Source: a virus
Taxonomy: Duplodnaviria > Caudoviricetes
Reading direction: 5' to 3' (one strand)
DNA: 64,000 nt
Virus record (IMG/VR): IMGVR_UViG_3300035661_000004
Shown: positions 1 to 64,000 of the stretch, piece after piece
Numbering within the stretch: the first letter of the stretch is position 1
How the letters are laid out: every line of letters starts with the position of its first letter
Position numbers and translations under genes: made by a program
The notes under the pieces: model-generated
What the model saw: only the letters and a program-made list of their open reading frames with translations
The model's database searches: none
What the model was told of the DNA's origin: nothing

Positions 1-225
1 GCCGAGCTGGCCAACGATGGCCTTGACGGTCCGACCGAGCTTCTTGGCCATGTCAGCCGGCGTCTCGTTTGCAACGATCAGCTTGGCAAAAGCCTTCAGG
101 TCGGCGGGTGACCAGGCCTTGCGGGTCGAGCCTGCAGCGTAGTTGGCGCCGCCGTTGACGGCGGATGCTGGCTGCGGCTTGTTGCCGGTGGGGAAGGGCC
201 ATGCTCTAGGTGGGAGTGCGCTCAT
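1..225 (-). CDS. Small HTH protein (Myb/GcrA-N-like), runs off the window edge
   Basis: Hand translation from ATG at 225: MSALPPRAWPFPTG...AWSPADLKAFAKLIVANETPADMAKKLGRTVKAIVGQLG. The W-S/T...A..LGRT..AI.G pattern is typical of Myb/GcrA-type HTH domains. Confidence 0.55.
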   Translation of the reverse strand, partial: MSALPPRAWPFPTGNKPQPASAVNGGANYAAGSTRKAWSPADLKAFAKLIVANETPADMAKKLGRTVKAIVGQLG

Positions 226-239
226 GATGTGTGCTCCCC

Positions 240-545
240 TTATTCCGAGGTGATGCCAAGGCCGACGGCCAGATCCTTGGCCTCTTCCAGCTTCTTGATC
301 TTAGCGTCGATGCTGCCGTTATCCAGGCGCTCGCGCACCAGTTCGCCCAGCACTTGCGATGGGATGGCGAGAGCGGATTCGGCTTCGCCCTTGATGTCCT
401 TGATCGCTTCGCGCTCGGACTTGATCTTGCCCTCACAGAGGACGATCTCGTCGATGAAGCCGAGCAGCTGCTTCTTGGTCACTTCGTTGGCCATCACGCT
501 GGCCAAGGAGAATTCGGGCTTCTTGCCTGTCAGGTCTTTTGTCAT
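240..545 (-). CDS. dsDNA-binding protein, T4 DsbA / GapR-like
   Basis: 101 aa. KQLLGFIDEIVLCEGKIKSEREAIKDIKGEAESALAIPSQVLGELVRER resembles the DsbA/GapR helical pattern. Confidence 0.6.
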   Translation of the reverse strand: MTKDLTGKKPEFSLASVMANEVTKKQLLGFIDEIVLCEGKIKSEREAIKDIKGEAESALAIPSQVLGELVRERLDNGSIDAKIKKLEEAKDLAVGLGITSE

Positions 546-637
546 TTATGAATGGTCTCGATGAAGCCGTAACGATACGGCAAGATGGATTCTATTCAAA
601 ATGCACCTAAACCGCATTTATTCAAATGCAATTTGCC

Positions 638-1153
638 TTAGTGCACCACGGAGGAGTTGATGTCGATGTACATCTTGCCTTCAGGTACCTCGATGTAGTC
701 CTCGAACTCATGGATGATGTAGCGAAAGATCATCGCGTGCTCATCATTGATGATCGGCGGCGCCTCTTCATCAAACTCTTCGGTCGTGTATGTCATTCGC
801 ACGACCTCGTCATCGCCCCAAGTGTCGAGGTAGTCGGTGAACTCTGGGTTCTCCTTCTTGAACTTTTCAAGGTCCTCGGCGGAATTCGAGTGCATCGGGT
901 TGGTCTCGTTGATAGACGTGACCGCGTTTTTCGACTTGCTGATCTTCAGCAGCTCAACCTTGCGGTTAAGGTCGGTGTGGAGCGCCTCGAGGCAGGCAGC
1001 CGAATCATTGAAGAGACGGCTGTTGACATTCAGCTCGGTGATGTCATCACCTGCGATGTCTACGATTGTACCTTTAAGGTGCTCGCGGATATGAGGATTT
1101 TCGAGGTTGATCTCGAAGCTGTAGTAGTAGTTACGCACTGTGGCCTCCTGCAA
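638..1153 (-). CDS. Hypothetical acidic protein
   Basis: 171-aa ORF with phage-like codon usage, co-oriented with its neighbours. No motif recognised. Confidence 0.7.
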   Translation of the reverse strand: MQEATVRNYYYSFEINLENPHIREHLKGTIVDIAGDDITELNVNSRLFNDSAACLEALHTDLNRKVELLKISKSKNAVTSINETNPMHSNSAEDLEKFKKENPEFTDYLDTWGDDEVVRMTYTTEEFDEEAPPIINDEHAMIFRYIIHEFEDYIEVPEGKMYIDINSSVVH

Positions 1154-1168
1154 GCTGCTCGAGACTAT

Positions 1169-2362
1169 TTATGCGGGTCCGATGATGAAGGCTTTTTCGT
1201 TCCGCTCTACTAGCAGGTTGACAATGTCTGCAGCCTGAGTGCTAACAGCGACCGCTGGCATCGCTGTCAACGCTAACGGTCGAGCTTGAGGCTGAAGCGT
1301 CGCTCCGTCAATGACTAGCTCCATACTGCCGGTCTCTCCATTAACAGCAAAGCTCACAGAGAACCCTTCAGCCGTCAACGTTGTTGTGGGCACGGTGGCT
1401 GTCAGGCGCTTGTCTTCAAACGCATAGGGTGCGCGGGCAAGCAGGAAGCTACCGGTGCTTGAGATGACGTAAGTGGTGCCGTTCTCATCAGCCGCTTCGA
1501 AGCGTACCAAGCCGTAGGTCCGGGTTCGATCAAGAGCGCCTAGGTCGATGCAATAGAGCGGAGTATGGGCGCCGACGCGTAACGTGTTGCCCCAAGCACC
1601 TGTGGACCGTGTAGCATCAAGCTGAGGCAGGATACTGAATGCAAGCTTGAGAGCTTGGTCCTCATTGAAGAACTGGGTCAGCGACTTGTAGACAAAGACT
1701 TCGATGAGAAGAGAAGGGCCTTCAAGCTGAGGAGAGAAGGTAATCGTGCCTGCCGCAGCCGAGTACAGCGTCGAGTCAAGCAGCGCGCCGTTGACAAGTA
1801 CGCGCACGTTGCTGGTGCTGTCAAAAGTCAGGAGGTTTCGGTTGGCGGAGTCATCCTTGCCCTGCACATACACGCAGCTGTCAGTTCGGCTGTAGGTGTA
1901 GCGCTTGTACTCAAGAGCCGCCGGCGTCAGCTCGAAAAGCACGGCCTTTACTTCGAGCGCCGCAGGTTGTACGGCATCGCTAGCACAGCGAGCGAGCACG
2001 CGCTCGAAGCCTACCGAGTCGTTGATGTAGAAGAGGCGCTGGGAGCCGCTAAGCTTTGACCTGACAAGCGAGAGAGTTAAGCCTCCACCGCTAAAGGATG
2101 CGAGGCTTACTTTGTCAAGGGGCTTCTCCGCGGCCGCGGCCACCCGGGCGGTGCCGCGCTTAACCCGATCGAGGAGGCCGATGACGGTTGGGGTGTTGAC
2201 AGGCCTGAGGCCGAACCTAGTGCCTGCCAAGGATAGCTTGCCAGCGCACTGGTCGGTGATGACACAGCGTAAGGGGTCTGGCCGAGTTGGGTCCGCCAGC
2301 CGTTCAATGCTGCGATCGCACGTGTCACACGTGTACTTATAGATGCGGTTGTTGAGGGCCAT
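1169..2362 (-). CDS. Putative virion structural protein with N-terminal Zn-ribbon
   Basis: 397 aa with CDTC...C...C at the N-terminus and a beta-rich body. TAAATA late motif 4 nt before the ATG. Confidence 0.6.
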   Translation of the reverse strand: MALNNRIYKYTCDTCDRSIERLADPTRPDPLRCVITDQCAGKLSLAGTRFGLRPVNTPTVIGLLDRVKRGTARVAAAAEKPLDKVSLASFSGGGLTLSLVRSKLSGSQRLFYINDSVGFERVLARCASDAVQPAALEVKAVLFELTPAALEYKRYTYSRTDSCVYVQGKDDSANRNLLTFDSTSNVRVLVNGALLDSTLYSAAAGTITFSPQLEGPSLLIEVFVYKSLTQFFNEDQALKLAFSILPQLDATRSTGAWGNTLRVGAHTPLYCIDLGALDRTRTYGLVRFEAADENGTTYVISSTGSFLLARAPYAFEDKRLTATVPTTTLTAEGFSVSFAVNGETGSMELVIDGATLQPQARPLALTAMPAVAVSTQAADIVNLLVERNEKAFIIGPA

Positions 2363-2366
2363 GACA

Positions 2367-2372
2367 TATTTA
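2367..2372 (-). promoter_or_regulatory. Late promoter TAAATA
   Basis: TAAATA-tgtc-ATG(2362). Confidence 0.65.
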
Positions 2373-2418
2373 TCATAGCGCTAACTGCTATATACATAAT
2401 AACTTCTAACGCATACTT

Positions 2419-3099
2419 ATGAACTACAGCATCATCTATCAAAATTTGATCAAGCGAGGACAACAGCGTAAATCTTCAGACGTTGAAGGTGAGCGTCATC
2501 ACATTGTACCAAGATGCATGGGTGGTAGTGATGCGAAAGTAAACTTGGTCAAGCTTCCTTACAGAGAGCATTTGTTCGCACATCGACTGTTGTGCCGCAT
2601 TTATCCAATGCATCATGGATTAGCTCAAGCAGTAGCTCGCATTCAACGAAAGTATAAAGTGACTGGCAAGGAGCAATACAAATTATACGAAGCCGATCGC
2701 CGACGGGTGGCTGTGATGCTAAGCCTTGTTCACAAAGGTAAGACGTTATCAGACGAGCATAAGGCTCGTATCAGTCAATTTCATAAAGGTCGTAAGCAGC
2801 CTTCGCGTGCTGCGGAACATTCTCAAAAGCTTGGTGAAGCTCACAGAGGAATTCCATGTCCTCAACATGTCAAGGACGCAGTTGCTAGGGCAGCTACCGG
2901 TAGAATTAAGTCAGAAGAAGAGCGCGCTAAGATAAGCGCTGCTCAAAAAGGAAAAGTTGTGGCTCCAAATGCTCGCGCCCTCATGAGTGTTAGCTCAAAA
3001 GGGCGCGTATGGGTGCACAATGAAGAGAAAACTAAGCGCGTCAAACAAGATGAGCTAGAGCTGTATCTTGCTAATGGCTTCAGTTTAGGACGATGCTGA
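2419..3099 (+). CDS. HNH homing endonuclease with NUMOD3-type repeats
   Basis: ERHHIVPRCMGGSDAKVNLVKLPYREHLFAH HNH core, followed by KGKTLSDEHKARIS-type repeats. AT-richer than its flanks. Confidence 0.9.
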   Translation: MNYSIIYQNLIKRGQQRKSSDVEGERHHIVPRCMGGSDAKVNLVKLPYREHLFAHRLLCRIYPMHHGLAQAVARIQRKYKVTGKEQYKLYEADRRRVAVMLSLVHKGKTLSDEHKARISQFHKGRKQPSRAAEHSQKLGEAHRGIPCPQHVKDAVARAATGRIKSEEERAKISAAQKGKVVAPNARALMSVSSKGRVWVHNEEKTKRVKQDELELYLANGFSLGRC

Positions 3100-3675
3100 T
3101 ACAGCAAGTCCTGTCAAGAAATAATCTCGGATTTGCCTTAGAGATTCCAACGTGTAAATGATATCCTCTAAGGCATCATGTTTCCCGCGCGGCGGCAGGC
3201 CTACCGCGTCAAACAGATCATCGGACTTGGTCATCCCCAACATGACCAAGCCAAAGGCGGCCGTGTCGAGCTTGATGGGGTCATACTTGAAAGCAAAGCC
3301 GATCGAGTCAAACAGCTGGTCAAGGAAAGCGATGTCAAAGTGCGGGCGGTGGCCGAGAACAACGACATTCTCGGTGCCCATGTACTTGTGGACCATCAGA
3401 GCTAGCTGCTCTGCGGCTTCGGCTTGCGTGACGCCGTGCTTGCTGAGGTAGTCACGAGTCAGGCCGTGGATTTTCTCAGCGGTGTCCTCCCACGCGTACT
3501 TCGGGTCATACTTGATCTCGCAGTACAGCGTGTCAACAACAGTCAGCCGCTCGATGTCGAAGATCAGCGCGCCGAAGGAGACGCCTTGATGCCGTTCGGC
3601 ATAGTGCGGGAGGGAGTACCCGGTGGTCTCGAAGTCAATCGCGAGCCCGAACTTGGGGATAGGATGTGATGCCAT
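3085..3675 (-). CDS. DEDDh 3'-5' exonuclease (DnaQ-like)
   Basis: ExoI IDFETTG, ExoII GHRPHFDIAFL, ExoIII HDALED. Confidence 0.9.
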   Translation of the reverse strand: MASHPIPKFGLAIDFETTGYSLPHYAERHQGVSFGALIFDIERLTVVDTLYCEIKYDPKYAWEDTAEKIHGLTRDYLSKHGVTQAEAAEQLALMVHKYMGTENVVVLGHRPHFDIAFLDQLFDSIGFAFKYDPIKLDTAAFGLVMLGMTKSDDLFDAVGLPPRGKHDALEDIIYTLESLRQIRDYFLTGLAVSASS

Positions 3676-3686
3676 AAAATTAGGAG

Positions 3687-3706
3687 GGGGCGACCGAAGC
3701 CGCCCC
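3687..3706 (-). terminator. Intrinsic terminator-like hairpin
   Basis: Minus strand GGGGCGGC-UUCG-GUCGCCCC followed by CTCCTAATTTT, just after ORF 3714..3983. Confidence 0.65.
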
Positions 3707-3713
3707 GTAGAGG

Positions 3714-3983
3714 TTACCGAGCGCGGGGCGCCTGGTCGTCGTCAGCCCGAATGGTCTGCGCGAGCGCATTGCAAACATTGGCGACACGATCGAAGAGCTT
3801 GCCCGAAAGATACGGCGGGCAGCCTTCGAGCTCACGCACCGCATAGCAGAACTCAACTTCGAATTCATGCCGGCGGGTGCCGTGGCTGTTGTTCGCTCCA
3901 AGCCTTCCGATTAAGCGCGCAAACTTCTCGCGCAGTGACCGGAGAGCCTCATCTTGGTTGAACGTAGGTTGGGAGGACTGCAT
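3714..3983 (-). CDS. Hypothetical protein
   Basis: 89-aa ORF between a promoter-like sequence and a terminator hairpin. Confidence 0.6.
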   Translation of the reverse strand: MQSSQPTFNQDEALRSLREKFARLIGRLGANNSHGTRRHEFEVEFCYAVRELEGCPPYLSGKLFDRVANVCNALAQTIRADDDQAPRAR

Positions 3984-4042
3984 GAAAGCCTAGGGTCAAT
4001 ATCTCAGAGTGATGAGCTCATCGTATCAACGAGCACAAAATC

Positions 4043-4072
4043 ATTATACACTATTTTGCCGCCGACCTACAA
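4043..4072 (-). promoter_or_regulatory. Possible sigma70-type promoter
   Basis: TTGTAG-18 nt-TATAAT on the minus strand, upstream of 3983. Confidence 0.35.
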
Positions 4073-4645
4073 ATTGTCACCATGCCAAGCAATCATCGAG
4101 TTGTACTGACCAACTTTATTACACTTTGAACAGACGTACTTAGGTCGGTTTAAAGCCGCTTGCGCGTACTTTGGAGAATCTTTTGGAAGGCCTTTGCCGC
4201 CTGCACCTCCAGCGGCTGCTCGACGCGATCGCTCAACGGTGTATGCTTTGTCATCAAGACATGCTTTATATGAACTACAACGTCAGGAGATACCGAACCG
4301 TGGGTTGTCTGATCCTCGCAAAGCATTGCGGCGCCGGCTTTCACGTGCTTCTTCGGATATTGGACCGGCACCGCCGCCGCGGCCACCTTTACACTGGTTC
4401 CATCCCATGAAGTTGTCAGGCCTGAGCTCTTCCTCTTTGGCATAGGCTTCTGCAGCTGTAGAATAGCTAAACAGTAGATGTATGCTCTCGGAAGTCAAGC
4501 CTAGGGCCCGAATAGCTTTGCCGATGATTCGGTTACCACGTTGATGATCCTTGAAACGCTCGACGAGCTCTTGCTTAGTCACGCCAATATAGCCTCTTGT
4601 AAGGCTATTGTCTCGAGGATCAACAATGTGGTAGACGTAGTACAT
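4067..4645 (-). pseudogene. GIY-YIG homing endonuclease interrupted by an in-frame TGA
   Basis: YYVYHI...GYIGVT N-terminus and a TGA at 4283-4285. The same frame continues for 71 codons, ending KYVCSKCNKVGQYNSMIAWHGDN, a typical endonuclease C-terminal Zn-finger-like tail. Confidence 0.75.
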
Positions 4646-5400
4646 TAGCTAGAAGATAGCAAGCTTCCAGGACCCTTGATCAAACGGCCTGGGCCTTCAG
4701 TGACCCTTCGCGTCGGAGCTGCTGGATCCAGCTCTAAGTAGTTGAGCATATCTTCGATTAGCGGATTTCGTACGGTAGCAGCGCCGCCGAAGTCAACGAC
4801 GCTGATGTGCTCGTTGCGACCAACCAATCGATCTGCTGCCCATTTAAGACCATTCGGCACCTTCAGGTCAGATTGAGCCGTATCACCAGTGATCACCATC
4901 TTCGAGTCATAGCCCAAGCGCGTCAAGAACATCATCATTTGCTCTTGAGTGCAGTTCTGCGCTTCGTCAAGCAGCACAAAGGACTCGTTGATTGACCGAC
5001 CGCGCATGTACGCCAGCGGAATGATCTCAACTTGACCGTTGTTGAGGAGCTCCTTTGCCTTGGTCGGGCCCACATGGTCCTCGATCGCGTCGAGCAGCGG
5101 GAGGATGTACGGGTGGATCTTCTCAAGCATGTCGCCGGGGAGGTAGCCGATATCCTCCGTAGCAACGATCGGACGGGTCAGGATGATACGACGAACGTCA
5201 CCTTCAAGCAGTGCTTTCAGGGCATAGTACGCAGCGATGTAGGTCTTACCCGTGCCAGCTTTGCCGAAGCAAAATGTCACCGTTGACTCCTGCAGCATAT
5301 CAGCATAATGCTGCTGGGCCGAATTCTTCAGGGTCAGCTTGTTGACATAGGTGCCAGGCTTCTTGACGGTAGACTCATCGTTATAGCGTTTACGGCTCAT
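4645..5400 (-). CDS. phoH: PhoH-like ATPase
   Basis: GKAGTGKT Walker A, GYLPGD, LAYMRGRS, LLDEAQN, VITGDTAQSD. Confidence 0.95.
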   Translation of the reverse strand: MSRKRYNDESTVKKPGTYVNKLTLKNSAQQHYADMLQESTVTFCFGKAGTGKTYIAAYYALKALLEGDVRRIILTRPIVATEDIGYLPGDMLEKIHPYILPLLDAIEDHVGPTKAKELLNNGQVEIIPLAYMRGRSINESFVLLDEAQNCTQEQMMMFLTRLGYDSKMVITGDTAQSDLKVPNGLKWAADRLVGRNEHISVVDFGGAATVRNPLIEDMLNYLELDPAAPTRRVTEGPGRLIKGPGSLLSSS

Positions 5401-5456
5401 TGTTGTTGTTCCAAGGGTTTTGAGGTTAAGCGGCGGATGCCGTCTGGGATGGAAGT

Positions 5457-5496
5457 AAAAACGGCTCCGAAGGCGGGTTAAGCCTTAGGAGCCGTT
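5457..5496 (-). terminator. Intrinsic terminator
   Basis: AACGGCTCC/GGAGCCGTT stem with an inner AAGGC/GCCTT stem, followed by TTTTT on the minus strand. Confidence 0.75.
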
Positions 5497-5520
5497 GAGG
5501 GAAATGACAGCAAAAGAGAA

Positions 5521-5907
5521 TTAGTCGTTAGCTTCGCGCTTTGTTGCCCACTGAATCCACAGCAGGGTTTCTTGAGTCGGGTTGACGTAGCTGTACAGGA
5601 GGTCTTGGTCCTTGATTTCCGCAAGCTCTAGCATCTTCTTCGCCAGCTCAACCTGCTCTTCAGGCTTCATGCCGCGCAGTTGCGCGAGCAGCTCGCCGGA
5701 AGTTGAGAGGAACGGGTCGTAGAAGTTGTTGGTCTTATACAAGTAGCCGTTCTTGAAGAACTCGATCAAGCGAGCCAGCACGATGAACTGCATGGTCTCA
5801 CGAGCCTGGCCGCCCTTGATGATGTTTTGCAGTGACATGAGCACGTTCGGGTCTACACGACCTTCAGCGATCAAACGCTTGCCTTGGTACAGGTTGTTGA
5901 GCTTCAT
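5521..5907 (-). CDS. Hypothetical protein, possible head protein
   Basis: 128 aa starting MKLNNLYQGKRLIAE (I-A-E resembles a T4 prohead protease site). TAAATA at 5929-5934. Confidence 0.7.
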   Translation of the reverse strand: MKLNNLYQGKRLIAEGRVDPNVLMSLQNIIKGGQARETMQFIVLARLIEFFKNGYLYKTNNFYDPFLSTSGELLAQLRGMKPEEQVELAKKMLELAEIKDQDLLYSYVNPTQETLLWIQWATKREAND

Positions 5908-5939
5908 TAGGTGGTTACCTTCTGAAGCTATTTACCACC

Positions 5940-6287
5940 CTAATTGATTTCAATCTGGAAAGAGAATTGATCCTGCTTCCATTCAAGCAGTTTTACGATG
6001 GCACCCTCTGCCATGGCAGAGCTGCGTCGATACTTCATTGAGCCGTACTGCTCATCGCCTTTACGAGGGCCATAGCATACGACTACGATGCAGTCATCAA
6101 CGCGATCATAGATGGTGAGGATCAAGGTCTGAACAACCATTGGGTTTGAGTCCTCAAACTTGGCTTGGAAGCAAGCAACAGCCGGTATAGCCGATGCGAG
6201 CTTCATTTCATCATCAATCCCGATCTGCTGAAACTTCAAGAAGAGTTGACGGCACTCGCTCTTAAACCCACTCTTCATAGCCTGCAT
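5940..6287 (-). CDS. Small QQ-helix family protein
   Basis: 115 aa containing QLFLKFQQIGIDD. Start codon uncertain. Confidence 0.6.
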   Translation of the reverse strand: MQAMKSGFKSECRQLFLKFQQIGIDDEMKLASAIPAVACFQAKFEDSNPMVVQTLILTIYDRVDDCIVVVCYGPRKGDEQYGSMKYRRSSAMAEGAIVKLLEWKQDQFSFQIEIN

Positions 6288-6984
6288 CGATTAGCTCCTG
6301 CTCTAAGCGAAGAACACCTGCTCGATTGCGTAACGCAACCTTCAGGCGGGGGATGAAGAAGTCCTTTAGCTCCTCAACCTGCTTCTCATCAAGGATCTCA
6401 GGCGCGCAGGTGAATGCGAGACTTTGGAGCTGAGGGAAGAACGCCAGTCTAGGCAAGCATGTGGGCTTTTCAAGGTAGCCCAAGTTGATAGTTTCTGCCG
6501 CGCTGCCCGCAGCGTGCTTGGGGTCAACACGCTGGGCAAGCTGCTCATTGAGCACCAACGCAGAAACTCGACGAGGACAGCCGTTCCAGCTAGGGATAGC
6601 TGATGATGAGACGTTAATGAAGTCGACGACTTCAGGAAATCCCTCAAAGGAGATGATGTCAGGGTTGGTCCAGACAGCGCCGCTGACAATCTTGAAGTTG
6701 ACAGGGAGACGGTTGTAGGGCTTCAGGCGTTGAGGCAATGCCTGAGCGTTGACATTACCCGCTAATGAGACACGTCCATCATCACCAACTGTGTGATTGG
6801 TGTAGGTGAGGAAAAAGGGACTGCCGCTCTTAGCATCGAAGGCAAGCTGCTTCTCAACCCAAGCAGCAACTGCTGCTGGGTCTGAGAGGTTATCGACGGC
6901 CGCTATTAGCTCAACAGGCGGCGCATCATGCGAGGACGGAAGGGGCATCTGGTGGCGTTTCCCAGGGATCCCGAATGATATCAC
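6262..6984 (-). CDS. LRR-like phage protein with C-terminal QELIDAG helix
   Basis: SFEGFPEVVDFINVSSSAIPSWNGCPRRV is LRR-like, and the protein ends VLRLEQELIDAGYEEWV. The true start is probably near 6927 (MMRRL(F)ELIAA) with a lost T, since the listed start overlaps clpP by 59 nt. Confidence 0.65.
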   Translation of the reverse strand: MISFGIPGKRHQMPLPSSHDAPPVELIAAVDNLSDPAAVAAWVEKQLAFDAKSGSPFFLTYTNHTVGDDGRVSLAGNVNAQALPQRLKPYNRLPVNFKIVSGAVWTNPDIISFEGFPEVVDFINVSSSAIPSWNGCPRRVSALVLNEQLAQRVDPKHAAGSAAETINLGYLEKPTCLPRLAFFPQLQSLAFTCAPEILDEKQVEELKDFFIPRLKVALRNRAGVLRLEQELIDAGYEEWV

Positions 6985-7582
6985 ATAACCCTAGCTCCAA
7001 CGCCTCTTGTGCGGTGATCCAGCGGTCTGTGGGCGACAGTAGAATGTCCTTAACTTGCTGCTCTGTCATCTTGGTCCGCTTGACGAAGTGGTCAACGAAC
7101 CGCTTGTGCATGATGTCTTGAGTCTTGCGCATCGCGATGAAGTCATGGTACGTGCCCTCGACGCCTTCACTGAAGTGGTGCGTCATGATGAACGCGTTCC
7201 GTGACATGATCCGCTTACCTGGCGTGCCTGAGACAAACATCAAGGCGGCCATCGAGCAGATTGCACCGATGCCGACGGTCTGAATCTCCAAACGGCTTAC
7301 TTCCATGGCATCGATAGCCGCAAAGCCCGCATGCACGTCGCCGCCGTATGAGTTGATCAGCAGAGACAAGGTCGTGTCCGTGCTAAAGACGAAGTTGGAC
7401 TTGATCAAGAACTCGACCAGGTCTCGCGATGAATCTTGAGTCACGTCATCGAAGTACATGTATGTGGCGTAAGATGCCAGCGAGAACATGTCAATCGGCG
7501 ACACGCATGCCATCGAAGCCAGGTCCGAAGTAGCGAGCTCCTCGGCCGCTGCTTTCTTCATTCGACGTTGGGAGATTTTCAT
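6926..7582 (-). CDS. clpP: ClpP-like serine protease
   Basis: INSYGGDVHAGFAAIDAM, GAICSMAA (catalytic Ser), IMTHH (His), RWITAQEALELGLCD. Confidence 0.9.
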   Translation of the reverse strand: MKISQRRMKKAAAEELATSDLASMACVSPIDMFSLASYATYMYFDDVTQDSSRDLVEFLIKSNFVFSTDTTLSLLINSYGGDVHAGFAAIDAMEVSRLEIQTVGIGAICSMAALMFVSGTPGKRIMSRNAFIMTHHFSEGVEGTYHDFIAMRKTQDIMHKRFVDHFVKRTKMTEQQVKDILLSPTDRWITAQEALELGLCDIIRDPWETPPDAPSVLA

Positions 7583-7603
7583 TTAAGCTCGTTGATTGAT
7601 GGG

Positions 7604-8203
7604 TTACCTGTCAACCGAGAGGAAGATTGTATCATGGTCTCGCACCTTTGATCCGATCTTTCCGTGCTCGATTGTAATATGGTAGAGCAATGTCTCGTGC
7701 TCTACGCCCTTCTCAAGGGCGGTGAGGCAAAGCCTCACAGAGCGTGCGTCACGCTTGACGCAGAAGTCGGTTCGAGCCTGGCCCGACTTCTCATGGATGA
7801 ACACCTCGGACCACGTGTCGATGACGGTCTTGAACGTGTCAGCTGCAGCGTCAAACAGCTTTTCGCGCGCCACTGCACGGTCAGCGTCGCTCAGCAACAG
7901 CGGTAGCTTAACTGTTGGGCTTACCTGCTTGACTCGGCCTGTTTCAGCCGTAGTATAGAGCTTGGTAGAAACATCGCTGACAGCAATGTCAGTCAACGCT
8001 TTAGGGTTCTTGAAGACAGCATCCTCAGCTTGCGCCTTGTCTACAGAGAGCTTGAGCGACCGGGTGGCTTGCTTCCAGGCCCTTAGCAGCTCCCGCTGCA
8101 AGTCCTTGGTCACGTGATGCTTGACGTTATCGAAGCGATGAAGGGCAAGCACACTGCGCGCCTTCAAGCCTTCGGTGATGATAAAAGTTGCTAAGCCGCT
8201 CAC
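7604..8203 (-). CDS. Hypothetical late protein
   Basis: 199 aa with a GTG start 5 nt after TAAATA (8209-8214). Confidence 0.7.
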   Translation of the reverse strand: MSGLATFIITEGLKARSVLALHRFDNVKHHVTKDLQRELLRAWKQATRSLKLSVDKAQAEDAVFKNPKALTDIAVSDVSTKLYTTAETGRVKQVSPTVKLPLLLSDADRAVAREKLFDAAADTFKTVIDTWSEVFIHEKSGQARTDFCVKRDARSVRLCLTALEKGVEHETLLYHITIEHGKIGSKVRDHDTIFLSVDR

Positions 8204-8208
8204 TCAGC

Positions 8209-8214
8209 TATTTA
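8209..8214 (-). promoter_or_regulatory. Late promoter TAAATA
   Basis: TAAATA-gctga-GTG(8203). Confidence 0.65.
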
Positions 8215-8549
8215 TGCGGACCAGGAATGTTTGCTTCATTGATGTATCGAAGCACGTCCTCTGGCGTAGTTGAGGTGTACTCGACCGCGTAATCCTTGTC
8301 AACGTCGTCGACGTGAGCCATGGGTGCACCTTTACTTGGTACATGTGCCCATAGTGCACAAAGATCAGCGCCCACAGAGGCTTATTGTTGACAGTCTTGA
8401 GCTTGACATCACCTGATGTCCGTGAAGAAGGCATCTTCTATACAAAGGATCATAGTAAGGAGATCGCTATTCACACATGTGATGCTGCGTTGGGACATGC
8501 AAAGGACATGTAGCGACAACTCAGTTTTGCACAGATTCCTCCGCAATCC

Positions 8550-8555
8550 TAAATA
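8550..8555 (+). promoter_or_regulatory. Late promoter TAAATA
   Basis: TAAATA-gcctcat-ATG(8563). Confidence 0.65.
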
Positions 8556-8562
8556 GCCTCAT

Positions 8563-9192
8563 ATGACATATCGTTCGCCTTTCATCATCCAGCAAGGCTT
8601 CCTCACACCTGAAGAAGTAGCACGTATCGCCGACCAAACACGAGTCGTCGAGCCAGACAAGGACTCAGAAGGGCGGCCTCTACCTATGGCTCGTGCCCAT
8701 AAGGCGTCGGAGGACCTGATCTACAACAAGTTCAAGCCGCTGATTCCGCTCATCGAAGAGCACTACGACATCAAGCACAAGGCCACCGAGACCATTCAGT
8801 TCCAGCAGTTTCCGACCTCAAATGCGAAGCTGGCAGAAGCCCCGCACTGTGACAACGCGGTTTACAAGCGGAAGAAGTGGGCACGAGTTTCAGGCCGTGA
8901 CCTCTCCTGCATCATCTGGTTGAAAGACTACCAGGACACCCCTCCCTTCAACCTCAAGCAGCACGTCTACGGCGGGAAGCTTGAGTTCCCCGTCTATAAC
9001 TTTAGCTTCCAGCCTCAGGCTGGCACGCTTGTCATCTTCCCCTCTTGCGAGCGGTTCATCCAAGCCACGACCTCAGTGCTCGTCGGCGAGCTGCAGCTCG
9101 CAAAGTTCTACGTGCACTCGCAAGGCCTTTGGCTTTACAACCCGGCTAACTTCCCAGGCGACTTCAGAAGTTGGTTCAACGACGTGGTCTGA
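8563..9192 (+). CDS. 2OG-Fe(II) oxygenase-fold protein (P4H-like, atypical)
   Basis: HCD motif, RDLSCIIWL, YGGKLEFP, QAGTLVIFPS. The distal His position reads Gln (RFIQATTSV). Confidence 0.8.
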   Translation: MTYRSPFIIQQGFLTPEEVARIADQTRVVEPDKDSEGRPLPMARAHKASEDLIYNKFKPLIPLIEEHYDIKHKATETIQFQQFPTSNAKLAEAPHCDNAVYKRKKWARVSGRDLSCIIWLKDYQDTPPFNLKQHVYGGKLEFPVYNFSFQPQAGTLVIFPSCERFIQATTSVLVGELQLAKFYVHSQGLWLYNPANFPGDFRSWFNDVV

Positions 9193-9195
9193 CCT

Positions 9196-9368
9196 ATGCT
9201 AGGCTTCAACGTAACACCCGAAGGCGGTATATCCTTAAGCGGGGCTTCAACTTCTACCCAACAGCCGAGTGGGGTACTTCCCGCGGCTTCAGGTTCTCCC
9301 TGGGTAAGAAGCTCATCTTCGTGCGTTGGAGCGTCAAGCTAAGCAAGCTTATCGTGAGGTTCGGATGA
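9196..9368 (+). pseudogene. Small phage protein with one frameshift
   Basis: MLGFNVTPEGG in one frame joins ILKRGFNFYPTAEWGTSRGFRFSLGKKLIFVRWSVK in another, near 9228. Confidence 0.45.
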
Positions 9369-9787
9369 AGCTGGCTGAAATCTTATCCAAGGCTGACTTG
9401 CTAAAGGCTCAACAGGACTTCATCGACACGTTTCCGGATGGCTGGAGCTTCAAGATCACAAATGATGGTAAGCTTGAAGCATCGGTAGAGGATGATACCA
9501 CTCCGATGTATGCCACAGAGGATGAGATCGGGCTGCCTGATCAAAGCGTCAAGTCAGCACCTCGAGCTCGAGCTGAAATTGAGGCCGACTACAAGAAACG
9601 GAAGATTGACGTCAAGGTTACCGGCGGCAAGGTGGTGCGCGGATATCTTGAGGACGCGCAGCTTGAGTTCCCCTCTTATACTGCCGCATTCGAGTACTAC
9701 GTGCGAGACTATGCCTGGAACCAATACGGTAACTCATTCGTAGCCGATGATATCTGGGCTCGCATTAATGAGCTGACCGCATCATGA
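9365..9787 (+). CDS. QQ-helix family protein (tandem paralog 1)
   Basis: MKLAEILSKADLLKAQQDFIDTFPDGWSFK. The ATG at 9365 overlaps the preceding TGA. Confidence 0.75.
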   Translation: MKLAEILSKADLLKAQQDFIDTFPDGWSFKITNDGKLEASVEDDTTPMYATEDEIGLPDQSVKSAPRARAEIEADYKKRKIDVKVTGGKVVRGYLEDAQLEFPSYTAAFEYYVRDYAWNQYGNSFVADDIWARINELTAS

Positions 9788-10182
9788 AGCTCGACCGCCT
9801 GCTTGAAGCATCGCCTGACAAGAAGCGACTGCTCAAGATGCAGCAAGACTTCATCGACACGTTCCCTGACGACTGGGACTTCAAGCTCCAGAGCGACGGT
9901 GGCCTGAAGGTCACAAAGGCCAATGACGGTCCTTGCTACCAACTAGACAAGATCTTCTACAACCCTTACAACACGCGCATCTCCCAAGACGAGTGGGAGG
10001 AGGTCATTCGGAAACGTTTTGAAGAGGTCATGGAACAGCATGACCTTCCAGCCATCGATGTGACCTTTGAAAATGTCCACCCTGCCATCACTATCTGCGA
10101 GGCCAATGTTCAGTATAAGTCATATGCTGATGCATTTTATGTAGCAATTCTCGAAGAAGGTAGTTGGGACGCCTGGGGGTAA
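9784..10182 (+). CDS. QQ-helix family protein (tandem paralog 2), probably extends to 10267 past a G-run frameshift
   Basis: MKLDRLLEASPDKKRLLKMQQDFIDTFPDDWDFK. The shifted frame after the G5 run reads EPGDFGADNILEFIER, aligning with FVADDIWARINE of paralog 1. Confidence 0.7.
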   Translation: MKLDRLLEASPDKKRLLKMQQDFIDTFPDDWDFKLQSDGGLKVTKANDGPCYQLDKIFYNPYNTRISQDEWEEVIRKRFEEVMEQHDLPAIDVTFENVHPAITICEANVQYKSYADAFYVAILEEGSWDAWG

Positions 10183-10256
10183 TGAGCCTGGGGATTTCGG
10201 TGCTGATAACATCTTGGAATTCATCGAGCGACAAATCAAAAACGGAAACATCAAAC

Positions 10257-10841
10257 ATGACAATTGACCTCTTTGAACAAGCACTCAGCCGCGCCATGCT
10301 CTATGAGGTAGGCGGCTTCTGGAACCTCGAGACGCCGGGTGTGCGAGAAGGCCTGATCAAGACCCAAGCCCAACGTAAGGCCGTAGGCTATACGAATGAC
10401 CCGGATGACCACGGCGGTGAGACCAAGTTCGGCGTTGCTAAGGCGGCCAACCCAGACCTCAACATCGCAGCGCTAGACTGGGAAGGCGCTAAGCGTGTCT
10501 ACATGAAGCGCTACTGGCTGCCAGGCGACTGTCAAGACATGCCTAAGCTGGTAGCCCTAATGCACTTTGACGGGTGCGTCAACCACGGCGTTGGGCGGGC
10601 CGCAACCATGCTGCAAAAGGCTGTCGGCGCTACGCCAGACGGTGACATTGGGCCAGCCACCCTCAACAAGGTCAAGGCGCTCGACCAGCTGGTCGTCTGC
10701 AACAAGATCGCTGAAGCTCGTACCGCTTTCTATCGGTCAATTGTAGAGCACAACCCTGTGCAAGCGAAGTATTTGAACGGTTGGCTGCGCCGGATTAATG
10801 AAACTCTACAGTACGTCAAGATTCAAGCATCAAAGGGATAA
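10257..10841 (+). CDS. Endolysin, glycosyl hydrolase family 108 with C-terminal peptidoglycan-binding domain
   Basis: GYTNDPDDHGGETKFGV, FDGCVNHGVGRA, DGDIGPATL, KYLNGWLRR. Start taken at MTIDLFEQ. Confidence 0.9.
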   Translation: MTIDLFEQALSRAMLYEVGGFWNLETPGVREGLIKTQAQRKAVGYTNDPDDHGGETKFGVAKAANPDLNIAALDWEGAKRVYMKRYWLPGDCQDMPKLVALMHFDGCVNHGVGRAATMLQKAVGATPDGDIGPATLNKVKALDQLVVCNKIAEARTAFYRSIVEHNPVQAKYLNGWLRRINETLQYVKIQASKG

Positions 10842-10846
10842 AATAT

Positions 10847-11422
10847 ATGACCACCGTCAAGCACCCGCTAAGCGCAGGCATCCTGCACCCACTACAAGTC
10901 AATCGGTTTCGTGCTGTCTTCAAGACCCCCGAAGGTGAAGCATTGCCGTACGGTGACCCGTTGACCGCTCAGCTAGTTCGTACGTCTGAGTTTGGCCTCT
11001 ACAAAGGCATTGCGGTGGTCATTGAAGAGGACATCACCGGCCATGCGGGTCGTGCGGTGCAACAGCTTACCAAGCTGTCTAACTTCACGCTCGACATTGA
11101 GTACTTAGACGGCAATAACACAGTGATCAAGACCGCATCCTTCATCGGCTGTAAGGTTAGCAACACGCTGTATAGCGGCCTAGACTATGCAGGTGGGAAA
11201 AGCTCAGTTGGCGAGGTACTTCGCCTCTCTGTGCCGCGCTGGGAGGGTAAGAAGTTTGACGAGCTGGCAGCTGAGCATCCTACAGCTGCCACGCTGATCG
11301 CCTTTCTCAAGGGAGCACAGCTTGAAGTGATCGCCGATCGTGACGGCAAGCGTGGCATCGCAGAGGTCACTTTGACTATCAACTACGGCGACTTGGCTGT
11401 CACTTGGGCCGATCTCGGCTAA
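10847..11422 (+). CDS. Tail tube (gp19-like) paralog
   Basis: HPLQVNRFRAVF...LTAQLV...IEEDITG...IEYLDGNN...FIGCKV...LDYA...EVTLTINYGD follows the tube-protein pattern. Confidence 0.55.
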   Translation: MTTVKHPLSAGILHPLQVNRFRAVFKTPEGEALPYGDPLTAQLVRTSEFGLYKGIAVVIEEDITGHAGRAVQQLTKLSNFTLDIEYLDGNNTVIKTASFIGCKVSNTLYSGLDYAGGKSSVGEVLRLSVPRWEGKKFDELAAEHPTAATLIAFLKGAQLEVIADRDGKRGIAEVTLTINYGDLAVTWADLG

Positions 11423-11425
11423 ATA
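11420..11425 (+). promoter_or_regulatory. Late promoter TAAATA
   Basis: Overlaps the upstream TAA stop and lies 8 nt before ATG 11434. Confidence 0.55.
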
Positions 11426-11433
11426 TTGACATC

Positions 11434-11799
11434 ATGTTTCAGCTGCTTGAATCGCTCTTAGAATTTCTCGACTCGAAGGGTGGTGTCCCTACCGAGCAAG
11501 ACCTGACGAACGTCAGGGCTTACAAGGACCTGGTCAGCACGTGGCCAAAGCTCGAGAAGCAGCTGAAGCTTGCTTGGAACGGCGATGCACGTGAGATGAG
11601 CCGGGACGGCCACAAGACAGCCGAAGGCGAGAACGTCTACATCTTCCCAAAGTTGCTGAAGGTCTCCAGCCTTGAGAAGTATGACCCCGACTTTAAGCTG
11701 ACGATGCCAGCGAAGCGGTGCATCGCTGAGCTGTTCACGCTCTTCTGCGATAAGTTCAAGATCGCCAACCGGCGCAACACGAACTGGATGGAGCGTTAA
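11434..11799 (+). CDS. Hypothetical protein
   Basis: MFQLLESLLEFLDSKGG..., 121 aa from ATG 11434. Confidence 0.65.
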   Translation: MFQLLESLLEFLDSKGGVPTEQDLTNVRAYKDLVSTWPKLEKQLKLAWNGDAREMSRDGHKTAEGENVYIFPKLLKVSSLEKYDPDFKLTMPAKRCIAELFTLFCDKFKIANRRNTNWMER

Positions 11800-12107
11800 G
11801 GCTTCTTAGCCTTGTTGGCCTCTTCGGCTTCCTTCACCTGCTTGACATACAGCTCGGCGATTCGCCGCAACTGAGACTCAAGCAGCACCGCCCGCATCTC
11901 TGAGTCAAACATCCACCGCGCTACAGCCCGGTCATCCTTGCGTAGCTCATCGGCCGTAAGCGCAGGGACAGGGGCAGGAACGGTCAGCAGCTCTTGCGGA
12001 ATTGGCGTGACTACGCGCTCGATGCGCACCATCACAGGTTGCTCAGGCTTGGGCGTGCAGCAACCTGTCAACGCGAGCAGGAGGACTAATGTCAGGGCTC
12101 TCATCAC
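11796..12107 (-). CDS. o-spanin (Rz1-like lipoprotein)
   Basis: Signal peptide and lipobox LALTGC, Pro-rich linker, immediately downstream of the i-spanin. Confidence 0.85.
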   Translation of the reverse strand: MMRALTLVLLLALTGCCTPKPEQPVMVRIERVVTPIPQELLTVPAPVPALTADELRKDDRAVARWMFDSEMRAVLLESQLRRIAELYVKQVKEAEEANKAKKP

Positions 12108-12511
12108 TTCGCTCCTTGGTCACGTGCTTGCTGGATCGCCGTCACCGCGTCGACGATGTTCGGTGGCACAGGCGAGGCCTGCTTGGTAGCGATGCGCTTG
12201 CGGGCGTCCGCAAGGCCAGCCTTAGCGACTGACAAGTCAGTCTTGACGCCTTCAAGGGCTTTGATGGCTAATGCTTGATCAGCCTGCAGCTTTGCCAGCT
12301 CAGCCAAGTTTGAGTCATTGACCGCCATCGCTGTCTGAAGACTTAGCTTCAACGTGGCATTGTCAGCCTGCACGCGCTGAACGATGGCTACCTCGTCATC
12401 GAGCTTGCTTTGAAGGCTGTGCACCTTGAACCAGACGCCACCGCTAATTAAAGCCGCAATTAGTCCGAAGAGCACAAATCGGTTGCCGAGAAGGGAGAGG
12501 AGGAAAGGCAT
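12104..12511 (-). CDS. i-spanin (Rz-like)
   Basis: From ATG 12511: one N-terminal TM helix (FVLFGLIAALISGGVWF) followed by a coiled coil. Overlaps the o-spanin. Confidence 0.8.
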   Translation of the reverse strand: MPFLLSLLGNRFVLFGLIAALISGGVWFKVHSLQSKLDDEVAIVQRVQADNATLKLSLQTAMAVNDSNLAELAKLQADQALAIKALEGVKTDLSVAKAGLADARKRIATKQASPVPPNIVDAVTAIQQARDQGAK

Positions 12512-12529
12512 ATATGTATGTGTTAAGAG

Positions 12530-12550
12530 CCGCCTGTCAGTGACAGGCGG
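12530..12550. terminator. Perfect 9-bp hairpin between holin and spanins
   Basis: CCGCCTGTC-AGT-GACAGGCGG with only a weak U tract (CTCTT) on the minus strand. Confidence 0.45.
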
Positions 12551-12560
12551 TGATGCGAGC

Positions 12561-12920
12561 TTACTCGCCGTCCTTCTTCGTGGCAGCGCGGGACTCTTCA
12601 CGAGCACCCTTGATCTCGTCAGAGATCTTAGCGTCCGAGTTGAAGCCAGCATCGATTGCGAAGCCTGTAACAAAGCCTGTGTACAGGGTTGCCCAGAAGC
12701 TCATGTCAGCGTTGACGATGTCGCCTGCAAGGGCTCCGATCATCGCGAAGAGGAAGACGATGACCGTGTAAAGGGTAGCTGCCAGGTTTTCCTTGCCGTA
12801 CCAGTCAAACAAGCCGACGTCGGTCTCCTTGCGTAGGTACTTCTTCAGATAGTGGGCGAAGCCGCCAAACATGCCACAGGCAATGAAGGCGATTTGATTG
12901 GTGTAAGGTGTGATATCCAT
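12561..12920 (-). CDS. Holin
   Basis: 119 aa with three hydrophobic helices and a charged C-terminus, upstream of the spanins and 5 nt after TAAATA. Confidence 0.75.
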   Translation of the reverse strand: MDITPYTNQIAFIACGMFGGFAHYLKKYLRKETDVGLFDWYGKENLAATLYTVIVFLFAMIGALAGDIVNADMSFWATLYTGFVTGFAIDAGFNSDAKISDEIKGAREESRAATKKDGE

Positions 12921-12924
12921 GCCG

Positions 12925-13347
12925 CTATTTAGCTGAAAGCGGCTTCTTTGTACGATACCAGCCTAGGGTTCTGCCGCTGGCTTGAGCCGCCGCGATCATG
13001 GCGTCATTGGTGACATGCACGCCTGAGTAGAGCGCTGCCGCACCCTTGCGAATTGCTTGCTGCTCAACGAAGTGGATGAGCTGCTTGTAGATGCCTTGTT
13101 TGCGGTGCTCTTCAGCCACCGCAGAGAACAGCACCCACGCCGCACGCTTAGGAGGGTCATAGCTCCAGACCGACGCGCCGATCACCTGGTCACCCAACAG
13201 CGCATAGGCTACCAGAGAACCGTTCGTGAACGGCAAGTCATAGTCTGCGTGGCCTGCCTTGACGAGAGCGAGGTACTCCTCGAGCACGAAGACGAAGGCC
13301 TTCGAATGCGCAAGCGAGTCCTCGCTGACAACTTTAAGGAGCTGCAT
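12925..13347 (-). CDS. GNAT N-acetyltransferase
   Basis: AVAEEHRKQGIYKQL motif A (R/QxxGxG/A), 140 aa. Confidence 0.85.
   Translation of the reverse strand: MQLLKVVSEDSLAHSKAFVFVLEEYLALVKAGHADYDLPFTNGSLVAYALLGDQVIGASVWSYDPPKRAAWVLFSAVAEEHRKQGIYKQLIHFVEQQAIRKGAAALYSGVHVTNDAMIAAAQASGRTLGWYRTKKPLSAK
12926..12931 (-). promoter_or_regulatory. Late promoter TAAATA
   Basis: TAAATA-gcggc-ATG(12920). Confidence 0.65.
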
Positions 13348-14317
13348 AGAGCCTTGCCTCGCCGCTCTTAAGGCCTTCGATGAAGGTCTCGAGCGTCACG
13401 ATGATCTTCTGGTCTAGCGGCTTGAACTGACGCGTCACGATGTTCATCAAGGCTTGCCCCTCTGACACCAGGTCATTAGCGTTCTCAAAGCCTGTATATT
13501 TCATCGCTTGCACCAGCTCAGGGAACTGCTCGACATACATGCATGGCTTGATGAAGTAGCTAAAGCAGGTCCATGATTGGGCGATGCCAGGCTTGATCGA
13601 GTCAAATGACGAGTAGACAGCTTGATGAGCCAACCGCAAACCCTTGACAGCCGGGTGGTCAAGGTAAGAGAGGATCAATTCAGGCGAGTACATGAAGAAC
13701 TTCGTGCAGCCCTCGATCCCGTACTTGATCAGGTGCTGTTGAATCGGCGTAGGGCCGAAGGAGGTAACAATCGGGTCACCTTCTAAGCTCGAACCCTTTG
13801 ACAGGACCATGTCGCCGCCAGCCATGATGAAGGCGTGGGTGTCCTTGAATAGCTCGATCAAGTAAAGCTGGGCTAGCACTCGAGCATTGGTCAAGCAGTG
13901 CTCAGCGGCAAGCTGTTGGCCTCGCCCGTCATAGAACTTTTGCAGGTCTAGGTCAATCAGCAATGGCTTGAGGTCAAACTTTCGACAGAACTCAAATGCT
14001 TGCTTGATGTCATGCTCGTTACGGATCCCACCCTTCGGACCCCGTATGTGCATGATGACCGGCTCAAACAGAATCTTGCGGTCCAGAAGCGAGAGGCAAA
14101 CCGCTTGCGAGTCCCCGCCGCCGCTCAAGCCCACACGAATAGGCTTGGTGAATTGGTTAGCAAGGTCCTCTACGGTGTTACCGCACTCTTCGCGAAACGA
14201 CCTGACCTCACGAGTGACACCCGCTACCTCAACGGCGAACTTACCGTCGACGATTGGGTCATTGTGCCACTGGCCATTCCACCCCCACTTGTAGTGGTTA
14301 TCCTTGCTGTATTGCAT
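13334..14317 (-). CDS. Adenine nucleotide alpha-hydrolase (PP-loop) ATP pyrophosphatase 2
   Basis: RVGLSGGGDSQAV PP-loop and IMAGGD. Start taken at MQYSKDNHY, overlapping the upstream stop by 20 nt. Confidence 0.75.
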   Translation of the reverse strand: MQYSKDNHYKWGWNGQWHNDPIVDGKFAVEVAGVTREVRSFREECGNTVEDLANQFTKPIRVGLSGGGDSQAVCLSLLDRKILFEPVIMHIRGPKGGIRNEHDIKQAFEFCRKFDLKPLLIDLDLQKFYDGRGQQLAAEHCLTNARVLAQLYLIELFKDTHAFIMAGGDMVLSKGSSLEGDPIVTSFGPTPIQQHLIKYGIEGCTKFFMYSPELILSYLDHPAVKGLRLAHQAVYSSFDSIKPGIAQSWTCFSYFIKPCMYVEQFPELVQAMKYTGFENANDLVSEGQALMNIVTRQFKPLDQKIIVTLETFIEGLKSGEARLYAAP

Positions 14318-14828
14318 GCTTCTTCCAGTAGCTGTGACGCTTGCTGCCTGGCGTCCACGGCAGCTTAACGTTAAAGTTGTATGCAACCCACGAAACAAAG
14401 GTGTTGCAGTTGTTGGCAAAGAGGTGAAACCCCGTAGTTACCTTTGGGTAGTCATTGACTACGTCGAGCACGTCTAACAGCGCCGCGTCGCGTACGGTAG
14501 CCAGCAGCCTAGGCTTGTGGCCAAACCAGCGTTGGCCGGCATGCCTGTCAGAGGCGAGCACTACCTGCTCAAGAGGTGCGACTGGCCGCCGAATGTATGA
14601 CCTAAATGAGACCTCTTGGTAGTCTAGCGTCTCAGCGCTGCTTACTTCAAAGACTGTATGCACGCCGTTTCGCACATAAGCCACATATGAATGCTGTCCA
14701 CCCAGTCTTCCCTTCAAGCCAAACGTGCGCGCACGCATGAAGTGCAAGCCGTCAGGCAGCTCCAGCTCGATGTTCACAGCTTGGTCTTGCCAGCGGCCGA
14801 AGAGCGTGTCATGGAGAAGGGCTATCAT
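14298..14828 (-). CDS. Permuted papain-like (PPPDE/LRAT/DUF3750-type) amidase or acyltransferase
   Basis: GQHSYVA His precedes FANNCNTFVSW Cys, the permuted NlpC/P60 order. Start taken at MIALLHD. Confidence 0.65.
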   Translation of the reverse strand: MIALLHDTLFGRWQDQAVNIELELPDGLHFMRARTFGLKGRLGGQHSYVAYVRNGVHTVFEVSSAETLDYQEVSFRSYIRRPVAPLEQVVLASDRHAGQRWFGHKPRLLATVRDAALLDVLDVVNDYPKVTTGFHLFANNCNTFVSWVAYNFNVKLPWTPGSKRHSYWKKHAIQQG

Positions 14829-15663
14829 GAGGAGACATCTTGTAGTAGTTGACGTGCTGCCTATCATAAGCCGCCTGCCAGCTTCCACGGTCGGTGTCCC
14901 AGTCACCCGTCGGTACAGGGTCATGGATGAAGTGCCCGTGACGGTCCTCACCCTGCACCCACAATGTCGACTCGGGTGCGAAGTTAGCAATCGGCTTAAC
15001 ATGGCCCGCGGCGAAGATCATACCGCACGCCAGGCGCGGCTCTGAGCTTGTGTTCGACGACGAGCCATGAACTATGTAAGGCGAATGCATCGTAATGTGG
15101 CCTGCTGGCACCTCCGCTGACATGAGGCGCCGCGGGCGCTTGCCAGTCTCAGGCTCAACAGCCGTCTGACCGCGCATCAGGAGGTTCGACTCGCTCCGCA
15201 CGTCATGGTGCTCAAGCTGCTTCTTATCCTTGTGCGAGCGTAGCCGGTACCTGATCGCGCCGCTCTCGCAGGTCACGTCGTTGAACGCCAGCCAGACCGT
15301 GACCGCATCCTTCGGCGCGAAGTTCCAGTAGGTTGCGTCTTGGTGGTAGGACACGATCTTGCCGTCATTGGGCTCCTTGACCCAGAACAGGGTGTCCCAG
15401 CAGTGGAAGTCATCGCCCAGCACCGCCCCGACATAGTGCCTAATCGCCGCTGACTTGACAATCTCAGCCATCCACGGGAAGAGCACCTGGCTCTTGCAGC
15501 GGTAGTCGGAGGCCATCAAATTGCGGTCAGAGATCTCAGCAAGCAGGTGCTGACGGTAGACCGCAACCTGCTCATCCGTGAAGACGCGCAGCGGCCAAAC
15601 AGCTCCGATCTCGTCAAACTCTCGCTTAACAGCTTCTGGGTTCAGGAGGTAGAGGTCGGTCAT
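14809..15663 (-). CDS. PhyH-family Fe(II)/2OG dioxygenase
   Basis: SYHQDATYW (HxD), AVTVWLAFND, HSPYIVHGSSSN, RLAC. ATGA-coupled to the desaturase. Confidence 0.9.
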   Translation of the reverse strand: MTDLYLLNPEAVKREFDEIGAVWPLRVFTDEQVAVYRQHLLAEISDRNLMASDYRCKSQVLFPWMAEIVKSAAIRHYVGAVLGDDFHCWDTLFWVKEPNDGKIVSYHQDATYWNFAPKDAVTVWLAFNDVTCESGAIRYRLRSHKDKKQLEHHDVRSESNLLMRGQTAVEPETGKRPRRLMSAEVPAGHITMHSPYIVHGSSSNTSSEPRLACGMIFAAGHVKPIANFAPESTLWVQGEDRHGHFIHDPVPTGDWDTDRGSWQAAYDRQHVNYYKMSPHDSPSP

Positions 15664-16445
15664 TGTCGAATTGCTCGGATCCACAGCATTGATGGGTCAA
15701 ACTCATACCACCGCTTCGTGCCGAAGTCAGGATTGCTGGCGTCGCCGTGATGGTTGTTGTGCAAGGCTTGCCCCCAAGTGATGAGGCTTAACAGCGGGCG
15801 GTTGACCGAGAAGTCCTTGGTCTGATAGTTACGGTACGTGCCGATGCCGCCCGTGTGACCGAGCACATTGACAGCGGCCTCTTGGTGGATAGCCCAGACC
15901 TGAGCGAGCGTCAAAGCCAATAACGGGACCGGCGAAGCGATGAGCCAAAGCAGGGCGAAGAAGGCCCACGTGCCCCAGAGAACTGAGTGGTAGTAGGTCA
16001 CCTGCCACTGCCATGTAGGCTCACGGAGGAAGTCAATGCCTGAACGCAACGAGACCTTGTTGACGATGTCCTTGTCAAAGGCATAGCCTTGGTACGCGGT
16101 CCACAGGCTATGAGCGTGCGGCGAGTGGAGGTCCTTCTCGGTGTCGGAGTAGCGGTGATGGACGCCCCGATGGAGCGCAACCCAGAACAGCGCATGGCCA
16201 TGACAAGCAAGCAAGCCGAAGAACAGCATCGCCTGCTCCCACGCCTTGCTGGTCTTGAACGACCGATGTGAGAAGAAGCGGTGCAAGCCGACAGCTACAC
16301 CCAAGCCGCTAATCAAGCAGTAGAAGCCGAACGTCATAAGCAAAGTTGACGCTGGCAAGCCATAGCGCCACAGCAAGGCTACCGCAATCACGTGAGGCGG
16401 CAGCCAAACTTTCCAAAAGTGCGAGCTCGTAAGCATATCCCTCAT
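15660..16445 (-). CDS. Membrane fatty acid desaturase (delta-9-like) 2
   Basis: His boxes HRFFSH, HRGVHH, HNNHH plus hydrophobic segments. Confidence 0.9.
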   Translation of the reverse strand: MRDMLTSSHFWKVWLPPHVIAVALLWRYGLPASTLLMTFGFYCLISGLGVAVGLHRFFSHRSFKTSKAWEQAMLFFGLLACHGHALFWVALHRGVHHRYSDTEKDLHSPHAHSLWTAYQGYAFDKDIVNKVSLRSGIDFLREPTWQWQVTYYHSVLWGTWAFFALLWLIASPVPLLALTLAQVWAIHQEAAVNVLGHTGGIGTYRNYQTKDFSVNRPLLSLITWGQALHNNHHGDASNPDFGTKRWYEFDPSMLWIRAIRQ

Positions 16446-17362
16446 TCTGCTACCTCTATGTTCTCTAGCTCCGCCCAGACCTCCTTGATCGGGCGAGAGA
16501 AGTCATCCATCCAGATTGTACCGTACCGCTCTTGACATAGCATTTTCCAACGCTGATTGATCGGCACGACTACGTCAAGCATGTTTTCAAAGCCAGTATA
16601 CTTTTGCCGAGCTTCGAGCGTCGGGAACGCCCCTTGATAGTACTTGACCTTGAGCATCTCTGAGCTCCAGATCTGCGGCCGCCACATGTTAGCCACCAGG
16701 AGCTGCATGGTCGGCGTCCTGATGAAGGCATTGGTCAGGTTTGTGTCGATCCACCCGTTCGGCTTCGAGTTAATGCCGTAATAGGTCAGGAACTTGGTCA
16801 CTGAATAGTGGCGCTCGCTGTAGTACAGGTTCCACACGCGCTCGGGACCGCTGTCATCAGCGACCAGGCCTGGCTCGTCATAGCAATGGATGAACACGCG
16901 GTCAGGCGAGTTCAGGTCCAGCATCATCTTCAGCTGCCCGGTGTAAGCGAGCTCGGTGGTTTGACAGTTGGCCGCAATCTCGAACTGCTCGTCGCTGCCG
17001 TACCAGCTCTTGAGGTCGAAGAAGTGCTCATACGGCGTGACGTCCCGACGAGCGCACCAACGCCTAGCCCAGTAGAGGTCATGATTGTTTGCGCCGTTAT
17101 TCATGATCGTCGGCGTAAACTTGACTCCAGCGGTCCACAGGCTCTCACAGATCCACTCGCTGTCAAGGCCGCCGCTGAAGAGGACCATCAGCTCCTTGTC
17201 AGGATATGTAGCAGCGAGGTCCTTCGCTGCGGCCAAGGACTCTTGTCTCAACGACATCGGCGGGCGAGTCGGGCGCTCGAACCAGACCTGGTAGCACTGC
17301 TCATTGTTGGTGCGCGGAATGTCGGCTACGCCGTCATACCCTTTGTAGATGCGTGATGTCAT
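16442..17362 (-). CDS. Adenine nucleotide alpha-hydrolase (PP-loop) ATP pyrophosphatase 1
   Basis: LMVLFSGGLDSEWI PP-loop. Paralogous to 13334..14317, sharing the C-terminal FP.L...KYTGFEN. Confidence 0.8.
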   Translation of the reverse strand: MTSRIYKGYDGVADIPRTNNEQCYQVWFERPTRPPMSLRQESLAAAKDLAATYPDKELMVLFSGGLDSEWICESLWTAGVKFTPTIMNNGANNHDLYWARRWCARRDVTPYEHFFDLKSWYGSDEQFEIAANCQTTELAYTGQLKMMLDLNSPDRVFIHCYDEPGLVADDSGPERVWNLYYSERHYSVTKFLTYYGINSKPNGWIDTNLTNAFIRTPTMQLLVANMWRPQIWSSEMLKVKYYQGAFPTLEARQKYTGFENMLDVVVPINQRWKMLCQERYGTIWMDDFSRPIKEVWAELENIEVAE

Positions 17363-18131
17363 GGCTGATATGCTTTATGAGATGGTAGCCTGGGTCACAA
17401 GCTTGAGGCGTGTCAACAGCAAAGTTAGCGGAGCCTGGAAAGGCGTGGTGGGTGTTGTGGAGGGTTTGCCCCCAAGTCAGCCACGCAAGCCACCGAATGT
17501 TCCGGCTATTGTCCTTGGTCAGGTGGTCAGCCTTGCCGAATCGCCTGTCATGACAGAAGCTGTTGATGATCGCCTCTTGATGGATACTTATCATCCCCGC
17601 GATAGCGGCTCCCGCTGCAATAGCACGAGTCGGTTCGAAACAGGCTAGGATGGCGAGCAAAGCCCACCAGCTCCACAGCAAGGTCGTGTACCGGCGATGT
17701 GCAAGTTTGCACCACTTGTCTTTGATTAGGTCGCTCGCAAGCGACATGGACACGTCAGTAGGCTTGATCGAGAAGATCCAGCCCATGTATGCGTGCCAGA
17801 ACCCTTTTGTCGGCGTGTGGATGTCAGGTAGCTTGTCTGAGTTTGGGTGATGCAACCGATGTAAAGCGACCCAGAAGATGACAGAGCCTTGGCCCGCCAG
17901 CGAGCCGCCGATAAGCATGACATAGCGCCAGAACGCGTTCGTGGTAAACGCTCGATGCGTGAAGTATCGGTGAAACCCGACGCTCACGCCTAAGCCTGAG
18001 AACCACAGATTGAGGGCCAAGAAGGAAGCGAGAAGTCCCCAAGACATGCTATGAACGGCATAAAATAGACCGGCAAGGCCTACAGCGTGCGCGGGTAGGT
18101 GTATCCTAGTGACGTGCGGATTAGGCGACAT
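17334..18131 (-). CDS. Membrane fatty acid desaturase (delta-9-like) 1
   Basis: His boxes HRYFTH, HRLHH, HNTHH and INSFCH. Confidence 0.9.
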   Translation of the reverse strand: MSPNPHVTRIHLPAHAVGLAGLFYAVHSMSWGLLASFLALNLWFSGLGVSVGFHRYFTHRAFTTNAFWRYVMLIGGSLAGQGSVIFWVALHRLHHPNSDKLPDIHTPTKGFWHAYMGWIFSIKPTDVSMSLASDLIKDKWCKLAHRRYTTLLWSWWALLAILACFEPTRAIAAGAAIAGMISIHQEAIINSFCHDRRFGKADHLTKDNSRNIRWLAWLTWGQTLHNTHHAFPGSANFAVDTPQACDPGYHLIKHISHDITHLQRV

Positions 18132-18708
18132 AGGAACGGCGGATTAGCAGCGGGATGGCAAGCACAGTCTCATGCATGACATGCTCCCAGAGGATCGGGT
18201 CAGCTACCTTCTTGTACGGCTCGACCGCGCATACGTCCTCGATGGTGTACTTGCGCAAGTCCTCCGTGCCGTCTCGCCAGAAGGACCGGTAGGCTCGTGC
18301 CCACTTCGCAGGGAAAGCGTAGTAGAACTTCGTGACGTTTAAAGATTCATAAAATTTCAAGCACTCCGACAAGCACTCTCTTAGCTCTTTGGGGTCACCG
18401 TCAGAGACCATCAAGTCGAGCACCCAGAAGTCAACGTGCGCGTAGGCGCAGATGAAGGCTGTCAACCGGTCACCGTCAAACTTGCCTACAGCGTAGTGCG
18501 GTGCATGCTGGTAACGGGCGTGCACGCTGAGCAGTGGAGCTGTCGTGATTGCGGTCACCGCAGCGCCGGCGTGAGTTGTCTTAGTGGCGCGCAGCTTACG
18601 CATGGCTCGCCAGTCAGAAGGTAGCAGCTGTCTAAGCACGTGTGTAGACCGCTCCGTTGAACCGAGGGGCGACACGAGAGAAGACCGTGCGGTAGACAGG
18701 GTGGTCAA
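18121..18708 (-). CDS. GNAT-fold-like protein (start possibly GTG 18639)
   Basis: LRQLLPSDWRAM...AVGKFDGDRLTAFICAY...WVLDLMV has the GNAT strand/helix order but no clear motif A. Confidence 0.5.
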   Translation of the reverse strand: MTTLSTARSSLVSPLGSTERSTHVLRQLLPSDWRAMRKLRATKTTHAGAAVTAITTAPLLSVHARYQHAPHYAVGKFDGDRLTAFICAYAHVDFWVLDLMVSDGDPKELRECLSECLKFYESLNVTKFYYAFPAKWARAYRSFWRDGTEDLRKYTIEDVCAVEPYKKVADPILWEHVMHETVLAIPLLIRRSYVA

Positions 18709-19066
18709 TCATCATGCCAGGGGTAACAGACAGCACGTGAGTCCAACCCGCCGGCGGCTCAACGCCTTCCTTCAAGAAGATTTGCGTGGGCAGAGCGAGC
18801 TTGTCAGCGACCAGGTCAAGGTGCGCGATGCTGCCGAACCAGTGATGAATGTAGGCTCCGCCCTTCTCATGCATGATCGTATAGAGCGCCGCGGCTACAG
18901 TCATGTCAGTCCCTGTGTCGGTAACCTCATAGATGCCGGTCGTGTCGGTCGGGGTCAGGAAGTACTGTGTCAGCTGAGTGTGCGTCGCGAGCAGTGGATC
19001 ATGCTGCATCAGGTACCGTTGGATTCGGCGATGGTCAAGACGAGTGAGGGTTTTGGCTTCGTACAT
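18632..19066 (-). CDS. Hypothetical protein within the tailoring operon
   Basis: 144 aa, coupled to both neighbours. Possibly a degenerate GNAT fold. Confidence 0.65.
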   Translation of the reverse strand: MYEAKTLTRLDHRRIQRYLMQHDPLLATHTQLTQYFLTPTDTTGIYEVTDTGTDMTVAAALYTIMHEKGGAYIHHWFGSIAHLDLVADKLALPTQIFLKEGVEPPAGWTHVLSVTPGMMIDHPVYRTVFSRVAPRFNGAVYTRA

Positions 19067-19069
19067 AGC

Positions 19070-19777
19070 TTAGAATGGGTGAATGACGGTCTTCATCTTG
19101 AGCATATTTAGCTCAACAAAGCTCCCCACGTATCGACTGTGGTTGAGGGCTACCAGCTGGAGCAAAGCTGTAATGAGCCAGGCTACCTGCAAGTTGTGAA
19201 ACGCCAGCGGCAGGCTGTAGTTAGCCGTGTCAAGGTAGCTCTCGTTGAGACGAACGAATGTGCGTACGTTTAGTTTCGTCCAGGGAAAGCACATTGGGCC
19301 AAGCCAGAGCCTCATACGATTGCAGATGACCGGCAGATACGTCTTGCCCGGCATGTCAGGGAGGTCAAGGTAAGAGTCAGCGAAGACCAACGTAAGCTTG
19401 GCGTCATCAGCCGGATACATCCCGTTCTCTTCGAGGCCGTCAGCTACCAGCTGACCGACGCTGTTCTTAGTCAGGTCGATGAAATTGTACGTGACGTGCT
19501 TGAGCTGTTCTTGCACGTCGGCCCAGGCGGCCCCGTGGAGCTCCCAGCCTGCCATGCTCGGATGTGGGTCAAAGGCAAGAAAGCCTCGAGCGTTGTACGC
19601 TTCGAGCAGCTCCATCTCGTCATCGTCGAGGTCAGTAACGTCAATGCCGACTACCAAGCGGTCGAGGAACTTTTGCCTGTCAAGCGGCTCAACATGCTTG
19701 ACGTTTTCGCTTACGAGCAAAGCCTCGCCGACACCTGTGCTTTTCAAGAGCCACTGAGGCTTCAATTTGATGATCAT
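19070..19777 (-). CDS. RRE plus TOMM cyclodehydratase scaffold (E1/ThiF-like) domain protein
   Basis: The N-terminus KLKPQW...ALLVSEN...FLDRL...ELLEAYNARGFL is RRE-like. LTLVFADSYLD...YLPV...LWLGPMCFP matches the TOMM C-protein pattern LTVVLTDDYL...PWL.V...WIGPLF.P. The Zn-binding CxxC is absent. Confidence 0.55.
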   Translation of the reverse strand: MIIKLKPQWLLKSTGVGEALLVSENVKHVEPLDRQKFLDRLVVGIDVTDLDDDEMELLEAYNARGFLAFDPHPSMAGWELHGAAWADVQEQLKHVTYNFIDLTKNSVGQLVADGLEENGMYPADDAKLTLVFADSYLDLPDMPGKTYLPVICNRMRLWLGPMCFPWTKLNVRTFVRLNESYLDTANYSLPLAFHNLQVAWLITALLQLVALNHSRYVGSFVELNMLKMKTVIHPF

Positions 19778-19790
19778 ATGCTATGTGATG

Positions 19791-19817
19791 AAAGAGGGGC
19801 CGAATTCGGCCCATCTT
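19791..19817 (-). terminator. Terminator-like hairpin
   Basis: GGGCCG-AATT-CGGCCC with AAGA/TCTT extension, then CTCTTT on the minus strand, right after the fibre stop codon. Confidence 0.6.
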
Positions 19818-19819
19818 GT

Positions 19820-21391
19820 TTACTCAAACGAGCCAGAACCGTTGACGTAACCGTCGATACCCTGGTTGTACATGGTAGAGGTGATAGTAGCCGTGGTCCA
19901 TGCGTGATGATCATTGCCGTTAGTAACGGCAAAGTCGTGAGCGTTACCGCACATGTAGAAGTACATGGTGATAGTTCCTGCTGAATTCATCGTTGCCGTG
20001 ATGATGTTAGCGCGACCTGAGTAGCTGATCGGATACAGGTGACCCGTTACGGATGCATCTGCATGTACCGGAATCGAGTTGTTGCCCGTGCCTGGATCGT
20101 AGTCATATGCAATGCCACCGTCAGTACCGAAATGCACGGTTCCGTTAGGAGCGAGCGTGACGGTGTCACCTGTGTAGAGGTTTTGGATATTGACAGTGTT
20201 AACACCCGATGCCAAGCTGATCCTAGCAGCTTCGCCGTAGAACGTGCTTTGGTAGTAGGCATTGATGTGGACCACGCCGCCCGGAACGCCAGACACGCTA
20301 ACGCTCGCTGACCGTGGTTGCAGGAGCGAGAGCGCGTTAAGCGTCAGCGTGCCAGTTCCTGTTGTCGCGTACGTGAAGTCTACAACGCCAACGCCGCTCG
20401 AGTTCATCGAGACCGTAGTAGCTGTAATGCCTGACGGACCGCTCAAGCCAGAGCCAGGAGCCAGGTTGACGTTGACAGGCAAGCTCGTAGCGTTCGGCGT
20501 GCCCGTGAAGGTCAGGTGGAAGACCACGTTTGTGCCAAGCGTGGTCGAAGTCGGCGTAGCAGACATAGCCGTGAAGCCTGTCAACGTAGGTGCCGGGCTT
20601 GGAACTGGAGTTCCTGGCGACGGAGTCGGCGTTGGCGTGCCCTTGCCTGGTGGGCTTGGAGACGGGGTAGGCGTCGGTGTCGGCGTTGGGCTAGGCGCCG
20701 GAGCGTTGACTGTGATGTTGGCCGATTGGGTTGCGCCCACGGTCATGTTGGTGCCGCTATTGACAACGGCCTGCACGGTCTTGACGCCCGCTGCTGAGCT
20801 GCCAATTGTGTACGTGATGTGGCCGACACCGCTCGAGATGATCAGTGATTGCGAGACCGAACCACCAAACGTTCCGGTTAAGCCGCCCGTTGTGTTGTTG
20901 AGCGTGATGCCGGTCGTGACTGACTGGTCAACCGCAGACGTGAAGGTCAGGGTCAGGGTCGAGCTAGAGCCGGTGGTAACGCTCGACGGCGCGAACGAAG
21001 CACCAGAGAAGATGATGGCCGGCGACGGGCCTGGAGTCGGGGTAGGCGTAGGCGATGGGCCCGGAGTCGGGGTAGGCGATGGCGACGGCGACGGACCGGC
21101 TGTCGGGTGAGGCCACACTACAACCCAGTTGCCGCTGATTGTGTAGAGCAGCATCTGATTGTCAGTGCTGTTGTACCAAAGCTGACCGGTGGTCGGGTGC
21201 GGCGGAGCGCTTGAGCTGGCAAAGTGCTCAAGCAGCCTGATCAGGTTCTCCTGCACGCGCTCACCCCAGTTCGGCGCTGCTTTGCCTGTCAAGGCTAAGG
21301 ACGTGGATGAGGTATCAATGCTGCCTGCTGGCAGCGTAAACGGAGTCTTTAACGAGTCATTAGACCAGTTAAGCGTGTAGTTGAATGTCAT
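19820..21391 (-). CDS. Tail fibre/whisker-like protein with Pro-rich linkers and Ig-like domains (paralog A)
   Basis: N-terminal NWGERVQENLIRLLEHFAS...PTTGQLWYN anchor, (SP/TP)n linkers, beta-sandwich repeats. TAAATA at 21455-21460. Confidence 0.75.
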   Translation of the reverse strand: MTFNYTLNWSNDSLKTPFTLPAGSIDTSSTSLALTGKAAPNWGERVQENLIRLLEHFASSSAPPHPTTGQLWYNSTDNQMLLYTISGNWVVVWPHPTAGPSPSPSPTPTPGPSPTPTPTPGPSPAIIFSGASFAPSSVTTGSSSTLTLTFTSAVDQSVTTGITLNNTTGGLTGTFGGSVSQSLIISSGVGHITYTIGSSAAGVKTVQAVVNSGTNMTVGATQSANITVNAPAPSPTPTPTPTPSPSPPGKGTPTPTPSPGTPVPSPAPTLTGFTAMSATPTSTTLGTNVVFHLTFTGTPNATSLPVNVNLAPGSGLSGPSGITATTVSMNSSGVGVVDFTYATTGTGTLTLNALSLLQPRSASVSVSGVPGGVVHINAYYQSTFYGEAARISLASGVNTVNIQNLYTGDTVTLAPNGTVHFGTDGGIAYDYDPGTGNNSIPVHADASVTGHLYPISYSGRANIITATMNSAGTITMYFYMCGNAHDFAVTNGNDHHAWTTATITSTMYNQGIDGYVNGSGSFE

Positions 21392-21453
21392 GTTGTCTCC
21401 GATGCCGGCTCATCGAGCGCCCACAACATTCCGGTCTTGCCGTTGCGAACGGC

Positions 21454-22092
21454 TTATTTAACGCTGAACCAACCGACTACGGAGTAGCGCTTACCCTTAG
21501 TCAAGGGCGTGACCTCATGCAGGAAGCGGATGTCGGATGGGAAGAGGACCATGCCTCCCGTAGCAGGGTGCAGCTTGACAATCGAGCCATCGCTGTGATG
21601 CACCGAATGCAGCACTAGGTCGCCGCCTTCATAGTCCTCATTGAGGTACATGATGCAGGTCAGCTGCCGATGCGGCGAGGTGTACCTGAAGACGCCTTTT
21701 GCGTCGTAGTATGCGTTGTCTGTATGAGCGAGAAAGTGCCCTTTGTCAACGTCAGCGTATGACAAGAACTGAAGAGGCTCTGAGAGGAACGCCGGCTTAC
21801 CAAGCAGCGCGGTCGTGTGATGGGTGACAGCCGCTGTCATGCGCTGAGCGACCTGGGCATAAAGCTCAGGCTCAAGCTGCATGGCTTTTGAGGACCGATG
21901 GTAGGTGTCAACCACCTGCTTGTGAAGCGTCACTTCACTGTCATACACGCCCGAAGCTTGAGGGTTGCTCAAGCTTGCAATCACGCGCTGGCAAAACTCG
22001 CCGTCGAGGGTGACGGCGGTAATCACAGGTGGGTGGAACTGTGGCACGAAGTTCGCGCCGTACGGCTCTAACGAGCGGTAGTCGACGTACAT
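21454..22092 (-). CDS. Prolyl-4-hydroxylase-like 2OG-Fe(II) oxygenase
   Basis: HTD, RQLTCIMYLNEDYEGGDL, FPSDIRFLHEVTPLTKGKRYS give a complete HxD...H...R set. Confidence 0.9.
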   Translation of the reverse strand: MYVDYRSLEPYGANFVPQFHPPVITAVTLDGEFCQRVIASLSNPQASGVYDSEVTLHKQVVDTYHRSSKAMQLEPELYAQVAQRMTAAVTHHTTALLGKPAFLSEPLQFLSYADVDKGHFLAHTDNAYYDAKGVFRYTSPHRQLTCIMYLNEDYEGGDLVLHSVHHSDGSIVKLHPATGGMVLFPSDIRFLHEVTPLTKGKRYSVVGWFSVK

Positions 22093-22313
22093 TAGCGACG
22101 CGTTGCTGTGGTCAGTGACCTGATCTCGCCGTTGAGAGCTTTTGGTTCGATCAGCGCGTTGCCTAAGTCATACTCTTCAAGAATCATAGCAGGCACAACC
22201 TCAAAGACAAATGTGCCCCGATTGCCATTGCGCACGATGTTCTGCAGCTTGTAGCCCTTAACCTTCAGGTAAGCGGCGAGAATGATGTCTACTGTAGAGA
22301 AATTATTTTGCAT
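22092..22313 (-). CDS. Small conserved phage protein (DUF5659-like)
   Basis: FSTVDIILAAYLKVKGYKL...FVFE...IEPKALNGEIRSL pattern. Confidence 0.55.
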   Translation of the reverse strand: MQNNFSTVDIILAAYLKVKGYKLQNIVRNGNRGTFVFEVVPAMILEEYDLGNALIEPKALNGEIRSLTTATRR

Positions 22314-22950
22314 GATGCTTTTCCCACCTCAGCTTTGCGCTTTCGCGCATTCTTTGTCGCGTCTCTTCTGACGCGCTAGAACCGGCATTCCATGCAGGAA
22401 CGCCTGTTCTCTTTCCTTTGTTAGCCGGCTCTTTGCCTAATCGAGCTTTACTGATATTTGCTTTATGCTCTTCAGTAAATGTACGCGATGATCCAACTCT
22501 GTTGCCCATCATGAGTTGCCTCAAGATCGGATCTTGCCAAACAGCTTTAAGCTTCTCTGACCTTTTAGCTTTATTGGCTGGGTCGAGATTTGCAGATTGG
22601 AGCCCTGCTAGAATTTTATTCCGATACTGATCATCTTGCCAACGTATCAGCATCTGATCACGCGTAATGTTTGCATGCTGTCTACGCAGCCAACCATAAG
22701 CTTTATTTGAAGCAAATGATCGCGTGATGCTCATCATATGAGCAGCGTGAATCAACTTTGTAGATGGATGAATCTTAGCCAGCAAGATATGAGCTAAAAA
22801 ATGCTCTTCTGGCGTTAACGCAGCAATGTTGGAAGCATCATCGAGCCCGCCCATACATGACGGAACAATATGATGACGTTCTACATACCCTTCAATTGAC
22901 CGAGATTTTGCTCGATCGATGAGGCTCTGATATATGCGTTTGTAATCCAC
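22303..22950 (-). CDS. HNH homing endonuclease with NUMOD3-type repeats
   Basis: ERHHIVPSCMGGLDDASNIAALTPEEHFLAH. Paralog of 2419..3099, AT-rich, with its own TAAATA. Confidence 0.9.
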   Translation of the reverse strand: MDYKRIYQSLIDRAKSRSIEGYVERHHIVPSCMGGLDDASNIAALTPEEHFLAHILLAKIHPSTKLIHAAHMMSITRSFASNKAYGWLRRQHANITRDQMLIRWQDDQYRNKILAGLQSANLDPANKAKRSEKLKAVWQDPILRQLMMGNRVGSSRTFTEEHKANISKARLGKEPANKGKRTGVPAWNAGSSASEETRQRMRESAKLRWEKHHAK

Positions 22951-22954
22951 GTCA

Positions 22955-22960
22955 TATTTA
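22955..22960 (-). promoter_or_regulatory. Late promoter TAAATA
   Basis: TAAATA-tgac-GTG(22950). Confidence 0.6.
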
Positions 22961-23002
22961 TGAGAGCACTGGTCACTTGAGGGGTATTCTCAATGAAACT
23001 TG

Positions 23003-23527
23003 TCAGTAATCATTGATGAACTTGGCCGCATCCTCCGTTGACTTAAACGACTTGCGCTTGTCAGCATAGCGAATCACGATCTTGCCAAGCTCCCACGAGC
23101 ATTCAAGATGATCACCGAATTCGATGATCAAGGTAAGCGCCTTCAAGGTGATCAAGGCAGGCAAAGCTACCGAAGACGCAACCCTGAGCTTTAAGCTATA
23201 GCCTCTACCGTCAAAGGCTGATGCGAGTGAAGTCAAGACGGCAAGCTTAAGCATCCAGTCAACGTCGGCTTGGTCATTGACGCTGTTGGTGTAAAATTCA
23301 CCATGCTTGATCGGATCAGGCAGCTTGAGCGTGTTGTTGTGCACCGTAAACAAGAGGTACGTGTCAACGCACGGATGCTTGAGCTGGAGCCGCATCTCTT
23401 TATCATAGCGGCCATGCTTGATTTTTACATCGAGGTCCGGGACCTCATCGCTCTCGACGATTAGCTGTTGAAGCTTCAATGTCCACTTACGAATTTGCGT
23501 GTGGTCAATGGCTTCGGCTATTGTCAT
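23003..23527 (-). CDS. QQ-helix family protein
   Basis: IRKWTLKLQQLIVESD, ATGA-coupled to the upstream gene. Confidence 0.7.
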   Translation of the reverse strand: MTIAEAIDHTQIRKWTLKLQQLIVESDEVPDLDVKIKHGRYDKEMRLQLKHPCVDTYLLFTVHNNTLKLPDPIKHGEFYTNSVNDQADVDWMLKLAVLTSLASAFDGRGYSLKLRVASSVALPALITLKALTLIIEFGDHLECSWELGKIVIRYADKRKSFKSTEDAAKFINDY

Positions 23528-24093
23528 GCAGCAGAGACAGTGATGGTGTAGGTGATGAGCCAGGCGCGGTTCGCTGTCTTCTCGATCGGGTTGAAAACCA
23601 GGTGAGACAGCAGGAGGCCGTCTGCAGATTTTAACCCAATTTCGTCAAAGGTGAACGAGCTTTCAGGGTCGGTTGTGAGATTATCTGCTACGGCTTGCCC
23701 TAACGGCTCGAGAGCGGACAGCTGAGCGGTTACTACAACGAGCGAAGTCAGCGCAGGAGCCGGCGATGGTAGCGCTTGCACCGAGTTGCTGGTCGGAGTG
23801 CCTGAAGTCAGGTCATCGACTTGGACCGCATAGGTCTGGTTGTACAAGGAAGCGCCTGAGCCGATGATGTTCGGTGACTTGTACACCAGCGAGCTGCTTG
23901 TGTTATAGAACGTGCCGCCGTTGCCAAAGGCTAGCTCGAACACGTAGCCGTTGTCCTCGCGGGCCAAGGCACGTGCAACGATCAGAGCCATGTTCTGTGG
24001 ATGGATGGCGTTCTGCTTCTTGACAACCAAGTTACCTTGGTCATCATGGATCATCACCGTGCCGATGAAGTTGAGGTGTGCGTTAGTGTCCAT
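23524..24093 (-). CDS. Conserved virion structural protein (baseplate/tail)
   Basis: QNAIHPQNM...FGNGGT...FTFDEIGLKS...LLSHLVFNPIEK, a myovirus tail/baseplate-type pattern. TAAATA 6 nt upstream. Confidence 0.7.
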   Translation of the reverse strand: MDTNAHLNFIGTVMIHDDQGNLVVKKQNAIHPQNMALIVARALAREDNGYVFELAFGNGGTFYNTSSSLVYKSPNIIGSGASLYNQTYAVQVDDLTSGTPTSNSVQALPSPAPALTSLVVVTAQLSALEPLGQAVADNLTTDPESSFTFDEIGLKSADGLLLSHLVFNPIEKTANRAWLITYTITVSAA

Positions 24094-24099
24094 AGGAGC

Positions 24100-24105
24100 T
24101 ATTTA
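24100..24105 (-). promoter_or_regulatory. Late promoter TAAATA
   Basis: TAAATA-gctcct-ATG(24093). Confidence 0.65.
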
Positions 24106-24533
24106 AGGTGCTACAGTCTTGTAGGGGTGGCTGGGAGCGAGCTCTGCAGGCCCCACTGCCAAGCAAGGTAGCCTTCAAGCTTCCTGCGTGCTACGTCGTT
24201 AAGGGCCGCGTTTAGAACATAGCCGCTTCGGCGTAATCCCCTAAAGCGCTCGCGCTAGATTCGTAACTGTTGCGTTGCTGTGACAGAGCGACCGTATCCT
24301 GACGAGTCTGAGATCAGCACAGATTGGAAATTCAAGCTTGCTGTGTTAAACTTGAAATCGCTCGTGGTTAATGCGACATTGCCTATAACTGATTCAGGTG
24401 CGAGGGCATTAGGCCCAGGTCGTTGCCGTATCTGCGCCGTTTGCGTGAAGCAATAGAAGCACTTGGCTATAGAACGGGTCTCCGTTCAGCGCTTGGCGCC
24501 CTAAAGCCGAAGAGAGCAGTGCTGTAAGAGCAT
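24103..24533 (-). pseudogene. Remnant of a lectin/LamG-type fibre protein
   Basis: Fragments in different frames: GDPFYSQVLLLLHANGADTATTW, GPNALAP...GNVALTTSDFKFNTASL, RRKLEGYLAWQWGLQSSLP / SHPYKTVAP*. Confidence 0.65.
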
Positions 24534-24534
24534 A

Positions 24535-25692
<1,158 letters not shown>

Positions 25693-25695
25693 GAG

Positions 25696-27471
25696 TTATT
25701 CCAAGATGCGGATGTCGCCTAGCTCCGTCTCGCGGTTGTCGCCTGTTTCGGTGATCAAGTACACATACGGCGCAGCAGGAGCTGTAGCCCCGCCTGCAGT
25801 GATTGTGTAGCCAGAATACACTTCGGTGTCATAGATCGTCGTGGTCGAACCGCTCGAACCTGCCATCTGAATGATGTTAAGCCGTTCGCGCATGCCAAGT
25901 TGCAGCCGAGGGTTAAGCTGCTTAGCTTGCTCGATGCGAAGCTCAACAAACGTGCCTTGCGGAGGCACGTCAAAGAGCTGGAAGATGTACTGTGGCTGAC
26001 CGTTAATTTCACGCTGTTTCAGCTCACCCACCGCAATGAACTGCACAGGAGCGTGCAGCGGTGGCAGCGGGTCATACGGCTGACCCAGCTTTGTCTTGAT
26101 AGCAGGGTCTGGCCAGATGTCAGCTTCGTCAGCAGGTCGGTCATACTCTTCGTCGTCATACAGCGACATGTCGAAGGCGACATAGCTGCCTACGCCATGA
26201 GTTAGGTAGTACTCGACCCAAGGGGCCCGAAGCGTAAAGCTAATGTAGCCGTTTGAGTACGGCTCGTTGACATACACGTACTCGATCGGGCCTACTGTAG
26301 GTGTTTGACGTTGAACAGCAAGGGTGAACAAGTTGGCGGCTGTCAGCTTCCATGACATGCCGTCGGGCGCGGCGGATGAAACAACAAGCTCCTGCAAGAT
26401 CGCTTTACGAACACCTAGCTCCGACGTGTGGAAGCTAACCGCACGGCGACCGGGCGCAGCGTTTGAGACCGTGAGGGTAAAGTAGTCGGGGTTGCTGCCT
26501 TCATAGATGAACGGCGCCGCTTTCGCGATGTACATGCGGTCGGCGTTCATCAAGTTGATGTCGATCTTCGCCGACGAGCTTGGATGCTGCCCAGCGAGGA
26601 ACTGGATGTAGTTTCGATCCGGACCTGTTACCCATTCAGCGTTGTTCCCAAAGTCCTTGGGGATGTTGTTTACGCGTACATGAGCGGCATTGTGCCATGG
26701 CACAGCATAGCGCCCTGTGTTGCTGACAGCCCAAACTTCAAAGCCCTGCTTATAGATGTAGGCTGTTGCGACCGACGCGTCCGAGAATGGCAGCAGAGTA
26801 CCGTTGACTGGGAAGAAGCCTTGACTATAAGTGCCTGAGATGGTCACGTTGAACGTGCCGCCCTGTGCATCGATGACGGTTGTTGGGCCGTTCGCCATCC
26901 TAAGCTCAACCGCTCCGAGCGGGATGCCGGTGACTGTTGCATAGCCTGTGGCGATTCCACCTGTTACGGTAGCTGTATACGTGCTAGCTGTTGCGCTCGT
27001 AACCGTCACATTGAGCGATGTCAAGGCTAAGCGAACCGGGATGAAGTCAGCACCTGACTGGTGCGAGCTTGACGCTTGGCCCGCCCATGGGTAGCCCGCG
27101 TTAGGAACGCCGTCACCGTTCGTGTCTGTCAAATTTGACAAGGCTTGGTCATCGCCTAATGGTGACTGACCGTAATTGAGCGAGTCAGTGACGCTGAAGC
27201 GCGGCATGACTGTCGGCGGCACTACAAAAGTCTGGCTTTCGCTTGTGCCGTCAGAGACCAGTGAAAGCGACGGGATGTCCCGAGCGGTCCACACGTTTTG
27301 GTGGTGAACTGTGTGATGCGGCTGGCTGTCAACAAGGGTCAGGTCAAGCGAATCGCTGAAGCTGAGCTCGGATGTAAAGCCGAGCAGCTTCGTGTGGTAC
27401 GGCTTGATGTCGAGAATGTACTTGACAAGCGAGCTGACCCGCTTGTCAAGGCTGTTGTTGCTGATCGCCAT
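25696..27471 (-). CDS. Virion structural protein
   Basis: 591 aa, beta-rich, in the structural operon. Ends YLITETGDNRETELGDIRILE directly before the KISEL fibre gene. Confidence 0.75.
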   Translation of the reverse strand: MAISNNSLDKRVSSLVKYILDIKPYHTKLLGFTSELSFSDSLDLTLVDSQPHHTVHHQNVWTARDIPSLSLVSDGTSESQTFVVPPTVMPRFSVTDSLNYGQSPLGDDQALSNLTDTNGDGVPNAGYPWAGQASSSHQSGADFIPVRLALTSLNVTVTSATASTYTATVTGGIATGYATVTGIPLGAVELRMANGPTTVIDAQGGTFNVTISGTYSQGFFPVNGTLLPFSDASVATAYIYKQGFEVWAVSNTGRYAVPWHNAAHVRVNNIPKDFGNNAEWVTGPDRNYIQFLAGQHPSSSAKIDINLMNADRMYIAKAAPFIYEGSNPDYFTLTVSNAAPGRRAVSFHTSELGVRKAILQELVVSSAAPDGMSWKLTAANLFTLAVQRQTPTVGPIEYVYVNEPYSNGYISFTLRAPWVEYYLTHGVGSYVAFDMSLYDDEEYDRPADEADIWPDPAIKTKLGQPYDPLPPLHAPVQFIAVGELKQREINGQPQYIFQLFDVPPQGTFVELRIEQAKQLNPRLQLGMRERLNIIQMAGSSGSTTTIYDTEVYSGYTITAGGATAPAAPYVYLITETGDNRETELGDIRILE

Positions 27472-27472
27472 G

Positions 27473-30400
27473 TTATCCTTCGACCACTACCGTGCGCACT
27501 TCGTCAAGCGTGATGAACGAGGTCTTGATGATGTCTGCTAGCTCATATGAAGCCGACAGCGCATCTTCGAGCACCTCGAAGAACAGCTCATTGACGTTGC
27601 GCGTGTCCGCATAGTTCCAGAGGCTCGCCATGAACTCCCGAATCGCGGTAGGTGTCGCTAAGTATGTATCCAGCATTGCGGAGTCATACCCAAAGAAGCT
27701 CACCGGTGACAGCTTGAACGAGCTGGTGACCACGTCGTAGGTTACAACCTGCGTGTTAAGCAGGGCACCCTTGACGGTAGCAACAGCCGCGGCGCTGTCA
27801 GACAGCACTTGACCTTGCTTGAGGCCGATGCGCGACGTGGTGCCATTGCGCGAGTCGTACTCAGAGTACAACGCAAACGGCAGCATCTGGCCTGTAGCCG
27901 TTTGACCGCACATCGTGTCAACAAGCTTGTCCCAGAGATCCTTGGGGATTCGAGTTGGCTGGTTCCGACGAATGAGCTTCCACTCGGTGTGGGTCGGGCG
28001 CAAGGACATGTCGCGGTCATCGTCGCGCATCGAGCCGTTCTCGGTGATCCGCAGCTTATACTGGTTGTCCTTCCGAACGAAGCGGGTCATGTTGACCACA
28101 GACAACAGCGCGTAACGGTTAGGGCGACCGTCAAGCTGGTTGAACCGCTTCATGACTTGAGGCACAGCGTAAGGACCTGGATGTTGAGCAAGTTGTTGAG
28201 CCGCCAGTTTAACGCTAAGCTTCTTACCTGCCGCAGCGGTCTCCTTGTTCTTGACCCAGTAGAAGTAGCTAGTCTTGCTGACACGGCCAAACTCGTTGCG
28301 TTCTTCAAGCTTTGAGTGCGGGGTGTCGAGCTTGTACTCGGTCAGCTTAGCAGGATCTACCGCGGTGCCTTCAAGCTGGAGCTTCAGCTCGTCACCTGTC
28401 GGCACCTTGAACGGCAGCTCGAACCGCAGCTTTGAGCCTTGGTCAATGTTCGACCGGCTAGGGTAGTACCCGTTAAGGCCCTTTGCTATCTGGTAGCCTC
28501 GCACTTGACGGACGCCGTTGATGTAAAATGCGAGACGCGCCGAGTCAGCGGCAGTCACGTTCAGGCTCAGGCTTTCAAGCACCTGCAAGTGCGTCTGTTC
28601 TCCCACGAAGTAGGTAGCTGTTGCGACCGTTGAGGTCAGACGCTTCCACGGGCTCCAGCGCTCGTCATAGGCTCGCACAGGCTGTGGGCTGTTTAGCTCG
28701 TCCTGAATGTCCGTCTTGATGTCATTGAGCTCAGTGCCAACGGCTGTGTAGTCGCCGACCATTGCGGCCCACGAGCCGAACGAATCGTCAAGGTCATCGG
28801 CTCCTAGGGTGTAGGTGGGCATGCTCCACGAGACCCAGCCGGTTGGGCCTGGGATTAGCGAGCCGTTAAGCGTTGTCACCTGCGGCTCGATGAGAACCCG
28901 AGCGGCAACTTGCTGACGAACAACGATGTCGTGAGCTGAATTGCCAAACTCAATGCCGACACGCGCAGCACGTTGCTCTTGCGTCAGCGTTCCTAAGCCG
29001 CCCCAGGCCTCGCTGTGACTGTACTTGGTCTTAGCCGTCAGCTTGATGCCGAGCAAGTCAAGGTTTAGCTCGACCAGCGTGGCTGACTTAGGCGGCGTGT
29101 CATCGACCAGCACGCGCTGAGTTTGACCGCTTGCAAACGTGACACGCACGTATGTTAGCGACCCAACCTGCTCATAGTCGATGACCACAGCGCCGTGAGG
29201 CAGAGAGGTTGAGGTCTCATAGATCTCAAACTTGAAGTCCGTGAAGCTGGCTGTGGCGGCATATGTTGGCGAGCCAAGGGCGTTGGACGCTCCCGCAAGC
29301 TGGCTCACATCGCCGGTCAGCACTTCAATGCAGCCGTACGGCTTGAGCATCGTATTACGAGAGCCGTTGGTGTAGGTCATGCCGGCGATGCGCTCCAGCG
29401 CGCTAAACGCCGGCATCGCGCCGTCAAGAGCCAGCACGCTGTCTCCGAAGACTTCGAGCGTTGTGGTCTGCCGCTTCAGCGGAGCCTTAGGCGAAACCTG
29501 TGGGTTCTTTGAGTAGAGCCACACGACCGGGCGTTGATGCCAAGTGCGAGTCCTGCTAAGGTAGTTCTTGACCGCTAGCTCGCCTGTGCCTGTGTAAGAC
29601 AGGGGTGGCACGTCGGACTCGATCCACTCAAACACGTCAATGCTCGCCCAGTCAGCAAGCGAACCCCACTGTGTCAGCCGGTCATTGTGGCTTGGGTAGA
29701 GCGCCACGTCGGAGTAGTTCATCCAGCCAGCGTTGGCGGTGTTCCACCAGACCTTGCCTACCTGCTCTCGACCCCAAGTACGAGAGCCGTCGGCTGTCAA
29801 CGCCTTGTACTTGAGAGAGGTGACATTGTAGCGAGCAGGGTCATGACCTGCGGCGTAATCAACGGTTGCGTATGCCTGTGGGCTGTGAACGCCGCGAGCC
29901 GGGTCCCACCAGATGACATTGTTGTTGATCGGCGTGTCACGGCCGCCGTCATCACGATACAGCTGGCTCGGTGAGAATCTTGCTAGCGGAGGACCATAGG
30001 CGATGATCAGCAGCGGCCTGTTGAACAGCGCCGTGTCGGTGATCACTAGCTGGCCAGAGTTCACGCGATTGAACTTAGCGGTGCTATACTCAGGTGGGTT
30101 AGTGCCTGTGACATAATCGCCCGTTTCGCGGTAGACCTTCGAGCCGCTCTTCATGTAGGACGTGATGTCCAAGACCGGGGTCTGGTACACGTTTGCGCCG
30201 CTCGTTACGCCGATGTCTACGATCTCAAATGCGTCAGCCAGCACCTCTCGGCCGTCAGCATCGCGCACAGTTAGCAGCTCAGAGCCGGTGACCTGCACCT
30301 GCATGGTTGCAACGATTTGCGCCTTCAGGTAGCTGATGGAGCCCAAGTCGCTAAAACTGTTCCAACGATCCTCATCGTCAGGCTTAATGATGATGCAGCC

Positions 30401-33400
30401 ACGCGGATCGAGCAGGTCCATGTTAACAATCTGCTCATGCGAGTACAGCGTGAACATGTCAAACGGGATCTGGTCGTAGATCGTCATGTCATAGCCGCCG
30501 ATGGCAGCGAGCTCGTTGACATAGGCCAGCTCGTCGGCTTCGAGCAGCAGGTAGTTAGCGCGCTCGCTCACCATGTCATTGGTCCGAACATTCAGCTCGA
30601 CCTTAACGGCGCGGCGCAGGTCACCGTACTCAGAGACCTTGTACGCCCAAAGCTCGTCGATCAGAGCCGAACGGAACAGCGAAGAGTTGACGAAGGAGCT
30701 GACGGCACGGTTGGTGCCCTTGCTCTTCAGCATGCCCCGCCAGAACTGCAGCTGCGTCGGCAGGGTGGTGCCAAGGTCTGAGTGATAGTCTTTGCGGTCA
30801 AAGCTGACCAGCGAGCTTGCACGGTCAAACAGCTCTTCGCTCTTCAGCGCGCCGATGTCATAGAGGTTACCCAGCTGTTGAACGGAGCCCTCCATGTTGG
30901 TGCGCATCTTATTGCCCACCAAGTACTTGCCCCCATAGACCGGACGGCCTGTAGGCGTGGCTTGCTTGAAGCCTTCAAAGAACAGGCGCGAGACATGCTG
31001 ATTGAGGAACGGCTCGTTAAGAAGCACGTCGCCGACCACATTTTCAAACACGATCACGTGCTCGAACACACTTGTCGCTACCATAGCGCCGGCCAACGGC
31101 ACGTCGCTGGTGACCGATGCGTTGCCGTCATCACGGAAGACGCGGAACGAACCCTTCGGAGCGCGTTGGCCGTCAACCGTGTACAAGCCTGGGATCAGGT
31201 TCTGCGCGCCTGGCTTAGACAGGTCAGAGATATAGCCGTACTTAGCCTTGAACCAGAAGCGGCGCTCAAACGGCGCGAGCACAAAGGCCATGCCGTTGGT
31301 CGGACTGTTGAACTGTGCGTCAATCAGCTGTTCAACCAGGAGCTGCCAGCCGATCAAGCGGCCGTTTGTCGGGTCGATGACCGGGTCCTGCTCGTCATTG
31401 AAGACATAGCCGAGCTCAGCCAGCCGGTCAGCTACGCCGAAGATGAACGTGGTCAGAGCTTGCAGCCCCTTAACCATGAACGGGCCATAAACGGTACGAA
31501 GTGTGGTACGTTGGGTATAACGCTTCCACTCATCCAGGCTTCCCTTGCCTCCTAGAGCATAGAAGGTCTCGTAGGTAGCCGAGTCATACTCGTACCACTG
31601 TAGAGCCGGATGCTTCGGGTTGGTCAGGTCAACGCGGTAGACCCAGTCATCACCGCGAGAGCCCGTAGGGAGTTTTGCAGGGACGATCCGACCGTTGACG
31701 ATCTGCGTGCTGCCTGCTTGCAGCAGGGTAACCTTCAAGCCTGTAAGCCACGCCACAGACTGAAGCTCGGTCTCTTTCAGGTACACGTTATAACCTGATG
31801 AGTCAACAACCGCGGTCTCGGCTTTGACGCTCAGCTCATCAGTGTCGACAAGCGTGTTGAAGCGGTATGCAAGCTTAGGTGTCCAAGCGGCCAGGCGAGC
31901 GCGGTCAGCCGAGTAGCTCAGCTCGAGCGAGTTGGCGGCGTGGTAGTGCGCATACAGCTGGCTCAAGCCTTCGAGCTTGAACGGAGCGTGAGCCAGGGTA
32001 ACAGTCGCGACTGCAAGCTCGCTGATGGCCACAGTTAGCGTGTCGCCTAGGTTCAAGCCGTCACGCGGCACAACGAGCTGGCATGTGGCATAGCCGTCGA
32101 GGTGGATTGCATTTGCTGGGTAGAAAGCAAAGGCGAACGAGCCAACTTGCGAAACTCGCACGATGCTATTACGTGCGCTGGCGACCTCAATGAGGTAGGT
32201 TACCGGCGTTGGTGGCGGCGCGATCATGGTGACCGTCAGGGATGTCGGCGTCAACGTCGTCCGATTGATGGGCTCGCCGTGAATCAGCGCGTCAACAATG
32301 TGAGCCTTGCGGCCGAGAGGCCTGACAAGCTCGTAGCCGTCAACCTTGTCAAGCGGGTCACCCCAGCACAAGCTGATGAACTTCAGTGGGCTAAGCCTGA
32401 AGTAGGTCTTGAGCTTTGACGTGACATACTCGAGAGTGTCTGTCCACATGGCCTCAATCGGGCCAAGCTCGCCGTAGTAGTAGCGGCGGTTAGGCGTCGG
32501 CGGAGGAGCGATCATGAGCTGCTCGGCGTTGCCAAAAGCGTACGGCGGCAGCAGCTTACCATTGGTCGTGTCAACCGACAGCTGCACAGGCTTGCCCAGC
32601 GAGTTAAGCTTCGCCTTGACATTGTCTTGCACGTCGATGCTTGTCCAGTAGCTGATGTCCCAGGTAGTCGTGCCTGGCGGAACGAAGCCTGCAACCACCA
32701 GGTCATTCATAAAAGCGGCTTCAGACTCTTCAACCGAGATGTACGGGTAGAGGTCAGGACGCGACGTGCCGTAGACATACTGGTAGACGCCTTGCCAAGC
32801 CGAGGCTGGACCCCAACCCGAGTTGTAGTAGGACCACGTGAACGGGTCTGCCGGGTTGTAGAGCGGATCGTATGGGTCAGGAATGCCGTACTTCGAGCAG
32901 AAGCCCAAGAACTCCTTCTCCATCAACGGCATCCAACGCGATGAGCTTTCCAGCGGCGTGTAGCTGAAGGCTGTGCTGCTTGCCGGGCACGCATTGTAGA
33001 GCTCTGTCTCGAGCTCGAGCAACAACGCGGTCAAGGTCGACGCGAGGTCGAGCAGGCGCCATGGCGCCTCTTGCGCGTGCTGCTCTGAACCCAGGGCTAC
33101 CCAAGAGCCGTTCCACTGCCAGGTCTCACCCGTCAGCCGATTGTAGGAGAACTGTCCATTGAGCGCGGTAGCAGGCAGATCGCCGATGTCAGAGACCACG
33201 TCGAACAGGTAGAGATTCTCAGCTGACAGGTCGAGCCATAGCTGACGAGCAAACGGAGCTTGCGGCGGAACGGGACCACCCACAAATCCAGGCGTTTCTT
33301 GGCCGTTCGACCGCTTAAAACGCTTCGTTACCAGGCCCTTAAGCACCGAAAAGTCAATCGTTGGAAGGCTCGACTTGTGACCGTCATGATGCACTAACAT

Positions 33401-36004
33401 AGCCCTGTTCTGGTCAGGCTCTACGAGCACGCCAGGCGCTACTTTCGGCGCCAAGCCCAGGTACGGCGCTGTCAGCGTCAAGGCTTTCAGGCTCATGCTG
33501 TTAGTCATGAACGGCGAGTTAACCTCATCGTCCACGAGCGATTCGCTCGCATCTACCACGCTTGACCTGCGCTCGAGGTAAGCGCGCAGCTGCTTGTAAG
33601 TGTCGATGTCAACTGGGCCTGGAGCTGACAAGAAAGCGGCTGAACCTGCCGTCACACGGCTGATGAGCTCCTGCTCGACAAACTCACGAGTCCGGTTGAG
33701 CACGTTGACGTAAGCGTCGCGGCCAAAGTCAAGCAACGCAATAGGATCAGCCGAATCTTGGCACAGCATGCCCAAGAGGAGCTGAAGCCTGTCATTGAAG
33801 ATCTTCAGCAAGCCACCCTTGCTATAGTCCTTTGACAGGTTGCGCCAGTTGTTTCGGCTTGAAGCCAGACCTTCAAGGCCGGGTTGGGCTCCGATGATCG
33901 AGACAAAGTGCGAGTACAAGTCACCTTGCTTGAAGCTAGTCGAGAGCGTCGAGTCGAGGTTACCGAACATCGGCATCGGGCACTTCCAAGCGCCCGAGGC
34001 GCTTGCCGGGCTCACGCTTACTTGCCGATCCTCAAGAGCTGAGTTTGACAGGTAGCCAAGCGGGTCTGTCACGGTACGGTATGAGTCGCCCAGCTTGACA
34101 TACAAGCTAGCGCGCTTGAAAGCGCTCGACTTGATATCGAAGCTGAAGCGCGAGGTGGCGTCAAAGGCTGTGGTGCCCGAGACTACCGAGAAGGTCGTGC
34201 CGCCAACGGTGTACGGTGTGTCCACCGTCAATGTAGGCAGGGCTCCTAGCACGGTGCTGTACACGTCAAAGGTCGTGCCGCCAGCATGGCCGGTTAGCTG
34301 AATAACTTGCGGGAGCGCATTAGCGTCAACGTTGAGCGTCGAGAGCTGACCGTTGCCAGCGCCAATGTTCTCGTACTCGCGGATGAAGTACGGGAACGAG
34401 GTGCCGTCTGTAGCGTTGTCGTAGTAGCCTGTCAGCAGAGTCTGAGCGAAGCGGACGCCCCGCACCGTGCCAAGCAGGCTTGCTTGCTCAGCAGCCGTAG
34501 TCATGGCTCCCTTAGTCAGCTCGAGCTGATCAAGGTTAACAAACAGCGTGCCGCCTGTGTAAGCGTCCGTCAGCTTGTCATTGATGGTTGACGGTGGCAT
34601 GTACAAGCCGGTGCTCTCATCGTGAGCATATGTTCGGAAAGTAGGCAGCTGGCCGAGCGCCGTCTTCGCTCCTAGGAGCTGAGACTCTAGCTCAGCATTG
34701 AACTCGATGATGGGCCGTTGGGCTTGCAAGTAGTTGAGGCGCTCTGCCGTTGTCAGCTGGCTTGAGTGCTTCCACCGGTTGTCGAGCGACCAGCCGCTCG
34801 TTCCGCCAGCTTCGATGACCGTATATTCGGCTTGCCCGATAGGGTTGTAAGCCGGCAACGCACCGTCGGCAACGCCTGTCCAATAGTAGCTCTCGAAGTT
34901 TTGCAGCTTGTCAGCGTTGATTAGCGCGCCGGCTGTCTCATACTTGACGTACTCTTGGCCGATCAGCGCGGCCCCACGCCAGACGGAAGCCAGGCTAAAT
35001 GAGCCGCTAGCGTAACGCTTGAAGAACAGCGGACGGTCTTCGGTCGGCGAGGTGAAACTGTGGCCAAATGTCAGGTCGGCGGCAGCGTCTCGCACGATCC
35101 GCCTACCTAGGGCTGCGTCAATCGGCTGATCAGCGGCCTCCTTGTAGAAGAAGCCGCTCGAGATGTAAGCAGAGTGATCGCCGTTAGCGTAGTAGAGGTC
35201 GAACAACGGCGGTTGGTTAGGCGCGGTCTTGACTTGCGGACTAGGCGTACCGCTGTCGGCAGGCTCGCCCGTAGAGGTTGCGTAGAGGTTAAGCTTGAGG
35301 TTGCTCTCAAACTCGAGGATCGGCCGTAAAGCCTGCACGATGTCATTCGAGCTAAGGACCGGGTACGCCAGCTGGAAAGCCTGAGCGTCAGCCTTGTGGA
35401 GCCACATGTTGCCCAGAGCCCAGTCAGACCAGGCGCCCAGACCTGGGTAAGGGGCCACCGGCGTGTTGCCTGAAAGAGCCGAGCGAGCGATAACATAGTA
35501 GTCAGCAGCTTGTGTCGGGTTTGCGGCTTGCAAGGAGGCTACAGAGGCCGTAGTGAAGCCGATGTCGTTCCAAGGCAGCTCTGGGTGAGCAACCAACCAC
35601 TTGCCTACCCACACATACTCGTCAAAGTTAGCAAACTTGTCAAGGTCGATGAACGGGACAAAGTTGAGGCTCTCGACCGTCAGCCAGTCAGCGACGCTGT
35701 CATAGGGCACGTCTAACGTGACGAGGCGTTGCACGAGCTCGCGCCATGTAGTCAGGCGCTCTTCGGTGCCTTGCTTGCTGTAGAGGACAGGTGCGAGCTG
35801 ATTGACCTGCCGCTCGAGGTCAGCTTCGCGGATGTAGATGTCTGAGGACTGTGCTGCAGCTTCGCTGCCGACAAAGCCGTGGAGGATGACAGACTCGTCC
35901 TTGCTCAGGTGATTGTTGAACAAGGCCCTCATGAGGGTCGTGATCGTGCGGTTCTGGTACTGCTTAGGGAGCAGCGTTGCTAGATCAAGGTTCTTGTTTG
36001 CCAT
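27473..36004 (-). CDS. Giant virion structural protein (baseplate/fibre scaffold)
   Basis: Uninterrupted 2843-aa ORF with an internal repeat (the W..GN.W.HK / P.IEF motif occurs twice). TAAATA at 36027-36032. Confidence 0.8.
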   Translation of the reverse strand: MANKNLDLATLLPKQYQNRTITTLMRALFNNHLSKDESVILHGFVGSEAAAQSSDIYIREADLERQVNQLAPVLYSKQGTEERLTTWRELVQRLVTLDVPYDSVADWLTVESLNFVPFIDLDKFANFDEYVWVGKWLVAHPELPWNDIGFTTASVASLQAANPTQAADYYVIARSALSGNTPVAPYPGLGAWSDWALGNMWLHKADAQAFQLAYPVLSSNDIVQALRPILEFESNLKLNLYATSTGEPADSGTPSPQVKTAPNQPPLFDLYYANGDHSAYISSGFFYKEAADQPIDAALGRRIVRDAAADLTFGHSFTSPTEDRPLFFKRYASGSFSLASVWRGAALIGQEYVKYETAGALINADKLQNFESYYWTGVADGALPAYNPIGQAEYTVIEAGGTSGWSLDNRWKHSSQLTTAERLNYLQAQRPIIEFNAELESQLLGAKTALGQLPTFRTYAHDESTGLYMPPSTINDKLTDAYTGGTLFVNLDQLELTKGAMTTAAEQASLLGTVRGVRFAQTLLTGYYDNATDGTSFPYFIREYENIGAGNGQLSTLNVDANALPQVIQLTGHAGGTTFDVYSTVLGALPTLTVDTPYTVGGTTFSVVSGTTAFDATSRFSFDIKSSAFKRASLYVKLGDSYRTVTDPLGYLSNSALEDRQVSVSPASASGAWKCPMPMFGNLDSTLSTSFKQGDLYSHFVSIIGAQPGLEGLASSRNNWRNLSKDYSKGGLLKIFNDRLQLLLGMLCQDSADPIALLDFGRDAYVNVLNRTREFVEQELISRVTAGSAAFLSAPGPVDIDTYKQLRAYLERRSSVVDASESLVDDEVNSPFMTNSMSLKALTLTAPYLGLAPKVAPGVLVEPDQNRAMLVHHDGHKSSLPTIDFSVLKGLVTKRFKRSNGQETPGFVGGPVPPQAPFARQLWLDLSAENLYLFDVVSDIGDLPATALNGQFSYNRLTGETWQWNGSWVALGSEQHAQEAPWRLLDLASTLTALLLELETELYNACPASSTAFSYTPLESSSRWMPLMEKEFLGFCSKYGIPDPYDPLYNPADPFTWSYYNSGWGPASAWQGVYQYVYGTSRPDLYPYISVEESEAAFMNDLVVAGFVPPGTTTWDISYWTSIDVQDNVKAKLNSLGKPVQLSVDTTNGKLLPPYAFGNAEQLMIAPPPTPNRRYYYGELGPIEAMWTDTLEYVTSKLKTYFRLSPLKFISLCWGDPLDKVDGYELVRPLGRKAHIVDALIHGEPINRTTLTPTSLTVTMIAPPPTPVTYLIEVASARNSIVRVSQVGSFAFAFYPANAIHLDGYATCQLVVPRDGLNLGDTLTVAISELAVATVTLAHAPFKLEGLSQLYAHYHAANSLELSYSADRARLAAWTPKLAYRFNTLVDTDELSVKAETAVVDSSGYNVYLKETELQSVAWLTGLKVTLLQAGSTQIVNGRIVPAKLPTGSRGDDWVYRVDLTNPKHPALQWYEYDSATYETFYALGGKGSLDEWKRYTQRTTLRTVYGPFMVKGLQALTTFIFGVADRLAELGYVFNDEQDPVIDPTNGRLIGWQLLVEQLIDAQFNSPTNGMAFVLAPFERRFWFKAKYGYISDLSKPGAQNLIPGLYTVDGQRAPKGSFRVFRDDGNASVTSDVPLAGAMVATSVFEHVIVFENVVGDVLLNEPFLNQHVSRLFFEGFKQATPTGRPVYGGKYLVGNKMRTNMEGSVQQLGNLYDIGALKSEELFDRASSLVSFDRKDYHSDLGTTLPTQLQFWRGMLKSKGTNRAVSSFVNSSLFRSALIDELWAYKVSEYGDLRRAVKVELNVRTNDMVSERANYLLLEADELAYVNELAAIGGYDMTIYDQIPFDMFTLYSHEQIVNMDLLDPRGCIIIKPDDEDRWNSFSDLGSISYLKAQIVATMQVQVTGSELLTVRDADGREVLADAFEIVDIGVTSGANVYQTPVLDITSYMKSGSKVYRETGDYVTGTNPPEYSTAKFNRVNSGQLVITDTALFNRPLLIIAYGPPLARFSPSQLYRDDGGRDTPINNNVIWWDPARGVHSPQAYATVDYAAGHDPARYNVTSLKYKALTADGSRTWGREQVGKVWWNTANAGWMNYSDVALYPSHNDRLTQWGSLADWASIDVFEWIESDVPPLSYTGTGELAVKNYLSRTRTWHQRPVVWLYSKNPQVSPKAPLKRQTTTLEVFGDSVLALDGAMPAFSALERIAGMTYTNGSRNTMLKPYGCIEVLTGDVSQLAGASNALGSPTYAATASFTDFKFEIYETSTSLPHGAVVIDYEQVGSLTYVRVTFASGQTQRVLVDDTPPKSATLVELNLDLLGIKLTAKTKYSHSEAWGGLGTLTQEQRAARVGIEFGNSAHDIVVRQQVAARVLIEPQVTTLNGSLIPGPTGWVSWSMPTYTLGADDLDDSFGSWAAMVGDYTAVGTELNDIKTDIQDELNSPQPVRAYDERWSPWKRLTSTVATATYFVGEQTHLQVLESLSLNVTAADSARLAFYINGVRQVRGYQIAKGLNGYYPSRSNIDQGSKLRFELPFKVPTGDELKLQLEGTAVDPAKLTEYKLDTPHSKLEERNEFGRVSKTSYFYWVKNKETAAAGKKLSVKLAAQQLAQHPGPYAVPQVMKRFNQLDGRPNRYALLSVVNMTRFVRKDNQYKLRITENGSMRDDDRDMSLRPTHTEWKLIRRNQPTRIPKDLWDKLVDTMCGQTATGQMLPFALYSEYDSRNGTTSRIGLKQGQVLSDSAAAVATVKGALLNTQVVTYDVVTSSFKLSPVSFFGYDSAMLDTYLATPTAIREFMASLWNYADTRNVNELFFEVLEDALSASYELADIIKTSFITLDEVRTVVVEG

Positions 36005-36059
36005 CGTGAGGATCTTGTGGATCCTCTATTTACCTAGTGCACCCATGGCTTGGAAAGCC

Positions 36060-36425
36060 TCAGTCAAACTCCCACTGGTCAACTTCGGTCTCGATCCACT
36101 TAGCGATGGCATCCTCGTCATCACCATGGACTACCGCGGGCAGCATCGTTGCGCCGCGGTGCTCGCTCTCGTTGCTGATCGCCCACTTGACGCCATGCTC
36201 AGCCACTATATCATGGTTGATATAGTACATGTAGTTGTCATTCGGTTGCAGCACGACTGTGTTTGCAACGGCCATGTCGGTTGATTGCAATGCAGGCGCC
36301 CAGCCGATGTAGCACCCATCTTGAGAGTAGACCTTGAACTCATGGTCTCGCTCAGCGATGTCTTGCTGGAACATCAGCATGAGCTTTTTCATGCTGATGT
36401 TCTCTAGCAGCGGCTGAATCCTCAC
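36060..36425 (-). CDS. QQ-helix family protein
   Basis: The GTG at 36425 overlaps the upstream TGA: MRIQPLLENISMKKLMLMFQQDIAERD. Confidence 0.7.
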   Translation of the reverse strand: MRIQPLLENISMKKLMLMFQQDIAERDHEFKVYSQDGCYIGWAPALQSTDMAVANTVVLQPNDNYMYYINHDIVAEHGVKWAISNESEHRGATMLPAVVHGDDEDAIAKWIETEVDQWEFD

Positions 36426-38311
36426 TCCTTCACCACCATGAAGTTGTGCGTGAAGATGTACCGGCCCGGCTCGTCGCCTGCGGCATAGCACTGGTTTAAG
36501 CAGTAGATCGTTGCTACCAACCAACGCCCTTGCGGCTCAACAGAAGTGATGGTCTCCCAGCGGAAGCCGCTGTTGTCCTGCACCGGCAGCTGCTTGCCTA
36601 GCACGTCGGTCGAGTTGCACATTGAGCCGTCGCGCAGAGTCATCGGCGTGTTGTCCGAGCAAGTCAACGTGATGCCAGACTCAGAGGTCAGCTTTAGCAC
36701 GTTTTGCTCGCTGATACGGTTCGTGACAACCTGCCCTGCCATAGAGGACTCGCGCTGGTTCGGTTCGAGCAGCATGAGCGGGTCACCAGCTTGGAGGTTG
36801 CCTGCTTGCTTCTCGGTGAACGGCATGTAGGCTGTCACCTTGACAGATCCGCCGCCACCCCCGCCACCTGGGCTTGGTGAGCCTCCGCCGAATGCGCCGT
36901 TGTAGTTGACTTGCACTTGGTTGCTGAGCGTGTAGCCGAAGTTGTTCCAGACAGCGGCTTGGTAATAGTAACCCGACCCGATTTGAGGGCCGCCGTTCAT
37001 GCTAGTGCTGCCGCCCGTAGCCGCGGAGCCAGCCGGGAAGCTGATGGCTGAGCTGTTGTACGCTGGCACCCACCATTGACCGCCACCCAAGCCTGACGGC
37101 CTGACATTGGTCTGTAGGCCATTAAGGTCAGCGCCTGCAAAAATCGGTGCGCCGGTAAGCGGGCCGTTAGACCAGCCGTAGCTGATCGGGCCTATGCCCG
37201 TAGCGGTCAGCGACAGCGTAACCGGAGTCGTCCAGTTGGTGCTGACGGAGGTTGGCTGCACCGTGATGACCGGCGCCGTACCTGACGTGCTGACAACGAT
37301 GGAGTCTGAGCGGATCGTGCCGGCCGGCGTGATGCCATAGACCTGTGCGGATAGCGAGTGCGTGCCAGTCGAAGTTGCGGTCACGTTGAACGCCAAGGTA
37401 CCCACGCCGCCTGTGATATTGAGCGAGCCTACAATCGCGTTGTCAAAGTCGCCCGAGAGCCCACCGCCTGGGTTAGTCAGGATAGTGTTGACGGTAACAG
37501 TTTGGTCAACAGCTGATGTGAAGTGCAGCGTGATGACAGCATTCTGACCCACGGAGTACGGGCCTGCTGCAAAGGTCGCCGACGTGTACGTGATAGCAGA
37601 ACCAACAGGAGTGCCTGGGGTCGGCGACGGCGTGGAGGCAACGACGGTGACATTAGCTGTACGTGAACCGCCGACGATGTTGCTGCCCGTAGCGGTCGCT
37701 AGCATCGGGTGGAAGCCCGTTGTGACCGTGTTGACCGTGTAGTTCAGATAGCCGATGCCACCAATGATCTGCACTACAGTAGAGTGAGGGCCGCCGGCTC
37801 CCGAGTTGAGACCACCGTCATTGTTGACCAGCGTGACGGTGACCGGCGCAACTTGATCCGTCGGCGACGTGAATGTCAGGGTCAGGGTCGTGCTGCCCCC
37901 GATAGTGACGGATGTAGGTGAAAACTCAAGCGCGGCGTAGGTCACGTCGGTGCTTGGAGATGGGGTAGGTGTTGGGGTAGGGCTTGGAGTCGGGCTCGGG
38001 CTCGGCGTGCTGAACTCAGGGTGTGGCCACATCACAACCCATTGAGCCCCTGTAGTGAACATCTTCAGCTCATCATTCACCGGATTATACCACACCTGGC
38101 CAGCTGTCGGGTGTGCAGGCGCAACGCCGCTCGAGAAACTCTCCAAGAGCTTCATCAGGTTTTCGACCAGATGCTCGCCCCAGTTCTCAACACCCCTGCC
38201 TGTCAATGCCAGCGAAGTGGTCGAGGTATCGATTGACCCAGCGGACAAGGTAAACGGCGCCTTAAGGGAGTCGTTTGACCAGTTGATGGTGTAGTTATTG
38301 AGAGTCGCCAT
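36422..38311 (-). CDS. Tail fibre/whisker-like protein (paralog B) with C-terminal Hint domain
   Basis: Same N-terminal anchor as 19820..21391, with PSPTP linkers and Ig-like repeats. After a Gly6 linker comes SVKVTAY...AGNLQAGD...TLTCSDNTP...YIFTHN, then FMVVKE. Confidence 0.8.
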   Translation of the reverse strand: MATLNNYTINWSNDSLKAPFTLSAGSIDTSTTSLALTGRGVENWGEHLVENLMKLLESFSSGVAPAHPTAGQVWYNPVNDELKMFTTGAQWVVMWPHPEFSTPSPSPTPSPTPTPTPSPSTDVTYAALEFSPTSVTIGGSTTLTLTFTSPTDQVAPVTVTLVNNDGGLNSGAGGPHSTVVQIIGGIGYLNYTVNTVTTGFHPMLATATGSNIVGGSRTANVTVVASTPSPTPGTPVGSAITYTSATFAAGPYSVGQNAVITLHFTSAVDQTVTVNTILTNPGGGLSGDFDNAIVGSLNITGGVGTLAFNVTATSTGTHSLSAQVYGITPAGTIRSDSIVVSTSGTAPVITVQPTSVSTNWTTPVTLSLTATGIGPISYGWSNGPLTGAPIFAGADLNGLQTNVRPSGLGGGQWWVPAYNSSAISFPAGSAATGGSTSMNGGPQIGSGYYYQAAVWNNFGYTLSNQVQVNYNGAFGGGSPSPGGGGGGGSVKVTAYMPFTEKQAGNLQAGDPLMLLEPNQRESSMAGQVVTNRISEQNVLKLTSESGITLTCSDNTPMTLRDGSMCNSTDVLGKQLPVQDNSGFRWETITSVEPQGRWLVATIYCLNQCYAAGDEPGRYIFTHNFMVVKE

Positions 38312-38316
38312 AGAGC

Positions 38317-38322
38317 TATTTA
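38317..38322 (-). promoter_or_regulatory. Late promoter TAAATA
   Basis: TAAATA-gctct-ATG(38311). Confidence 0.65.
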
Positions 38323-38534
38323 AGAGTTCCAGTTGTCCACAAACCCCTCAGCCCAACCTTTTACGTCACCGTGGCTTGTATCGGTTGAATACAAGTCATC
38401 ACATTTGACAAAGCGAGCGCACTGAAGCCATGAACAATCATCAGCTTTACGTCAGTTCCGTCTTCGATGAAGGCTTGTTGTAAAGCCAAAGCGAGCTTAC
38501 GGGTCATTGACTCAAGGAGATGTTGGAGCTTCAT
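38320..38534 (-). CDS. QQ-helix family protein not in the ORF track (57 aa to TAA 38361, likely frameshifted tail to 38320)
   Basis: Hand translation: MKLQHLLESMTRKLALALQQAFIEDGTDVKL. ATGA-coupled to 38531..38872. Confidence 0.65.
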
Positions 38535-38872
38535 AGCTTGCTAATGCCTCGTTTGGCTAGCTGTTGATTGCGGTCCGCGAGCATTAGGTTTTCGCTGAGG
38601 GTCTTAAGAATGTCAAACACCTCAGCAAGCGTGTGAGTAAACGTACCCATTGGCGGAGCCTTAGACGTGCCGAGCACGAAGAGGTAAACCTTGGGGTCAT
38701 CCTGGTCTTTAGGCTTCAGCACTTCTACTAGCTTGAGACGACAGTCAAGCAGCTTGATAGTCGAGCTCGTTAGCTGAAGCGTGAGGTTAAGCAGCATCTT
38801 GACATCGAGGTAGTCAAGACGCTCAATGAGCTCCTGCTGTACCTCGAGCAAGTCACGCCTGGTCGCTGTCAT
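38531..38872 (-). CDS. QQ-helix family protein
   Basis: MTATRRDLLEVQQELIERLD. Confidence 0.7.
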   Translation of the reverse strand: MTATRRDLLEVQQELIERLDYLDVKMLLNLTLQLTSSTIKLLDCRLKLVEVLKPKDQDDPKVYLFVLGTSKAPPMGTFTHTLAEVFDILKTLSENLMLADRNQQLAKRGISKL

Positions 38873-38874
38873 GC

Positions 38875-41800
38875 TTACTTCTGCCTCAGCGTTGCACGGT
38901 CAAGGCCCTCTACAACGACAACGTCCTTCAGCTCAAGAGCCGAGACGAGAACCTCATCCTCGCCGGCCGAGATCTGCTGCAGGTCGCCGTAGTAGTTGGT
39001 CGGGAACTCAGGCACCAACACCGCAGCCGCAACATCAAGCGGCAGCTCCTTATGGATGACCGAAATCAGGCTCGTGGCGTAGAAGCTCGAGCTGAAGTCC
39101 AGGTTGTCGATCGAGAAGAAGTTGTTGACGATGTCGAGCACCTTTAGACGTAGCTGGTCATTTGCCAAGCGCGAGCTTGCCGTCTTGACTAGCTTGACCT
39201 TTGCGCGAAGCTCAGGCAGCGCCTTCGAGCCGAACAGCAGCTTGACCTTAGCTGGGTGAAGGATCGTCGTATCCGAGATCATCTTGTTTGTCAGCAGGCC
39301 GCGGTAGGTAGCGCGCAGCTCGAACGGAGTTGGCGGTACCGGCTCTACGGTTGACGTGCCTCGCACATAGTCCACAAGGCGCGAGTAGTAGCCACGCGTC
39401 AGCACAAACATGTCGATGATGTTGGACGGCGCTGGGTCAATCAAGCTCTCTTGAGCCGCATAGTGGATCCAGACAAAGTCGAGAGCCTCACGGCCGCGCT
39501 TCCGCACGATGCTGCCTGCGGTGTCATTGACGTACGTCAGGCTCTGCAGGTAAGCGGTCTTCGGTGCAGGCGTAAGCTTGCCGGTCACGCTGTCCGCGGT
39601 GAAGTACACGTAGCTGTTGTCCGCAACGAAGTCGAGGAAGAGGAAGGACGCATACGGCCTGCCGTCCGCAGCTGCAGCGGCTTCGTCAAGCACGGTAGGC
39701 GTTAGCAGCAGCGCTGAGTCATTGGTAGAACCGTCAGCGTTGATGAACGAGCCGACAGTCATGTACTTTTGGTCCACGCCCAGGGCTGCGGTGCCGTCCG
39801 CGGTCATGTTGGACTTCAGCAGCTTAACGGTGTCAAACACGCGCTTCTTCGTCTCAGGGTCAACGAGGTAGGTGCCTGGGCTGAACCAGAACTTTGAAGT
39901 CGGGCTTTCAAGGGCCAGCTTGTAGTTACGACGAGTCAGCCGCCACGAGTCAAGCGAGCCGTCAGCCGCGTCGACGCGCTCAACAATCATGATCCAGCTC
40001 TTGACGGAGTCGGACACGTCATACGGCAGCGCTTCAGCGTTGGCCGAGAGCGAAGCTTCGTTGATCAGCTCGAACTTGCCCAGCAAGTTCTTCTTATAGA
40101 TGGTCGGCATCATGACCGTGAACGAGTCGCGTTCCAGCTTGATGATGAAGGCGTCACCAACTACCAAGGTAGTTGACTGGCCGTTCGGGATTCCGAGAAC
40201 GAAGCTGATATAGCCGTTCGAGTAAGCTTCGCCTACAACGCCTGACGGCTGTAATCCGCGCTTCTTGCTGTAAACGCTGAATGTACCCACGTCAGCATCG
40301 ATGATTTCGATCGTGTACACATCCTCCAAGCCGCTTTGTGAGATGTTTGCCGCCGTGAGGAAGTCAGTCGAGGTCACGTTGACAGCGTTGGCCGGGTTGA
40401 TGACGAGCGCCGAAGCGAACGGACGGTCGGGCACAAACTTGACGCCAAAGCGCCGCTGACGGCTGACAAAGTTTTGAACGCTCGAGACCGCACCTGGCCA
40501 CGGAGCTAAGCTGTACGCGCTCGATGCATAGGTAACGAGCTTCAGGGCTGAGTCATAGACCCGCTTGTCGCTGTCAGCGTTGACTACGCCGAAGACGGAC
40601 TGAGGCGGCGTGGTCTCAGTCAGGTCAGGGCCCAGGTAGACCAGCCGTTCAGGCTCGCCGTACCAGTGCCTGTCGAGCGCGCCCTGGATGACCGTCTTCT
40701 CTTGCAAGCCTAGGCTATAGTCCTCGATGAAAGAGACGCGCGGCCGGATGTAAGCGTCAGACAGCGGGAATGACGACTGGCTAAAAGCGTAGCTGATTAG
40801 GTTGTAGATGCCTGGCTCTGAGAGCGCAGGTTCGAGAACCTGATCGATGAACGTCCGAGCCGATACCTTGTAGGAGGTAGCTTCAGCTCCGATGTCAAAG
40901 AAGATGCGGCCGTCATCACCGAACAGCTTGATGTTCTGGTACTTGGTGGAGGCGTCATTCCACTCGATGTACTTCGGCTGACCGGCAAAGGTCCGATTGA
41001 CAGCCTTCAGCTTGAGGATAGACGGGTCTTGCAGCAGGAAGTTGTTGTAATCCTGCCCGTTGACCATGCGGTCCTGGGTGTAGAAGTTACCAGGAGCCGC
41101 TTGCTTGATATGCTCGAAGTCCTCAGAGTCGGCCGAGTTTTGCAGCGCGGCTGTCAACGAGAAGGTCAACGTGCAGGTCTCACGGCGGCCCTGCTTCGAG
41201 TTGTAGACGAAGGTAGTCGAGCTGTCAACGATGTCGGTCTTTGAGACCGTCAGGCTACCACTGGTAGACGTGCGAGTCCAGATGTTGAACGAGCCGAGCG
41301 GGATCGCAGCATAGTCGCCCGAGCCGAAGACGAGCCGGATCTGGTCACGCTCGCGCGTCTCGACCTCGAACTTCTTCTGGTTGCTGATCGTGTTGAAGGC
41401 AAGGTTCGAGCCGTTAACGGCATCTACCTGCTCCCACTCGTAGAGGATGTTGCCTGCGGTGTCGACCTCATGCAGCCACACGTCAACGTCGTTGATATTC
41501 GGCAGGTCAACGTCGATGACACGGTTCGGCTGGAGGTCGGTGAAGGTGTACGGCAGCTTCTGCAGGACGCCTTGCTTCAAGTACATCAGGAAGCCGGTCA
41601 TGTCTGACGAGTCACCGTAGCCATCATCGCTGTAGACAAGCGAGAAGTGCTGATTCGGGTCAGGGCTGCGCTCGAAGACGCCGGAATCGTCCACGTCGGC
41701 AGGTACCAGCTCAAACTTGAGCTCTTGACCGTTGACGTTCACAGACAATGGCAGGGTGCCGTTCTCAAAGGAGGTGCCGTCGGCTTCAGCTTCGAGCAGG

Positions 41801-42354
41801 TTCAGCAGCTCATACTGCTGGATGATCATGTCATCAACCTGTGTCGACTTAAACGGCGCGCCAAGCTGAGTAGCCAGCAGGCGGTTCATGACGAGCTGGA
41901 ACTGCTCACGCCACAGCGGATTGTTCGGGTCAGCCCACTTGACAACCTTGTTGGTCAGGCTATTGCCTTGCGAGTCGACCAGGTTCTCTGAGCATGCAAC
42001 AGACGTCAGCTTAACAAAGCCACGCAGCGGCAGGTTACGTGACGCTGAGTAGGAGACGAGGTTGGCGAGGCGAAGGATATTCTGCTTCCGGCGGGCCGTC
42101 GGCAGCATGTTCTCATGTGCAGCCATGTCGACACGGTAAGCGTGCTGCTCGGCGACATAGGCAAACAGGTCGATGATGGCTACCAGCTCCGAGCTGTCAA
42201 TGTAGTCATTGAAGTTCTCGGGATAGTTCAGCTTCAGGTAGTCAAGCAGGGACTGCTTGACCGCATCGAAATCGTACGCGGTGAAGTTAATCTGCTCAAA
42301 AGCCTTATAGACTTTATCCCAGCTCTCAGCTGCGTACAAGAGTGTGTTAGTCAT
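38875..42354 (-). CDS. gp6: Baseplate wedge protein (gp6-like)
   Basis: FTAYDFDAVKQSLLDYLK..YPENFNDY..SSELVAIIDLFAYV, ARRKQNILRLA, and E..EHIKQAAP..FYTQDRMVNGQDY are gp6/baseplate-J motifs. Confidence 0.85.
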   Translation of the reverse strand: MTNTLLYAAESWDKVYKAFEQINFTAYDFDAVKQSLLDYLKLNYPENFNDYIDSSELVAIIDLFAYVAEQHAYRVDMAAHENMLPTARRKQNILRLANLVSYSASRNLPLRGFVKLTSVACSENLVDSQGNSLTNKVVKWADPNNPLWREQFQLVMNRLLATQLGAPFKSTQVDDMIIQQYELLNLLEAEADGTSFENGTLPLSVNVNGQELKFELVPADVDDSGVFERSPDPNQHFSLVYSDDGYGDSSDMTGFLMYLKQGVLQKLPYTFTDLQPNRVIDVDLPNINDVDVWLHEVDTAGNILYEWEQVDAVNGSNLAFNTISNQKKFEVETRERDQIRLVFGSGDYAAIPLGSFNIWTRTSTSGSLTVSKTDIVDSSTTFVYNSKQGRRETCTLTFSLTAALQNSADSEDFEHIKQAAPGNFYTQDRMVNGQDYNNFLLQDPSILKLKAVNRTFAGQPKYIEWNDASTKYQNIKLFGDDGRIFFDIGAEATSYKVSARTFIDQVLEPALSEPGIYNLISYAFSQSSFPLSDAYIRPRVSFIEDYSLGLQEKTVIQGALDRHWYGEPERLVYLGPDLTETTPPQSVFGVVNADSDKRVYDSALKLVTYASSAYSLAPWPGAVSSVQNFVSRQRRFGVKFVPDRPFASALVINPANAVNVTSTDFLTAANISQSGLEDVYTIEIIDADVGTFSVYSKKRGLQPSGVVGEAYSNGYISFVLGIPNGQSTTLVVGDAFIIKLERDSFTVMMPTIYKKNLLGKFELINEASLSANAEALPYDVSDSVKSWIMIVERVDAADGSLDSWRLTRRNYKLALESPTSKFWFSPGTYLVDPETKKRVFDTVKLLKSNMTADGTAALGVDQKYMTVGSFINADGSTNDSALLLTPTVLDEAAAAADGRPYASFLFLDFVADNSYVYFTADSVTGKLTPAPKTAYLQSLTYVNDTAGSIVRKRGREALDFVWIHYAAQESLIDPAPSNIIDMFVLTRGYYSRLVDYVRGTSTVEPVPPTPFELRATYRGLLTNKMISDTTILHPAKVKLLFGSKALPELRAKVKLVKTASSRLANDQLRLKVLDIVNNFFSIDNLDFSSSFYATSLISVIHKELPLDVAAAVLVPEFPTNYYGDLQQISAGEDEVLVSALELKDVVVVEGLDRATLRQK

Positions 42355-42359
42355 AGGGC

Positions 42360-43130
42360 TTATTTAGTCAGGTAGGCAATTGCGTTGTCAAGCGACTCTT
42401 GCCTGCCAGTCACGGCTTCATCTTCGATGAAGATTGGGCGCTTAGGGTAGTGCTTCGTCCAGTCACGCTTAAGCAGCTCCTCATACGTCTCGCCCCAGTG
42501 GAAGATCTCTACGTTAACAAGCTGCTCGACCTTGGAGCGAGGTTGACGACCGGGAACCATCAACGAGTCCTGGTCATCAATGATGATGACGACTTTCTGG
42601 TAGAGGGTAGAGAACCGATGACCATCATCCACAGGCGCAAGGACAAACACAAACCTGTCTGTTGTTGCGCCGTCTGCGGAAACACCTTTGGTCTTGATGA
42701 TGTTGCTGACAGTCTCGTAGTCAAGGTTCTCGAGGTCCTGCTGAAACTTCAAGATGCGCCGCTTTATTGGCACGACACCTTCATCCTCCTTGACCACGGG
42801 CGGCACGTAGGAGAGGCACTTAGGCAAGCGCTTGTACTTGTCCTTCAGCACAGCCACAAGCTCCTGCACGGTCCGGAACTTCTTCTCATGCTTCGAGTCA
42901 ACGAAGTAGGTGCTCGTGTCCTCCCAGCCAAACAGCGGCTTGTAGAGCTTGATCACGTCCCTGAGCCCATAGCCCTTGACCACGATGCAAAGCTTCGAGC
43001 GGTTTATAATTCCGGGTTTTGAGCTGGACTTGACTTCGGCCTCGAAGCCCTTTGCCTCGAGCTCCTTAGCGAAGCGAGACAGGGTTGTATGGGCGCTAGG
43101 GCCTGTATCGAGCAGTTCAAGTAGCTTCAT
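42360..43130 (-). CDS. Two-module QQ-helix family protein
   Basis: MKLLELLD start at 43130 and internal RRILKFQQDLENLDYE. Confidence 0.7.
   Translation of the reverse strand: MKLLELLDTGPSAHTTLSRFAKELEAKGFEAEVKSSSKPGIINRSKLCIVVKGYGLRDVIKLYKPLFGWEDTSTYFVDSKHEKKFRTVQELVAVLKDKYKRLPKCLSYVPPVVKEDEGVVPIKRRILKFQQDLENLDYETVSNIIKTKGVSADGATTDRFVFVLAPVDDGHRFSTLYQKVVIIIDDQDSLMVPGRQPRSKVEQLVNVEIFHWGETYEELLKRDWTKHYPKRPIFIEDEAVTGRQESLDNAIAYLTK
42361..42366 (-). promoter_or_regulatory. Late promoter TAAATA
   Basis: TAAATA-agccct-ATG(42354). Confidence 0.65.
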
Positions 43131-43795
43131 GCTGGCATCGCCCAACGCTTAAGATTTGTTCCTGGCTTCAGCGTGACGCTGTGGATAAAGTTGGTATGCC
43201 CGGCCACTTTCTTGTGCTTGTTGCCTGGATCATCGACATACATGGCAACGCCCATGCTCATATCGTCTGGGAAATGGTAAGCAGTCGTCCAATGGTTGTC
43301 CGACTCTTTTCTTGCGAGCAACAGGATACCGCCCTCAACATCAGTCTCTTGATGCTTAATGACGGTTGGCCCGTAGTTGTGCCGCATCACCCACTTTGAC
43401 GCTTGAAGCTTTGTCTCGTAGTCCTCATCAATGAGGTACTGTTGAAATTCTAGCGCTTCTGACCGGGCGCTCTCTTTAAGCTCTTGTTGCTGCTCCACCC
43501 AGTTAGCCAATGGCTGCATCGTCATAAACTCATTTACGTCATTGCAAAATCCACGGCCGCTAGCCGCATTCGTGTCCCAATAAAACATCGCGACGGTTAT
43601 CTTGTTGTCGATGCATAAGGCCATGTTAGACAGCGGCTGACCTACATCCTTATCGTTGACCTCTTTCCAATAGCCTTGCGTTGGGTCAATCTTGACGATT
43701 CGAATGTCACTCTCAGGCAAGAGCTCGACGAGTTCTTGCTGAGCCTTTAGGATGGCTGACCGATCAGTTTCTTCAAGCAGTGACTGCAGCTTCAT
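43127..43795 (-). CDS. Two-module QQ-helix family protein
   Basis: MKLQSLLEETDRSAILKAQQELVELLP and internal EALEFQQYLIDEDYE. Confidence 0.75.
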   Translation of the reverse strand: MKLQSLLEETDRSAILKAQQELVELLPESDIRIVKIDPTQGYWKEVNDKDVGQPLSNMALCIDNKITVAMFYWDTNAASGRGFCNDVNEFMTMQPLANWVEQQQELKESARSEALEFQQYLIDEDYETKLQASKWVMRHNYGPTVIKHQETDVEGGILLLARKESDNHWTTAYHFPDDMSMGVAMYVDDPGNKHKKVAGHTNFIHSVTLKPGTNLKRWAMPA

Positions 43796-44169
43796 CGCGA
43801 ACCCACCTCGATCCTCAAGTCCTTAGTGACATTGAACTCGATGTATTGGATCTTAGCCACGCAGATAAGCCGGTGGTTGTCCATGTCCGAGATGATGTCG
43901 CACTCTTGCAGCCGCACGCGGGGGTCACCGTTGATGACCTTCAGCACGTCCTCCTTCAAGATGTCCGCGGTGACGGTGTCGTTCGGCTCGAAGACCAGTA
44001 ACGGGATGCGCGTGCCGAAGTCAGGCTGCATGATTCGCTCACCCTTGACGGTGAACAACTCGTTGAAGAGGTCCTCTTGGATCAGCTCGACGTTGTAGAG
44101 GGTGAAGCCTTTGCCGACATTCTCGTAGCCTTTGGTGCTGAACCCACGGTAGAACTTGTACTGGCTCAT
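43792..44169 (-). CDS. gp25: Baseplate wedge subunit gp25-like
   Basis: LFTVKGERIMQPDFGTRIPLLVFEP...DPRV. Confidence 0.9.
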   Translation of the reverse strand: MSQYKFYRGFSTKGYENVGKGFTLYNVELIQEDLFNELFTVKGERIMQPDFGTRIPLLVFEPNDTVTADILKEDVLKVINGDPRVRLQECDIISDMDNHRLICVAKIQYIEFNVTKDLRIEVGSR

Positions 44170-44456
44170 AAGTTATGCCCATGTGCGTAGTCAGCAAACT
44201 CTTGGCCGCTGTAAAAATAGACCGAGTGGAAGCTTCGAGTACGGTCATCGATGACGTTTCTAACGATGCATTCTCGCTCGTTGTACTTGAAGGCGTATAG
44301 CAGCATAGGAGCCCGCTCATCCCTGCTCACAGAGAGCTTGAACTTGTTGCCACCTAGGTGCTTGACATCAACCTCCCACCCAAGGTCAATCAGCTCCTGC
44401 TGAAATTTCAGCACGAAGGTACGGCGTTCATCTTCAAAGATGGCTACGAGCTTCAT
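44166..44456 (-). CDS. QQ-helix family protein
   Basis: MKLVAIFEDERRTFVLKFQQELIDLGWEV. TAAATA 6 nt upstream. Confidence 0.75.
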   Translation of the reverse strand: MKLVAIFEDERRTFVLKFQQELIDLGWEVDVKHLGGNKFKLSVSRDERAPMLLYAFKYNERECIVRNVIDDRTRSFHSVYFYSGQEFADYAHGHNL

Positions 44457-45964
44457 CCAATGTATTTAAAATTGCGAGGCTCGTTCTTAGCAAAGGCTGA
44501 GTCCTCATCACGCACCCATGACTCATGCTCAGGCTTGACCATGCCGCCTGCTTTGCCCTGCTGAGGCATCTCGCCCATGTACGGCACAGAGAGGACTTTA
44601 TGACCGCTGTAAGCGCTGGACGAGCTCGCACCGCCTGTAACCACGATGGTAGAGTTATTGTCGGTGTCCTTGAGGTTCATGCTCGCACCGCTTTGCCAGT
44701 TGACGCTCGGGAACGCCAGGTTGACACTTGGGCCCTGCAAGTTGACGGAACCCGAAGACTTGACGTTGAAGCCCTCGCTGCCGCGCACCGTTAGCAACGT
44801 GCCTTGCTGGCTCACCGACTGGACCTTGCCGGCTGAATCAAGCTCGATGTTGCTCGTACCCGACCCGCCCTTCTCAGGCCAACGATAGATCACGTCGAGC
44901 GGGTTGCTTGTCTGGACAGTCTCAGCTCCGAGAGCGCCCGCTTGAGGGCCGTTGAAGGTCTTTAGCTTGAGGTCACGGCTTGCAGCGATCAACACGTCGG
45001 CGTTTGTAGACTTTAATGTCACATCGCACTTGGCGGTCACGTGAACCGAGCGCTCCTCGCTCTTGATGTGGACGCGCTTGTTCGCGACGATGTTGATGTT
45101 CTCGTCGGAGTACAAGTTGAGGTCATTCTTGGCTCGAATGCTGACCTTCGAGTCGGAGTAGACGTAGATCTTGCCGTTACCTTCGTCGAGCTCGATGTAG
45201 TTCTTACCTTCAGCCGTCGAGATGTAGATCCGCTCATTAGTGTCGTCGAGGATGATTTGAGAGCCGTTAGTGGTTTTCAGCCTGATACGGCAATGCTCAT
45301 CTACGTCCGACATCACGAACATGTGCCGGCCAGGCGAGGTTAGCGAGACGGCCTGTGAGTCAGCTTTAGCTGGCTCGAGAGGCTTAGGCGCATAGCCGTT
45401 GTCCGTAGGCTTGTTGTTGTTCTTGTTAGATGGGTGGCTGACAGATCGCTCATAGCCGCCTCGCGTTTTGAAGTGGGTTGACCCCTTCCACAAGCCTGCC
45501 TTCTGAAGCTTCTCTTGCGCGTGCGGGAAGTCCTTTTGCGGGTAGACACCCGATTCGTCAATCTCAGACGTAACGCCGTCAATGCCTGCAGGCAAGGTCC
45601 GGTTGTGCTCAGGAATGTAGACGCAACCGACCCAAAACCGGTTGTCAGGGTTGCCGTCAATGCAACCGACCAGCACCTGGGCGCTGTTCTTCGGGATCGC
45701 CCAGAAGCCGTAGGCTGAGATGCCTGGTAGGGTCTCCCCCTCTGGCCCCACAGCAAAGTTGGCTGTCACGCCGCCGAACGGCGACACGTATGTAGCCCAA
45801 GGCAAGTCAGCGACATTAAAGCTGTTTGCGTCATAGGCGGGCACGTAAATTTGCAGCCGTCCTTGCTGAGCAGGGTCAGCGTTATTCTTGACAATGCCTA
45901 AGGTCATGCCGTACTGCTTGCCGTAGCCCGGAATGCCTGAGGCGCCGTGGTTGATCTCTTTCAT
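44453..45964 (-). CDS. gp5: Baseplate central spike, gp5/VgrG-like OB-fold with beta-helix
   Basis: GIVKNNADPAQQGRLQIYVP, GFWAIPKNSAQVLVGCIDGNPDNRFWVG, then beta-helix repeats. Confidence 0.8.
   Translation of the reverse strand: MKEINHGASGIPGYGKQYGMTLGIVKNNADPAQQGRLQIYVPAYDANSFNVADLPWATYVSPFGGVTANFAVGPEGETLPGISAYGFWAIPKNSAQVLVGCIDGNPDNRFWVGCVYIPEHNRTLPAGIDGVTSEIDESGVYPQKDFPHAQEKLQKAGLWKGSTHFKTRGGYERSVSHPSNKNNNKPTDNGYAPKPLEPAKADSQAVSLTSPGRHMFVMSDVDEHCRIRLKTTNGSQIILDDTNERIYISTAEGKNYIELDEGNGKIYVYSDSKVSIRAKNDLNLYSDENINIVANKRVHIKSEERSVHVTAKCDVTLKSTNADVLIAASRDLKLKTFNGPQAGALGAETVQTSNPLDVIYRWPEKGGSGTSNIELDSAGKVQSVSQQGTLLTVRGSEGFNVKSSGSVNLQGPSVNLAFPSVNWQSGASMNLKDTDNNSTIVVTGGASSSSAYSGHKVLSVPYMGEMPQQGKAGGMVKPEHESWVRDEDSAFAKNEPRNFKYIG
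44463..44468 (-). promoter_or_regulatory. Late promoter TAAATA
   Basis: TAAATA-cattgg-ATG(44456). Confidence 0.6.
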
Positions 45965-47616
45965 TTGTTCTCTGCTTCAGGAACCGCTGCCACCGTCAAA
46001 TGCTGCTTGAACTGTCCGCCTGAGAAGACATTTTCAACCGTGATGACTTTGTAGTAGTTGGTGTAGTAAAATTGGCGCTTGCCACCCGGTGCTCGAGGGT
46101 CCAACATCCAGATGTTAACCTTGACCCACACGTTCTTTCCACCGTACAGGTCGCCGACTACGCTGCCGTCCGGATAGTAAGCCGTACAGTCAAGGAGGTC
46201 AAGGTTACCTCGAATCTCAAACTGCTGTTGGAACGAGATCGAGGTTTGGAAGTCGCCGATGGCGTCGGACGCGAGCCGATAAGACGGCGTGGCGCTATAA
46301 GGCGCATTTGTGTAGCCGATTCGGTCATTAGCCGTGACACGGGGCGGCATCCGTACATCATTCTTTTGAAAGCCAAGAGTCGAGCGTTGGACTTCGACTG
46401 TGGTGCCGTTCTGCGTCGTGTCATCTGTAACGATGCTCTCGCTGTAAACACGAGGCCGATCCTTGGGCATGTTCGCGCTCTGGTTGAACGTGTAGTCAAA
46501 GCCGCTTTCAATCTTGACGGGAGTCCACGCTCCTACATTTTGGAACTTGACCTCGTATGAGGTGATGTCGACATTTTTGCCGGCTTCAGCAAAGTAGTAG
46601 TCAAACACCCACGACTTCTGCATGCCACCCTTGTTGACAGCGATGTGATAGTGGATCAGCACCTGGTCATCCTTGTAAACGACACGAGGCTGAATCAACG
46701 GGATGAAGATGTTCGGATGGCCCTCCTTTTGGAGGCCTGGCTTTGATTCGCCGATCTTCTGCTGTAGCTTGGGAGAGGCTTGCAGGATCTTTTGGATAAA
46801 GGAGCCAATCTGCAGCTGAGGGTTCGAGGTAAACTGGCTCTTCTCACCCGGCGCATTTGAGTTCTTGTTAAGCGTCTCGATCGCACCCTTGATATCCGGG
46901 TCCCATGTGATCTTGTAGACGAGCGGGCGGCCTTGATCCGTGGTGCCTTCGGTCTTATAGATCTGGCCGTAGCCCTCATTGAGCCTCTTCTCGAGATTGC
47001 TCAATGCCTCCTCAACCGTGCCTGCGCTAAAGGAGACAGCGCGCTTCGTGTAAGCGTAGTTCATCGCCGCGCCGGAGAACGGGTCATCTGTCAAGCCTAG
47101 CGTCGCTGCCGTCGTAAAGGTCAGGCCATACTTGCCACCCATCTCTGAGAAGGTAGCCGTTACATTGGGCTGCATGACCATGGGAATCAGCTTAGCCGTG
47201 ATAGTCTCGATCGTGTTGTCAACCTTTCGACCGACAAAGAAGATCTTTAGCACGAACTTCAAGCTGTCAGTGGCAGCGGCTGTTACCTGATAGTTACTGC
47301 GCATTGCGCTCAGCTTCTCGATGAAGGAGAACCCGCCTGGCTCAGTGACTGTCATTGATAGCGCGCCGTAAGGGATCAGCATTTCGGTCTTAGCCGAAGC
47401 CTCAGACTGTGCTACAAAGTGCACGTCGTCAATTGACTGATGAGCGTCCTTTCGCGTGTTAATCAGCAACGTGCCGTTAGGCGTGAAGCTGTCGGTGGAC
47501 TTGTTCTCATCCTTCGTGGTTAGGTCCTGCAGCTTATCCCAGCTGGGATGAGCATGCAGCTCGAAGTGGTAGGTGTACGTGACGTACACATCGAGCGGAT
47601 TAGCCGGCACTGACAT
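45961..47616 (-). CDS. Putative baseplate hub protein (gp27-like position)
   Basis: 551 aa between the gp53-like and gp5-like genes. The C-terminal EIRGN...YKVITVENVFSGGQFKQHL is hub-like. Confidence 0.55.
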   Translation of the reverse strand: MSVPANPLDVYVTYTYHFELHAHPSWDKLQDLTTKDENKSTDSFTPNGTLLINTRKDAHQSIDDVHFVAQSEASAKTEMLIPYGALSMTVTEPGGFSFIEKLSAMRSNYQVTAAATDSLKFVLKIFFVGRKVDNTIETITAKLIPMVMQPNVTATFSEMGGKYGLTFTTAATLGLTDDPFSGAAMNYAYTKRAVSFSAGTVEEALSNLEKRLNEGYGQIYKTEGTTDQGRPLVYKITWDPDIKGAIETLNKNSNAPGEKSQFTSNPQLQIGSFIQKILQASPKLQQKIGESKPGLQKEGHPNIFIPLIQPRVVYKDDQVLIHYHIAVNKGGMQKSWVFDYYFAEAGKNVDITSYEVKFQNVGAWTPVKIESGFDYTFNQSANMPKDRPRVYSESIVTDDTTQNGTTVEVQRSTLGFQKNDVRMPPRVTANDRIGYTNAPYSATPSYRLASDAIGDFQTSISFQQQFEIRGNLDLLDCTAYYPDGSVVGDLYGGKNVWVKVNIWMLDPRAPGGKRQFYYTNYYKVITVENVFSGGQFKQHLTVAAVPEAENK

Positions 47617-47981
47617 TAGATGCTTCCCACCGCTGTTGTAGGCACGCCGCCGACCTTGGTGACGCCGAAGGCTGAAGTAACCTTGTCCTTTGACGGCATG
47701 AGCAACATATAACCCGTCACCAACTCAAGCGGGTCGAGGATATCATTGTACTGCATGATGAGCCAGCTTAAACGTGTATCGCCGTAGAAGGCAAAGGCGA
47801 GCAGGTCAGGCCGCCCGACATACTTCTCTTCGAGCACGTAGATGACGTCCGAGAGGTCATGGGCGTTGTCGACTCTCTCCCACCACTCGACAAAGCGAGC
47901 CGAGACCTCCGTCACGCCGCCGCGGGTATAGCGGCCGTTGCGTTGGTTGTATGTCGAGTCCTTGACGGTATAGTCAGCCAT
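47616..47981 (-). CDS. gp53: Baseplate wedge gp53 / LysM-like protein
   Basis: YVGRPDLLAFAFYGDTRLSWLIMQYNDILDP. Confidence 0.75.
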   Translation of the reverse strand: MADYTVKDSTYNQRNGRYTRGGVTEVSARFVEWWERVDNAHDLSDVIYVLEEKYVGRPDLLAFAFYGDTRLSWLIMQYNDILDPLELVTGYMLLMPSKDKVTSAFGVTKVGGVPTTAVGSI

Positions 47982-48944
47982 TTAATCTCCTACGGGGCCG
48001 GGCGGCACCAGGGGCGTGTCACGGCCGAAGGCTGATGTCGAGCTAGGTTGTGTGACGGTTGACACGCTTTTGGTGACGGTCTTGCCTACTTCGCTAACCG
48101 CTACGTTGGCGCCTGACACGAAGATGTTCTTCAGCACCGGAGGCAAGCTGTTTGTAATCGCCCTGACCGCGGGACTATTTAGGGCGGCTGTTCCCAGCGT
48201 CCGAGCGATCGTGCCGGCGATCACGCCTGGCACTGTGACCTTGCCACCCCCTAAAGCCGACATCACGGAGGTAATGTTGCTCGCGCTAGGAAGAGAGGTC
48301 CGCAGCGGATCAGTTCGACCGTAGCCGTTGCCCGTAAGCTCGAACGAGCTTGAGCTCTCATTCTGGCTCTTGGAGAACTCGCCTTCGCCGCCCAAGCTAA
48401 GGCGCCAGGCCCCAGCTGTCACCTCTGCTGCCGAGTACACCTCCTCAACGGTTACGTCAAGCTGGCCGATGATTGGCATCGGCTGCTCTCCAGTGAAGAT
48501 GTAGTCAACCTCCTCAGGGAAGTTCCAGCCGTACTGACGGAGGACGACGCGCCGCCCGTCAATGTTGTCATTGCGGTAGCCATAGATTGTCAGGATCGGC
48601 GGCGTGGCGCCCGTGCCCCCAAAGTCAGGCAGGATCCAACGGCGGATCAGGTCAAGGTTACGCGCATTCTGTGTCGCCTCATCCGTGGTTCGCGAGATGA
48701 GCTTGCCTGTGATGGCAAAGGTCCGGCTCGAGGTCTGCTTGTAGCTAACCAAGGCCGTGGGCAGGTGGATGATGCCGTAGCCTTCATAGCCAGCTTGCCG
48801 TGACTCAGACAGCGGCGCGCTAGCTTCAAACACCACGTCGCCGCCGGGGCCGGACAAGCGGATCTTGTAGTCAGGCAGGTTGGAGCGCTTGCCGGTAATA
48901 ACTACCGGCTCTTCATTTTCGGTGATGATGTCGTCGTCCATCAA
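47982..48944 (-). CDS. Tail tube initiator-like protein (gp48/gp54-like position)
   Basis: LSESRQAGY...YKQTSSRTFAITGKL...PPILTIYGY, typical of contractile-tail tube initiators. Confidence 0.55.
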   Translation of the reverse strand: MMDDDIITENEEPVVITGKRSNLPDYKIRLSGPGGDVVFEASAPLSESRQAGYEGYGIIHLPTALVSYKQTSSRTFAITGKLISRTTDEATQNARNLDLIRRWILPDFGGTGATPPILTIYGYRNDNIDGRRVVLRQYGWNFPEEVDYIFTGEQPMPIIGQLDVTVEEVYSAAEVTAGAWRLSLGGEGEFSKSQNESSSSFELTGNGYGRTDPLRTSLPSASNITSVMSALGGGKVTVPGVIAGTIARTLGTAALNSPAVRAITNSLPPVLKNIFVSGANVAVSEVGKTVTKSVSTVTQPSSTSAFGRDTPLVPPGPVGD

Positions 48945-49771
48945 CCTCTCCTGCTAGGCCGCTTCAGCGGCGTGTTGTGGTGATCAACTTCAAGCGGCTG
49001 GACCGGCTTACGAGTGATCAGCGTGTTGTTTGCTCGCGCGCCGACTACGAAGTCGCCGAACACGTCATGCTCGAACTGACCGTCATAGTCATCGCCGTAG
49101 CCTAAGCCGTCAACGCTGTCGGGATCATAGAACACATCAGTTGGAGCGAGCAGACGGCTATAGTAGTCATAGACCGGCAGGGTCGCGTTGCTCGCATGTG
49201 GGACATGCTGATCTACCAACGGTGGGGCGAGGTACAGCGATGCGTTTTCATGCTTTGAGAAGCGCAGCTTTGGCAGAATGACGTTTCCACGGGCGTCATA
49301 CTCTTGCCGTAGCGGCTTGCGAAGCTCGTCAAACTGCTGGCGATGCTGTCTGTGATCAACGCCGGCGCCGTGCTGGCGGAGGTCAATCTCAGAGACGAGC
49401 TTAACCGAACCCGAGGCGATGTCAGTCAACGCTACGGTGTGCCTATTAAGGTCAGGGTTGGAGCTTTCGAGAATGTCAAGGATGACAGAGACAGGCACGA
49501 CGCGGAAGCTAGGTAGCAGCCTGAAGACTACGTTCGTTTCAGACAGGCCATAACGGCCTTCGTCACGGTAGACGCCGATCAAGATTCGCTGGCCGAAGAG
49601 AGTCCACTGTCTCGCTCCAAGCTCCGGTGCAGGCTGCCAAAGCACCAAGCACTGGTAGTCGTCATGGTTGTCAGGCTCGTAGATCCAGCAACCTTTAGGT
49701 TGAGGCAGCTCCTCGCGAGGAGCGGACAGGTTGTCAAACTCCCCGCCTCCTCCTTCAGGGTCATAACTCAT
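48941..49771 (-). CDS. Hypothetical protein
   Basis: 276-aa ORF coupled to both neighbours. Confidence 0.7.
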   Translation of the reverse strand: MSYDPEGGGGEFDNLSAPREELPQPKGCWIYEPDNHDDYQCLVLWQPAPELGARQWTLFGQRILIGVYRDEGRYGLSETNVVFRLLPSFRVVPVSVILDILESSNPDLNRHTVALTDIASGSVKLVSEIDLRQHGAGVDHRQHRQQFDELRKPLRQEYDARGNVILPKLRFSKHENASLYLAPPLVDQHVPHASNATLPVYDYYSRLLAPTDVFYDPDSVDGLGYGDDYDGQFEHDVFGDFVVGARANNTLITRKPVQPLEVDHHNTPLKRPSRRG

Positions 49772-50460
49772 GCCGCGTCCTTCTCAACCTTCTGCTTCGC
49801 CGACTCTTCAGGCGGCGGCTTGATCATCTTGATCTTGCTAACCAGCAGGTCGAGGATGTCATCATTGACCTTAGGTCCGTAGAACTTCTTAAAGGCTGCA
49901 ACCTGCTTGGCTTCGTCCTCGCCGGCGCGCTGGAAAGCTTCACGGATAGTCGTGCCGGACTGGTTACCGTCTCGAGCATTGCTGATCACATAGTAGGCGC
50001 CTGGAGGATCGGACTCGCCGGTCTTCAAGCCGGCGGCTGCATGCGCAAAGGGCACCGGCTTGCCTGACTTGGTCGGGTACTGCTCGAAGAACTTTGACGA
50101 CTCATAGCGCTCTACGTCCTTATCGCCGGCTACCATGACCATCACAGTAGGAGCCTTGTAGAGCTCAAGCACCTCCTTCGGAGCGAAAGCAGGGTTCTTG
50201 CACTCGATGATCTTCTCAGGCGAGATGCCGAACAGCTGAACCATGATCTCGACCCGCTCCTCAAAGGTGAACGGCGAGATGTCACCGTTGCCTGGGTCAA
50301 AGTTGGTCTTGTTGGAGGTCGCGATCCACACGGCACCTTCGCCGAACTGCTTGCACAGCTCACGGTAGACCGAGTAGTGACCCTTGTGGAAAGGCTGGAA
50401 CCGGCCGCCGTAGATGACGGCTAAGAGCTTGCGCTCTTCGAGGAGGACTGAGAGCTTCAT
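49768..50460 (-). CDS. HIGH-family nucleotidyltransferase (cytidyltransferase/NMNAT-like)
   Basis: YGGRFQPFHKGH motif, VAGDKD, SGTTIR. N-terminal MKLSVLLEE. Confidence 0.85.
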   Translation of the reverse strand: MKLSVLLEERKLLAVIYGGRFQPFHKGHYSVYRELCKQFGEGAVWIATSNKTNFDPGNGDISPFTFEERVEIMVQLFGISPEKIIECKNPAFAPKEVLELYKAPTVMVMVAGDKDVERYESSKFFEQYPTKSGKPVPFAHAAAGLKTGESDPPGAYYVISNARDGNQSGTTIREAFQRAGEDEAKQVAAFKKFYGPKVNDDILDLLVSKIKMIKPPPEESAKQKVEKDAA

Positions 50461-50807
50461 TGCTTGTTAAACCGATCTATTACTTCGCCCATCGTTTTTG
50501 TAAAAGCATCATCTAAGATAGTATCGTCGGGGGCTTGCAAAAACTGCTTGAACGGTGACATGATGTACACCGAATCTGCTCTAATTGCATATGTGACACT
50601 ATTGTACAAAGCGGTGCTCATGACAGCGTCAACGGTAGCTTTGTCAATCAGCGTTAGCTGCTTAACAAAGGCTGGATTACGCCCCGCGGTCACAGGTGAG
50701 ATGCGGGTTGCAATGTCACCGTGTTCAATTAATGCTTGCTGGCAGCGTAGCACCCACCGCCTCAGCATTAAGTCGAGTGATGATTCAAAGAGAGCCGTCA
50801 ACTTCAT
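50457..50807 (-). CDS. QQ-helix family protein
   Basis: MKLTALFESSLDLMLRRWVLRCQQALIEHG. Confidence 0.75.
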   Translation of the reverse strand: MKLTALFESSLDLMLRRWVLRCQQALIEHGDIATRISPVTAGRNPAFVKQLTLIDKATVDAVMSTALYNSVTYAIRADSVYIMSPFKQFLQAPDDTILDDAFTKTMGEVIDRFNKQ

Positions 50808-51169
50808 TTTCCGTCTCGCTTTACAGGGCGCGCCAGCTCACAGTCCTTGATCACGTAGTCGATGAACTTAGCTTCGTTGTCGAATTGTCTGCAAGCTAGC
50901 ATGCAATGTCCATCCTTGACATCGATTTCACCTGACGTGTATTCAGCGACGTAGATTCCTGGGACATAGCCTTCGTCAACGTGCGGTGCTTGAGACTCAA
51001 CCCAAATCATGTATGCCTTGATGATCGACCCGCCTGGGACAGGCAGGTACCGCGCCCTCGGCCTTAGCTTCAAGTCGCGGTGCGGCAACGCTTCAACGAG
51101 CAGCTGTTGAAAGCGAAGCGCTGTCTGCCTGAGCGCGAGAGGCTGTTCCAAGAGGGCATAAATACGCAT
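50804..51169 (-). CDS. QQ-helix family protein
   Basis: MRIYALLEQPLALRQTALRFQQLLVEALP. TAAATA 4 nt upstream. Confidence 0.75.
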   Translation of the reverse strand: MRIYALLEQPLALRQTALRFQQLLVEALPHRDLKLRPRARYLPVPGGSIIKAYMIWVESQAPHVDEGYVPGIYVAEYTSGEIDVKDGHCMLACRQFDNEAKFIDYVIKDCELARPVKRDGK

Positions 51170-51179
51170 GGACTATTTA
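51159..51179. promoter_or_regulatory. Inverted pair of TAAATA late motifs
   Basis: Plus-strand TAAATA at 51159-51164 and minus-strand TAAATA at 51174-51179, at the divergence between 51169 and gp55. Confidence 0.5.
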
Positions 51180-51292
51180 CCAACTCAGCTAGCATGGCAA
51201 AATGCCTCTAAACGGCAAGAGGTGGTAAGATCAACTTGTCTTAACACGGCCTGAGGGATAAGGCTGGTTACTTGCAATAGGAAACAGATTAC

Positions 51293-51874
51293 ATGGCAAC
51301 ACAGCCCACCGAAGGTAAAGTCTTTTACCTTAAGAATGCCGACCTTCTCGTTGAGGTCATTAAGTGCAAGGAGGTGGGCAAGATGAGCAATAAGCTCGCT
51401 TCGATGCTCCACATGCTAACCACACGTTACGCATCGAAGCCGAACTTCTCAGGCTACACGTACATCGATGACATGATCGCTGAGGCGCTCGCCGACCTCT
51501 GCAAGAATGCGCTGAAGTTTAAGCCTGAACGCTCATCCAACCCGTTTGCGTTCTACACCCAATGCATCCACAACTCGTTCCTCGGCTACCTCAACAATGA
51601 GAAGAAGCACCGTCGCATCCGTGACGCCATGCTGGTAGAGATCGGTGAGAACCCGTCCTTCAACTTCCAAGAGGAGTACCGTCAGAACTCAGGCGAAGGC
51701 TCTGAGGTCAGGAACGAGCTGCAAGAGCTGAGCGCTGAGATCGCCGAGGCTAAGATCCGCCGCGCTGCCGACGAGCAGAAGATTGCGGACGAGAAGGCCC
51801 TCGAAGCCATGGCGGCTGAATCACCTGCAGTTAGCCTGCTAACATTTGATGATGATGAACCTAAAGCAGCCTAA
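51293..51874 (+). CDS. gp55: Late sigma factor (T4 gp55-like)
   Basis: YLKNADLL, PNFSGYTYIDDMIAEA, KFKPERSSNPFAFYTQ...NSF...EKKH, and an acidic tail. Confidence 0.92.
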   Translation: MATQPTEGKVFYLKNADLLVEVIKCKEVGKMSNKLASMLHMLTTRYASKPNFSGYTYIDDMIAEALADLCKNALKFKPERSSNPFAFYTQCIHNSFLGYLNNEKKHRRIRDAMLVEIGENPSFNFQEEYRQNSGEGSEVRNELQELSAEIAEAKIRRAADEQKIADEKALEAMAAESPAVSLLTFDDDEPKAA

Positions 51875-52652
51875 CACGCCAACCTAAAGCAGGTCCGCTG
51901 GCTACAGGTTCTCCGCGGTTTTTCGCAGACATCAAGGTTTTAACAGGCAGACCTTGTTCTTCGCAGAAACGTCTTAGCGAACGCACGATGGTAACCTCTC
52001 CATTAGGCGAGGTTACTTCCCAAAGCTTTGAGCGGGCGAGTCGTTTTGCTTCAACGGATGGATGTAATGGATCATCTAGATTCCGGCGAACAAGCGTTGC
52101 ACGCAATGCTTCTTTCATGTGATGAGGCTTCGGTTTACCTTTTACAGCTAAGCTAATTGCGTCGCGTTGAGCTTGAGAAATGACTTTGCCTTTATGCAAC
52201 TTTGACATTTTTACTCTGAACTCGTCCGAGTGAGTTTTCCCATAGAACGAGTTGAACGGACCAGCTGAAAGCACATCTCGTCGGCCAGCGCCACCTGGTG
52301 TTAGGTTTGATAAAATGCCACCATCAATAGAACGACGGTAAAATGCTATCAGTTCTACCTCTTTCTCCTCTGCGGCTAAACTTGCAAGCTTGGTATGTAG
52401 TTGCACTATGATAGGCCTAAGACCTAACACATGAAGCTTTCGTAGCTTGTTTAGCTTGATAAGATTTGAGCGTCTTGCCTTGCATTCAGCCATTGAAGGT
52501 TCAGTCAAATACCATTCTAACTCTGTCATGTGATCATACATTCGTCGCCGTACACCTTTACCTACGTAAAACGGCTCATGTGTTAAGCCGTTAGGATCAT
52601 CGCTGATAGGCTTGCGCGGGTCAAGATAGACGTAGACATAGTAGTTATCCAT
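51861..52652 (-). CDS. GIY-YIG homing endonuclease
   Basis: YYVYVYLDPR...PFYVGKG...R, LSNLTPGG and NUMOD3-type NSFYGKTHSDE. Inserted antisense between gp55 and gp47. Confidence 0.88.
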   Translation of the reverse strand: MDNYYVYVYLDPRKPISDDPNGLTHEPFYVGKGVRRRMYDHMTELEWYLTEPSMAECKARRSNLIKLNKLRKLHVLGLRPIIVQLHTKLASLAAEEKEVELIAFYRRSIDGGILSNLTPGGAGRRDVLSAGPFNSFYGKTHSDEFRVKMSKLHKGKVISQAQRDAISLAVKGKPKPHHMKEALRATLVRRNLDDPLHPSVEAKRLARSKLWEVTSPNGEVTIVRSLRRFCEEQGLPVKTLMSAKNRGEPVASGPALGWRVRLL

Positions 52653-52667
52653 AAGCAATATATTCTC

Positions 52668-53771
52668 ATGCTTCAGAAAATCAGTGGACCTGACGCGACC
52701 AAGATTGCAATGTTCACGGACATTCACTGGGGCGTACGTTCAAATTCGGTTCAACATAACCAGGATAACCTAGACTATGTCGATTGGTTTATCAAATCAC
52801 TCCCAAGTGATATTTCTCACATCGCATTTCTAGGTGACTGGTTTGAAAATCGTTCAGCGATCAATGTGCAAACGCTGTCGATGTCCGCTGAAGGCTTGCA
52901 AAAGTTAGATAAACTTGGAATCCCGATCATGTTCATCACCGGGAACCATGATCTTTACCGACGCACGACTCGTGACATCCACTCGCTCAGCGTATTCAGC
53001 TCGGTTAGAAATGTCACCATTGTCGAAGATGCTATTAGCCTAAATGGCAAACAGCTATTCTTGCCGTATCTGTTTGACCATGAATTTCTCGCGCTTGCTG
53101 ATATTATCAATGCGCATGAAACCGTCTACGGTCATTTTGAGTTCAATGATTTTGTGTTGACTGGTCATAGCACAATCATGGAGCGCGGTCAGGACAGGCG
53201 GCTCGTTAGTAAACCGAAAAAGATCTTCTCAGGCCACTTCCATAAACGACAAGTCATCGACAATATTTGCTACATCGGTAACACATTTCCGACTAATTTC
53301 GGTGATGCAGGCGATGACGCTCGTGGCATGGCAGTTTATGATGTAGCCGCCGACAAAGTTGAATTCAAGGACTGGGAAGACTGCCCAAAGTACTTGAAGG
53401 TCAAGCTGGGTGACGTGATCGCCAACAAGTGGTCCCCGAAAGCAAAGACGCGCGTCAAGTGCGTGGTGGACATCGACATCAGCTACACAGAGGCGCAAGA
53501 GCTCCGCGAAGCGTTGATCGAGGCCCACAACCTGCGCGACTTGGTCCTCGAAGAGGACCGAGAGGCAAAGCAAGGCTTGGTCGAAGGCGACTCATCCAAG
53601 GTGACCGAAGTGCATGACCTCAAGTTTGACAGTGTTGACGAGCTCGTGACCTCCCAGCTTGAAGCCGCCATTGATGACGGTGCCGCCAAAGGCAAGTATG
53701 ACCTCAAGCTGTTGCTTGAGATCTACAAGAGCCTCAAGATCGAAACAACAGACAAGGACGCAACAGCATGA
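52668..53771 (+). CDS. gp47: Recombination nuclease (Mre11/SbcD, T4 gp47)
   Basis: FTDIHWG, FLGDWFE, ITGNHD, YGHFE, FSGHFH metallophosphoesterase motifs. Confidence 0.95.
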   Translation: MLQKISGPDATKIAMFTDIHWGVRSNSVQHNQDNLDYVDWFIKSLPSDISHIAFLGDWFENRSAINVQTLSMSAEGLQKLDKLGIPIMFITGNHDLYRRTTRDIHSLSVFSSVRNVTIVEDAISLNGKQLFLPYLFDHEFLALADIINAHETVYGHFEFNDFVLTGHSTIMERGQDRRLVSKPKKIFSGHFHKRQVIDNICYIGNTFPTNFGDAGDDARGMAVYDVAADKVEFKDWEDCPKYLKVKLGDVIANKWSPKAKTRVKCVVDIDISYTEAQELREALIEAHNLRDLVLEEDREAKQGLVEGDSSKVTEVHDLKFDSVDELVTSQLEAAIDDGAAKGKYDLKLLLEIYKSLKIETTDKDATA

Positions 53772-54531
53772 ATGAGGATGCTCAAATCGTGACAGCTGAC
53801 GCTCCGAATCGTTACGAAGCTAAACGTTCGGGGTACCGGCAGGAGCACAGTACGTGCTGGTAGTCAAGATTCAAAGCTCGCTTGCGCCTGACCAGGTCAA
53901 GCAAGGAGCTGTCATCGAGCCAGGTGAGAGCCTAACGGTCAACCTTGACTTCGAAACCGAAGTTCTCAACATCAGCCAGCATAGCATTGGCACACATGGA
54001 GCGGAAATGTTTAACGGTACCTCAGCATTAGACCTCAACACAGCCTTCTACCAAGAAGGCGCCTTCTACAAGCACAAGGACGGCGGCTTGTACAAGACCA
54101 CCGGCGTGGGCAAGAGTACGGCTGACGGGCAACGCTACGTCATCTATCAGCATGTCTTCCCGTTCGTTCACAGCATCTACCTTCGCCCGCTCGATGAGTG
54201 GACCCGGGACCGTTTTGAGCTGCTTGACTTCATGCAAGCCACCGAGTATCAAGGGCAAGATCGGTACGAACTGCAGACAGCTATTACCGCACGCCGTGAA
54301 ACTCGTAAAGCCGCACAGGTGCCCAAGCCTGACTTCACACAAAAAACAGACGTTGTGGCAACTATCGGTTATGATGGTCTGCTCGCTACCGGCTTCACGT
54401 TGCAGCATGTCGATGTCGACATTGAGCAGCTAAATGAGACGATTCGCGCTCACAATGAGTGGAGCCAAGAGCACAACAAGAGCACCTTTAGCGGCGACGC
54501 TGACGACATTCATTCAACCAACGGTGTTTGA
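53768..54531 (+). CDS. DUF1653-like domain protein with a probable homopolymer frameshift near 53822
   Basis: YKHKDGGLYKTTGVG...YVIYQ...YLRPLDEW. The upstream MNEDAQ...YEAK joins TFGVPAGAQYVLVVK if one A is added. Confidence 0.65.
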
Positions 54532-54543
54532 CAGGATCTAGGC

Positions 54544-56427
54544 ATGAGCAAGGTTACGTTCGAGGACATGTGGTGGAAGAATTTCATGTCCTTCGGCAAC
54601 GTCATGACGACGGTCGATCTGACACGACCAGGTACCACCTTGATTGTCGGCGAGAACGCCGATGAAGGTGGCTCGTCCGGCGCCGGCAAGACCACGATCA
54701 TGAACGTGCTGTCCTACATCGTCTACGATAAGATCCCTCGTGATGATGTGAAGAAGGACAAGCTGATCAACAACATCAACAACGCCAAGACCATCACGAT
54801 GGAGGCGGGGCTCAACCTAACAGTGGGCGTTGACAAGTATAAGCTAGAGCGCCGGCGTGGGTATAACGCCGGCGTCGGGATGTGGAAGAACGGCGTCGAC
54901 ATCACGCCTGACTCGGTCGCCAACTTCAACCTGGCAGCTGAAGAGCTGATCGGCTTCTCCTACAACCTCTTTAGTCAGATCATCCTCTTCAACGGCAGCT
55001 CAACTCCTTTCCTGAGCCTGTCAGGACCCGAGCAGCGCTCGCTGATCGAGGAGCTCCTGCGGATCACCCTGCTGTCGCGCAAGGCTGAAGCTTTGAAGCT
55101 GCTCATGTCAGCGACCGAGAGCGAGCTGAAGATCAACTTAGCCTTGATCGAGCAGCAGAAGAAGCACGCCGAACGGCACCAGCAGATGATCGCCGCCGCA
55201 GAGAAGCGCGTCTCAGACTGGAACATCCAGCACGTCGCGGATATCCGAGCGCAGGAGGTCAAGCTTGAAACTCTGATGTCGGTTGACTTTGACGCCGAGG
55301 AGCAGATCCATGCTATGATCAAGGAGCTGCAAGAGAAGATCGCGCCTATCGACAGCGCAATTAGCCAGCATGCGGCTCTGATTCGGGCCGAGCGAGCTAA
55401 AACTTACCCAGGCAGCAGCAAGATCGCAGTCATGCGGCGCGACCTCGCCGCTTTGAAGAGCGAGAAGGCTAAGTATGAGGCTGAGCTGGGTCACCTCGCT
55501 GACGCCAAGTGCCCGTACTGCTTGCAAAAGTTCGAGGACGCTGCGAGTAAGATCGCTGAGCTGCAGGTCAATCTCGACTCCGCTACCATCGCTCTAGCTA
55601 CCTTGTCTAACGGGTTGCAGCTTGAAGTAGACTCTCAGGTCATGTTTGAAACCCAACGCGACAATGTCGCCGGCAACATGGAGCTGGACCTTGAAGCGAT
55701 GCGGGAGAGCAAGGTCAGCCTAGCTGGAGAGCTGGCTGACTACCAAGCCGTCCTGACCTACAAGACCTACAAGGACCACGTCAACGCCGCGTCGATGGCA
55801 GGCACGCTTGCTGACAAGATCGACAAGCTAAAGGATGAGGTCAATCCCCACCTTGACGCGCATGCGGCTTTGAAGAATGATCCAGGCGTACAGCTCGACA
55901 CCACCAAGGTTGACGAGCTGACCAAGCTGAAGGAGCACCAGAAGGTTCTCCACAAGCTGCTGACTGACAAGAACAGCTACATCCGCAAGGGCATCATCAG
56001 CAAGACGCTGCCGTTCCTCAACAAGCGGATCGCCTACTACACCGAGCGGTTGGGCCTGCCGCATGTTGTGCTCTTCCAGCCTGACATGTCTTGCGAGATC
56101 GCTAAGATGGGTCTAGAGCTTAGTCACGGAAACCTGTCCAACGGCGAGCAGAAGCGCTTGAACCTTGGCCTGTGCTTCGCCTTCCGGGACGCGCTAACTT
56201 ACCTGCACTCCAAGGTCAACGTCCTGCTAACCGACGAGGTCGACGGCGGCTCGCTCGATGAGCAAGCGGTGACAGCGATGATCTCGCTGCTGAAGCACAA
56301 AGCGTGGGACGACAAGATCGGCATCTTCATCATCTCGCACCGCCCCGAGTTTGACGGCAAGTGCGACCGGAACCTGATCGTCCGCAAGGAGTGCGGGTTC
56401 TCCTCGCTGATCAAGCAGGTTGACTAA
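54544..56427 (+). CDS. gp46: Recombination ATPase (Rad50/SbcC, T4 gp46)
   Basis: Walker A GSSGAGKTT, CPYC Zn hook, LSNGE signature, LLTDE Walker B, IISH. Confidence 0.95.
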   Translation: MSKVTFEDMWWKNFMSFGNVMTTVDLTRPGTTLIVGENADEGGSSGAGKTTIMNVLSYIVYDKIPRDDVKKDKLINNINNAKTITMEAGLNLTVGVDKYKLERRRGYNAGVGMWKNGVDITPDSVANFNLAAEELIGFSYNLFSQIILFNGSSTPFLSLSGPEQRSLIEELLRITLLSRKAEALKLLMSATESELKINLALIEQQKKHAERHQQMIAAAEKRVSDWNIQHVADIRAQEVKLETLMSVDFDAEEQIHAMIKELQEKIAPIDSAISQHAALIRAERAKTYPGSSKIAVMRRDLAALKSEKAKYEAELGHLADAKCPYCLQKFEDAASKIAELQVNLDSATIALATLSNGLQLEVDSQVMFETQRDNVAGNMELDLEAMRESKVSLAGELADYQAVLTYKTYKDHVNAASMAGTLADKIDKLKDEVNPHLDAHAALKNDPGVQLDTTKVDELTKLKEHQKVLHKLLTDKNSYIRKGIISKTLPFLNKRIAYYTERLGLPHVVLFQPDMSCEIAKMGLELSHGNLSNGEQKRLNLGLCFAFRDALTYLHSKVNVLLTDEVDGGSLDEQAVTAMISLLKHKAWDDKIGIFIISHRPEFDGKCDRNLIVRKECGFSSLIKQVD

Positions 56428-56689
56428 GGCTGCCAGGGTACGCGTCAACATGCTTGACGATCATGGCTGCAAACTGCGCTCGGGTGCTCATTCTCCAATA
56501 CTGATAGCCACCGACAGCTCGCCATGAGATGGTGGCGTCAGTTGTCGAGCTAACATACACATATGTGTTGTCAGGTAGCCTGACCTCCAAGCATGGCTCA
56601 ATCAAACCTCGCCAGAGCTTGACCTGAACACAGTCGGGTAGCTCAGCAACGAGCCATTGCTCAAGAGCAAACAGTTCGATCCTAGTCAT
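56411..56689 (-). CDS. Small hypothetical protein (degenerate QQ-helix)
   Basis: MTRIELFALEQWLVAELPD, 92 aa. Confidence 0.55.
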   Translation of the reverse strand: MTRIELFALEQWLVAELPDCVQVKLWRGLIEPCLEVRLPDNTYVYVSSTTDATISWRAVGGYQYWRMSTRAQFAAMIVKHVDAYPGSLSQPA

Positions 56690-56720
56690 CCTACGGATTG
56701 TACACCCTTGGGCCACCGTG

Positions 56721-56726
56721 TAAATA
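56721..56726 (+). promoter_or_regulatory. Late promoter TAAATA
   Basis: TAAATA-ggtgc-ATG(56732). Confidence 0.6.
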
Positions 56727-56731
56727 GGTGC

Positions 56732-57547
56732 ATGAGCGTTGAAAACGCATATGCTGTGCTTCGCCGGCAGATTGAGGAGCTCAAGCTCTTTGACTCGCGT
56801 GGCAGGTTTCAGCCCAAGGCTCCCACGCCTCCTGACTTTGTAACCGCTTGCTTTGCGGCCACCTCAGAGTGCAAGTCTCTCGAGCTGAGAGACCGCATCT
56901 ACTGGGTGGTCAACGACCTCCGTTCTCACCCAACCTGCAAGTCGTGCGGGGCTCAGCTCTCGATACCTAAGAACTTCAGCCAACGGTCAAGGGATAAGCA
57001 GTACTGTCCCGGTGGCTGCCACGCTAAGAGCGAGGAGGTCAAGGCCAGGATGCGCGAAACCTGCCGCAGGCGCTACGGAATTGACAATGTAGGTGAGATA
57101 CCCGAAGTCAAGTCAAAGATGCGTAGGACCTGCCTTGCAAGGTACGGGGTGCCTCATCCTATGCAGGACTCCGCTGTGTTCGAGCGTCATCAGCGCGCCA
57201 GCGTTAAGCTCAAGACGTTCACCACGCCCAGCGGCAACATGCTTCGATACCAGGGCTATGAGGACGTGGCTCTCAGACTGTTGTTCGAGATGAAGCTCAA
57301 CGAGGCTGACATTATGGTCAGCCGAAGCAACATGCCCCGTATCCTCTACTTCAAAGGGGCGCGGCGAGCACGGTACTATCCCGACATCTACGTGCCTAGC
57401 CTGAACCTGCTCCTCGAAGTCAAGAGCGTCTATACCTTCAATCGAGAGCGGGACCTGACCTTTGCCAAGCAGGACGCCTGCGTCAAGCAGGGCTATAAGC
57501 ACCTGATCGTCATCTGTGACAAGCGACACGTGCTTGAGATTTTGTGA
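56732..57547 (+). CDS. Putative mobile endonuclease with C..RYG repeats and C-terminal PD-(D/E)xK domain
   Basis: CKSC...C Zn motif, TCRRRYGIDN / TCLARYGVPHPMQ repeats, YYPDIY...LLEVKS. Confidence 0.75.
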   Translation: MSVENAYAVLRRQIEELKLFDSRGRFQPKAPTPPDFVTACFAATSECKSLELRDRIYWVVNDLRSHPTCKSCGAQLSIPKNFSQRSRDKQYCPGGCHAKSEEVKARMRETCRRRYGIDNVGEIPEVKSKMRRTCLARYGVPHPMQDSAVFERHQRASVKLKTFTTPSGNMLRYQGYEDVALRLLFEMKLNEADIMVSRSNMPRILYFKGARRARYYPDIYVPSLNLLLEVKSVYTFNRERDLTFAKQDACVKQGYKHLIVICDKRHVLEIL

Positions 57548-57551
57548 CTGC

Positions 57552-57557
57552 TAAATA
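57552..57557 (+). promoter_or_regulatory. Late promoter TAAATA
   Basis: TAAATA-agctca-ATG(57564). Confidence 0.65.
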
Positions 57558-57563
57558 AGCTCA

Positions 57564-58124
57564 ATGACTGATACACAAATCAACGAGCTGAAGCCCGCTC
57601 GCAAGAAGGCCGTCAACGGTCGCGCTAAAGGCGCGGGCTTCGAGCTGACCATGGCGAAGCTCCTCTCAACTACCTTCGCGCCGCTGAACTTCAAGCGGAC
57701 ACAGTCGAGCGGCGCGATCGTCGGCGGCAGGAACTCCTGGCAAACCCAGCTCTACAGCCAGCACATGCTGTCGGCCTTTGTCGGCGACATCTTCCCAGTC
57801 AATGAGGAGGACATAGCCAAGGCAGAGGGCTGGAAGTTCCGATTCACCGTCGAGTGCAAGTTTTATCAGTCACAGGATGCGTTTGCGACATTGTTCAAAA
57901 ATCCTCAGCTATTGACATGGTGGGCACAAGCTAAGAGAGACGCTGCTAAGATCCCAGACCGCGAGCCATTGCTTATTTGCAAATTCAACTTCACAGATAC
58001 ATACGTTGGGTTTGAATGCGACCCTCCCAAAACTGTTTCTCGCGTTGTACAGATCGACGATGTGAAATTTTGTCTGATGAATGAAGCCTTAAAGGATCTT
58101 AATTGGTGGAAAGCAAAGCTGTAG
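57564..58124 (+). CDS. Holliday junction resolvase (Hjc-like PD-(D/E)xK)
   Basis: NGRAKGAGFELTMAKLL, RTQSSGA, GDI, VECKFY. Confidence 0.82.
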   Translation: MTDTQINELKPARKKAVNGRAKGAGFELTMAKLLSTTFAPLNFKRTQSSGAIVGGRNSWQTQLYSQHMLSAFVGDIFPVNEEDIAKAEGWKFRFTVECKFYQSQDAFATLFKNPQLLTWWAQAKRDAAKIPDREPLLICKFNFTDTYVGFECDPPKTVSRVVQIDDVKFCLMNEALKDLNWWKAKL

Positions 58125-58518
58125 TCTACATGTACATTGATCCCAAGACCGATACGCCTCGCTATCGGTAAAGGGCTTCCTCATAGACTATTTGATCATC
58201 TTAAGTGGTCTCATAATGTCATGCTTCACAATCTCATTAAGAGAAGGCTACAGCATGACACCGACAATATAGACTGTCAAGGATGATGCTACAGCTCAAG
58301 TCATTGAAAGATTTTGGTAGCTGTCTATGGTCGCGCTGACTTAAACACAGGAACGCTATTCAATCACACTGATGGAGGTGATGGTGCTTCAAATCTCTCA
58401 GAGATCACGCTACAGCGCATGTCAGACGCCCAAAGGGCCACGTGGGGGAGATCCAGAGATTAGAGCAAAGAAGCCAGCAGGGATTAAGGATGCATGGGCG
58501 GATCCAACTGGTAAATAG
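58106..58518 (+). pseudogene. Frameshifted GIY-YIG endonuclease
   Basis: VVYMYIDPKTDTPRY / GKG..RLFDHL / VAVYGRADLNTGTLFNHTDGGDG lie in different frames. Paralog of 51861..52652. Confidence 0.75.
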
Positions 58519-58673
58519 CCACCCGAGGACCTGCTGATATACTATACACGAGATGAATACGCTGGCCGTTGGAATTCTCATCTCTTCCTGCGGTTCCTCG
58601 TCGGGCGCCGCATCATCCTCATGATCGTTGATGCATACGACCCCCGCAATCACAAACTACCTGGACAAACGAT

Positions 58674-59033
58674 ATGGGCCACAAGGCAGCCAAGAAGGCG
58701 CGCAAGCTCCTCAATACCCTCCAAGCTCAAACCGGCGATAAGGACAGCTGGACGGAGCACGTCTATGTCGAGAACGAGAATCGGCGGAAGAAGCAGCTCG
58801 TTGAGCTGAAGACCGGCGAGGAGAAGGAGATCACCGTCTCCCTGGGTCAGCTGACCCTTAAGCCTGGCTCCGGACGCGCGGTCTACAAGGTCATCAAGCG
58901 CGCGATGCAGGGCAAGGCCTCAGGCGTCAACAGCAAGCCGTTGACCAACTTCCCAGTCGCGACCGCTGGCTTGCCTGTACAGCAGAAGCTGCTGCCCGTC
59001 GCCGAACCCACCTTCATCGAAACCGAAGAGTGA
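58674..59033 (+). CDS. Hypothetical protein
   Basis: 119-aa ORF with phage-typical codon usage. Confidence 0.65.
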   Translation: MGHKAAKKARKLLNTLQAQTGDKDSWTEHVYVENENRRKKQLVELKTGEEKEITVSLGQLTLKPGSGRAVYKVIKRAMQGKASGVNSKPLTNFPVATAGLPVQQKLLPVAEPTFIETEE

Positions 59034-59401
59034 TCATCGACTTAGAGCGGAAAGACGCTCTAGCCCAGGCGATTGTAATGGCTCACGACAATGAGATCAT
59101 TGACATCGCCTGCCGCACGCTTGACACGTCGTACAAGCAAGTCAGCCATGTTTGGGTTGGCCCGAAACGAGCTCTCCACATGACGCTCTCGCTCATTGTA
59201 GGCTCTAAGGCCCGCATCGAGCATGAGTACATCATCACGGGTGTGACAGGCGTCAAGCCTGGCTACAAATACTGCATGCTACGTCGCCATGTCGGCGACT
59301 ACACGTCCACGCCACTTAAAGAGGCCTTTGAAGCATTTGCCTACGCGCGAGTGAAGCAGGGCCTTTGGCAAACCGAGTCCGCAATCAGCGGCTCTTCATA
59401 A
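59030..59401 (+). CDS. Hypothetical protein
   Basis: 123 aa, GTGA-coupled to the upstream gene. Confidence 0.65.
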   Translation: MIIDLERKDALAQAIVMAHDNEIIDIACRTLDTSYKQVSHVWVGPKRALHMTLSLIVGSKARIEHEYIITGVTGVKPGYKYCMLRRHVGDYTSTPLKEAFEAFAYARVKQGLWQTESAISGSS

Positions 59402-59416
59402 AGCTCATAATGGTAA

Positions 59417-59714
59417 GGTCCCGAAGCACCTAGTATGACGCCGCTCTTTGGTTGAACTTCAGAAAAGAGGAGCGGGCTGAGGCGTCCCAGATTCGCCTTT
59501 CCCTGTGTTAGAGGCCCGGGGATGGAGCATGTACGAGCATGCCCGATAAACAGCTATGCCTAAGTCATCTTTGCAGATAGCGGTACTCCGCGGCTGATAA
59601 CTCGTTGCAAGGCAGGAGGGTGATGGCTCCTGACCAACTGTAACACTCGTCATGGAATCCCAACGGTTAAGGGGTGGGAACCATGGGTGTGCCTGCTGTC
59701 TACATCCCCCGGAC
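59417..59714 (-). ncRNA. Candidate structured non-coding RNA
   Basis: TAAATA at 59720-59725, followed by about 300 nt with no convincing ORF and many stems, including GCAA and cUUCGg tetraloops on the minus strand. Confidence 0.45.
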
Positions 59715-59744
59715 GGTACTATTTATGGGCGCACAAACCTGCAT

Positions 59745-59988
59745 CTAAATGCAATAGGACACATGGCTTGGCAACCGCCAACACCTTCGTTCTAAGCATA
59801 TGATGAGGTATGGGCCTCCTAAGCCTTCCGTCAGCTGTTGCTTAGTACTGGAGGTCGGGATCACGTCGTTTGAGCTCCACGTGACCTTGCCCGCATTGGT
59901 GTGAAGGTAGAGCTGCCCGTTCTTCTGGCTCAGCTTGATGTCAGTAGGTGCTGTTGCAGCTTAAGGAGCTTTTGCGCTCGGCGCTCAT
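59745..59988 (-). pseudogene. Frameshifted QQ-helix family protein, apparently fused to the HNH ORF
   Basis: MSAERK / KLLKLQQHLL / DIKLSQKNGQLYLHTNAGKVTWSSNDVIP in successive frames. The 3' end is uncertain. Confidence 0.45.
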
Positions 59989-60400
59989 CGAGAATCTCCC
60001 GTTCACCGATGCTCTTCTCCTGGTTGCAAGGATAGCACATCGTTGTGGTGTTGGTCAGGTCATCCCTGCCGCCGAGCGAGCGAGCGAGGGTGTGGTCATG
60101 AGTGAACAGGACCTCCTCTTGCGTTTCAGGGTGAACGCCGTAGAGGTTGGCGTGCGGGTTGTCATTGCCCGGATTGTTCGTTTGGCGCTCGACGCCAAAG
60201 TGCGTGGCTTGCAAGCCGCACTTAACACAGCAGAGCCGTGCACGGTCACGCCCAAACGTACGCATGCGGAGCGAGACCACGCCGATGCTGTACCCTTCGA
60301 AGAGCACGCGCCCCTTCCTGAGGCCCATGTGCTCCTTGATCGCGTCTAAGACAGGCTCAAGGGGTATGTTGGCCAAGCGTGTGTAGAGCTGTGCTGTCAT
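59930..60400 (-). CDS. HNH endonuclease domain protein
   Basis: CVKCG...THDHTLARSLGGRDDLTNTTTMCYPCNQEKS. Confidence 0.85.
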   Translation of the reverse strand: MTAQLYTRLANIPLEPVLDAIKEHMGLRKGRVLFEGYSIGVVSLRMRTFGRDRARLCCVKCGLQATHFGVERQTNNPGNDNPHANLYGVHPETQEEVLFTHDHTLARSLGGRDDLTNTTTMCYPCNQEKSIGEREILDERRAQKLLKLQQHLLTSS

Positions 60401-60601
60401 CGTTTGTATCTTTGGAAAAGTTCAAGCGTGACTTCGGCTATCGTGTCAGCCTCCTTGTCACACGTGTGGGTTGACTGCCAGATGCGAGAAGATCTTGTAG
60501 TAGGCCGTTGCGGTGCTTGTGTCACCTCGCTTGCGCTCCTCCGTCGGCCACTTGAAAAGGGTCTCGACCATGACCAATGTTTCAATGTGCTCGGGGCTCA
60601 T
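60397..60601 (-). pseudogene. Small protein with one frameshift
   Basis: MSPEHIETLVMVETLFKWPTEERK...HLAVNP from the ATG coupled to the 60598 stop, continuing TCDKEADTIAEVTLELFQRYKR in another frame. Confidence 0.45.
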
Positions 60602-60933
60602 GCTTGCACGCTAGCCACAAGAGCGACGGGCAGCTTGGCCAGGAAGTCAACCATGTCGGTAGCGGTCTCGCCGCAAGCCTTGGTAGCTTCCATCCACTTC
60701 AGCGGGCTCACGCCCTTGTTGGGCATGTTGAGGAAGGCGTTGATTGCCGTGCCCTTGACCTTGCCTGCTTCGAAAGCCTGATCGAGAGCGAGCGCGTCGG
60801 CGTCTTTGACGTTCTTTTGGCTTGCTGAAATCTTCCCGCCGCTGAAGCTGCGGGTCAAGTTCAGCCGATGGCCAGCGGCTGACACAACAGTAACGCGGAT
60901 GTAGTCGTGCTGCGAAGTGTAGAGTGTCTTCAT
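60598..60933 (-). CDS. Hypothetical early protein
   Basis: 111 aa with an AAGGA Shine-Dalgarno and a sigma70-like promoter upstream. Confidence 0.75.
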   Translation of the reverse strand: MKTLYTSQHDYIRVTVVSAAGHRLNLTRSFSGGKISASQKNVKDADALALDQAFEAGKVKGTAINAFLNMPNKGVSPLKWMEATKACGETATDMVDFLAKLPVALVASVQA

Positions 60934-60969
60934 TGCGAGTCCTTAAGTTTACCGATTGCCGATATGATG

Positions 60970-60998
60970 ATTGTACATCATCACGGACCACGGTGAAA
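60970..60998 (-). promoter_or_regulatory. sigma70-type early promoter
   Basis: TTTCAC-17 nt-TACAAT. Confidence 0.5.
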
Positions 60999-61050
60999 CA
61001 AGAACTTACAAAAAGACGGTCACGAAGCTGGCTCAGCTTCGTGTTTTACC

Positions 61051-61287
61051 TTACCAGAAGACAGGGACCTGCTTCTTAATGAGGTCATTGACCTCCTTGA
61101 ACCGGTCATTCAAGAACTCAACCGCACGGTCACGTTCCATCGGCGACATGGCCCACACGTCATTACGTGTGTAGTGGCCACGGAAGTAGTAACCCATTGA
61201 CGTGAGCGATTTAACCAACGCTTCATTCTCAGTCTCGAAGGACTTGAACACTCGGGTGATGACCTGTTGGTCACCGGAGCCAATCAC
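61051..61287 (-). CDS. Baseplate hub assembly chaperone (gp51-like)
   Basis: YFRGHYTRNDVWAMSPMERDRAVEFL, coupled downstream of the gp26-like gene. Confidence 0.6.
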   Translation of the reverse strand: MIGSGDQQVITRVFKSFETENEALVKSLTSMGYYFRGHYTRNDVWAMSPMERDRAVEFLNDRFKEVNDLIKKQVPVFW

Positions 61288-62102
61288 CCGTAGAAGAAAG
61301 AAATTGGGTTCAGGTCGAGCGGGTGAGGGAATGTCTCACCGCAGTCCTTGCATACCAGCTTAGCGGTGTAGTCGTAGCCCCAGCTGTCCGTTCGGCTGAT
61401 GCCAGCCATCAGCTCATTGAGGAGCTTCTTGGACACGCAGCGAAGCCACTCAACCAGCTTAGACCTGTCAGTGATCGGCGTTGACGTGGCGTCATTTTGG
61501 ACACTCTCGATCACATTTAGCAGGTCATCAATAGCTACTCGCTCGAGGTCATCATCTGACGGCTTATGACCGTCATTCTCAGCTCGATCCATCTCCATGC
61601 GCATGTGCATGATGCGCAGCGAGTCCTCATAGGTGTTCGGCTTGATGTTGACCACCTGCTCGTTTGACAGGGTAACCTTGTAGAGGGTGTCCTTGTGCTT
61701 AAGCACGCCATTGTTAGGCTGTGACAGCAGATGCTCGATGTTTAGCTCGTACGAGTGCTGCTTAGCGTTCTCGCAGTCATGCTGCGTGCTGAGCTGCATG
61801 ACTGGGCCGTAGGTAGCGACTCGTAGGAAGGTGAACAGCGCGTCCACGTCCTTGCTGATCAGCAAGCCAGGCTTCAGGATCTCGGGTGCGCATTCGGCGC
61901 AGATGTCCTTGATGATCTTGCCTGAGTAGAGCAAGTCAGCTGAGCGAACCTTCATCTCCATCAATGCTGACATGGGTGACACGTGCACTTCGCCGTTCTT
62001 AACGGACTCGGCGAGCACGCCAGGCCCGTAGAAGACGCCCATTGACGGCAGCGCGAAGACGCGACCTGGGAGCTTGACTTTGCTTAGGAGAGGATTTGTC
62101 AT
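61284..62102 (-). CDS. gp26: Baseplate hub subunit (gp26-like)
   Basis: LPSMGVFY, V.PM...E, DVDALFTFLRVATYG, and C-terminal CKDC. Confidence 0.75.
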   Translation of the reverse strand: MTNPLLSKVKLPGRVFALPSMGVFYGPGVLAESVKNGEVHVSPMSALMEMKVRSADLLYSGKIIKDICAECAPEILKPGLLISKDVDALFTFLRVATYGPVMQLSTQHDCENAKQHSYELNIEHLLSQPNNGVLKHKDTLYKVTLSNEQVVNIKPNTYEDSLRIMHMRMEMDRAENDGHKPSDDDLERVAIDDLLNVIESVQNDATSTPITDRSKLVEWLRCVSKKLLNELMAGISRTDSWGYDYTAKLVCKDCGETFPHPLDLNPISFFYG

Positions 62103-62515
62103 TTGCGTTTTTTTGAGGATGCTTTATTGATGCTGCCTGGCTGCGACTGCTGCCTGACAGTTTGAATCTTGGGAGGCTTCATGACCTTGTCTCGAGTCAT
62201 CGCTAGCGACTTGATAGGCATCTTGATCAGCTTCCAAATGGGGCACATGCGAGCGAGCTCGTAAGTCATGAGCGGTTCATCACCGTTGATCATGCGTGAC
62301 TCGTTGGCCTGCATCATCCACCGAAGGAAGACCTCCTTGAACGGGATCGGCTTGACAGGAAGGTTGTCAAGGTCGAGCACAAGCATCTGCATGTTGGTAG
62401 ACAGCGGCAGCAGCGGGATGGCGCGGTACCGCTCATAAGCGGCTTCGAGCAAGCCAGATGACTTCAGCATGATGCCTAGCGTCTTGAGGGTCTTAGCGTC
62501 TATCTCGGTGTTCAT
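62099..62515 (-). CDS. Hypothetical late protein
   Basis: 138 aa, coupled to the gp26-like gene. Confidence 0.65.
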   Translation of the reverse strand: MNTEIDAKTLKTLGIMLKSSGLLEAAYERYRAIPLLPLSTNMQMLVLDLDNLPVKPIPFKEVFLRWMMQANESRMINGDEPLMTYELARMCPIWKLIKMPIKSLAMTRDKVMKPPKIQTVRQQSQPGSINKASSKKRK

Positions 62516-62517
62516 AA

Positions 62518-62537
62518 TAAATAGTCAAAGCTATTTA
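62518..62537. promoter_or_regulatory. Bidirectional late promoter (inverted repeat)
   Basis: TAAATAG-TCAAAG-CTATTTA between divergent genes. Confidence 0.65.
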
Positions 62538-62558
62538 TCACCTCCTGGAGTCCACTCA

Positions 62559-64000
62559 GTGGCCGACAACAAAGACAGCGCGCTAAAAGATGTAGAAAAC
62601 CTGACGCGAGGCCTTAGGGCGGCCGCGACGGAGGCTACGCGTCTGGCACGCGCTACAGCCAGGCTTGAGAAGAACATGGACGAGGCGAGCAATGTCGTCT
62701 TGGACAAGACAGCGAGCGCTCTGACGGCCCTAGCTAAGCAGTCAGGCCTGTTAGAAGACTCGATCAAGGAGCAGATCAAGGCTCACAAGCATTCGCCTCG
62801 CGAGCTAGCCAAAGTCATTGACCGGCTTGAGCAAAAGGGTGACTCGCTTGTCAAGGCTCAAGAGGCTTACAAGAAGAGCCTGAATGAGATCAAGCACAAG
62901 CATAAGCAAGCTATCAAGGCCGCCAACGGCAATACTGCTGCTGAAGCTAAGTCTCGCAGCGCAACGGTCAAGGCCGCATCAAGGGCCCACAGCGTCTTCA
63001 GGAATCAGCTCAACGATCTAGGTATCTCAGCCGGAGTTGCGTCAAAGAATATTGATGCGTTGGTCGCTGAGGCTAAGGCCAACAAGGCTGCCATCATCCG
63101 CGCGTCCCAAGACCTCGCAAAGCCGTCGGCTCGCATCGGCAAGGCTCTCGAGGGTATGCACTCAAAGGTGCAGGACAGCATCGGCGGCTTTGGCAAGTTC
63201 AGCATCGCGCTCGACCTGGCCAAGAAGGCTGTGGGTGAGCTTTGGGGTCAAAGCATCCGTCTAGCTAACAAGGGCCTTGTCGGTTCAATGGCTCAGATGA
63301 ACATTTCAGCTCTTAAGCTACGGATGACGGCTGAAGAGTTTGAAGGGTTGGTTAGCGCAAACCGTGACATGATCGCTGTCATGGGCGGCGGCGCTGAAGG
63401 CATTGCTAAGTTTGAGTCGGTCTTGTCGGCGTCATCCGTTGGGCTCGAGTACTTGGGCAAGGAGGGCAAGAAGGCTGCGGCTGTGATCCTCTCAGGCTTC
63501 TCAAAAGCCGGCTTTGGCATGATGAGCGCCAACAAAGATGTTTCGGACGCCTATACCTCAAACATCAAGGCTTTGAACAAGCAGTTCAAGCTGTTCAACG
63601 GCGCGTTCGGCGATACAGCTGAAGAGTTCGCTAACCTCTATGAGCAACAGCTGAAGAGCGAAGGCTTGCAAGCACGGCTGATCAGCGGCGACACGAAGAC
63701 GATCGGTTTGCAAATGCAAGAGATCATGACTCGGACCCAAACGCTGAAGTTGATGGGTCTGAACAATGACCAGATCGTAGAGATGACCAAGCGGGTCGAC
63801 GCAACATTTAATCCTCAGCAGAACAGGCAGGCTGATGCACAGATGGAGCGCGCTGCGGCTCGACAAGCAATTGCATCGGGCGCGCAGGCCGTTCAAGGCA
63901 CCGACCCTGACATCTCTAAAAAGTTGATGGACTTTGTGTCATCAGGTGAGATGGAGCGGCTCCAAAAAATGAGCACGCAAGATCAAAGCACTTACATGGT
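62559..64000 (+). CDS. Tape-measure-like helical protein (partial, runs off the window)
   Basis: GTG 62559 after GGAG: MADNKDSALKDVENLTRGLRAAATEATRL.... Ala/Lys/Gln-rich helical sequence. Absent from the ORF track because it has no stop in the window. Adjacent to baseplate hub genes. Confidence 0.7.
   Translation, partial: MADNKDSALKDVENLTRGLRAAATEATRLARATARLEKNMDEASNVVLDKTASALTALAKQSGLLEDSIKEQIKAHKHSPRELAKVIDRLEQKGDSLVKAQEAYKKSLNEIKHKHKQAIKAANGNTAAEAKSRSATVKAASRAHSVFRNQLNDLGISAGVASKNIDALVAEAKANKAAIIRASQDLAKPSARIGKALEGMHSKVQDSIGGFGKFSIALDLAKKAVGELWGQSIRLANKGLVGSMAQMNISALKLRMTAEEFEGLVSANRDMIAVMGGGAEGIAKFESVLSASSVGLEYLGKEGKKAAAVILSGFSKAGFGMMSANKDVSDAYTSNIKALNKQFKLFNGAFGDTAEEFANLYEQQLKSEGLQARLISGDTKTIGLQMQEIMTRTQTLKLMGLNNDQIVEMTKRVDATFNPQQNRQADAQMERAAARQAIASGAQAVQGTDPDISKKLMDFVSSGEMERLQKMSTQDQSTYM

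Follow-up and report, generated by a model that had tools for sequence, protein, structure and literature searches.

The window analyzed here, 64,000 nt from a giant, T4-like, uncultured phage, contains 12 genes with 14 copies of a domain bearing the motif L-[KR]-x-QQ-x-[LF]-[IV]-[DE] (the "QQ helix"). The genes are small and dispersed among those for tail proteins. The family is genuine, and what is conserved is the protein sequence; its domain is previously undescribed, with the invariant QQ on the first helix. Most copies also carry, upstream of the helix, a short, flexible leader with the consensus M-[KR]-L-x-x-L-L-E. The best explanation we can offer, at a probability of roughly 0.45, is that the QQ proteins are head-packaged cargo trimmed by a protease, with the leader as loading signal.

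The QQ protein family

A preliminary description of this DNA listed about 15 such proteins, at coordinates that are gene ends rather than motif positions. Twelve genes are confirmed by motif or HMM, and two of the 15 sites (6262-6984 and 59930-60400) are not members. The enrichment it proposed over a shuffled proteome is clear: in the 82-protein gene set, a loose form of the motif, L..QQ..[IVA][DE], occurs 12 times, against a mean of 0.06 and a maximum of 2 in residue shuffles of the same set, and a strict form, L[KR].QQ.[LFI][IV][DE], seven times, against 0.003. All but one of the 12 loose-motif occurrences are inside the first 45 residues, with the QQ motif at residues 9-20. An HMM built on 45 columns of the family N-termini, searched against all stop-to-stop ORFs of the window, matched 11 ORFs at E about 1e-11 to 1e-19. 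In 43127-43795 it matched the second domain as well (E 0.002-0.003), while the second domain of 42360-43130 is borderline, with a best-domain E of 0.012 to 0.13 in three models. QQ is invariant in every alignment of the family. From copy to copy the choice of synonymous codons varies freely, and the DNA upstream shows no conservation, so it is the protein that is conserved.

The members, and three non-members discussed below, are:

5940..6287, minus strand: QQ member, 115 aa; HMM E 5e-11 to 6e-10; helix LKFQQIGID at residues 17-25; no canonical leader (N-terminus MQAMKSGF)
6262..6984, minus strand: non-member, 240-aa ORF; HMM E about 0.3-1.1
9365..9787, plus strand: QQ member, 140 aa; HMM E 1e-13 to 1e-14; tandem paralogue of 9784..10182; leader variant MKLAEILS, without Glu at position 8
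9784..10182, plus strand: QQ member, 132 aa; leader MKLDRLLE; HMM E 4e-18 to 8e-20
23003..23527, minus strand: QQ member, 174 aa; degenerate leader MTIAEAID; HMM E 4e-16 to 9e-11; start overlaps the stop of 23524-24093
36060..36425, minus strand: QQ member, 121 aa; leader MRIQPLLE; HMM E 2e-17; its GTG start and the TGA of the upstream 629-aa gene overlap (GTGA)
38361..38534, minus strand: truncated QQ member, 57 aa; leader MKLQHLLE and QQ helix, with little beyond; HMM E 1e-19
38531..38872, minus strand: QQ member, 113 aa; no leader, L-L-E falling inside the helix (DLLEVQQ); HMM E 3e-12
42360..43130, minus strand: two-domain protein, 256 aa; leader variant MKLLELLD; second-domain ILKFQQDLEN, borderline by HMM (E 0.012 to 0.13)
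43127..43795, minus strand: two-domain QQ member, 222 aa; leader MKLQSLLE; QQ helices at residues 16 and 115, with L-K-E ahead of the second; HMM E 1.6e-14 for domain 1 and about 0.003 for domain 2
44166..44456, minus strand: QQ member, 96 aa; leader MKLVAIFE; HMM E 1e-19; copy modelled with AlphaFold2; between baseplate hub and gp25-like genes
49768..50460, minus strand: non-member, cytidylyl/adenylyltransferase-like (NMNAT-like) enzyme with leader MKLSVLLE; Pfam CTP_transf_like
50457..50807, minus strand: QQ member, 116 aa; leader MKLTALFE; HMM E 5e-12
50804..51169, minus strand: QQ member, 121 aa; leader MRIYALLE; HMM E 1.6e-16; first in a run of overlapping late-type genes that share one direction
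59930..60400, minus strand: non-member, HNH endonuclease; Pfam HNH_5 2e-7

Two listed motifs were rejected. VLRLEQELID lies in the last 20 residues of 6262..6984, which resemble the QQ helix; this ORF and the beginning of 5940-6287 share 26 nt, read in different frames. LLKLQQHLL is a chance sequence at the C-terminus of the HNH endonuclease (family HMM E 0.8-1.6).

The genes had been described as coupled in translation to virion genes and inserted between them, and both descriptions hold. ATGA or GTGA start/stop overlaps are found at 50807, 50460, 44456, 44169, 43795, 43130, 38534, 36425, 23527, and 9787. In RsoM2USA, XacN1, PA5oct, and CBB, all four of which lack the QQ family, the gp25-like, gp6-like wedge, and giant-protein genes directly adjoin. 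A promoter-like TAAATA stands 12 nt ahead of the ATG of 44166..44456 and 10 nt ahead of that of 50804..51169; the spacing is 10-13 nt for these two (ATGs at 44456 and 51169) and several virion-module genes. Most copies are in the tail/baseplate module, but members are also located in the head, lysis, and replication modules, the one in the replication module on the strand opposite to its neighbors. The gene next after 9784..10182 encodes an endolysin-like protein with Glyco_hydro_108 and PG_binding_3 domains (Pfam). The predicted pI of members ranges from 4.5 to 8.3.

Past the helix the sequences are highly divergent, as first noted: when 35 members are stripped of their N-terminal module and compared all against all, the one pair that matches is the tandem pair 9365/9784 (E 8e-4). 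Orthologues in the related phage L002 have dN of 0.13-0.58, against 0.03-0.09 in core structural neighbors, with dN/dS of 0.11-0.37 indicating purifying selection; amino-acid divergence is 2-20 times that of neighboring core genes. The fastest-evolving copy, 38531..38872, is 40% identical to its L002 orthologue (dN 0.58, dN/dS 0.37), and 36060..36425 is 75% identical to its own. Presence or absence of copies varies between close relatives. The truncated 38361..38534 has no HMM match in the corresponding interval of L002 and is not called as a gene in L005/L006; at the position of 42360..43130, L010/L012 have a gene with leader and QQ helix at its N-terminus. The QQ genes are best read as a family of paralogues, specific to this lineage, that encode small late proteins.

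The leader module

The leader pattern is found at eight of the 82 N-termini in the window, seven belonging to family members and one to an enzyme; it is found at none of 19,498 internal positions, and not in shuffles. Among 35 family N-termini, 28 have Glu at position 8 and 33 have L, I, or F at position 7. Indels in the N-terminal alignment are located between leader and helix, where the connecting linker varies in length. A proper leader is missing from three or four of the 12 copies: 5940, 23003, and 38531, and, by the loss of Glu at position 8, 9365.

Outside the family, the leader is found on the NMNAT-like protein 49768-50460, a 79-aa protein in L007, and the 518-aa protein P0019; in L023, two non-QQ proteins start MTLLQDLLE. 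On the NMNAT-like protein it is an N-terminal extension: Pfam CTP_transf_like begins at residue 16, NCBIfam domains at 9-16, and tblastn homologues align from residue 9. It is kept in L012, as MKISTLLE. On this sequence evidence, the leader is a separate, portable module common to unrelated proteins.

An [LI]xE lies within 22 residues upstream of seven of nine internal QQ helices, against a background of 19% (p 2e-4). The L-x-E ahead of internal domains is equally explicable as a short structural helix of the domain.

In T4, an N-terminal propeptide of 10-19 residues directs internal proteins, and foreign ones too, into the head, and the gp21 protease cleaves after L/I-x-E. The T4 N-termini on record include MKTYQEFIAE (IPII and IPIII), MAKINELLRE (gp24), and MLKEQLIAE (gp22). 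As a sequence, the leader fits a capsid-targeting propeptide of this type together with the gp21 cut site.

The head module

The phage has the T4-type head machinery that such a leader would require. Head genes annotated in L007 include Portal_T4, Peptidase_S77, and Gp23. The S77 protease matches T4 gp21 (phmmer E 1e-25) and has the N-terminus VLIE; a 303-aa scaffold-like protein, whose N-terminus the leader resembles, starts KKLLES and has 5.3 [LI]xE per 100 aa; and the capsid protein has LLE19, ALE34, and LLE42 ahead of the part aligning with mature gp23. In the bodies of the QQ proteins, [LI]xE is at background (0.87 per 100 aa), neither depleted nor enriched.

The head genes are just outside the window. 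L014, a contig with a letter-for-letter copy of the window's 138-aa protein, carries the portal gene and the N-terminus of the protease, in the order portal, 190-aa QQ member (MKLSNLLE), 168-aa QQ member (MKLTNLLE), protease. The T4 order is 20-67-68-21, so the pair occupies the gp67/gp68 slot. No similarity to T4 gp67, gp68, or gp22 was found (phmmer E above 0.1).

Comparison with known systems

The closest parallel is with the T4 internal proteins IPI, IPII, IPIII, and Alt. These, too, are unrelated, fast-diverging small proteins headed by a short N-terminal leader that ends in L/I-x-E, their genes are dispersed outside the head module, and the head machinery is the same as here (T4-type portal, S77 protease, scaffold-like protein, gp23-like capsid). 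The T4 signal is also found on an enzyme, Alt, as the leader is here on the NMNAT-like protein. There are differences. The leader is eight residues long here (MKLxxLLE); copy number, with 12 genes in the window and two just beyond, is far above that of the T4 proteins; the T4 internal proteins are basic, while charge is mixed here; and they are packaged and cleaved, whereas the QQ family is known from its genes. The internal proteins are diverse, with the targeting sequence alone conserved (PMC9026906, PMC3012670); here conservation extends to a module of ~30 residues, made up of the QQ helix and the first strand, which recurs in tandem domains. There is no sequence homology to IPI, IPII, or IPIII, and the likeness is limited to the logic of the leader; as the T4 internal proteins are themselves mutually non-homologous, this bears on ancestry rather than mechanism.

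Families A and B of SPN3US and the phiKZ inner-body proteins (pfam12699) are head or ejection paralogues with up to 20 members, processed by a gp21-related protease that cleaves after Glu (PMC5694885). They too are expanded families of variable copy number between related giant phages. They belong, however, to another lineage than the T4-like RsoM2USA/XacN1/PA5oct group considered here; their propeptides are mostly longer than 100 residues; their virion location is proven; and pfam12699 had no match among QQ proteins in a Pfam scan at E up to 1. With gp67 and gp68, two QQ members share the portal-protease slot, and with gp67 an N-terminal L-x-E (MEGLIE in gp67), but not sequence; QQ bodies are not rich in cleavage motifs, and most copies are elsewhere.

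Fold of the QQ domain

The QQ family has no Pfam, PHROG, or NCBIfam counterpart, a Pfam scan at E up to 1 giving only chance-level matches. Free-standing homing endonucleases were considered and rejected: members have no Pfam match to HNH, GIY-YIG, or NUMOD motifs, while true ones are recognized (HNH at 59930-60400, NUMOD3 in L002).

The one confident AlphaFold2 model, of the 96-aa copy 44166..44456, has pLDDT 80; a second is poor (pLDDT 55). The confident model is a compact alpha+beta domain in the order helix, five strands in one sheet, C-terminal helix. Residues 1-7 are below pLDDT 50, the QQ helix (10-24) is at 88-91, and the other elements are at about 80. A strand followed by a C-terminal helix is seen in several members, which hints at one fold. 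Foldseek searches (PDB, BFVD, AFDB clusters) gave best E of 0.09-0.9, and a wide PDB alignment a best Z of 6.6, inside the tool's stated noise range; an Atlas model had TM 0.69 to an HGTP_anticodon-like fragment, with a different strand order. The QQ helix most likely serves the domain as its conserved core, or as the face that binds a partner, rather than as a loading signal.

Alternative explanations

The QQ proteins could instead be unpackaged late cytoplasmic accessory proteins, such as defense inhibitors or host-takeover factors, the leader being merely a structural or expression feature. The family is non-essential by comparison, since four phages named above do without it, and its fast evolution, gain and loss, mixed charge, and replication-module member on the opposite strand would all suit such a role. 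It leaves unexplained, however, why one eight-residue leader with a protease motif should occur on unrelated proteins and resemble the scaffold-like N-terminus, and why two members lie between portal and protease; we consider it unlikely. Less likely again is the form in which packaging was originally proposed, with the QQ helix itself as docking or packaging signal and unrelated cargo joined behind it. What survives of that proposal is a shared N-terminal module on diversifying late proteins, which may be packaged and ejected. Conservation across the family is confined to the helix and the next strand, QQ is invariant, and without them just one pair among 35 members matches. But it is the leader, not the helix, that non-family proteins share; the helix is one well-modelled element of a compact domain, which several members may have in common, and it recurs in second domains far from the N-terminus, where a signal of the N-terminal kind would serve no purpose.

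A role as prohead-core scaffold accessories like gp67 and gp68, helping to build a large head and then degraded and expelled, would account for the two members in the gp67/gp68 position and for the scaffold-like leader. It is improbable given the lack of similarity to the T4 core proteins and the background density of [LI]xE in QQ bodies, far from that of the scaffold-like protein, and at least 12 rapidly diverging, dispensable copies are a poor fit to morphogenesis. Least probable of all is a role in the tail or baseplate, as accessory subunits, or as chaperones in the assembly of the adjoining structural genes' products. This is suggested by position, between and translationally coupled to hub, gp25-like, wedge, fiber-like, and giant-protein genes, but in cultured relatives, whose baseplate genes are homologous, these positions are empty, other members are in the head, lysis, and replication modules, and we know of no tail-assembly role for a leader ending in a prohead-protease motif.

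A possible packaged effector system

A tag like the T4 head-loading one on most members makes head-packaged cargo the likeliest role. The leader would act like the T4 capsid-targeting propeptide: it would bring each protein to the prohead core and then be cut off behind L-x-E by the S77 (gp21-type) protease. Copies with tandem domains might be split by the protease as well, at the L-x-E ahead of each internal helix. Once trimmed, the QQ domains would stay inside the head and pass into the cell together with the DNA, where the fast-diverging body of each copy could act on a different host target. Against head packaging are the copies without a proper leader, pI values unlike those of the basic T4 proteins, the concentration of copies in the tail/baseplate rather than the head module, and the absence of [LI]xE depletion in domain bodies.

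A more ambitious extension, which we regard as possible but doubtful, is that the QQ domain is a dedicated "cargo chassis" of a polymorphic effector system in giant T4-like phages. Leader, QQ helix, and first strand would together serve for docking in the prohead core, or alternatively the Gln-containing helix face might pair two domains, while the hypervariable rest of each copy would neutralize a different host defense on injection. If so, the leader would also co-package enzymes, such as the NMN-adenylyltransferase-like protein, perhaps against NAD-depleting immunity.

Source phage and genomic setting

The window comes from an uncultured jumbo myovirus. Its baseplate and tail module, as assigned by PHROG, includes a gp6-like wedge protein of 1159 aa, a hub, a collagen-like fibre, and a 2843-aa virion protein; Pfam adds a gp53-like protein and, among the contig's called genes, a gp25-like one. 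By wedge protein, the closest cultured relative is Ralstonia phage RsoM2USA (43% identity), followed by XacN1, Xoo-sp13, CBB, and PA5oct. No nucleotide match to cultured phages was found by megablast with a 15 kb query, and an exact 40-mer search of IMG/VR also returned none. Identical DNA is present in sediment and microbial-mat metagenomes, which may be the source samples; the datasets listed as carrying the region are DNA metagenomes of these kinds, with no RNA datasets among them.

Free-standing homing-endonuclease-type genes are numerous (2419-3099, 4283-4645, 22303-22950, 51861-52727, and 59930-60400 in the window; 8371-9021 in the related contig L002). Pfam confirms HNH for 59930-60400; the counterpart of 51861-52727 in contig L005 has a faint NUMOD3 record only; and HNH-like (ERHHIVP) and GIY-YIG-like N-termini among these genes were recognized by eye only. 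One NUMOD3 homing endonuclease gene in L002 is missing at the equivalent place in the window.

A dispersed protein family

The preliminary description proposed a dispersed family of small proteins sharing a QQ helix, and motif enrichment and profile searching both confirm it. The loose motif L..QQ..[IVA][DE] has 12 matches in 82 window proteins, against 0.06 in shuffles, and 11 of these fall in the first 45 residues. With an HMM built on the first 45 residues, 11 ORFs score E 1e-11 to 1e-19; the model also picks up the second domain of 43127-43795 and, weakly, that of 42360-43130. That the family and its leader (below) are real is close to certain. Two of the 15 sites originally listed are false: the C-terminal tail of 6262-6984 and the C-terminus of the HNH endonuclease. 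The coordinates first taken for motif positions are gene ends, the motif lying 9-20 residues from the N-terminus.

Genes of the window discussed in the text
5521-5907 (-): small protein starting MKLNNLYQGKRLIAE, with a T4-like leader and no QQ helix
6262-6984 (-): 240-aa ORF ending in the QQ-like helix VLRLEQELID; overlaps the start of 5940-6287 by 26 nt in another frame
38361-38534 (-): 57-aa copy, leader and QQ helix with little besides; no copy at this place in L002
38531-38872 (-): leaderless copy
42360-43130: two-domain member, second domain weakly matched by the HMM
43127-43795: two-domain member, second domain matched by the HMM
49768-50460 (-): NMN-adenylyltransferase-like (CTP_transf_like) enzyme with leader MKLSVLLE
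56411-56716 (-): MTRIELFALEQWLVAELPD..., tried as an extra member and rejected, neither HMM having reached it; from an internal Met it reads MTRIELFALEQWLVAELPDCVQVKL, family-like with EQ replacing QQ

The end of 6262-6984 could be what is left of a copy that was fused or frameshifted, and the 57-aa copy is either decaying or a mini-protein.

The arrangement first described also stands. ATGA or GTGA overlaps couple the genes translationally to those next to them, and the insertions lie between virion genes: the gp25-like, wedge, and giant-protein genes directly adjoin in RsoM2USA, XacN1, PA5oct, and CBB. Further copies adjoin an endolysin-like gene, follow the capsid gene, or sit in the replication module. 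Eight of the 12 family genes adjoin another member, and two are tandem fusions. Divergence after the helix is likewise borne out, since with the N-terminal module removed a single matching pair is left among 35 members. A DNA-level repeat or promoter element was considered and dropped: copies differ in their synonymous codons and share no similarity in the DNA upstream, so that the constraint acts on the protein.

The leader

Alignment of 35 N-termini, taken from the window, from contigs related to it, and from foreign metagenomic proteins, resolves three segments: a leader (M-[KR]-L-x-x-L-L-E); a linker of variable length; and the helix (R-x-x-L-L-K-L-Q-Q-x-L-I-D) with an acidic turn and a D-V-K-L strand. 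Leader position 8 is Glu in 28 of the 35, and position 7 is L, F, or I in 33. The pattern begins eight of the 82 window proteins, with zero internal occurrences and zero in shuffles.

One of these eight is outside the family: the cytidylyl/adenylyltransferase-like protein at 49768-50460, which is translationally coupled to two QQ genes. The leader is an add-on here, for the Pfam domain begins only at residue 16 and alignments with phage homologues start from residue 9; in a relative whose wedge protein is 80-86% identical, the orthologue retains it as MKISTLLE. If packaged, this protein could, speculatively, be a NAD-related enzyme that is injected. A 79-aa protein in the related contig L007 and two proteins in contig L023 likewise have a leader but no QQ helix. 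A FLAE-type leader is found on a 382-aa protein (L023:7116-8264) and on P0019, a 518-aa metagenomic protein whose two C-terminal QQ domains show that the domain can be fused to larger proteins. Residues 1-290 of P0019 have no match among PDB sequences; from a GS...DxD signature seen by eye, its N-terminal region looks like a Pol-beta-type nucleotidyltransferase. A small protein without a QQ helix, L011:9668-9943, starts MKFKDFGEIFE, a T4-like leader, and sits between gp25 and wedge in a relative whose wedge protein is 57% identical.

Conversely, some QQ proteins have no leader. In the leaderless copies 38531-38872 (-), L007:13868-14242, and L007:14239-14619, Glu replaces Lys within the helix (LLEVQQ, LLELQQ), which places an L-L-E motif inside the helix itself.

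Structure of the domain

AlphaFold2 modelled a 96-aa copy, from an 18-sequence alignment, at a mean pLDDT of 80: residues 1-7 are below 50, the QQ helix (10-24) is at 88-91, and beyond it come five strands and then a C-terminal helix. The other model, of a more distant 121-aa copy, is too poor for fold comparison (pLDDT 55), though its elements come in the same order at both ends. The modelled domain has no fold match above noise in PDB, BFVD, wide PDB, or AFDB cluster searches; an Atlas feature search gave scores of 0.80 or less only; and members find nothing above chance in Pfam, PHROGs, or NCBIfam. By all of these measures (Pfam, PHROG, NCBIfam, and fold) the family is a new element.

Where a protein has tandem domains, the helix reappears in the second. 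The positions conserved in it, L, QQ, and I (i, i+3, i+4, i+7), lie on one face, which, with the adjacency of the genes, is compatible with a helix that pairs two domains and equally compatible with tandem duplication alone. A clamp-binding, PIP-box-like reading of QQxLID was dropped, the aromatic positions being unconserved by eye.

Distribution and divergence

Searched with the family profile, 1.84 billion representative proteins yielded 34 matches at E up to 1e-3, three of them unrelated repetitive sequences. Only about 25 are foreign family members, all metagenomic and several with two domains. The HMM found no member in the complete genomes of RsoM2USA, XacN1, PA5oct, and CBB, while a positive-control record returned both its copies; when cultured phages were searched by tblastn with a two-domain member, only a chance match came back. 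The leader-like DNA pattern has 1-3 matches per genome in the same four phages, near control level, and the one XacN1 match examined is inside a topoisomerase gene; they therefore offer no cultured proxy with a virion proteome.

In L002, about 90% identical in core proteins, copies are kept at equivalent places and are 40-75% identical, against 87-94% for most of the conserved neighbours. Their dN is 0.13-0.58, compared with 0.03-0.09 for core structural neighbours; dN/dS of 0.11-0.37 is rough because dS is near saturation. The related contigs L010/L012 have two copies between gp25 and wedge, none between hub and gp25, and none before the NMNAT-like enzyme.

Possible packaging in the phage head

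The helix itself was originally proposed as a docking, packaging, or ejection signal on diversifying cargo proteins. This is supported in part: T4-style leader-tagged cargo fits, with putative packaging built here on an undescribed, strongly expanded domain family, but the portable element is the leader, found also on non-family proteins. In T4, the gp21 protease cleaves after L/I-x-E, and a propeptide of 10-19 residues with a terminal L/I-x-E suffices to load the head with internal proteins, as well as with foreign ones (PMC9026906; also PMC3012670, PMC5694885). N-termini in the T4 record include MKTYQEFIAE (IPII and IPIII), MAKINELLRE (gp24), and MLKEQLIAE (gp22).

In contig L014 the 138-aa protein of the window recurs letter for letter, and the contig runs on into a head module of T4 type; L007, from a related phage, shows the complete module: portal, S77 protease, scaffold-like protein, and gp23-like capsid protein. 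The match of the protease to T4 gp21 has E 1e-25, and its start, VLIE, corresponds to LLIE at the equivalent place in gp21. The scaffold-like protein starts KKLLES and has 5.3 [LI]xE per 100 residues; the capsid protein has LLE, ALE, and LLE within the 42 residues preceding the part aligned to mature gp23. The interval from portal to protease, which in T4 contains gp67 and gp68, is occupied in L014 by two family members; they have no sequence similarity to these. Seven of nine internal QQ helices have [LI]-x-E at most 22 residues upstream, against a 19% background (p 2e-4).

Two family genes and a number of genes of the virion module have TAAATA 10-13 nt ahead of their ATG, a placement that points to late expression. 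Examples are 44468-44463, 51179-51174, and the 38366-38361 region; the many late-type genes with starts so preceded include 1169-2362, 7604-8203, 8563-9192, 22303-22950, 23524-24093, 36422-38311, 38875-42354, 44166-44456, 50804-51169, and 57564-58124. Such proximity to start codons suggests that late mRNAs have a very short 5' leader or none.

Several observations count against packaging. Three or four copies have no leader, and the L-x-E that precedes internal domains could have a structural role instead; in domain bodies, [LI]xE is at background level. T4's internal proteins are basic, while QQ members are of mixed charge (pI 4.5-8.3). Tail genes surround most copies, and the family is missing from cultured relatives, leaving no virion proteome to compare. 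A co-fold of the scaffold-like protein with the 190-aa member P0014, run without controls, scored 0.00 and weighs on neither side. On this circumstantial evidence, we put the probability that the family is head-packaged cargo at about 0.45; from it we infer cleavage, packaging, and ejection of the QQ proteins.

Implications

If head packaging is correct, this lineage would have an unusually large, fast-changing set of proteins inside the capsid, primed to act once DNA enters; every protein of the set would share one undescribed domain and owe its loading to a simple tag of 8 residues. The T4 internal-protein idea would extend to a domain family with at least 14 verified copies in about 70 kb. 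The leader would be a second natural short loading tag of the kind exploited in T4 for packaging foreign proteins, and the family would form a defined set of candidate anti-defence effectors for screening.

Follow-up and report, generated by a model that had tools for sequence, protein, structure and literature searches.

Introduction

Azol(in)e RiPP machineries (McbBCD, SagBCD, LynD/TruD) bind the leader of their Cys/Ser/Thr-rich precursor through a C-protein, or through the N-terminal half of LynD/TruD, in which an RRE winged helix is combined with an E1-like domain, and they use a YcaO cyclodehydratase. Lasso peptides are made by an RRE protein (B1), a transglutaminase-like protease (B2) and an AsnB-like cyclase (C) of about 600 aa. 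GNAT-family acyltransferases are found in lipidated RiPPs, namely goadvionins/lipolanthines and selidamides, whose clusters rely on PKS/FAS or ACP genes for the acyl chain and contain lanthionine or other class-defining enzymes. We know of no described RiPP pathway with a membrane SCD-type desaturase. Ornithine-lipid and lipid A tailoring (OlsB, OlsC, LpxO) combines an N-acyltransferase with PF05118-type hydroxylases, a family that includes the lipid hydroxylases LpxO and OlsC, and with membrane di-iron enzymes acting on acyl chains. Desaturase and 2OG-oxygenase genes also occur singly and isolated in cyanophages, pelagiphages and jumbo phages.

Here, we analyzed a phage gene cluster within a stretch of 64,000 nucleotides (the window) and compared it with thirteen further metagenomic phage loci. 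Its combination of genes, which the earlier note on this DNA did not recognize as a described pathway, matches none. Most likely, the product of the conserved gene set is a hitherto undescribed peptide or amino-acid compound that is both oxidised and fatty-acylated.

Results

Organization and boundaries of the cluster

According to ORF calling, positions 12925-19777 are filled by ten co-oriented, overlapping minus-strand ORFs (g1 to g10, Table 1), and their order had been given correctly in the earlier note. With the preferred start codons, neighboring genes overlap by 4-29 nt, except for g1/g2, which are separated by a 3-nt gap, and g2/g3, where the overlap is uncertain; these overlaps between stop and start codons argue for coupled expression. 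In a comparison of each gene with its orthologue in L005, which is 78-92 % identical, g1 to g10 have dN/dS values of 0.06-0.21 at dS values of 0.6-1.4, and consequently all ten are real coding genes under purifying selection. The cluster nevertheless extends beyond the ten genes of the original proposal: c7 (dN/dS 0.11) immediately precedes the g1 homologue in L001, L002, L006, L007, and L008, lies a short distance upstream of it in L010, and is counted as a member because of this synteny. In the window, c7 and g1 are separated by the gene of a 523-aa fibre-like protein, an insertion specific to the window and L005; the N-terminal 90 aa of this protein match phrog_15511/14394 (virion structural) and are followed by PT-rich linkers. 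Since the hairpin between this gene and g1 is devoid of a strong T-run, transcriptional read-through appears plausible from the sequence. At its other end, the cluster stops at lysis genes in the window, L002, L008, and L010, and small membrane proteins also follow it in these three relatives. The placement of the block between a fibre and a holin gene holds for its upstream side, with a fibre-like gene, whereas the downstream 119-aa protein gave no family match in profile searches and can therefore be called holin-like by position only.

Table 1. Features of the gene cluster and its borders in the window.
Feature	Position	Strand	Basis or remark
119-aa membrane protein, downstream boundary	12561..12920	-	hydrophobic segment 44-72, one clear segment
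g10, GNAT N-acetyltransferase, accessory, last gene	12925..13347	-	Pfam Acetyltransf_1 E 2.7e-10
g9, second PP-loop enzyme, accessory	13334..14317 (likely start Met35)	-	motif SGGGDS
g8, LRAT/NlpC-P60-like (permuted papain-like) enzyme, accessory	14298..14834	-	DUF3750 + motif
g7, PhyH-family Fe(II)/2OG dioxygenase, accessory	14809..15684	-	Pfam PhyH E 1.3e-20
g6, second SCD-type desaturase, separate conserved lineage	15660..16445	-	Pfam E 1.8e-9
g5, PP-loop ATP pyrophosphatase, stand-alone asparagine-synthetase-type synthetase domain, core	16442..17362	-	motif (SGGLDS) + fold
g4, SCD-type (delta-9) membrane desaturase, core lineage adjoining g3	17334..18131	-	Pfam FA_desaturase E 2.5e-11
g3, probable GNAT-like acyltransferase, most conserved core protein	18121..18708 (start codon uncertain)	-	
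g2, GNAT-fold, without sequence-level family	18632..19066	-	structure model (Atlas)
g1, RRE (winged-helix) + E1-like scaffold, without Gly-rich ATP loop	19070..19777	-	AF2 + Foldseek
GC-rich hairpin GGGCCGAATTCGGCCC, between fibre gene and g1	19797..19812	-	terminator-like scan
523-aa fibre-like protein, between c7 and g1	19820..21391	-	context; may not belong to the pathway
c7, P4H-like 2OG-Fe(II) oxygenase, conserved core, outside the reported span	21454..22092	-	Pfam 2OG-FeII_Oxy_3 E 7e-19; PHROG 61

Conservation among related phages

A DNA-level comparison with 50,697 phage records and a search of IMG/VR yielded no relative. The related phages are large and uncultured and come from sediments and microbial mats. 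A six-gene core of c7, g1, g2, g3, desaturase, and g5 occurs together in 10 of the 13 further loci, with conserved synteny in L001-L009 and on the P0057 contig. L010 likewise has g1, g5, g3, and the desaturase, and for the P0024 contig the sizes of the genes point to the same set. A triad of PP-loop enzyme, g3, and desaturase is found in all 14 loci, including L011 and L012. The core keeps its neighborhood across phages whose orthologues are only 35-60 % identical, and the triad persists at 20-30 % identity and in a different genomic context. The earlier note had proposed a single pathway, and the core genes are indeed syntenic in every related locus found instead of occurring in random, unlinked combinations. 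Behind the core lies a quickly varying complement of hydroxylases, SDRs, radical-SAM enzymes, and others. In relatives, the cluster reaches about 20 genes; the window has its smallest version.

Next to the PP-loop gene, L002, L003, L004, and L008 have small ORFs whose body is conserved and whose acidic/hydroxy-rich tail varies; comparable small ORFs exist in L006 and L010. We saw no precursor peptide in the window, where this small-ORF family is absent and the genes leave no room, and no universal one across the loci examined. YcaO was found neither in the large window ORFs scanned nor in any related locus, and the cluster contains no conserved protease or transporter, no acyl carrier protein, and no acyl-CoA ligase.

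Enzyme families of the core and accessory genes

Pfam confirmed two FA_desaturase genes, PhyH, and a GNAT in the ten-gene span and gave sub-threshold matches to NAD_synthase (g9) and DUF3750 (g8). Nearly all enzyme classes of the earlier note stand, including the RRE/E1-like call for g1: The AF2 model of this protein (pLDDT 82, pTM 0.68) matches LynD/TruD in Foldseek searches of the PDB (E 7e-12, to LynD, to 8e-11; TMq 0.62-0.64), then MccB, McbB, and PaaA, and thereafter ThiF/MoeB, while in AFDB it matches a TOMM leader peptide-binding protein, goadsporin, and SagC. Judged by this model, g1 is structurally homologous to the RRE + E1-like domains with which LynD/TruD, MccB, and McbB bind leaders. 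In the alignment, D-L-T-x-N-x-V-G replaces the E1 motif GxGxxG, and zinc-tetrathiolate and ATP motifs are absent. The protein is conserved in 11 loci and probably in a 12th; L012 has the triad with no recognizable g1, which means that the leader-binding scaffold is not indispensable. With its RRE winged helix and degenerate E1-like domain, g1 resembles the leader-binding component of the azol(in)e machineries, and one relative, L002, moreover carries a nitroreductase-fold gene. Unlike these machineries, however, the phage loci have neither the YcaO cyclodehydratase nor a Cys/Ser/Thr-rich precursor, g1 lacks their metal and nucleotide motifs, and it is accompanied by a different set of conserved partners, namely a PP-loop ligase, membrane desaturases, and proteins of the GNAT fold.

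The PP-loop assignment of g5 and g9 holds and can be refined, as their fold is closest to stand-alone asparagine-synthetase domains. The g5 model (AF2 pLDDT 88.6) has its best AFDB cluster in a 329-aa 'asparagine synthetase domain-containing protein' (E 6e-12, TM 0.64), and a further AFDB neighbor is an AsnB-like domain within a 624-aa protein named GNAT. Against the PDB, it reaches TM 0.45-0.51 with ASNS/AsnB and carbapenam synthetase and 0.33 with beta-lactam synthetase; by E-value, LarE and TtuA are matched. We found 17 homologues of g5 at 43-93 % identity. Its paralogue g9 (27 % identity) has weak NAD_synthase/nadE matches, and g9-type copies are present in L005 and, twice, in L010. Lasso peptide synthesis relies on similar components: an RRE, a PP-loop enzyme of the asparagine-synthetase type, and a papain-superfamily enzyme, for the last of which the window has a counterpart. 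In contrast to the lasso cyclases, g5 (306 aa) and g9 (327 aa) consist of the synthetase domain alone; furthermore, the phage RRE is fused to an E1-like domain, the LRAT-like g8 is not part of the core, and a precursor gene was not found.

The earlier note had listed g2 as unknown, but its Atlas model (pTM 0.77) has the GNAT fold, with TM 0.62-0.68 to GNAT/RimI clusters. It has no sequence match in Pfam, PHROG, NCBIfam, or PDB and is conserved in 9 loci. For g3 (mean column identity 65 %), viral GNAT clusters are among the language-model neighbors, and the widened profile A7 gives weak, in-register matches to the GNATs 4lua (E 0.06) and 3g8w (E 0.35), so that g3 is probably GNAT-like, a weak assignment; the family is rare, with 29 representatives among 1.84 billion proteins. 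The cluster of L002 ends with a g10 homologue, that of L010 with two copies.

Both desaturases, correctly named before and now refined to the SCD/delta-9 type, have the full SCD metal-ligand set and a hydrophobic segment. In g4, the His boxes are HRYFTH, HRLHH, and HNTHH, and orthologues with 56-61 % identity are found in every main-clade locus. For g6, SCD1 is matched in the PDB (4ymk, 4zyo; E 1e-6) with the HX4H, HX3HH, NX3H, and HX2HH ligands aligned; g6-type orthologues have 58-61 % identity in L001, L002, and L006-L008 and 86 % in L005, and more than 40 homologues exceed 50 % identity. For the desaturase and 2OG-oxygenase superfamilies, the nearest database phages are Pelagibacter phage Mosig and Acinetobacter phage MD-2021a, at 24 % identity. 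Such genes stand isolated in those phages, whereas two desaturase lineages are here locked into an operon of 10-20 genes that also encodes ligases and a peptide scaffold.

The accessory genes of the loci encode Asp_Arg_Hydrox, TauD, PhyH, a 500-aa radical SAM enzyme, nitroreductase, SDR, and GNAT, which are enzymes typical of peptide tailoring, and PF05118 is common among them. The PhyH enzyme g7 is present in the window, L005, and L012 only, and g8 (dN/dS 0.09) in the window and L005 only. The likely start of g8 is Met57 of a 234-aa ORF, in agreement with the 178-aa call in L005. DUF3750 is matched at E 5e-5 with 24.4 bits versus a cutoff of 25, and a His (GGQHSY) followed by NNCNTFV forms a His/NCxxF motif, which we take to be the LRAT type of phospholipid-dependent acyltransferases.

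Discussion

The earlier note had named a modified acyl or peptide product, a decorated virion fibre, and host membrane remodeling around lysis as alternatives, with no choice among them. The core genes are co-inherited, and from their folds and synteny we infer how they might work together. Our tentative preference is for a self-contained, late-expressed phage module, a RiPP-like lipopeptide pathway leading to a fatty-acylated, desaturated, and hydroxylated peptide-type product. Devoid of an ATP loop, g1 would dock a recognition segment of its substrate, a peptide or protein of ribosomal origin, and present it to the enzymes, like the C-protein of azoline-forming RiPP pathways. In the role that YcaO (TOMM) or the AsnB-like cyclase (lasso) plays by using ATP, g5 would adenylate a substrate carboxylate (Asp/Glu side chain or C-terminus) and couple it to ammonia or an amine. 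The GNAT-fold pair g2/g3 would transfer an acyl, probably fatty acyl, group onto an amine, and the membrane-bound desaturases g4 and g6 would add double bonds to this chain at the membrane. Finally, c7 and the fast-changing Fe/2OG hydroxylases and other enzymes would decorate the product; in the window, these are the PhyH enzyme g7, g8 as LRAT-like acyl-transferase or peptidase, the second ligase g9, and the GNAT g10. As in lipidated RiPPs, GNAT-fold enzymes stand beside RRE-type recognition and peptide-tailoring oxygenases, and a fatty-acyl peptide is proposed; the phage cluster differs in having two SCD-type desaturases and no ACP/PKS, and in its host, a large phage of virulent type. In favor of a peptide-type product are the leader-binding fold of g1, the small ORFs beside the PP-loop gene of relatives, and the accessory enzymes. 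Against it speak the lack of a visible precursor in the window, the triad of L012 with no recognizable g1, the absence of a conserved protease or transporter and of an acyl carrier protein or acyl-CoA ligase, the weak GNAT assignment of g3, and the fact that we know of no such desaturase in described RiPP pathways.

A non-ribosomal lipid chemistry is possible, albeit doubtful: The cluster would make or remodel an N-acyl amino acid or an (ornithine-lipid-like) aminolipid, or remodel host membrane lipids late in infection, with g3 as N-acyl amino-acid synthase, the AsnB-like enzyme amidating or extending the head group, desaturases and LpxO/OlsC-type hydroxylases acting on acyl chains, and g1 as a scaffold that is no longer leader-binding. 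The invariant triad of PP-loop, GNAT-like, and SCD-type desaturase components, which L012 has without g1, is consistent with such a chemistry, as are the desaturases as bona fide acyl-chain enzymes, the frequency of PF05118, the g8 motif, the lysis genes at the cluster end, and the missing precursor in the window. However, g1 has kept an intact RRE + E1-like fold and is conserved under purifying selection in 11 loci (probably 12), which is difficult to account for unless it binds a peptide or protein, and peptide tailoring is the more typical setting for TauD, radical SAM, and nitroreductase genes. We detected neither a signature of OlsB/OlsA-type (PF13444) or lipid A enzymes nor an OlsB/OlsA/LpxO equivalog match, and the PP-loop ligase and RRE scaffold have no counterpart in ornithine-lipid or lipid A tailoring.

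That the cluster instead decorates the virion, with g1 recognizing a segment of a tail fibre or structural protein that becomes hydroxylated, acylated, or isopeptide-linked and thereby alters host recognition or stability, is unlikely. For 12 of the 14 loci, the last fibre gene precedes the cluster, which has the orientation of the late structural genes; in the window and L005, c7 and g1 are separated by an inserted fibre gene, collagen-like fibres are encoded in the window and L010, and P4H-like and Asp/Asn-hydroxylase families act on proteins. Yet accessory genes are commonly found where the structural module ends, which makes position alone weak evidence; the adjoining fibres belong to unrelated families with no common segment, collagen repeats are absent from most loci, and a soluble fibre is an improbable substrate for desaturases embedded in the membrane. 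In the distant phage L012, the module even lies among small early-type genes, far from any fibre, so that the fibre link drawn in the earlier note is weakened to a positional one. It is very improbable that independent auxiliary metabolic genes (morons) merely piled up between the tail and lysis modules: The window and L005 already differ in accessory content, with an additional cupin gene in L005, and desaturases and 2OG oxygenases are found alone in other phages, but synteny of the six genes and the triad at such low identities, together with the coupled stop/start codons, largely refutes this explanation. Hypermodification of phage DNA or tRNAs by PP-loop enzymes and oxygenases is barely plausible. 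Although the PP-loop class includes TilS, QueC, and tRNA thiolases, LarE/TtuA are among the fold matches, and P-loop kinase-like genes are found in L002 and L006, g5 is closest in fold to an asparagine-synthetase domain and not to QueC or TilS; known routes of base modification do not involve membrane desaturases, an RRE scaffold, or GNAT-fold proteins, and no glycosylase, DpdA, or hmdU-pathway genes are present.

If, as we tentatively prefer, the module is a RiPP-like lipopeptide pathway, the rapid change of its decorating set implies that different phages would make different variants of the product.

Layout and coding status of the operon

In the window, which belongs to a large uncultured phage, there are genes for a baseplate hub protein (Phage_base_V), a collagen-like tail fibre, a homing endonuclease and SbcCD-like nucleases, as well as an ORF of 2843 aa; the DNA is found in sediment and microbial-mat metagenomes. 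Between a fibre gene and a gene that is holin-like by position, the cluster is filled by ten minus-strand ORFs, here numbered g1 to g10 downward from the fibre side. With the most likely start codons, for which g8 was begun at Met57 (the start that agrees with the 178 aa called in L005, the closest relative) and g9 at Met35, adjacent genes share 4-29 nt, except that 3 nt separate g1 from g2 and that the junction of g2 with g3 depends on the uncertain start of g3. Comparison with the orthologues of L005 (78-92 % amino-acid identity) yielded dN/dS values of 0.06-0.21 at a dS of 0.6-1.4 for every gene, and we therefore regard all ten as genuine coding genes, including those without a family match.

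The late-promoter-like motif of this phage, TAAATA, is three times over-represented in the window (24 sites versus 7.2 expected). From the fibre gene to the holin-like gene there are three places with the motif, namely just past the stop codon of c7 (the gene of a P4H-like 2OG-Fe(II) oxygenase upstream of g1), inside g1 and immediately ahead of the holin-like gene, and the fibre gene is separated from g1 by a hairpin without a T-run. On the basis of this placement and of the hairpin, the DNA motifs predict that the cluster is probably read through from late transcripts. The motif often lies just 5-8 nt ahead of an ATG; if it is the late promoter, 5' leaders would be very short or absent.

Two further places in the window deserve mention. 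A homing endonuclease gene (phrog_655, NUMOD3) is situated between genes for 174-aa and 73-aa proteins and has no counterpart at the same position of L005, and therefore represents a presence/absence polymorphism of a mobile endonuclease gene. The 440 nt that separate the collagen fibre gene from its neighbour contain short ORFs only, none of them convincing; their folding energy is not unusual (z 0.47), and an Rfam search of the whole window gave no match.

Positions of the cluster, its surroundings and related features in the window and in related metagenomic phage loci (L001-L012)
Feature	Location	Strand
Holin-like gene	window 12561-12920
Cluster g1-g10	window 12925-19777	-
Fibre gene next to g1	window 19820-21391
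c7, P4H-like oxygenase	window 21454-22092	-
Homing endonuclease	window 22303-22950	-
Gap beside collagen fibre gene	window 24094-24534
Collagen-like fibre	window 24535-25692	-
Collagen-like fibre	L010:4679-5422
Tail-fibre protein upstream of cluster	L001:6969-8030
Tail-fibre protein upstream of cluster	L007:6920-8005
Compact module	L012:7800-13419
Candidate small ORF	L002:9742-9975
Candidate small ORF	L003:3580-3753
Candidate small ORF	L008:10932-11108
Candidate small ORF	L006:8550-8807
Candidate small ORF	L010:6835-7014
L-K-x-QQ-x-L-I-E helix sites	window 9398, 9829, 38492, 38851, 43456, 43753, 44414, 50753, 51121
TAAATA, examples	window 24100, 38317, 42361, 12926	-

An E1-like scaffold and PP-loop ligases

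The hardest call of the earlier note was that g1 is an RRE/E1-like protein, and the predicted fold bears it out: an AlphaFold model built from eight homologues (pLDDT 82) resembles the N-terminal RRE and E1-like domains of the cyanobactin heterocyclases LynD and TruD (Foldseek E 7e-12 to 8e-11, TMq 0.62-0.64). Weaker Foldseek matches are MccB, McbB and PaaA, followed by ThiF/MoeB, and the neighbours in the AlphaFold DB are annotated as 'TOMM leader peptide-binding protein', goadsporin and SagC-type proteins. At the position of the E1 GxGxxG loop, the alignment of the eight homologues has D-x-T-x-N-x-x-G with invariant D, T, N and G, in most of the sequences as D-L-T-x-N-x-V-G. Because the Gly-rich nucleotide loop is replaced in this way, g1 looks like a non-catalytic scaffold as judged from its sequence.

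The two PP-loop enzymes display SGGLDS (g5) and SGGGDS (g9) motifs, and S63, G64, G65, D67 and S68 are invariant among 18 sequences. The g5 model (pLDDT 88.6) is closest to stand-alone asparagine-synthetase-domain proteins of ~330 aa (E 6e-12, TM 0.64) and, judged by TM-score, has some likeness to the asparagine synthetases of human and E. coli and to carbapenam synthetase (TM 0.45-0.51), and a weaker one to beta-lactam synthetase (TM 0.33). The SGGxDS motif and the fold place these proteins in the asparagine-synthetase-domain (AsnB) branch of the PP-loop ATP pyrophosphatases (AANH). Asparagine, carbapenam and beta-lactam synthetases adenylate a carboxylate and form an amide. Both g5 (306 aa) and g9 (327 aa) lack the N-terminal domain of full-length AsnB-type enzymes; a match of g9 to NAD_synthase stayed below the Pfam threshold. 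Three runs of complex prediction for g1 with g5 returned one score of 0.72 and two of about 0.

Acyltransferase-like proteins, desaturases and oxygenases

While g10 is a GNAT according to Pfam, g2 has no family at the sequence level and adopts a GNAT fold (TM 0.62-0.68) in the ESM Atlas model of the exact protein (pTM 0.77). The most conserved protein of the set, g3, is a member of a rare family, represented 29 times among 1.84 billion proteins. A GNAT fold is suggested for it indirectly: viral GNAT clusters are found among its language-model neighbours, a widened g3 profile matched two GNAT structures weakly and in register, and its sequence follows a beta4-alpha3-beta5-alpha4-like pattern with a degenerate pyrophosphate-binding loop (S-x-G-D-P). 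No relation between g3 and g2 was detected by hhalign, Pfam matched neither the g3 members nor 10 remote g3 homologues, and the profiles of g1, g2, g3 and g8 returned nothing significant from the PDB sequences.

Both g4 and g6 score above the Pfam cutoff for FA_desaturase (PF00487) and align to stearoyl-CoA desaturase structures with every di-iron ligand in register, as for g6 and SCD1 (4ymk). Taking HX4H, HX2-3HH, NX3H and HX2HH ligands in a membrane-embedded protein as the definition of the SCD type, both are predicted to be SCD-type (delta-9) desaturases; a simple hydropathy scan found one segment in g4 and four hydrophobic windows, corresponding to about three separate segments, in g6. The next gene, g7, encodes a PhyH protein (75 bits, Pfam cutoff 22) with YHQD and HGSS in its sequence, and c7 matches 2OG-FeII_Oxy_3 with 69 bits; the defining features of PhyH/Fe(II)-2OG dioxygenases, a PhyH score over the Pfam threshold and the HxD...H triad, are present. 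In g8, which scores 24.4 bits against DUF3750 and hence just below the cutoff of 25, a His is followed by an NCxxF motif, an arrangement like that of LRAT-type permuted papain-like acyltransferases. Searches of the cluster against NCBIfam and PHROGs added nothing decisive.

Collagen-like fibres are encoded near the P4H-like oxygenase in the window, with GPT-type triplets, and in L010, whose fibre has a PGPPGPPGPPGPPGP stretch near its C-terminus. A general role of c7 as a collagen prolyl hydroxylase was rejected, as collagen repeats occur only in these two.

Conservation of the cluster in related phages

The search for relatives yielded 17 g5 homologues with 43-93 % identity, all of them metagenomic, and a set of loci comprising eight around g5 homologues, one from a scan of JGI metagenomes (L009, the single extra locus found there) and five reached via remote g3 or g6 homologues. 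The operon DNA had no match among 50,697 phage records, a protein search with g6 returned just single desaturases of 24 % identity, and no relative came from IMG/VR, scanned with g5 and the alignment of g3, or from GTDB genomes, scanned with g3.

When all encoded proteins were clustered, every locus of the main clade proved to have a core of c7, g1, g2, g3, a g4-type desaturase and g5, with a slightly permuted order in L001, L007 and L009; the g6-type desaturase lineage is kept in most loci (58-61 % identity). Behind the core follows a highly variable set of several Asp_Arg_Hydrox-type cupins, TauD, SDRs, 500-aa radical-SAM enzymes, nitroreductase, carbamoyltransferase, kinases and GNATs. The cluster thereby reaches ~20 genes in L002, L008 and a 718-kb contig; the window holds the smallest version, from which L005 differs by one extra cupin gene. 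Among the more distant loci, L010 retains c7, g1 (hhalign 95.6 %), g5, g3, a desaturase, two g9-type ligases and two GNATs, and both L011 and L012 retain the PP-loop enzyme, a g3-like protein and a desaturase. The compact module of L012, with a cupin, a PP-loop enzyme, two g3-like proteins, two desaturases and PhyH amid small early-type genes, has no recognisable g1; its presence in a different phage suggests that the module moves as a unit. The g1 scaffold is found in 11 of the 14 loci and probably in a twelfth, the related P0024 contig.

In the 718-kb contig (JGI 3300078620) the full cluster is present, and two further similar places are reported; the contig may be a concatemeric assembly of a roughly 240-kb genome or a very large phage. 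Upstream of the cluster, the tail-fibre proteins of L001 and L007 end in (V/K)GSPVG repeats, and the upstream protein of L003 bears PDAEPD(A/T)E repeats near its C-terminus.

Comparison with known systems and search for a precursor peptide

With TOMM/azoline RiPP systems, g1 shares the E1-like, RRE-containing leader-binding (C) protein (LynD/TruD, McbB, SagC). The TOMM class, however, has a YcaO cyclodehydratase, whereas Pfam detected no YcaO in the ten genes of the cluster, in those flanking it, in nine large ORFs from other parts of the window or in the related loci. It also has a Cys/Ser/Thr-rich precursor, whereas no short ORF with a leader and such a core lies in or beside the window cluster. 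The lasso cyclase is a full-length AsnB-like enzyme of about 600 aa, of which g5 and g9 have the PP-loop motif and the synthetase-domain fold, and in place of the transglutaminase-like B2 peptidase there is the LRAT/DUF3750-like g8, which occurs in the window and L005 and in none of the other loci. Active E1 enzymes (MccB, PaaA, ThiF/MoeB) have the GxGxxG loop that g1 lacks, and the fold match of g1 to MccB/ThiF is weaker than that to LynD. On defining features, the cluster thus falls outside the TOMM, lasso and microcin C/pantocin classes. In the literature we found no description of a comparable phage cluster; a review on phages and natural products and a metagenomic study of RiPPs and phages deal with host-encoded compounds only. 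For these reasons we view the cluster as putative RRE-guided tailoring in an unusual carrier.

Small ORFs of 57-85 aa adjoin the PP-loop gene in relatives and are candidate precursor or partner peptides. They have a common [ST][IV]xDPxL segment, in four cases an HPTLTxxDL helix, and a conserved body with variable, acidic or hydroxy-rich C-terminal tails. Neither a family HMM built from these ORFs nor a motif search for the DP-x-L segment found a match in the window. Small 'QQ-helix' proteins were considered as RRE leaders and dropped, as the motif is confined to the window and missing from the 20-kb related loci; a pattern search confirmed a dispersed 'L-K-x-QQ-x-L-I-E' helix family in the window.

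Proposed pathway and alternatives

The invariant chemistry is most likely that of an amide ligase that adenylates carboxylates, a GNAT-like acyltransferase and desaturases of acyl chains, surrounded by Fe/2OG hydroxylases. Our preferred reading, to which we assign slightly less than an even chance, is a RiPP-like lipopeptide pathway: g1 would present a peptide or protein segment, g5 would form an amide at a carboxylate, g2/g3 would perform N-acylation, the acyl chain would be the target of the desaturases at the membrane, and decoration of the product would fall to the variable enzymes. The conserved g1 fold, accessory families typical of peptide tailoring and the small ORFs beside the PP-loop gene in several relatives speak in favour of it; the lack of such an ORF in the window and of g1 in L012 speaks against it, as does the fact that, to our knowledge, none of the described RiPP routes includes an SCD-type desaturase. 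The main rival, which dispenses with a ribosomal peptide and which we rate as possible and on the unlikely side, is lipid chemistry in the form of N-acyl amino acid/aminolipid synthesis or remodelling of the host membrane before lysis.

Decoration of the fibre is improbable and is weakened by the placement of the L012 module and by the unrelated fibre families that adjoin the cluster. Of the link to the fibre drawn in the earlier note, the adjacency itself stands within one clade, where it is a positional habit and not a requirement. Independent morons are an unlikely explanation: the note had proposed one linked pathway, and the homologues clearly do not occur in random, unlinked combinations, the core being syntenic in relatives. 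Nucleic-acid modification is unlikely as well; in contrast to phage thymidine/7-deazaguanine hypermodification systems, the window cluster has no hmdU kinase, aGPT-Pplase or DpdA/QueC-type genes, the fold of g5 does not resemble QueC, and a Ploopntkinase3-like gene is found in L002 only.

Going beyond the lipopeptide pathway as such, it is a tentative proposal, realistic though less likely than not, that virulent-type large phages harbour an undescribed class of ribosomal-peptide (or protein) modification, in which an E1-like RRE scaffold would operate with an asparagine-synthetase-type PP-loop ligase in place of YcaO and membrane enzymes of the SCD type would desaturate the product after its N-acylation. 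The phages would shuffle oxygenases, reductases and radical-SAM enzymes from a toolbox of up to about 15, so that the lipopeptide released or displayed at lysis would differ chemically from lineage to lineage. Tailoring genes turn over fast between close relatives, which suggests an arms race, and the product therefore probably acts on hosts, competitors or defence systems.

Metabolic genes are known from phages as single genes, and simple bacteriocins from a few prophages; a tailoring pathway of 10-20 genes that is conserved in large lytic-type phages would be new. If the proposal is true, infecting phages produce elaborate secondary metabolites or lipidated peptides, and peptide natural products would gain a new enzyme logic in which an RRE scaffold, a PP-loop ligase, GNAT-fold acyltransferases and membrane desaturases cooperate without YcaO.

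What the first reader, a model, noticed from the sequence alone, without database searches (positions are those of the whole stretch)
59417..59725. Candidate late-expressed structured ncRNA of about 300 nt
Seen on the minus strand after TAAATA (59720-59725): stems CAUGGUUCCCA/UGGGAUUCCAUG and CAGGAG/CUCCUG; UGCCU/AGGCA enclosing GCGG-AGUA-CCGC and AUCU-GCAA-AGAU; GCAUG/CAUGC; GACGCC..GCUC/GAGCGGCGUC; and a terminal cUUCGg hairpin. It is the longest stretch in the window without a credible ORF. I do not see the hallmark ends of tRNA, tmRNA or RNase P RNA. Inference: an unassigned structured RNA, or alternatively a replication origin primed from a late promoter.
Basis: partly seen in the sequence, partly recalled or inferred. 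Interest (0 to 1): 0.7.

Follow-up and report, generated by a model that had tools for sequence, protein, structure and literature searches.

The report
New folded RNA in giant phages
The ORF-free gap holds a real, previously uncatalogued non-coding RNA of about 410 nt with an intricate fold.

Summary
Confirmed: window 59412-59825 is a conserved, non-coding, highly structured element.

- **Conservation.** Seven further distinct copies were found. They are 76-80% identical in DNA, in phages whose baseplate-hub protein is only 64-75% identical and whose flanking genes differ.
- **Covariation.** Covariation exceeded all 500 shuffles in all three tests. There is no coding signal, and four members gave no Rfam, tRNA or tmRNA match.
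- **Extent.** Two covarying long-range helices and a pseudoknot show that the fold reaches about 100 nt upstream of the TAAATA. The "300-nt RNA starting at the late promoter" therefore cannot be the whole molecule.
- **Strand.** This is unresolved. Wobble asymmetry, alignment-fold energy and helix energies favour the + strand (about 60%). The invariant cUUCGg loop and an ATAAATA late-promoter motif in 5 of 8 copies favour the - strand.
- **Function.** This is unknown. My best guess is a compact trans-acting RNA, comparable in kind to ROOL and GOLLD.
- **Earlier findings.** The scan has noted other large RNAs in jumbo phages. Its index shows no look-alike of this sequence on other DNA. The same stretch was also read in an overlapping window.

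The parts
59412..59825 (.). Whole conserved structured element, about 410 nt. The strand of the functional RNA is unresolved; plus is favoured at about 60%.
   Evidence: nhmmer and blastn find it in L008, L010, L124, L125, L114, L140 and L141. A wastewater contig matches 59404-59815. Covariation.
59797..59818 (.). Conserved outer block (minus letters GAGGCCCAUACCUCAUCAUAUG). Its parts 59811-59807 and 59804-59800 pair with 59560-59556 and 59568-59564.
   Evidence: Helices 1 and 2: 12 pairs, 95-96% paired, 3 pairs with changes on both sides. Also found by the unbiased scan. The duplex is more stable in plus letters in all 8 copies.
59728..59734 (.). P0, outer arm (minus letters GUGCGCC). It pairs with 59687-59693, and the helix encloses the TAAATA.
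   Evidence: Helix 8: 7 of 8 pairs change on both sides. Duplex folds.
59720..59726 (-). ATAAATA, the T4-type late-promoter motif. It is exact in 5 of 8 homologs, degenerate in L141 and absent in L125 and L114.
   Evidence: The motif occurs 8 times in the window against 1.44 expected. The other seven sit just upstream of ORFs on the same strand. Alignment.
59687..59693 (.). P0, inner arm (minus letters GGCACAC).
59651..59685 (.).
   Evidence: Helix 3 (7 of 8 pairs covary). Helix 6.
59604..59644 (.). P4, a long hairpin with internal loops and a conserved CACCAC-type loop.
   Evidence: Helix 4 (10 of 13 pairs covary). Helices 4 and 5.
59646..59650 (.). Pseudoknot arm (minus letters ACGAG). It pairs with the P6 loop at 59533-59537 (CUCGU).
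   Evidence: Unbiased scan: 5 pairs, 4 with changes on both sides (CGAG/CUCG, CAGG/CCUG, UAGG/CCUA). The wastewater contigs change 59650 and 59533 together.
59580..59591 (.). Invariant hairpin GCGG-NNUA-CCGC inside a nearly invariant 30-nt stretch.
   Evidence: Helix 7: 100% paired and never varies.
59525..59544 (.). Its loop forms the pseudoknot.
   Evidence: Helix 8 (4 of 7 pairs covary).
59480..59498 (.). P7 hairpin. It carries lineage-specific inserted hairpins in L124 and L114.
   Evidence: Helix 2 (3 of 6 pairs covary).
59441..59475 (.). P8 hairpin with a conserved 19-nt loop (minus letters CUUUUCUGAAGUUCAACCA).
   Evidence: Helix 3 (7 of 8 pairs covary).
59416..59431 (.). P9 hairpin. 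On the minus strand it is capped by an invariant cUUCGg tetraloop.
   Evidence: Helix 4 (U-A changes to C-G). Alignment.

Best explanation
Window 59412-59825 is the gene of a non-coding RNA of about 410 nt that belongs to no catalogued family. It folds into a compact, multi-branched structure with at least nine helices, two long-range helices and a loop-to-junction pseudoknot.

**Where it occurs.** It is an independent, conserved module. In six of the eight phages it sits between a late baseplate-hub operon and a convergent nuclease (PDDEXK/gp46-gp47) operon. These phages form a clade of uncultivated jumbo phages related to RsoM2USA.

**Strand and synthesis (inferred).** I think the functional molecule is more likely read from the window's plus strand, as the tail of the transcript that ends with the 123-aa gene. 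The ends that pair with the interior would then define a stable, processed RNA. On this reading the ATAAATA on the minus strand, present in 5 of 8 phages, gives a late antisense or second transcript.

**Mechanism (inferred, not shown).** The invariant stretches of 11-15 nt are predicted unpaired in the plus-strand fold. They would form a tertiary core or a binding surface, so the RNA would act in trans as a folded particle or protein scaffold, as ornate phage RNAs such as ROOL and GOLLD are thought to. It would not act as a cis regulator, because no gene lies downstream on either strand.
For: **Conservation.**
- Seven other distinct copies are 76-80% identical in DNA, while the hub protein is 64-75% identical and the flanking genes differ.

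**Covariation.**
- Domain 1: 93.7% paired, 22 pairs with changes on both sides, 0 of 500 shuffles as high, and 1-7 such pairs when partners are slid.
- Domain 2: 11 such pairs, 0 of 500 shuffles.
- Plus-strand model including the outer parts: 27 such pairs against 11.5 +/- 2.0 in shuffles, 0 of 500, and 2-8 when slid.
- The same holds on a structure-blind MAFFT alignment: 35 pairs against 16.2 +/- 2.5.

**Not coding.**

**Not a known family.**

**Plus strand favoured.**
- In helices found by a strand-neutral scan there are 19 A.C cells against 4 G.U cells in minus letters.
- The alignment fold gives -95.2 kcal/mol (plus) against -76.3 (minus), with 37 against 29 covarying pairs.
- P0 and the block/junction helix are more stable in plus letters in 8 of 8 copies, and P1a in 7 of 8.
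- In pairs with Watson-Crick double changes there are 13 G.U against 5 A.C in plus letters.
- Conserved unpaired positions are purine-rich on plus.
- Mean single-sequence z-score is -2.4 on plus against -1.9 on minus.
- The hairpin inserted in L114 is capped by GCAA on plus.
Against: **Evidence for the minus strand.**
- The cUUCGg tetraloop, invariant in 7 of 8 copies, is a hallmark loop only on the minus strand.
- The exact late-promoter motif in an otherwise variable linker of 5 of 8 copies argues that a minus-strand transcript is made.
- Several conserved G.U pairs exist only on minus: the outer pairs of P6, one pair in P4 and the extended pseudoknot.

**Limits of the data.**
- The strand tests rest on only 8 related sequences.
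- There are no data on transcript ends, level or timing.
- The proposed mode of action is analogy only.
Confidence: 0.5

Rival explanations
1. The functional RNA is on the minus strand. It would be made late, either from the internal ATAAATA (a core of about 300 nt ending at the cUUCGg hairpin) or as the tail of the late hub-operon transcript. Only the longer form can make P0 and the block/junction helix.
For: - ATAAATA is the phage's late-promoter motif. It occurs 8 times against 1.44 expected, and the other seven copies sit just upstream of ORFs.
- It lies 6-8 nt before the conserved core in 5 of 8 copies, with no ORF to serve.
- The cUUCGg loop is nearly invariant.
- G.U pairs on minus occur in outer P6, P4 and P5.
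- The element always has the orientation of the hub operon in the seven copies where the hub gene is in view.
Against: - A transcript from the TAAATA lacks the outer arm of P0 and the outer block, both of which covary.
- The helices that RNAalifold adds only on minus (P1, P2, outer P5) show 0, 0 and 1 pairs with changes on both sides.
- Strand-neutral wobble counts, fold energies and helix energies favour plus.
- The motif is lost in 3 of 8 copies.
Confidence: 0.33
2. The element works on both transcripts. It would be a structured 3' end or insulator shared by the two convergent operons. Helices would then be kept on both strands, which would explain the mixed G.U and A.C signals.
For: - Seven copies lie in the gap between convergent called genes, and L114 lies between convergent mechanical ORFs.
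- The element often starts within 2-20 nt of a stop codon on either side.
- Wobble-type mismatches of both kinds occur in well-supported helices.
Against: - A 3'-end structure needs neither invariant 11-15-nt segments, nor long-range helices, nor a pseudoknot.
- There is no U-tract terminator on either strand.
- The possible RsoM2USA relative lies between divergent genes.
Confidence: 0.1
3. It is a DNA-level element, such as a replication origin or another site that acts as single-stranded or extruded DNA.
For: - It is intergenic and lies next to recombination genes.
- Watson-Crick covariation is in itself strand-symmetric.
Against: - Helices spanning more than 240 nt and a pseudoknot kept by compensatory change imply global folding of one strand.
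- No direct DNA repeat of the stretch was found elsewhere in the window; iterons inside the gap and local AT content were not examined.
Confidence: 0.04
4. It is a decayed or unrecognised protein-coding gene.
For: The window has a 64-aa ORF (59653..59459).
Against: - The ORF is not conserved.
- There are 7-11 frame-breaking indels per pair.
- Variable sites fall 35/32/37 over the three codon positions.
- Stops of all three kinds occur in every frame.
- There is no Pfam hit.
Confidence: 0.01

Closest known systems
ROOL and GOLLD 'ornate large' RNAs of phages and prophages (Rfam; cryo-EM in PMC12286853)
   Same: - It is a large, intricately folded non-coding RNA carried by phages.
- It has many covarying helices and no known function.
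- It is a free-standing gene rather than a leader.
   Different: - It matches neither covariance model.
- It is smaller: about 410 nt against about 580 and 800.
- There are no tRNA genes nearby.
- It is restricted, so far, to one clade of jumbo phages.
- Oligomer formation was not tested.
Large pseudoknotted RNAs of RaK2/121Q-like jumbo phages, noted earlier by this scan (e1-306744, e1-5367134 and others)
   Same: - It is an ORF-free island in a jumbo phage.
- It is about 450-600 nt in those reports, with pseudoknots and no Rfam match.
- One of them also lies between convergent genes.
   Different: - The scan's index shows no shared sequence words.
- Models R1 and R2 find nothing in the RaK2 genome.
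- It is single-copy in what I could search.
- A relationship was neither shown nor excluded.
3'-UTR-derived or operon-tail small RNAs of bacteria and phages
   Same: It lies directly behind the last gene of an operon, with no conserved promoter of its own outside the element.
   Different: It is far larger and more structured than such RNAs, and processing has not been shown.
phi29 prohead RNA (pRNA)
   Same: It is a phage-encoded structural RNA that acts as a folded particle, and here it is embedded among head and baseplate genes.
   Different: - There is no sequence or structure likeness.
- pRNA is 120-174 nt and is made early.
- T4-type packaging motors need no RNA.
- This is only an analogy for a possible mode of action.

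Membership tests
Any Rfam 15 family | A covariance-model score at or above the gathering threshold | tested here: not met
   There are no matches in the whole window at gathering. The only weak hit is Fluoride at 13.6 bits against 34, E = 1.4. L141, L140 and L114 gave nothing at E <= 1.
tRNA / tmRNA | Cloverleaf or tRNA-like domain with a tag reading frame | tested here: not met
   ARAGORN finds none in the window.
Group I intron | It interrupts a host gene, and its conserved core matches RF00028 | tested here: not met
   The element lies between complete convergent ORFs whose identity differs among phages. There is no RF00028 hit at E <= 10. The HNH gene is adjacent only in the window.
ROOL / GOLLD | A match to the family covariance model | tested here: not met
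HEARO / IscB-TnpB guide RNA | It is linked to an IscB or TnpB nuclease gene, and it matches the HEARO model | tested here: not met
   - The neighbouring HNH protein has 156 aa and only an HNH domain.
- No HNH gene lies between the hub gene and the element in L124, L125, L140 or L141.
- In L008 and L010 the HNH gene is 1.2-1.6 kb away.
- There is no Rfam hit.
T4-type late transcript | A TATAAATA-like promoter directly upstream of the 5' end | tested here: inconclusive
   The motif is present in 5 of 8 copies and is enriched in the window. It lies inside the covarying helix P0. Promoter activity cannot be tested here.
Intrinsic (rho-independent) terminator | A G+C-rich hairpin followed by a U tract | tested here: not met
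   No terminator-like site on either strand within 59402-59929.
Jumbo-phage large RNA family noted earlier by the scan | Sequence or structure homology to the RaK2-type RNA | tested here: inconclusive
   R1 and R2 find nothing in RaK2, Xoo-sp13, XacN1 or Atu_ph07. I had no model or sequence of that family to search with in the other direction.

The most novel reading that the evidence does not exclude
This is a new class of large, pseudoknotted phage RNA with a globular fold, either a ribozyme or the RNA core of a ribonucleoprotein. It would be made from one strand, while a late promoter embedded in its own structure fires an antisense transcript from the other strand. That would give the phage a built-in temporal switch for the RNA.
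Probability: 0.15. Interest if true: 0.9.

Novelty: new variant of a known kind. Interest (0 to 1): 0.68.

Why it matters
**Why such RNAs are of interest.** Large RNAs with this density of covarying helices and pseudoknots are rare. They have repeatedly turned out to be ribozymes, ribonucleoprotein cores or self-assembling particles.

**What this one adds.** It is conserved better than the neighbouring proteins in a clade of giant phages known only from sediments, microbial mats and wastewater. It adds a family that Rfam lacks.

**A biological puzzle.** The covarying fold encloses a late-promoter motif, and the strand signals point both ways. This hints at sense/antisense control.

**A possible way in.** A weak candidate relative in the cultured Ralstonia phage RsoM2USA could make the RNA experimentally tractable.

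Tried and rejected
**Searches that gave nothing or only chance hits.**
- Single-sequence folding of the gap: z = -1.0 and -1.35, not informative.
- Phage GenBank DNA search with the gap: no match.
- The flanking 123-aa protein has no relatives. Its other contigs are identical copies.
- Self-comparison: no paralog or repeat of the gap in the window.
- IMG/VR scans with three conserved motifs found only L114. The 15-mer scan gave 109 stretches; nhmmer found only L114 to be a real match among the loci fetched.
- The metagenome pattern scan gave three loci (L121-L123) that match only the pattern itself.
- 13 IMG/VR loci, L126 and the L001, L004 and L005 loci, from phages with hub identity of 58% or less: no R1 or R2 hit except L139, where the matched hub segment is 64% identical.
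- The R2 hit in L127 lies inside a 224-aa ORF and was dropped.

**Helices rejected.**
- RNAalifold's minus-strand helices P1 (GUCCGGG/CCCGGGC), P2 (AGACAG/CUGUUU) and outer P5 (GAGUUAUC/GAUGGCUY) have invariant 3' arms, many G.U pairs and almost no change on both sides. They compete with covarying helices, so I do not rely on them.

**Other leads.**
- The frame that stays open behind the HNH stop (59942-59748) has no paralog above chance.
- Sequencing runs: no RNA holder is listed. Three wastewater runs labelled RNA-Seq hold short contigs of relatives, but the tool rates them as probably DNA, and contigs show no strand or ends.
- RsoM2USA 58494-58723 is a weak R1 hit (16.9 bits, E = 0.03 per genome) in an ORF-free gap. 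A pseudoknot-compatible AGGG/CCCU is present. There is no R2 match and the folding z-score is not special. I keep it as a lead, not as a member.
- The contig of L114 holds no hub gene.

Full report
**Setting.** The window belongs to a T4-like jumbo phage.
- The genes nearby include a gp46/gp47 nuclease pair, a PDDEXK nuclease and a baseplate hub.
- The hub protein is closest, at 40% identity, to that of Ralstonia phage RsoM2USA.
- The finding lies in a 528-bp gap (59402-59929) between two convergent units. A plus-strand unit ends with a 123-aa ORF at 59401. A minus-strand unit runs from the hub gene to a 156-aa HNH gene that ends at 59930.
- This is the longest stretch of the window free of ORFs of 75 aa or more.

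**Is it more than chance?**
- From the window alone, no. The minimum free energy of the gap is within about one standard deviation of shuffled sequence on either strand.
- Rfam, at gathering and at permissive thresholds, and ARAGORN find nothing.
- The evidence comes from relatives. The flanking 123-aa protein has none, and the other contigs that carry it are identical.
- I therefore collected hub homologs and fetched their contigs.
- In the six fetched contigs with hub identity of 64-75% that extend past the junction (L008, L010, L124, L125, L140, L141; L142 is identical to L141), the junction of the same two operons holds a stretch 76-80% identical in DNA to window 59412-59825.
- The genes on either side of it differ from phage to phage.
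- An eighth, more divergent copy (L114) came from IMG/VR through a conserved 15-mer.
- A wastewater contig matches 59404-59815 and then diverges.
- The non-coding stretch is thus conserved at least as well as a core structural protein.

**It is not coding.** ORF 59459..59653 is not conserved. Each pairwise comparison has 7-11 indels that are not multiples of three. Variable columns fall evenly on the three codon positions (35/32/37 of 65).

**Structure.** RNAalifold on eight sequences predicts 74 pairs, and 29 of them change on both sides. I built covariance models for two domains, re-aligned the sequences and counted pairs.
- Domain 1 has 93.7% standard pairs against 40-45% when partners are slid. 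It has 22 pairs with changes on both sides, against 9.0 +/- 1.9 in shuffles and 1-7 when slid. None of 500 shuffles was as high.
- Domain 2 has 91.1% standard pairs and 11 such pairs, again with 0 of 500 shuffles as high.
- The hairpins P3, P4, P6, P7 and P8 carry most of the covariation, and P9 carries one U-A to C-G exchange.
- UGCCU/AGGCA, AUCU/AGAU and GACGCC/GGCGUC fail in one or more homologs, or clash with covarying pairs.

An unbiased scan of all column pairs found three interactions that the minus-strand RNAalifold fold had missed.
- **P0:** 59734-59728 pairs with 59693-59687. It shows exchanges such as CGCC/GGC., UACC/GGUA, CAUGC/GCAUG and CCUGC/GCAGG.
- **Block/junction helix:** a 10-12-bp helix joins the conserved outer block (59811-59800) to the junction at 59568-59556.
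- **Pseudoknot:** 59650-59646 pairs with the P6 loop at 59537-59533 (CGAG/CUCG, CAGG/CCUG, UAGG/CCUA). Two wastewater contigs change 59650 and 59533 together.

A third model, which includes the outer parts, confirms this with the counting tool. It has 27 pairs with changes on both sides (shuffles 11.5 +/- 2.0, 0 of 500, slid 2-8). P0 has 7 of 8 pairs covarying. The block/junction helix is 95-96% paired, with 3 covarying pairs. P0 encloses the TAAATA, so a transcript that begins at that promoter cannot form P0 or the block/junction helix.

**The TAAATA.** ATAAATA occurs 8 times in the window against 1.44 expected. The other seven copies sit just upstream of an ORF on the same strand. The motif is very probably this phage's late promoter.
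- In the element it is exact in 5 of 8 copies, within a linker that otherwise varies.
- It is degenerate in L141 and absent in L125 and L114.
- No ORF follows it.
- It therefore probably fires a minus-strand non-coding transcript in those five phages.

**Which strand?** Watson-Crick covariation is symmetric, so I looked at asymmetric signals.

*For plus:*
- In helices detected with G.U and A.C treated alike, minus letters show 19 A.C cells against 4 G.U cells. Internal positions give about 8 against 2.
- The alignment fold gives -95.2 kcal/mol on plus against -76.3 on minus, with 37 against 29 covarying pairs.
- The helices that only the minus fold adds (P1, P2, outer P5) have invariant partners and 0, 0 and 1 pairs with changes on both sides.
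- P0 and the block/junction helix are more stable in plus letters in 8 of 8 copies, and P1a in 7 of 8.
- Pairs with Watson-Crick double changes carry 13 G.U against 5 A.C in plus letters.
- Conserved unpaired positions are purine-rich on plus.
- Single-sequence z-scores average -2.4 on plus against -1.9 on minus.
- The hairpin inserted in L114 is capped by GCAA on plus.

*For minus:*
- The nearly invariant cUUCGg loop.
- The promoter motif.
- G.U pairs in outer P6, in P4 and in the extended pseudoknot.

I put plus at about 60%. A reading in which both strands matter cannot be excluded.

**What it is not.**
- It belongs to no Rfam family; four members were tested on both strands.
- It is not a group I intron, because it lies between complete, varying ORFs.
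- It is not an HNH- or IscB-linked guide RNA, because the HNH gene is adjacent only in the window.
- It is not an intrinsic terminator.
- Models R1 and R2 find nothing in hub-linked loci of more distant phages, nor in the complete genomes of RaK2, Xoo-sp13, XacN1 and Atu_ph07.
- RsoM2USA has one weak full-length R1 hit (E = 0.03 per genome) in an ORF-free gap. The CACCAC loop, the UUAUC...GAUGG stretch, a GCCGUUUAUCG stretch and a pseudoknot-compatible AGGG/CCCU are retained. There is no match to the second domain. I treat it as a lead.

**How it most likely works.**
- *Shown:* a conserved single-strand fold of about 410 nt with long-range and pseudoknot contacts, invariant segments of 11-15 nt, no coding capacity and no downstream gene on either strand.
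- *Inferred:* it is a stable trans-acting RNA whose ends pair with its interior. It would be released from the tail of an operon transcript and would act as a folded particle or protein scaffold. The opposite-strand late transcript may modulate it.
- *Not shown:* the function.

**Relation to earlier notes of the scan.**
- The same stretch was read in an overlapping window (e1-5409097).
- Other large pseudoknotted RNAs have been reported in RaK2-like and other jumbo phages (for example e1-306744 and e1-5367134).
- The scan's index shows no shared sequence with them. I could not test structural kinship.

Noticed in passing
window 1166-1172, 2367-2373, 8209-8215, 22955-22961, 51158-51164, 62517-62523, 62532-62538: ATAAATA is enriched (8 copies against 1.44 expected). 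For five of these seven copies an ORF starts only 4-16 nt downstream on the same strand, and for one it starts 128 nt downstream. This points to T4-type late promoters with nearly leaderless late mRNAs.
   Followed up: partly
L145:1501-1730 (RsoM2USA MG752970.1 58494-58723, +): This is a weak full-length match of model R1 (16.9 bits, E = 0.03 per genome) in an ORF-free gap of 570-630 bp in a cultured phage. Several signature motifs and a compatible pseudoknot are present. It may be a distant relative.
   Followed up: partly
RsoM2USA 58752-58861 and 170340-170451: A 110-nt stretch of the same RsoM2USA gap recurs at 74% identity elsewhere in that genome. ARAGORN finds no tRNA there.
   Followed up: no
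window 24094-24534: This is the second-longest stretch (441 bp) without an ORF of 75 aa or more. It has no Rfam hit and no R1 or R2 hit.
   Followed up: no
I found no paralog above chance in the window.
   Followed up: partly
L001:6720-8190 (RsoM2USA, downstream of the hub gene): This is a 1.2-kb unannotated gap. tblastx shows an unannotated homolog of the window's 78-aa ORF just after the hub gene.
   Followed up: no
window 58125-58673: This is a 549-bp gap upstream of the 119-aa gene with two sigma-70-like promoter matches. It is not conserved in DNA among the related loci.
   Followed up: partly
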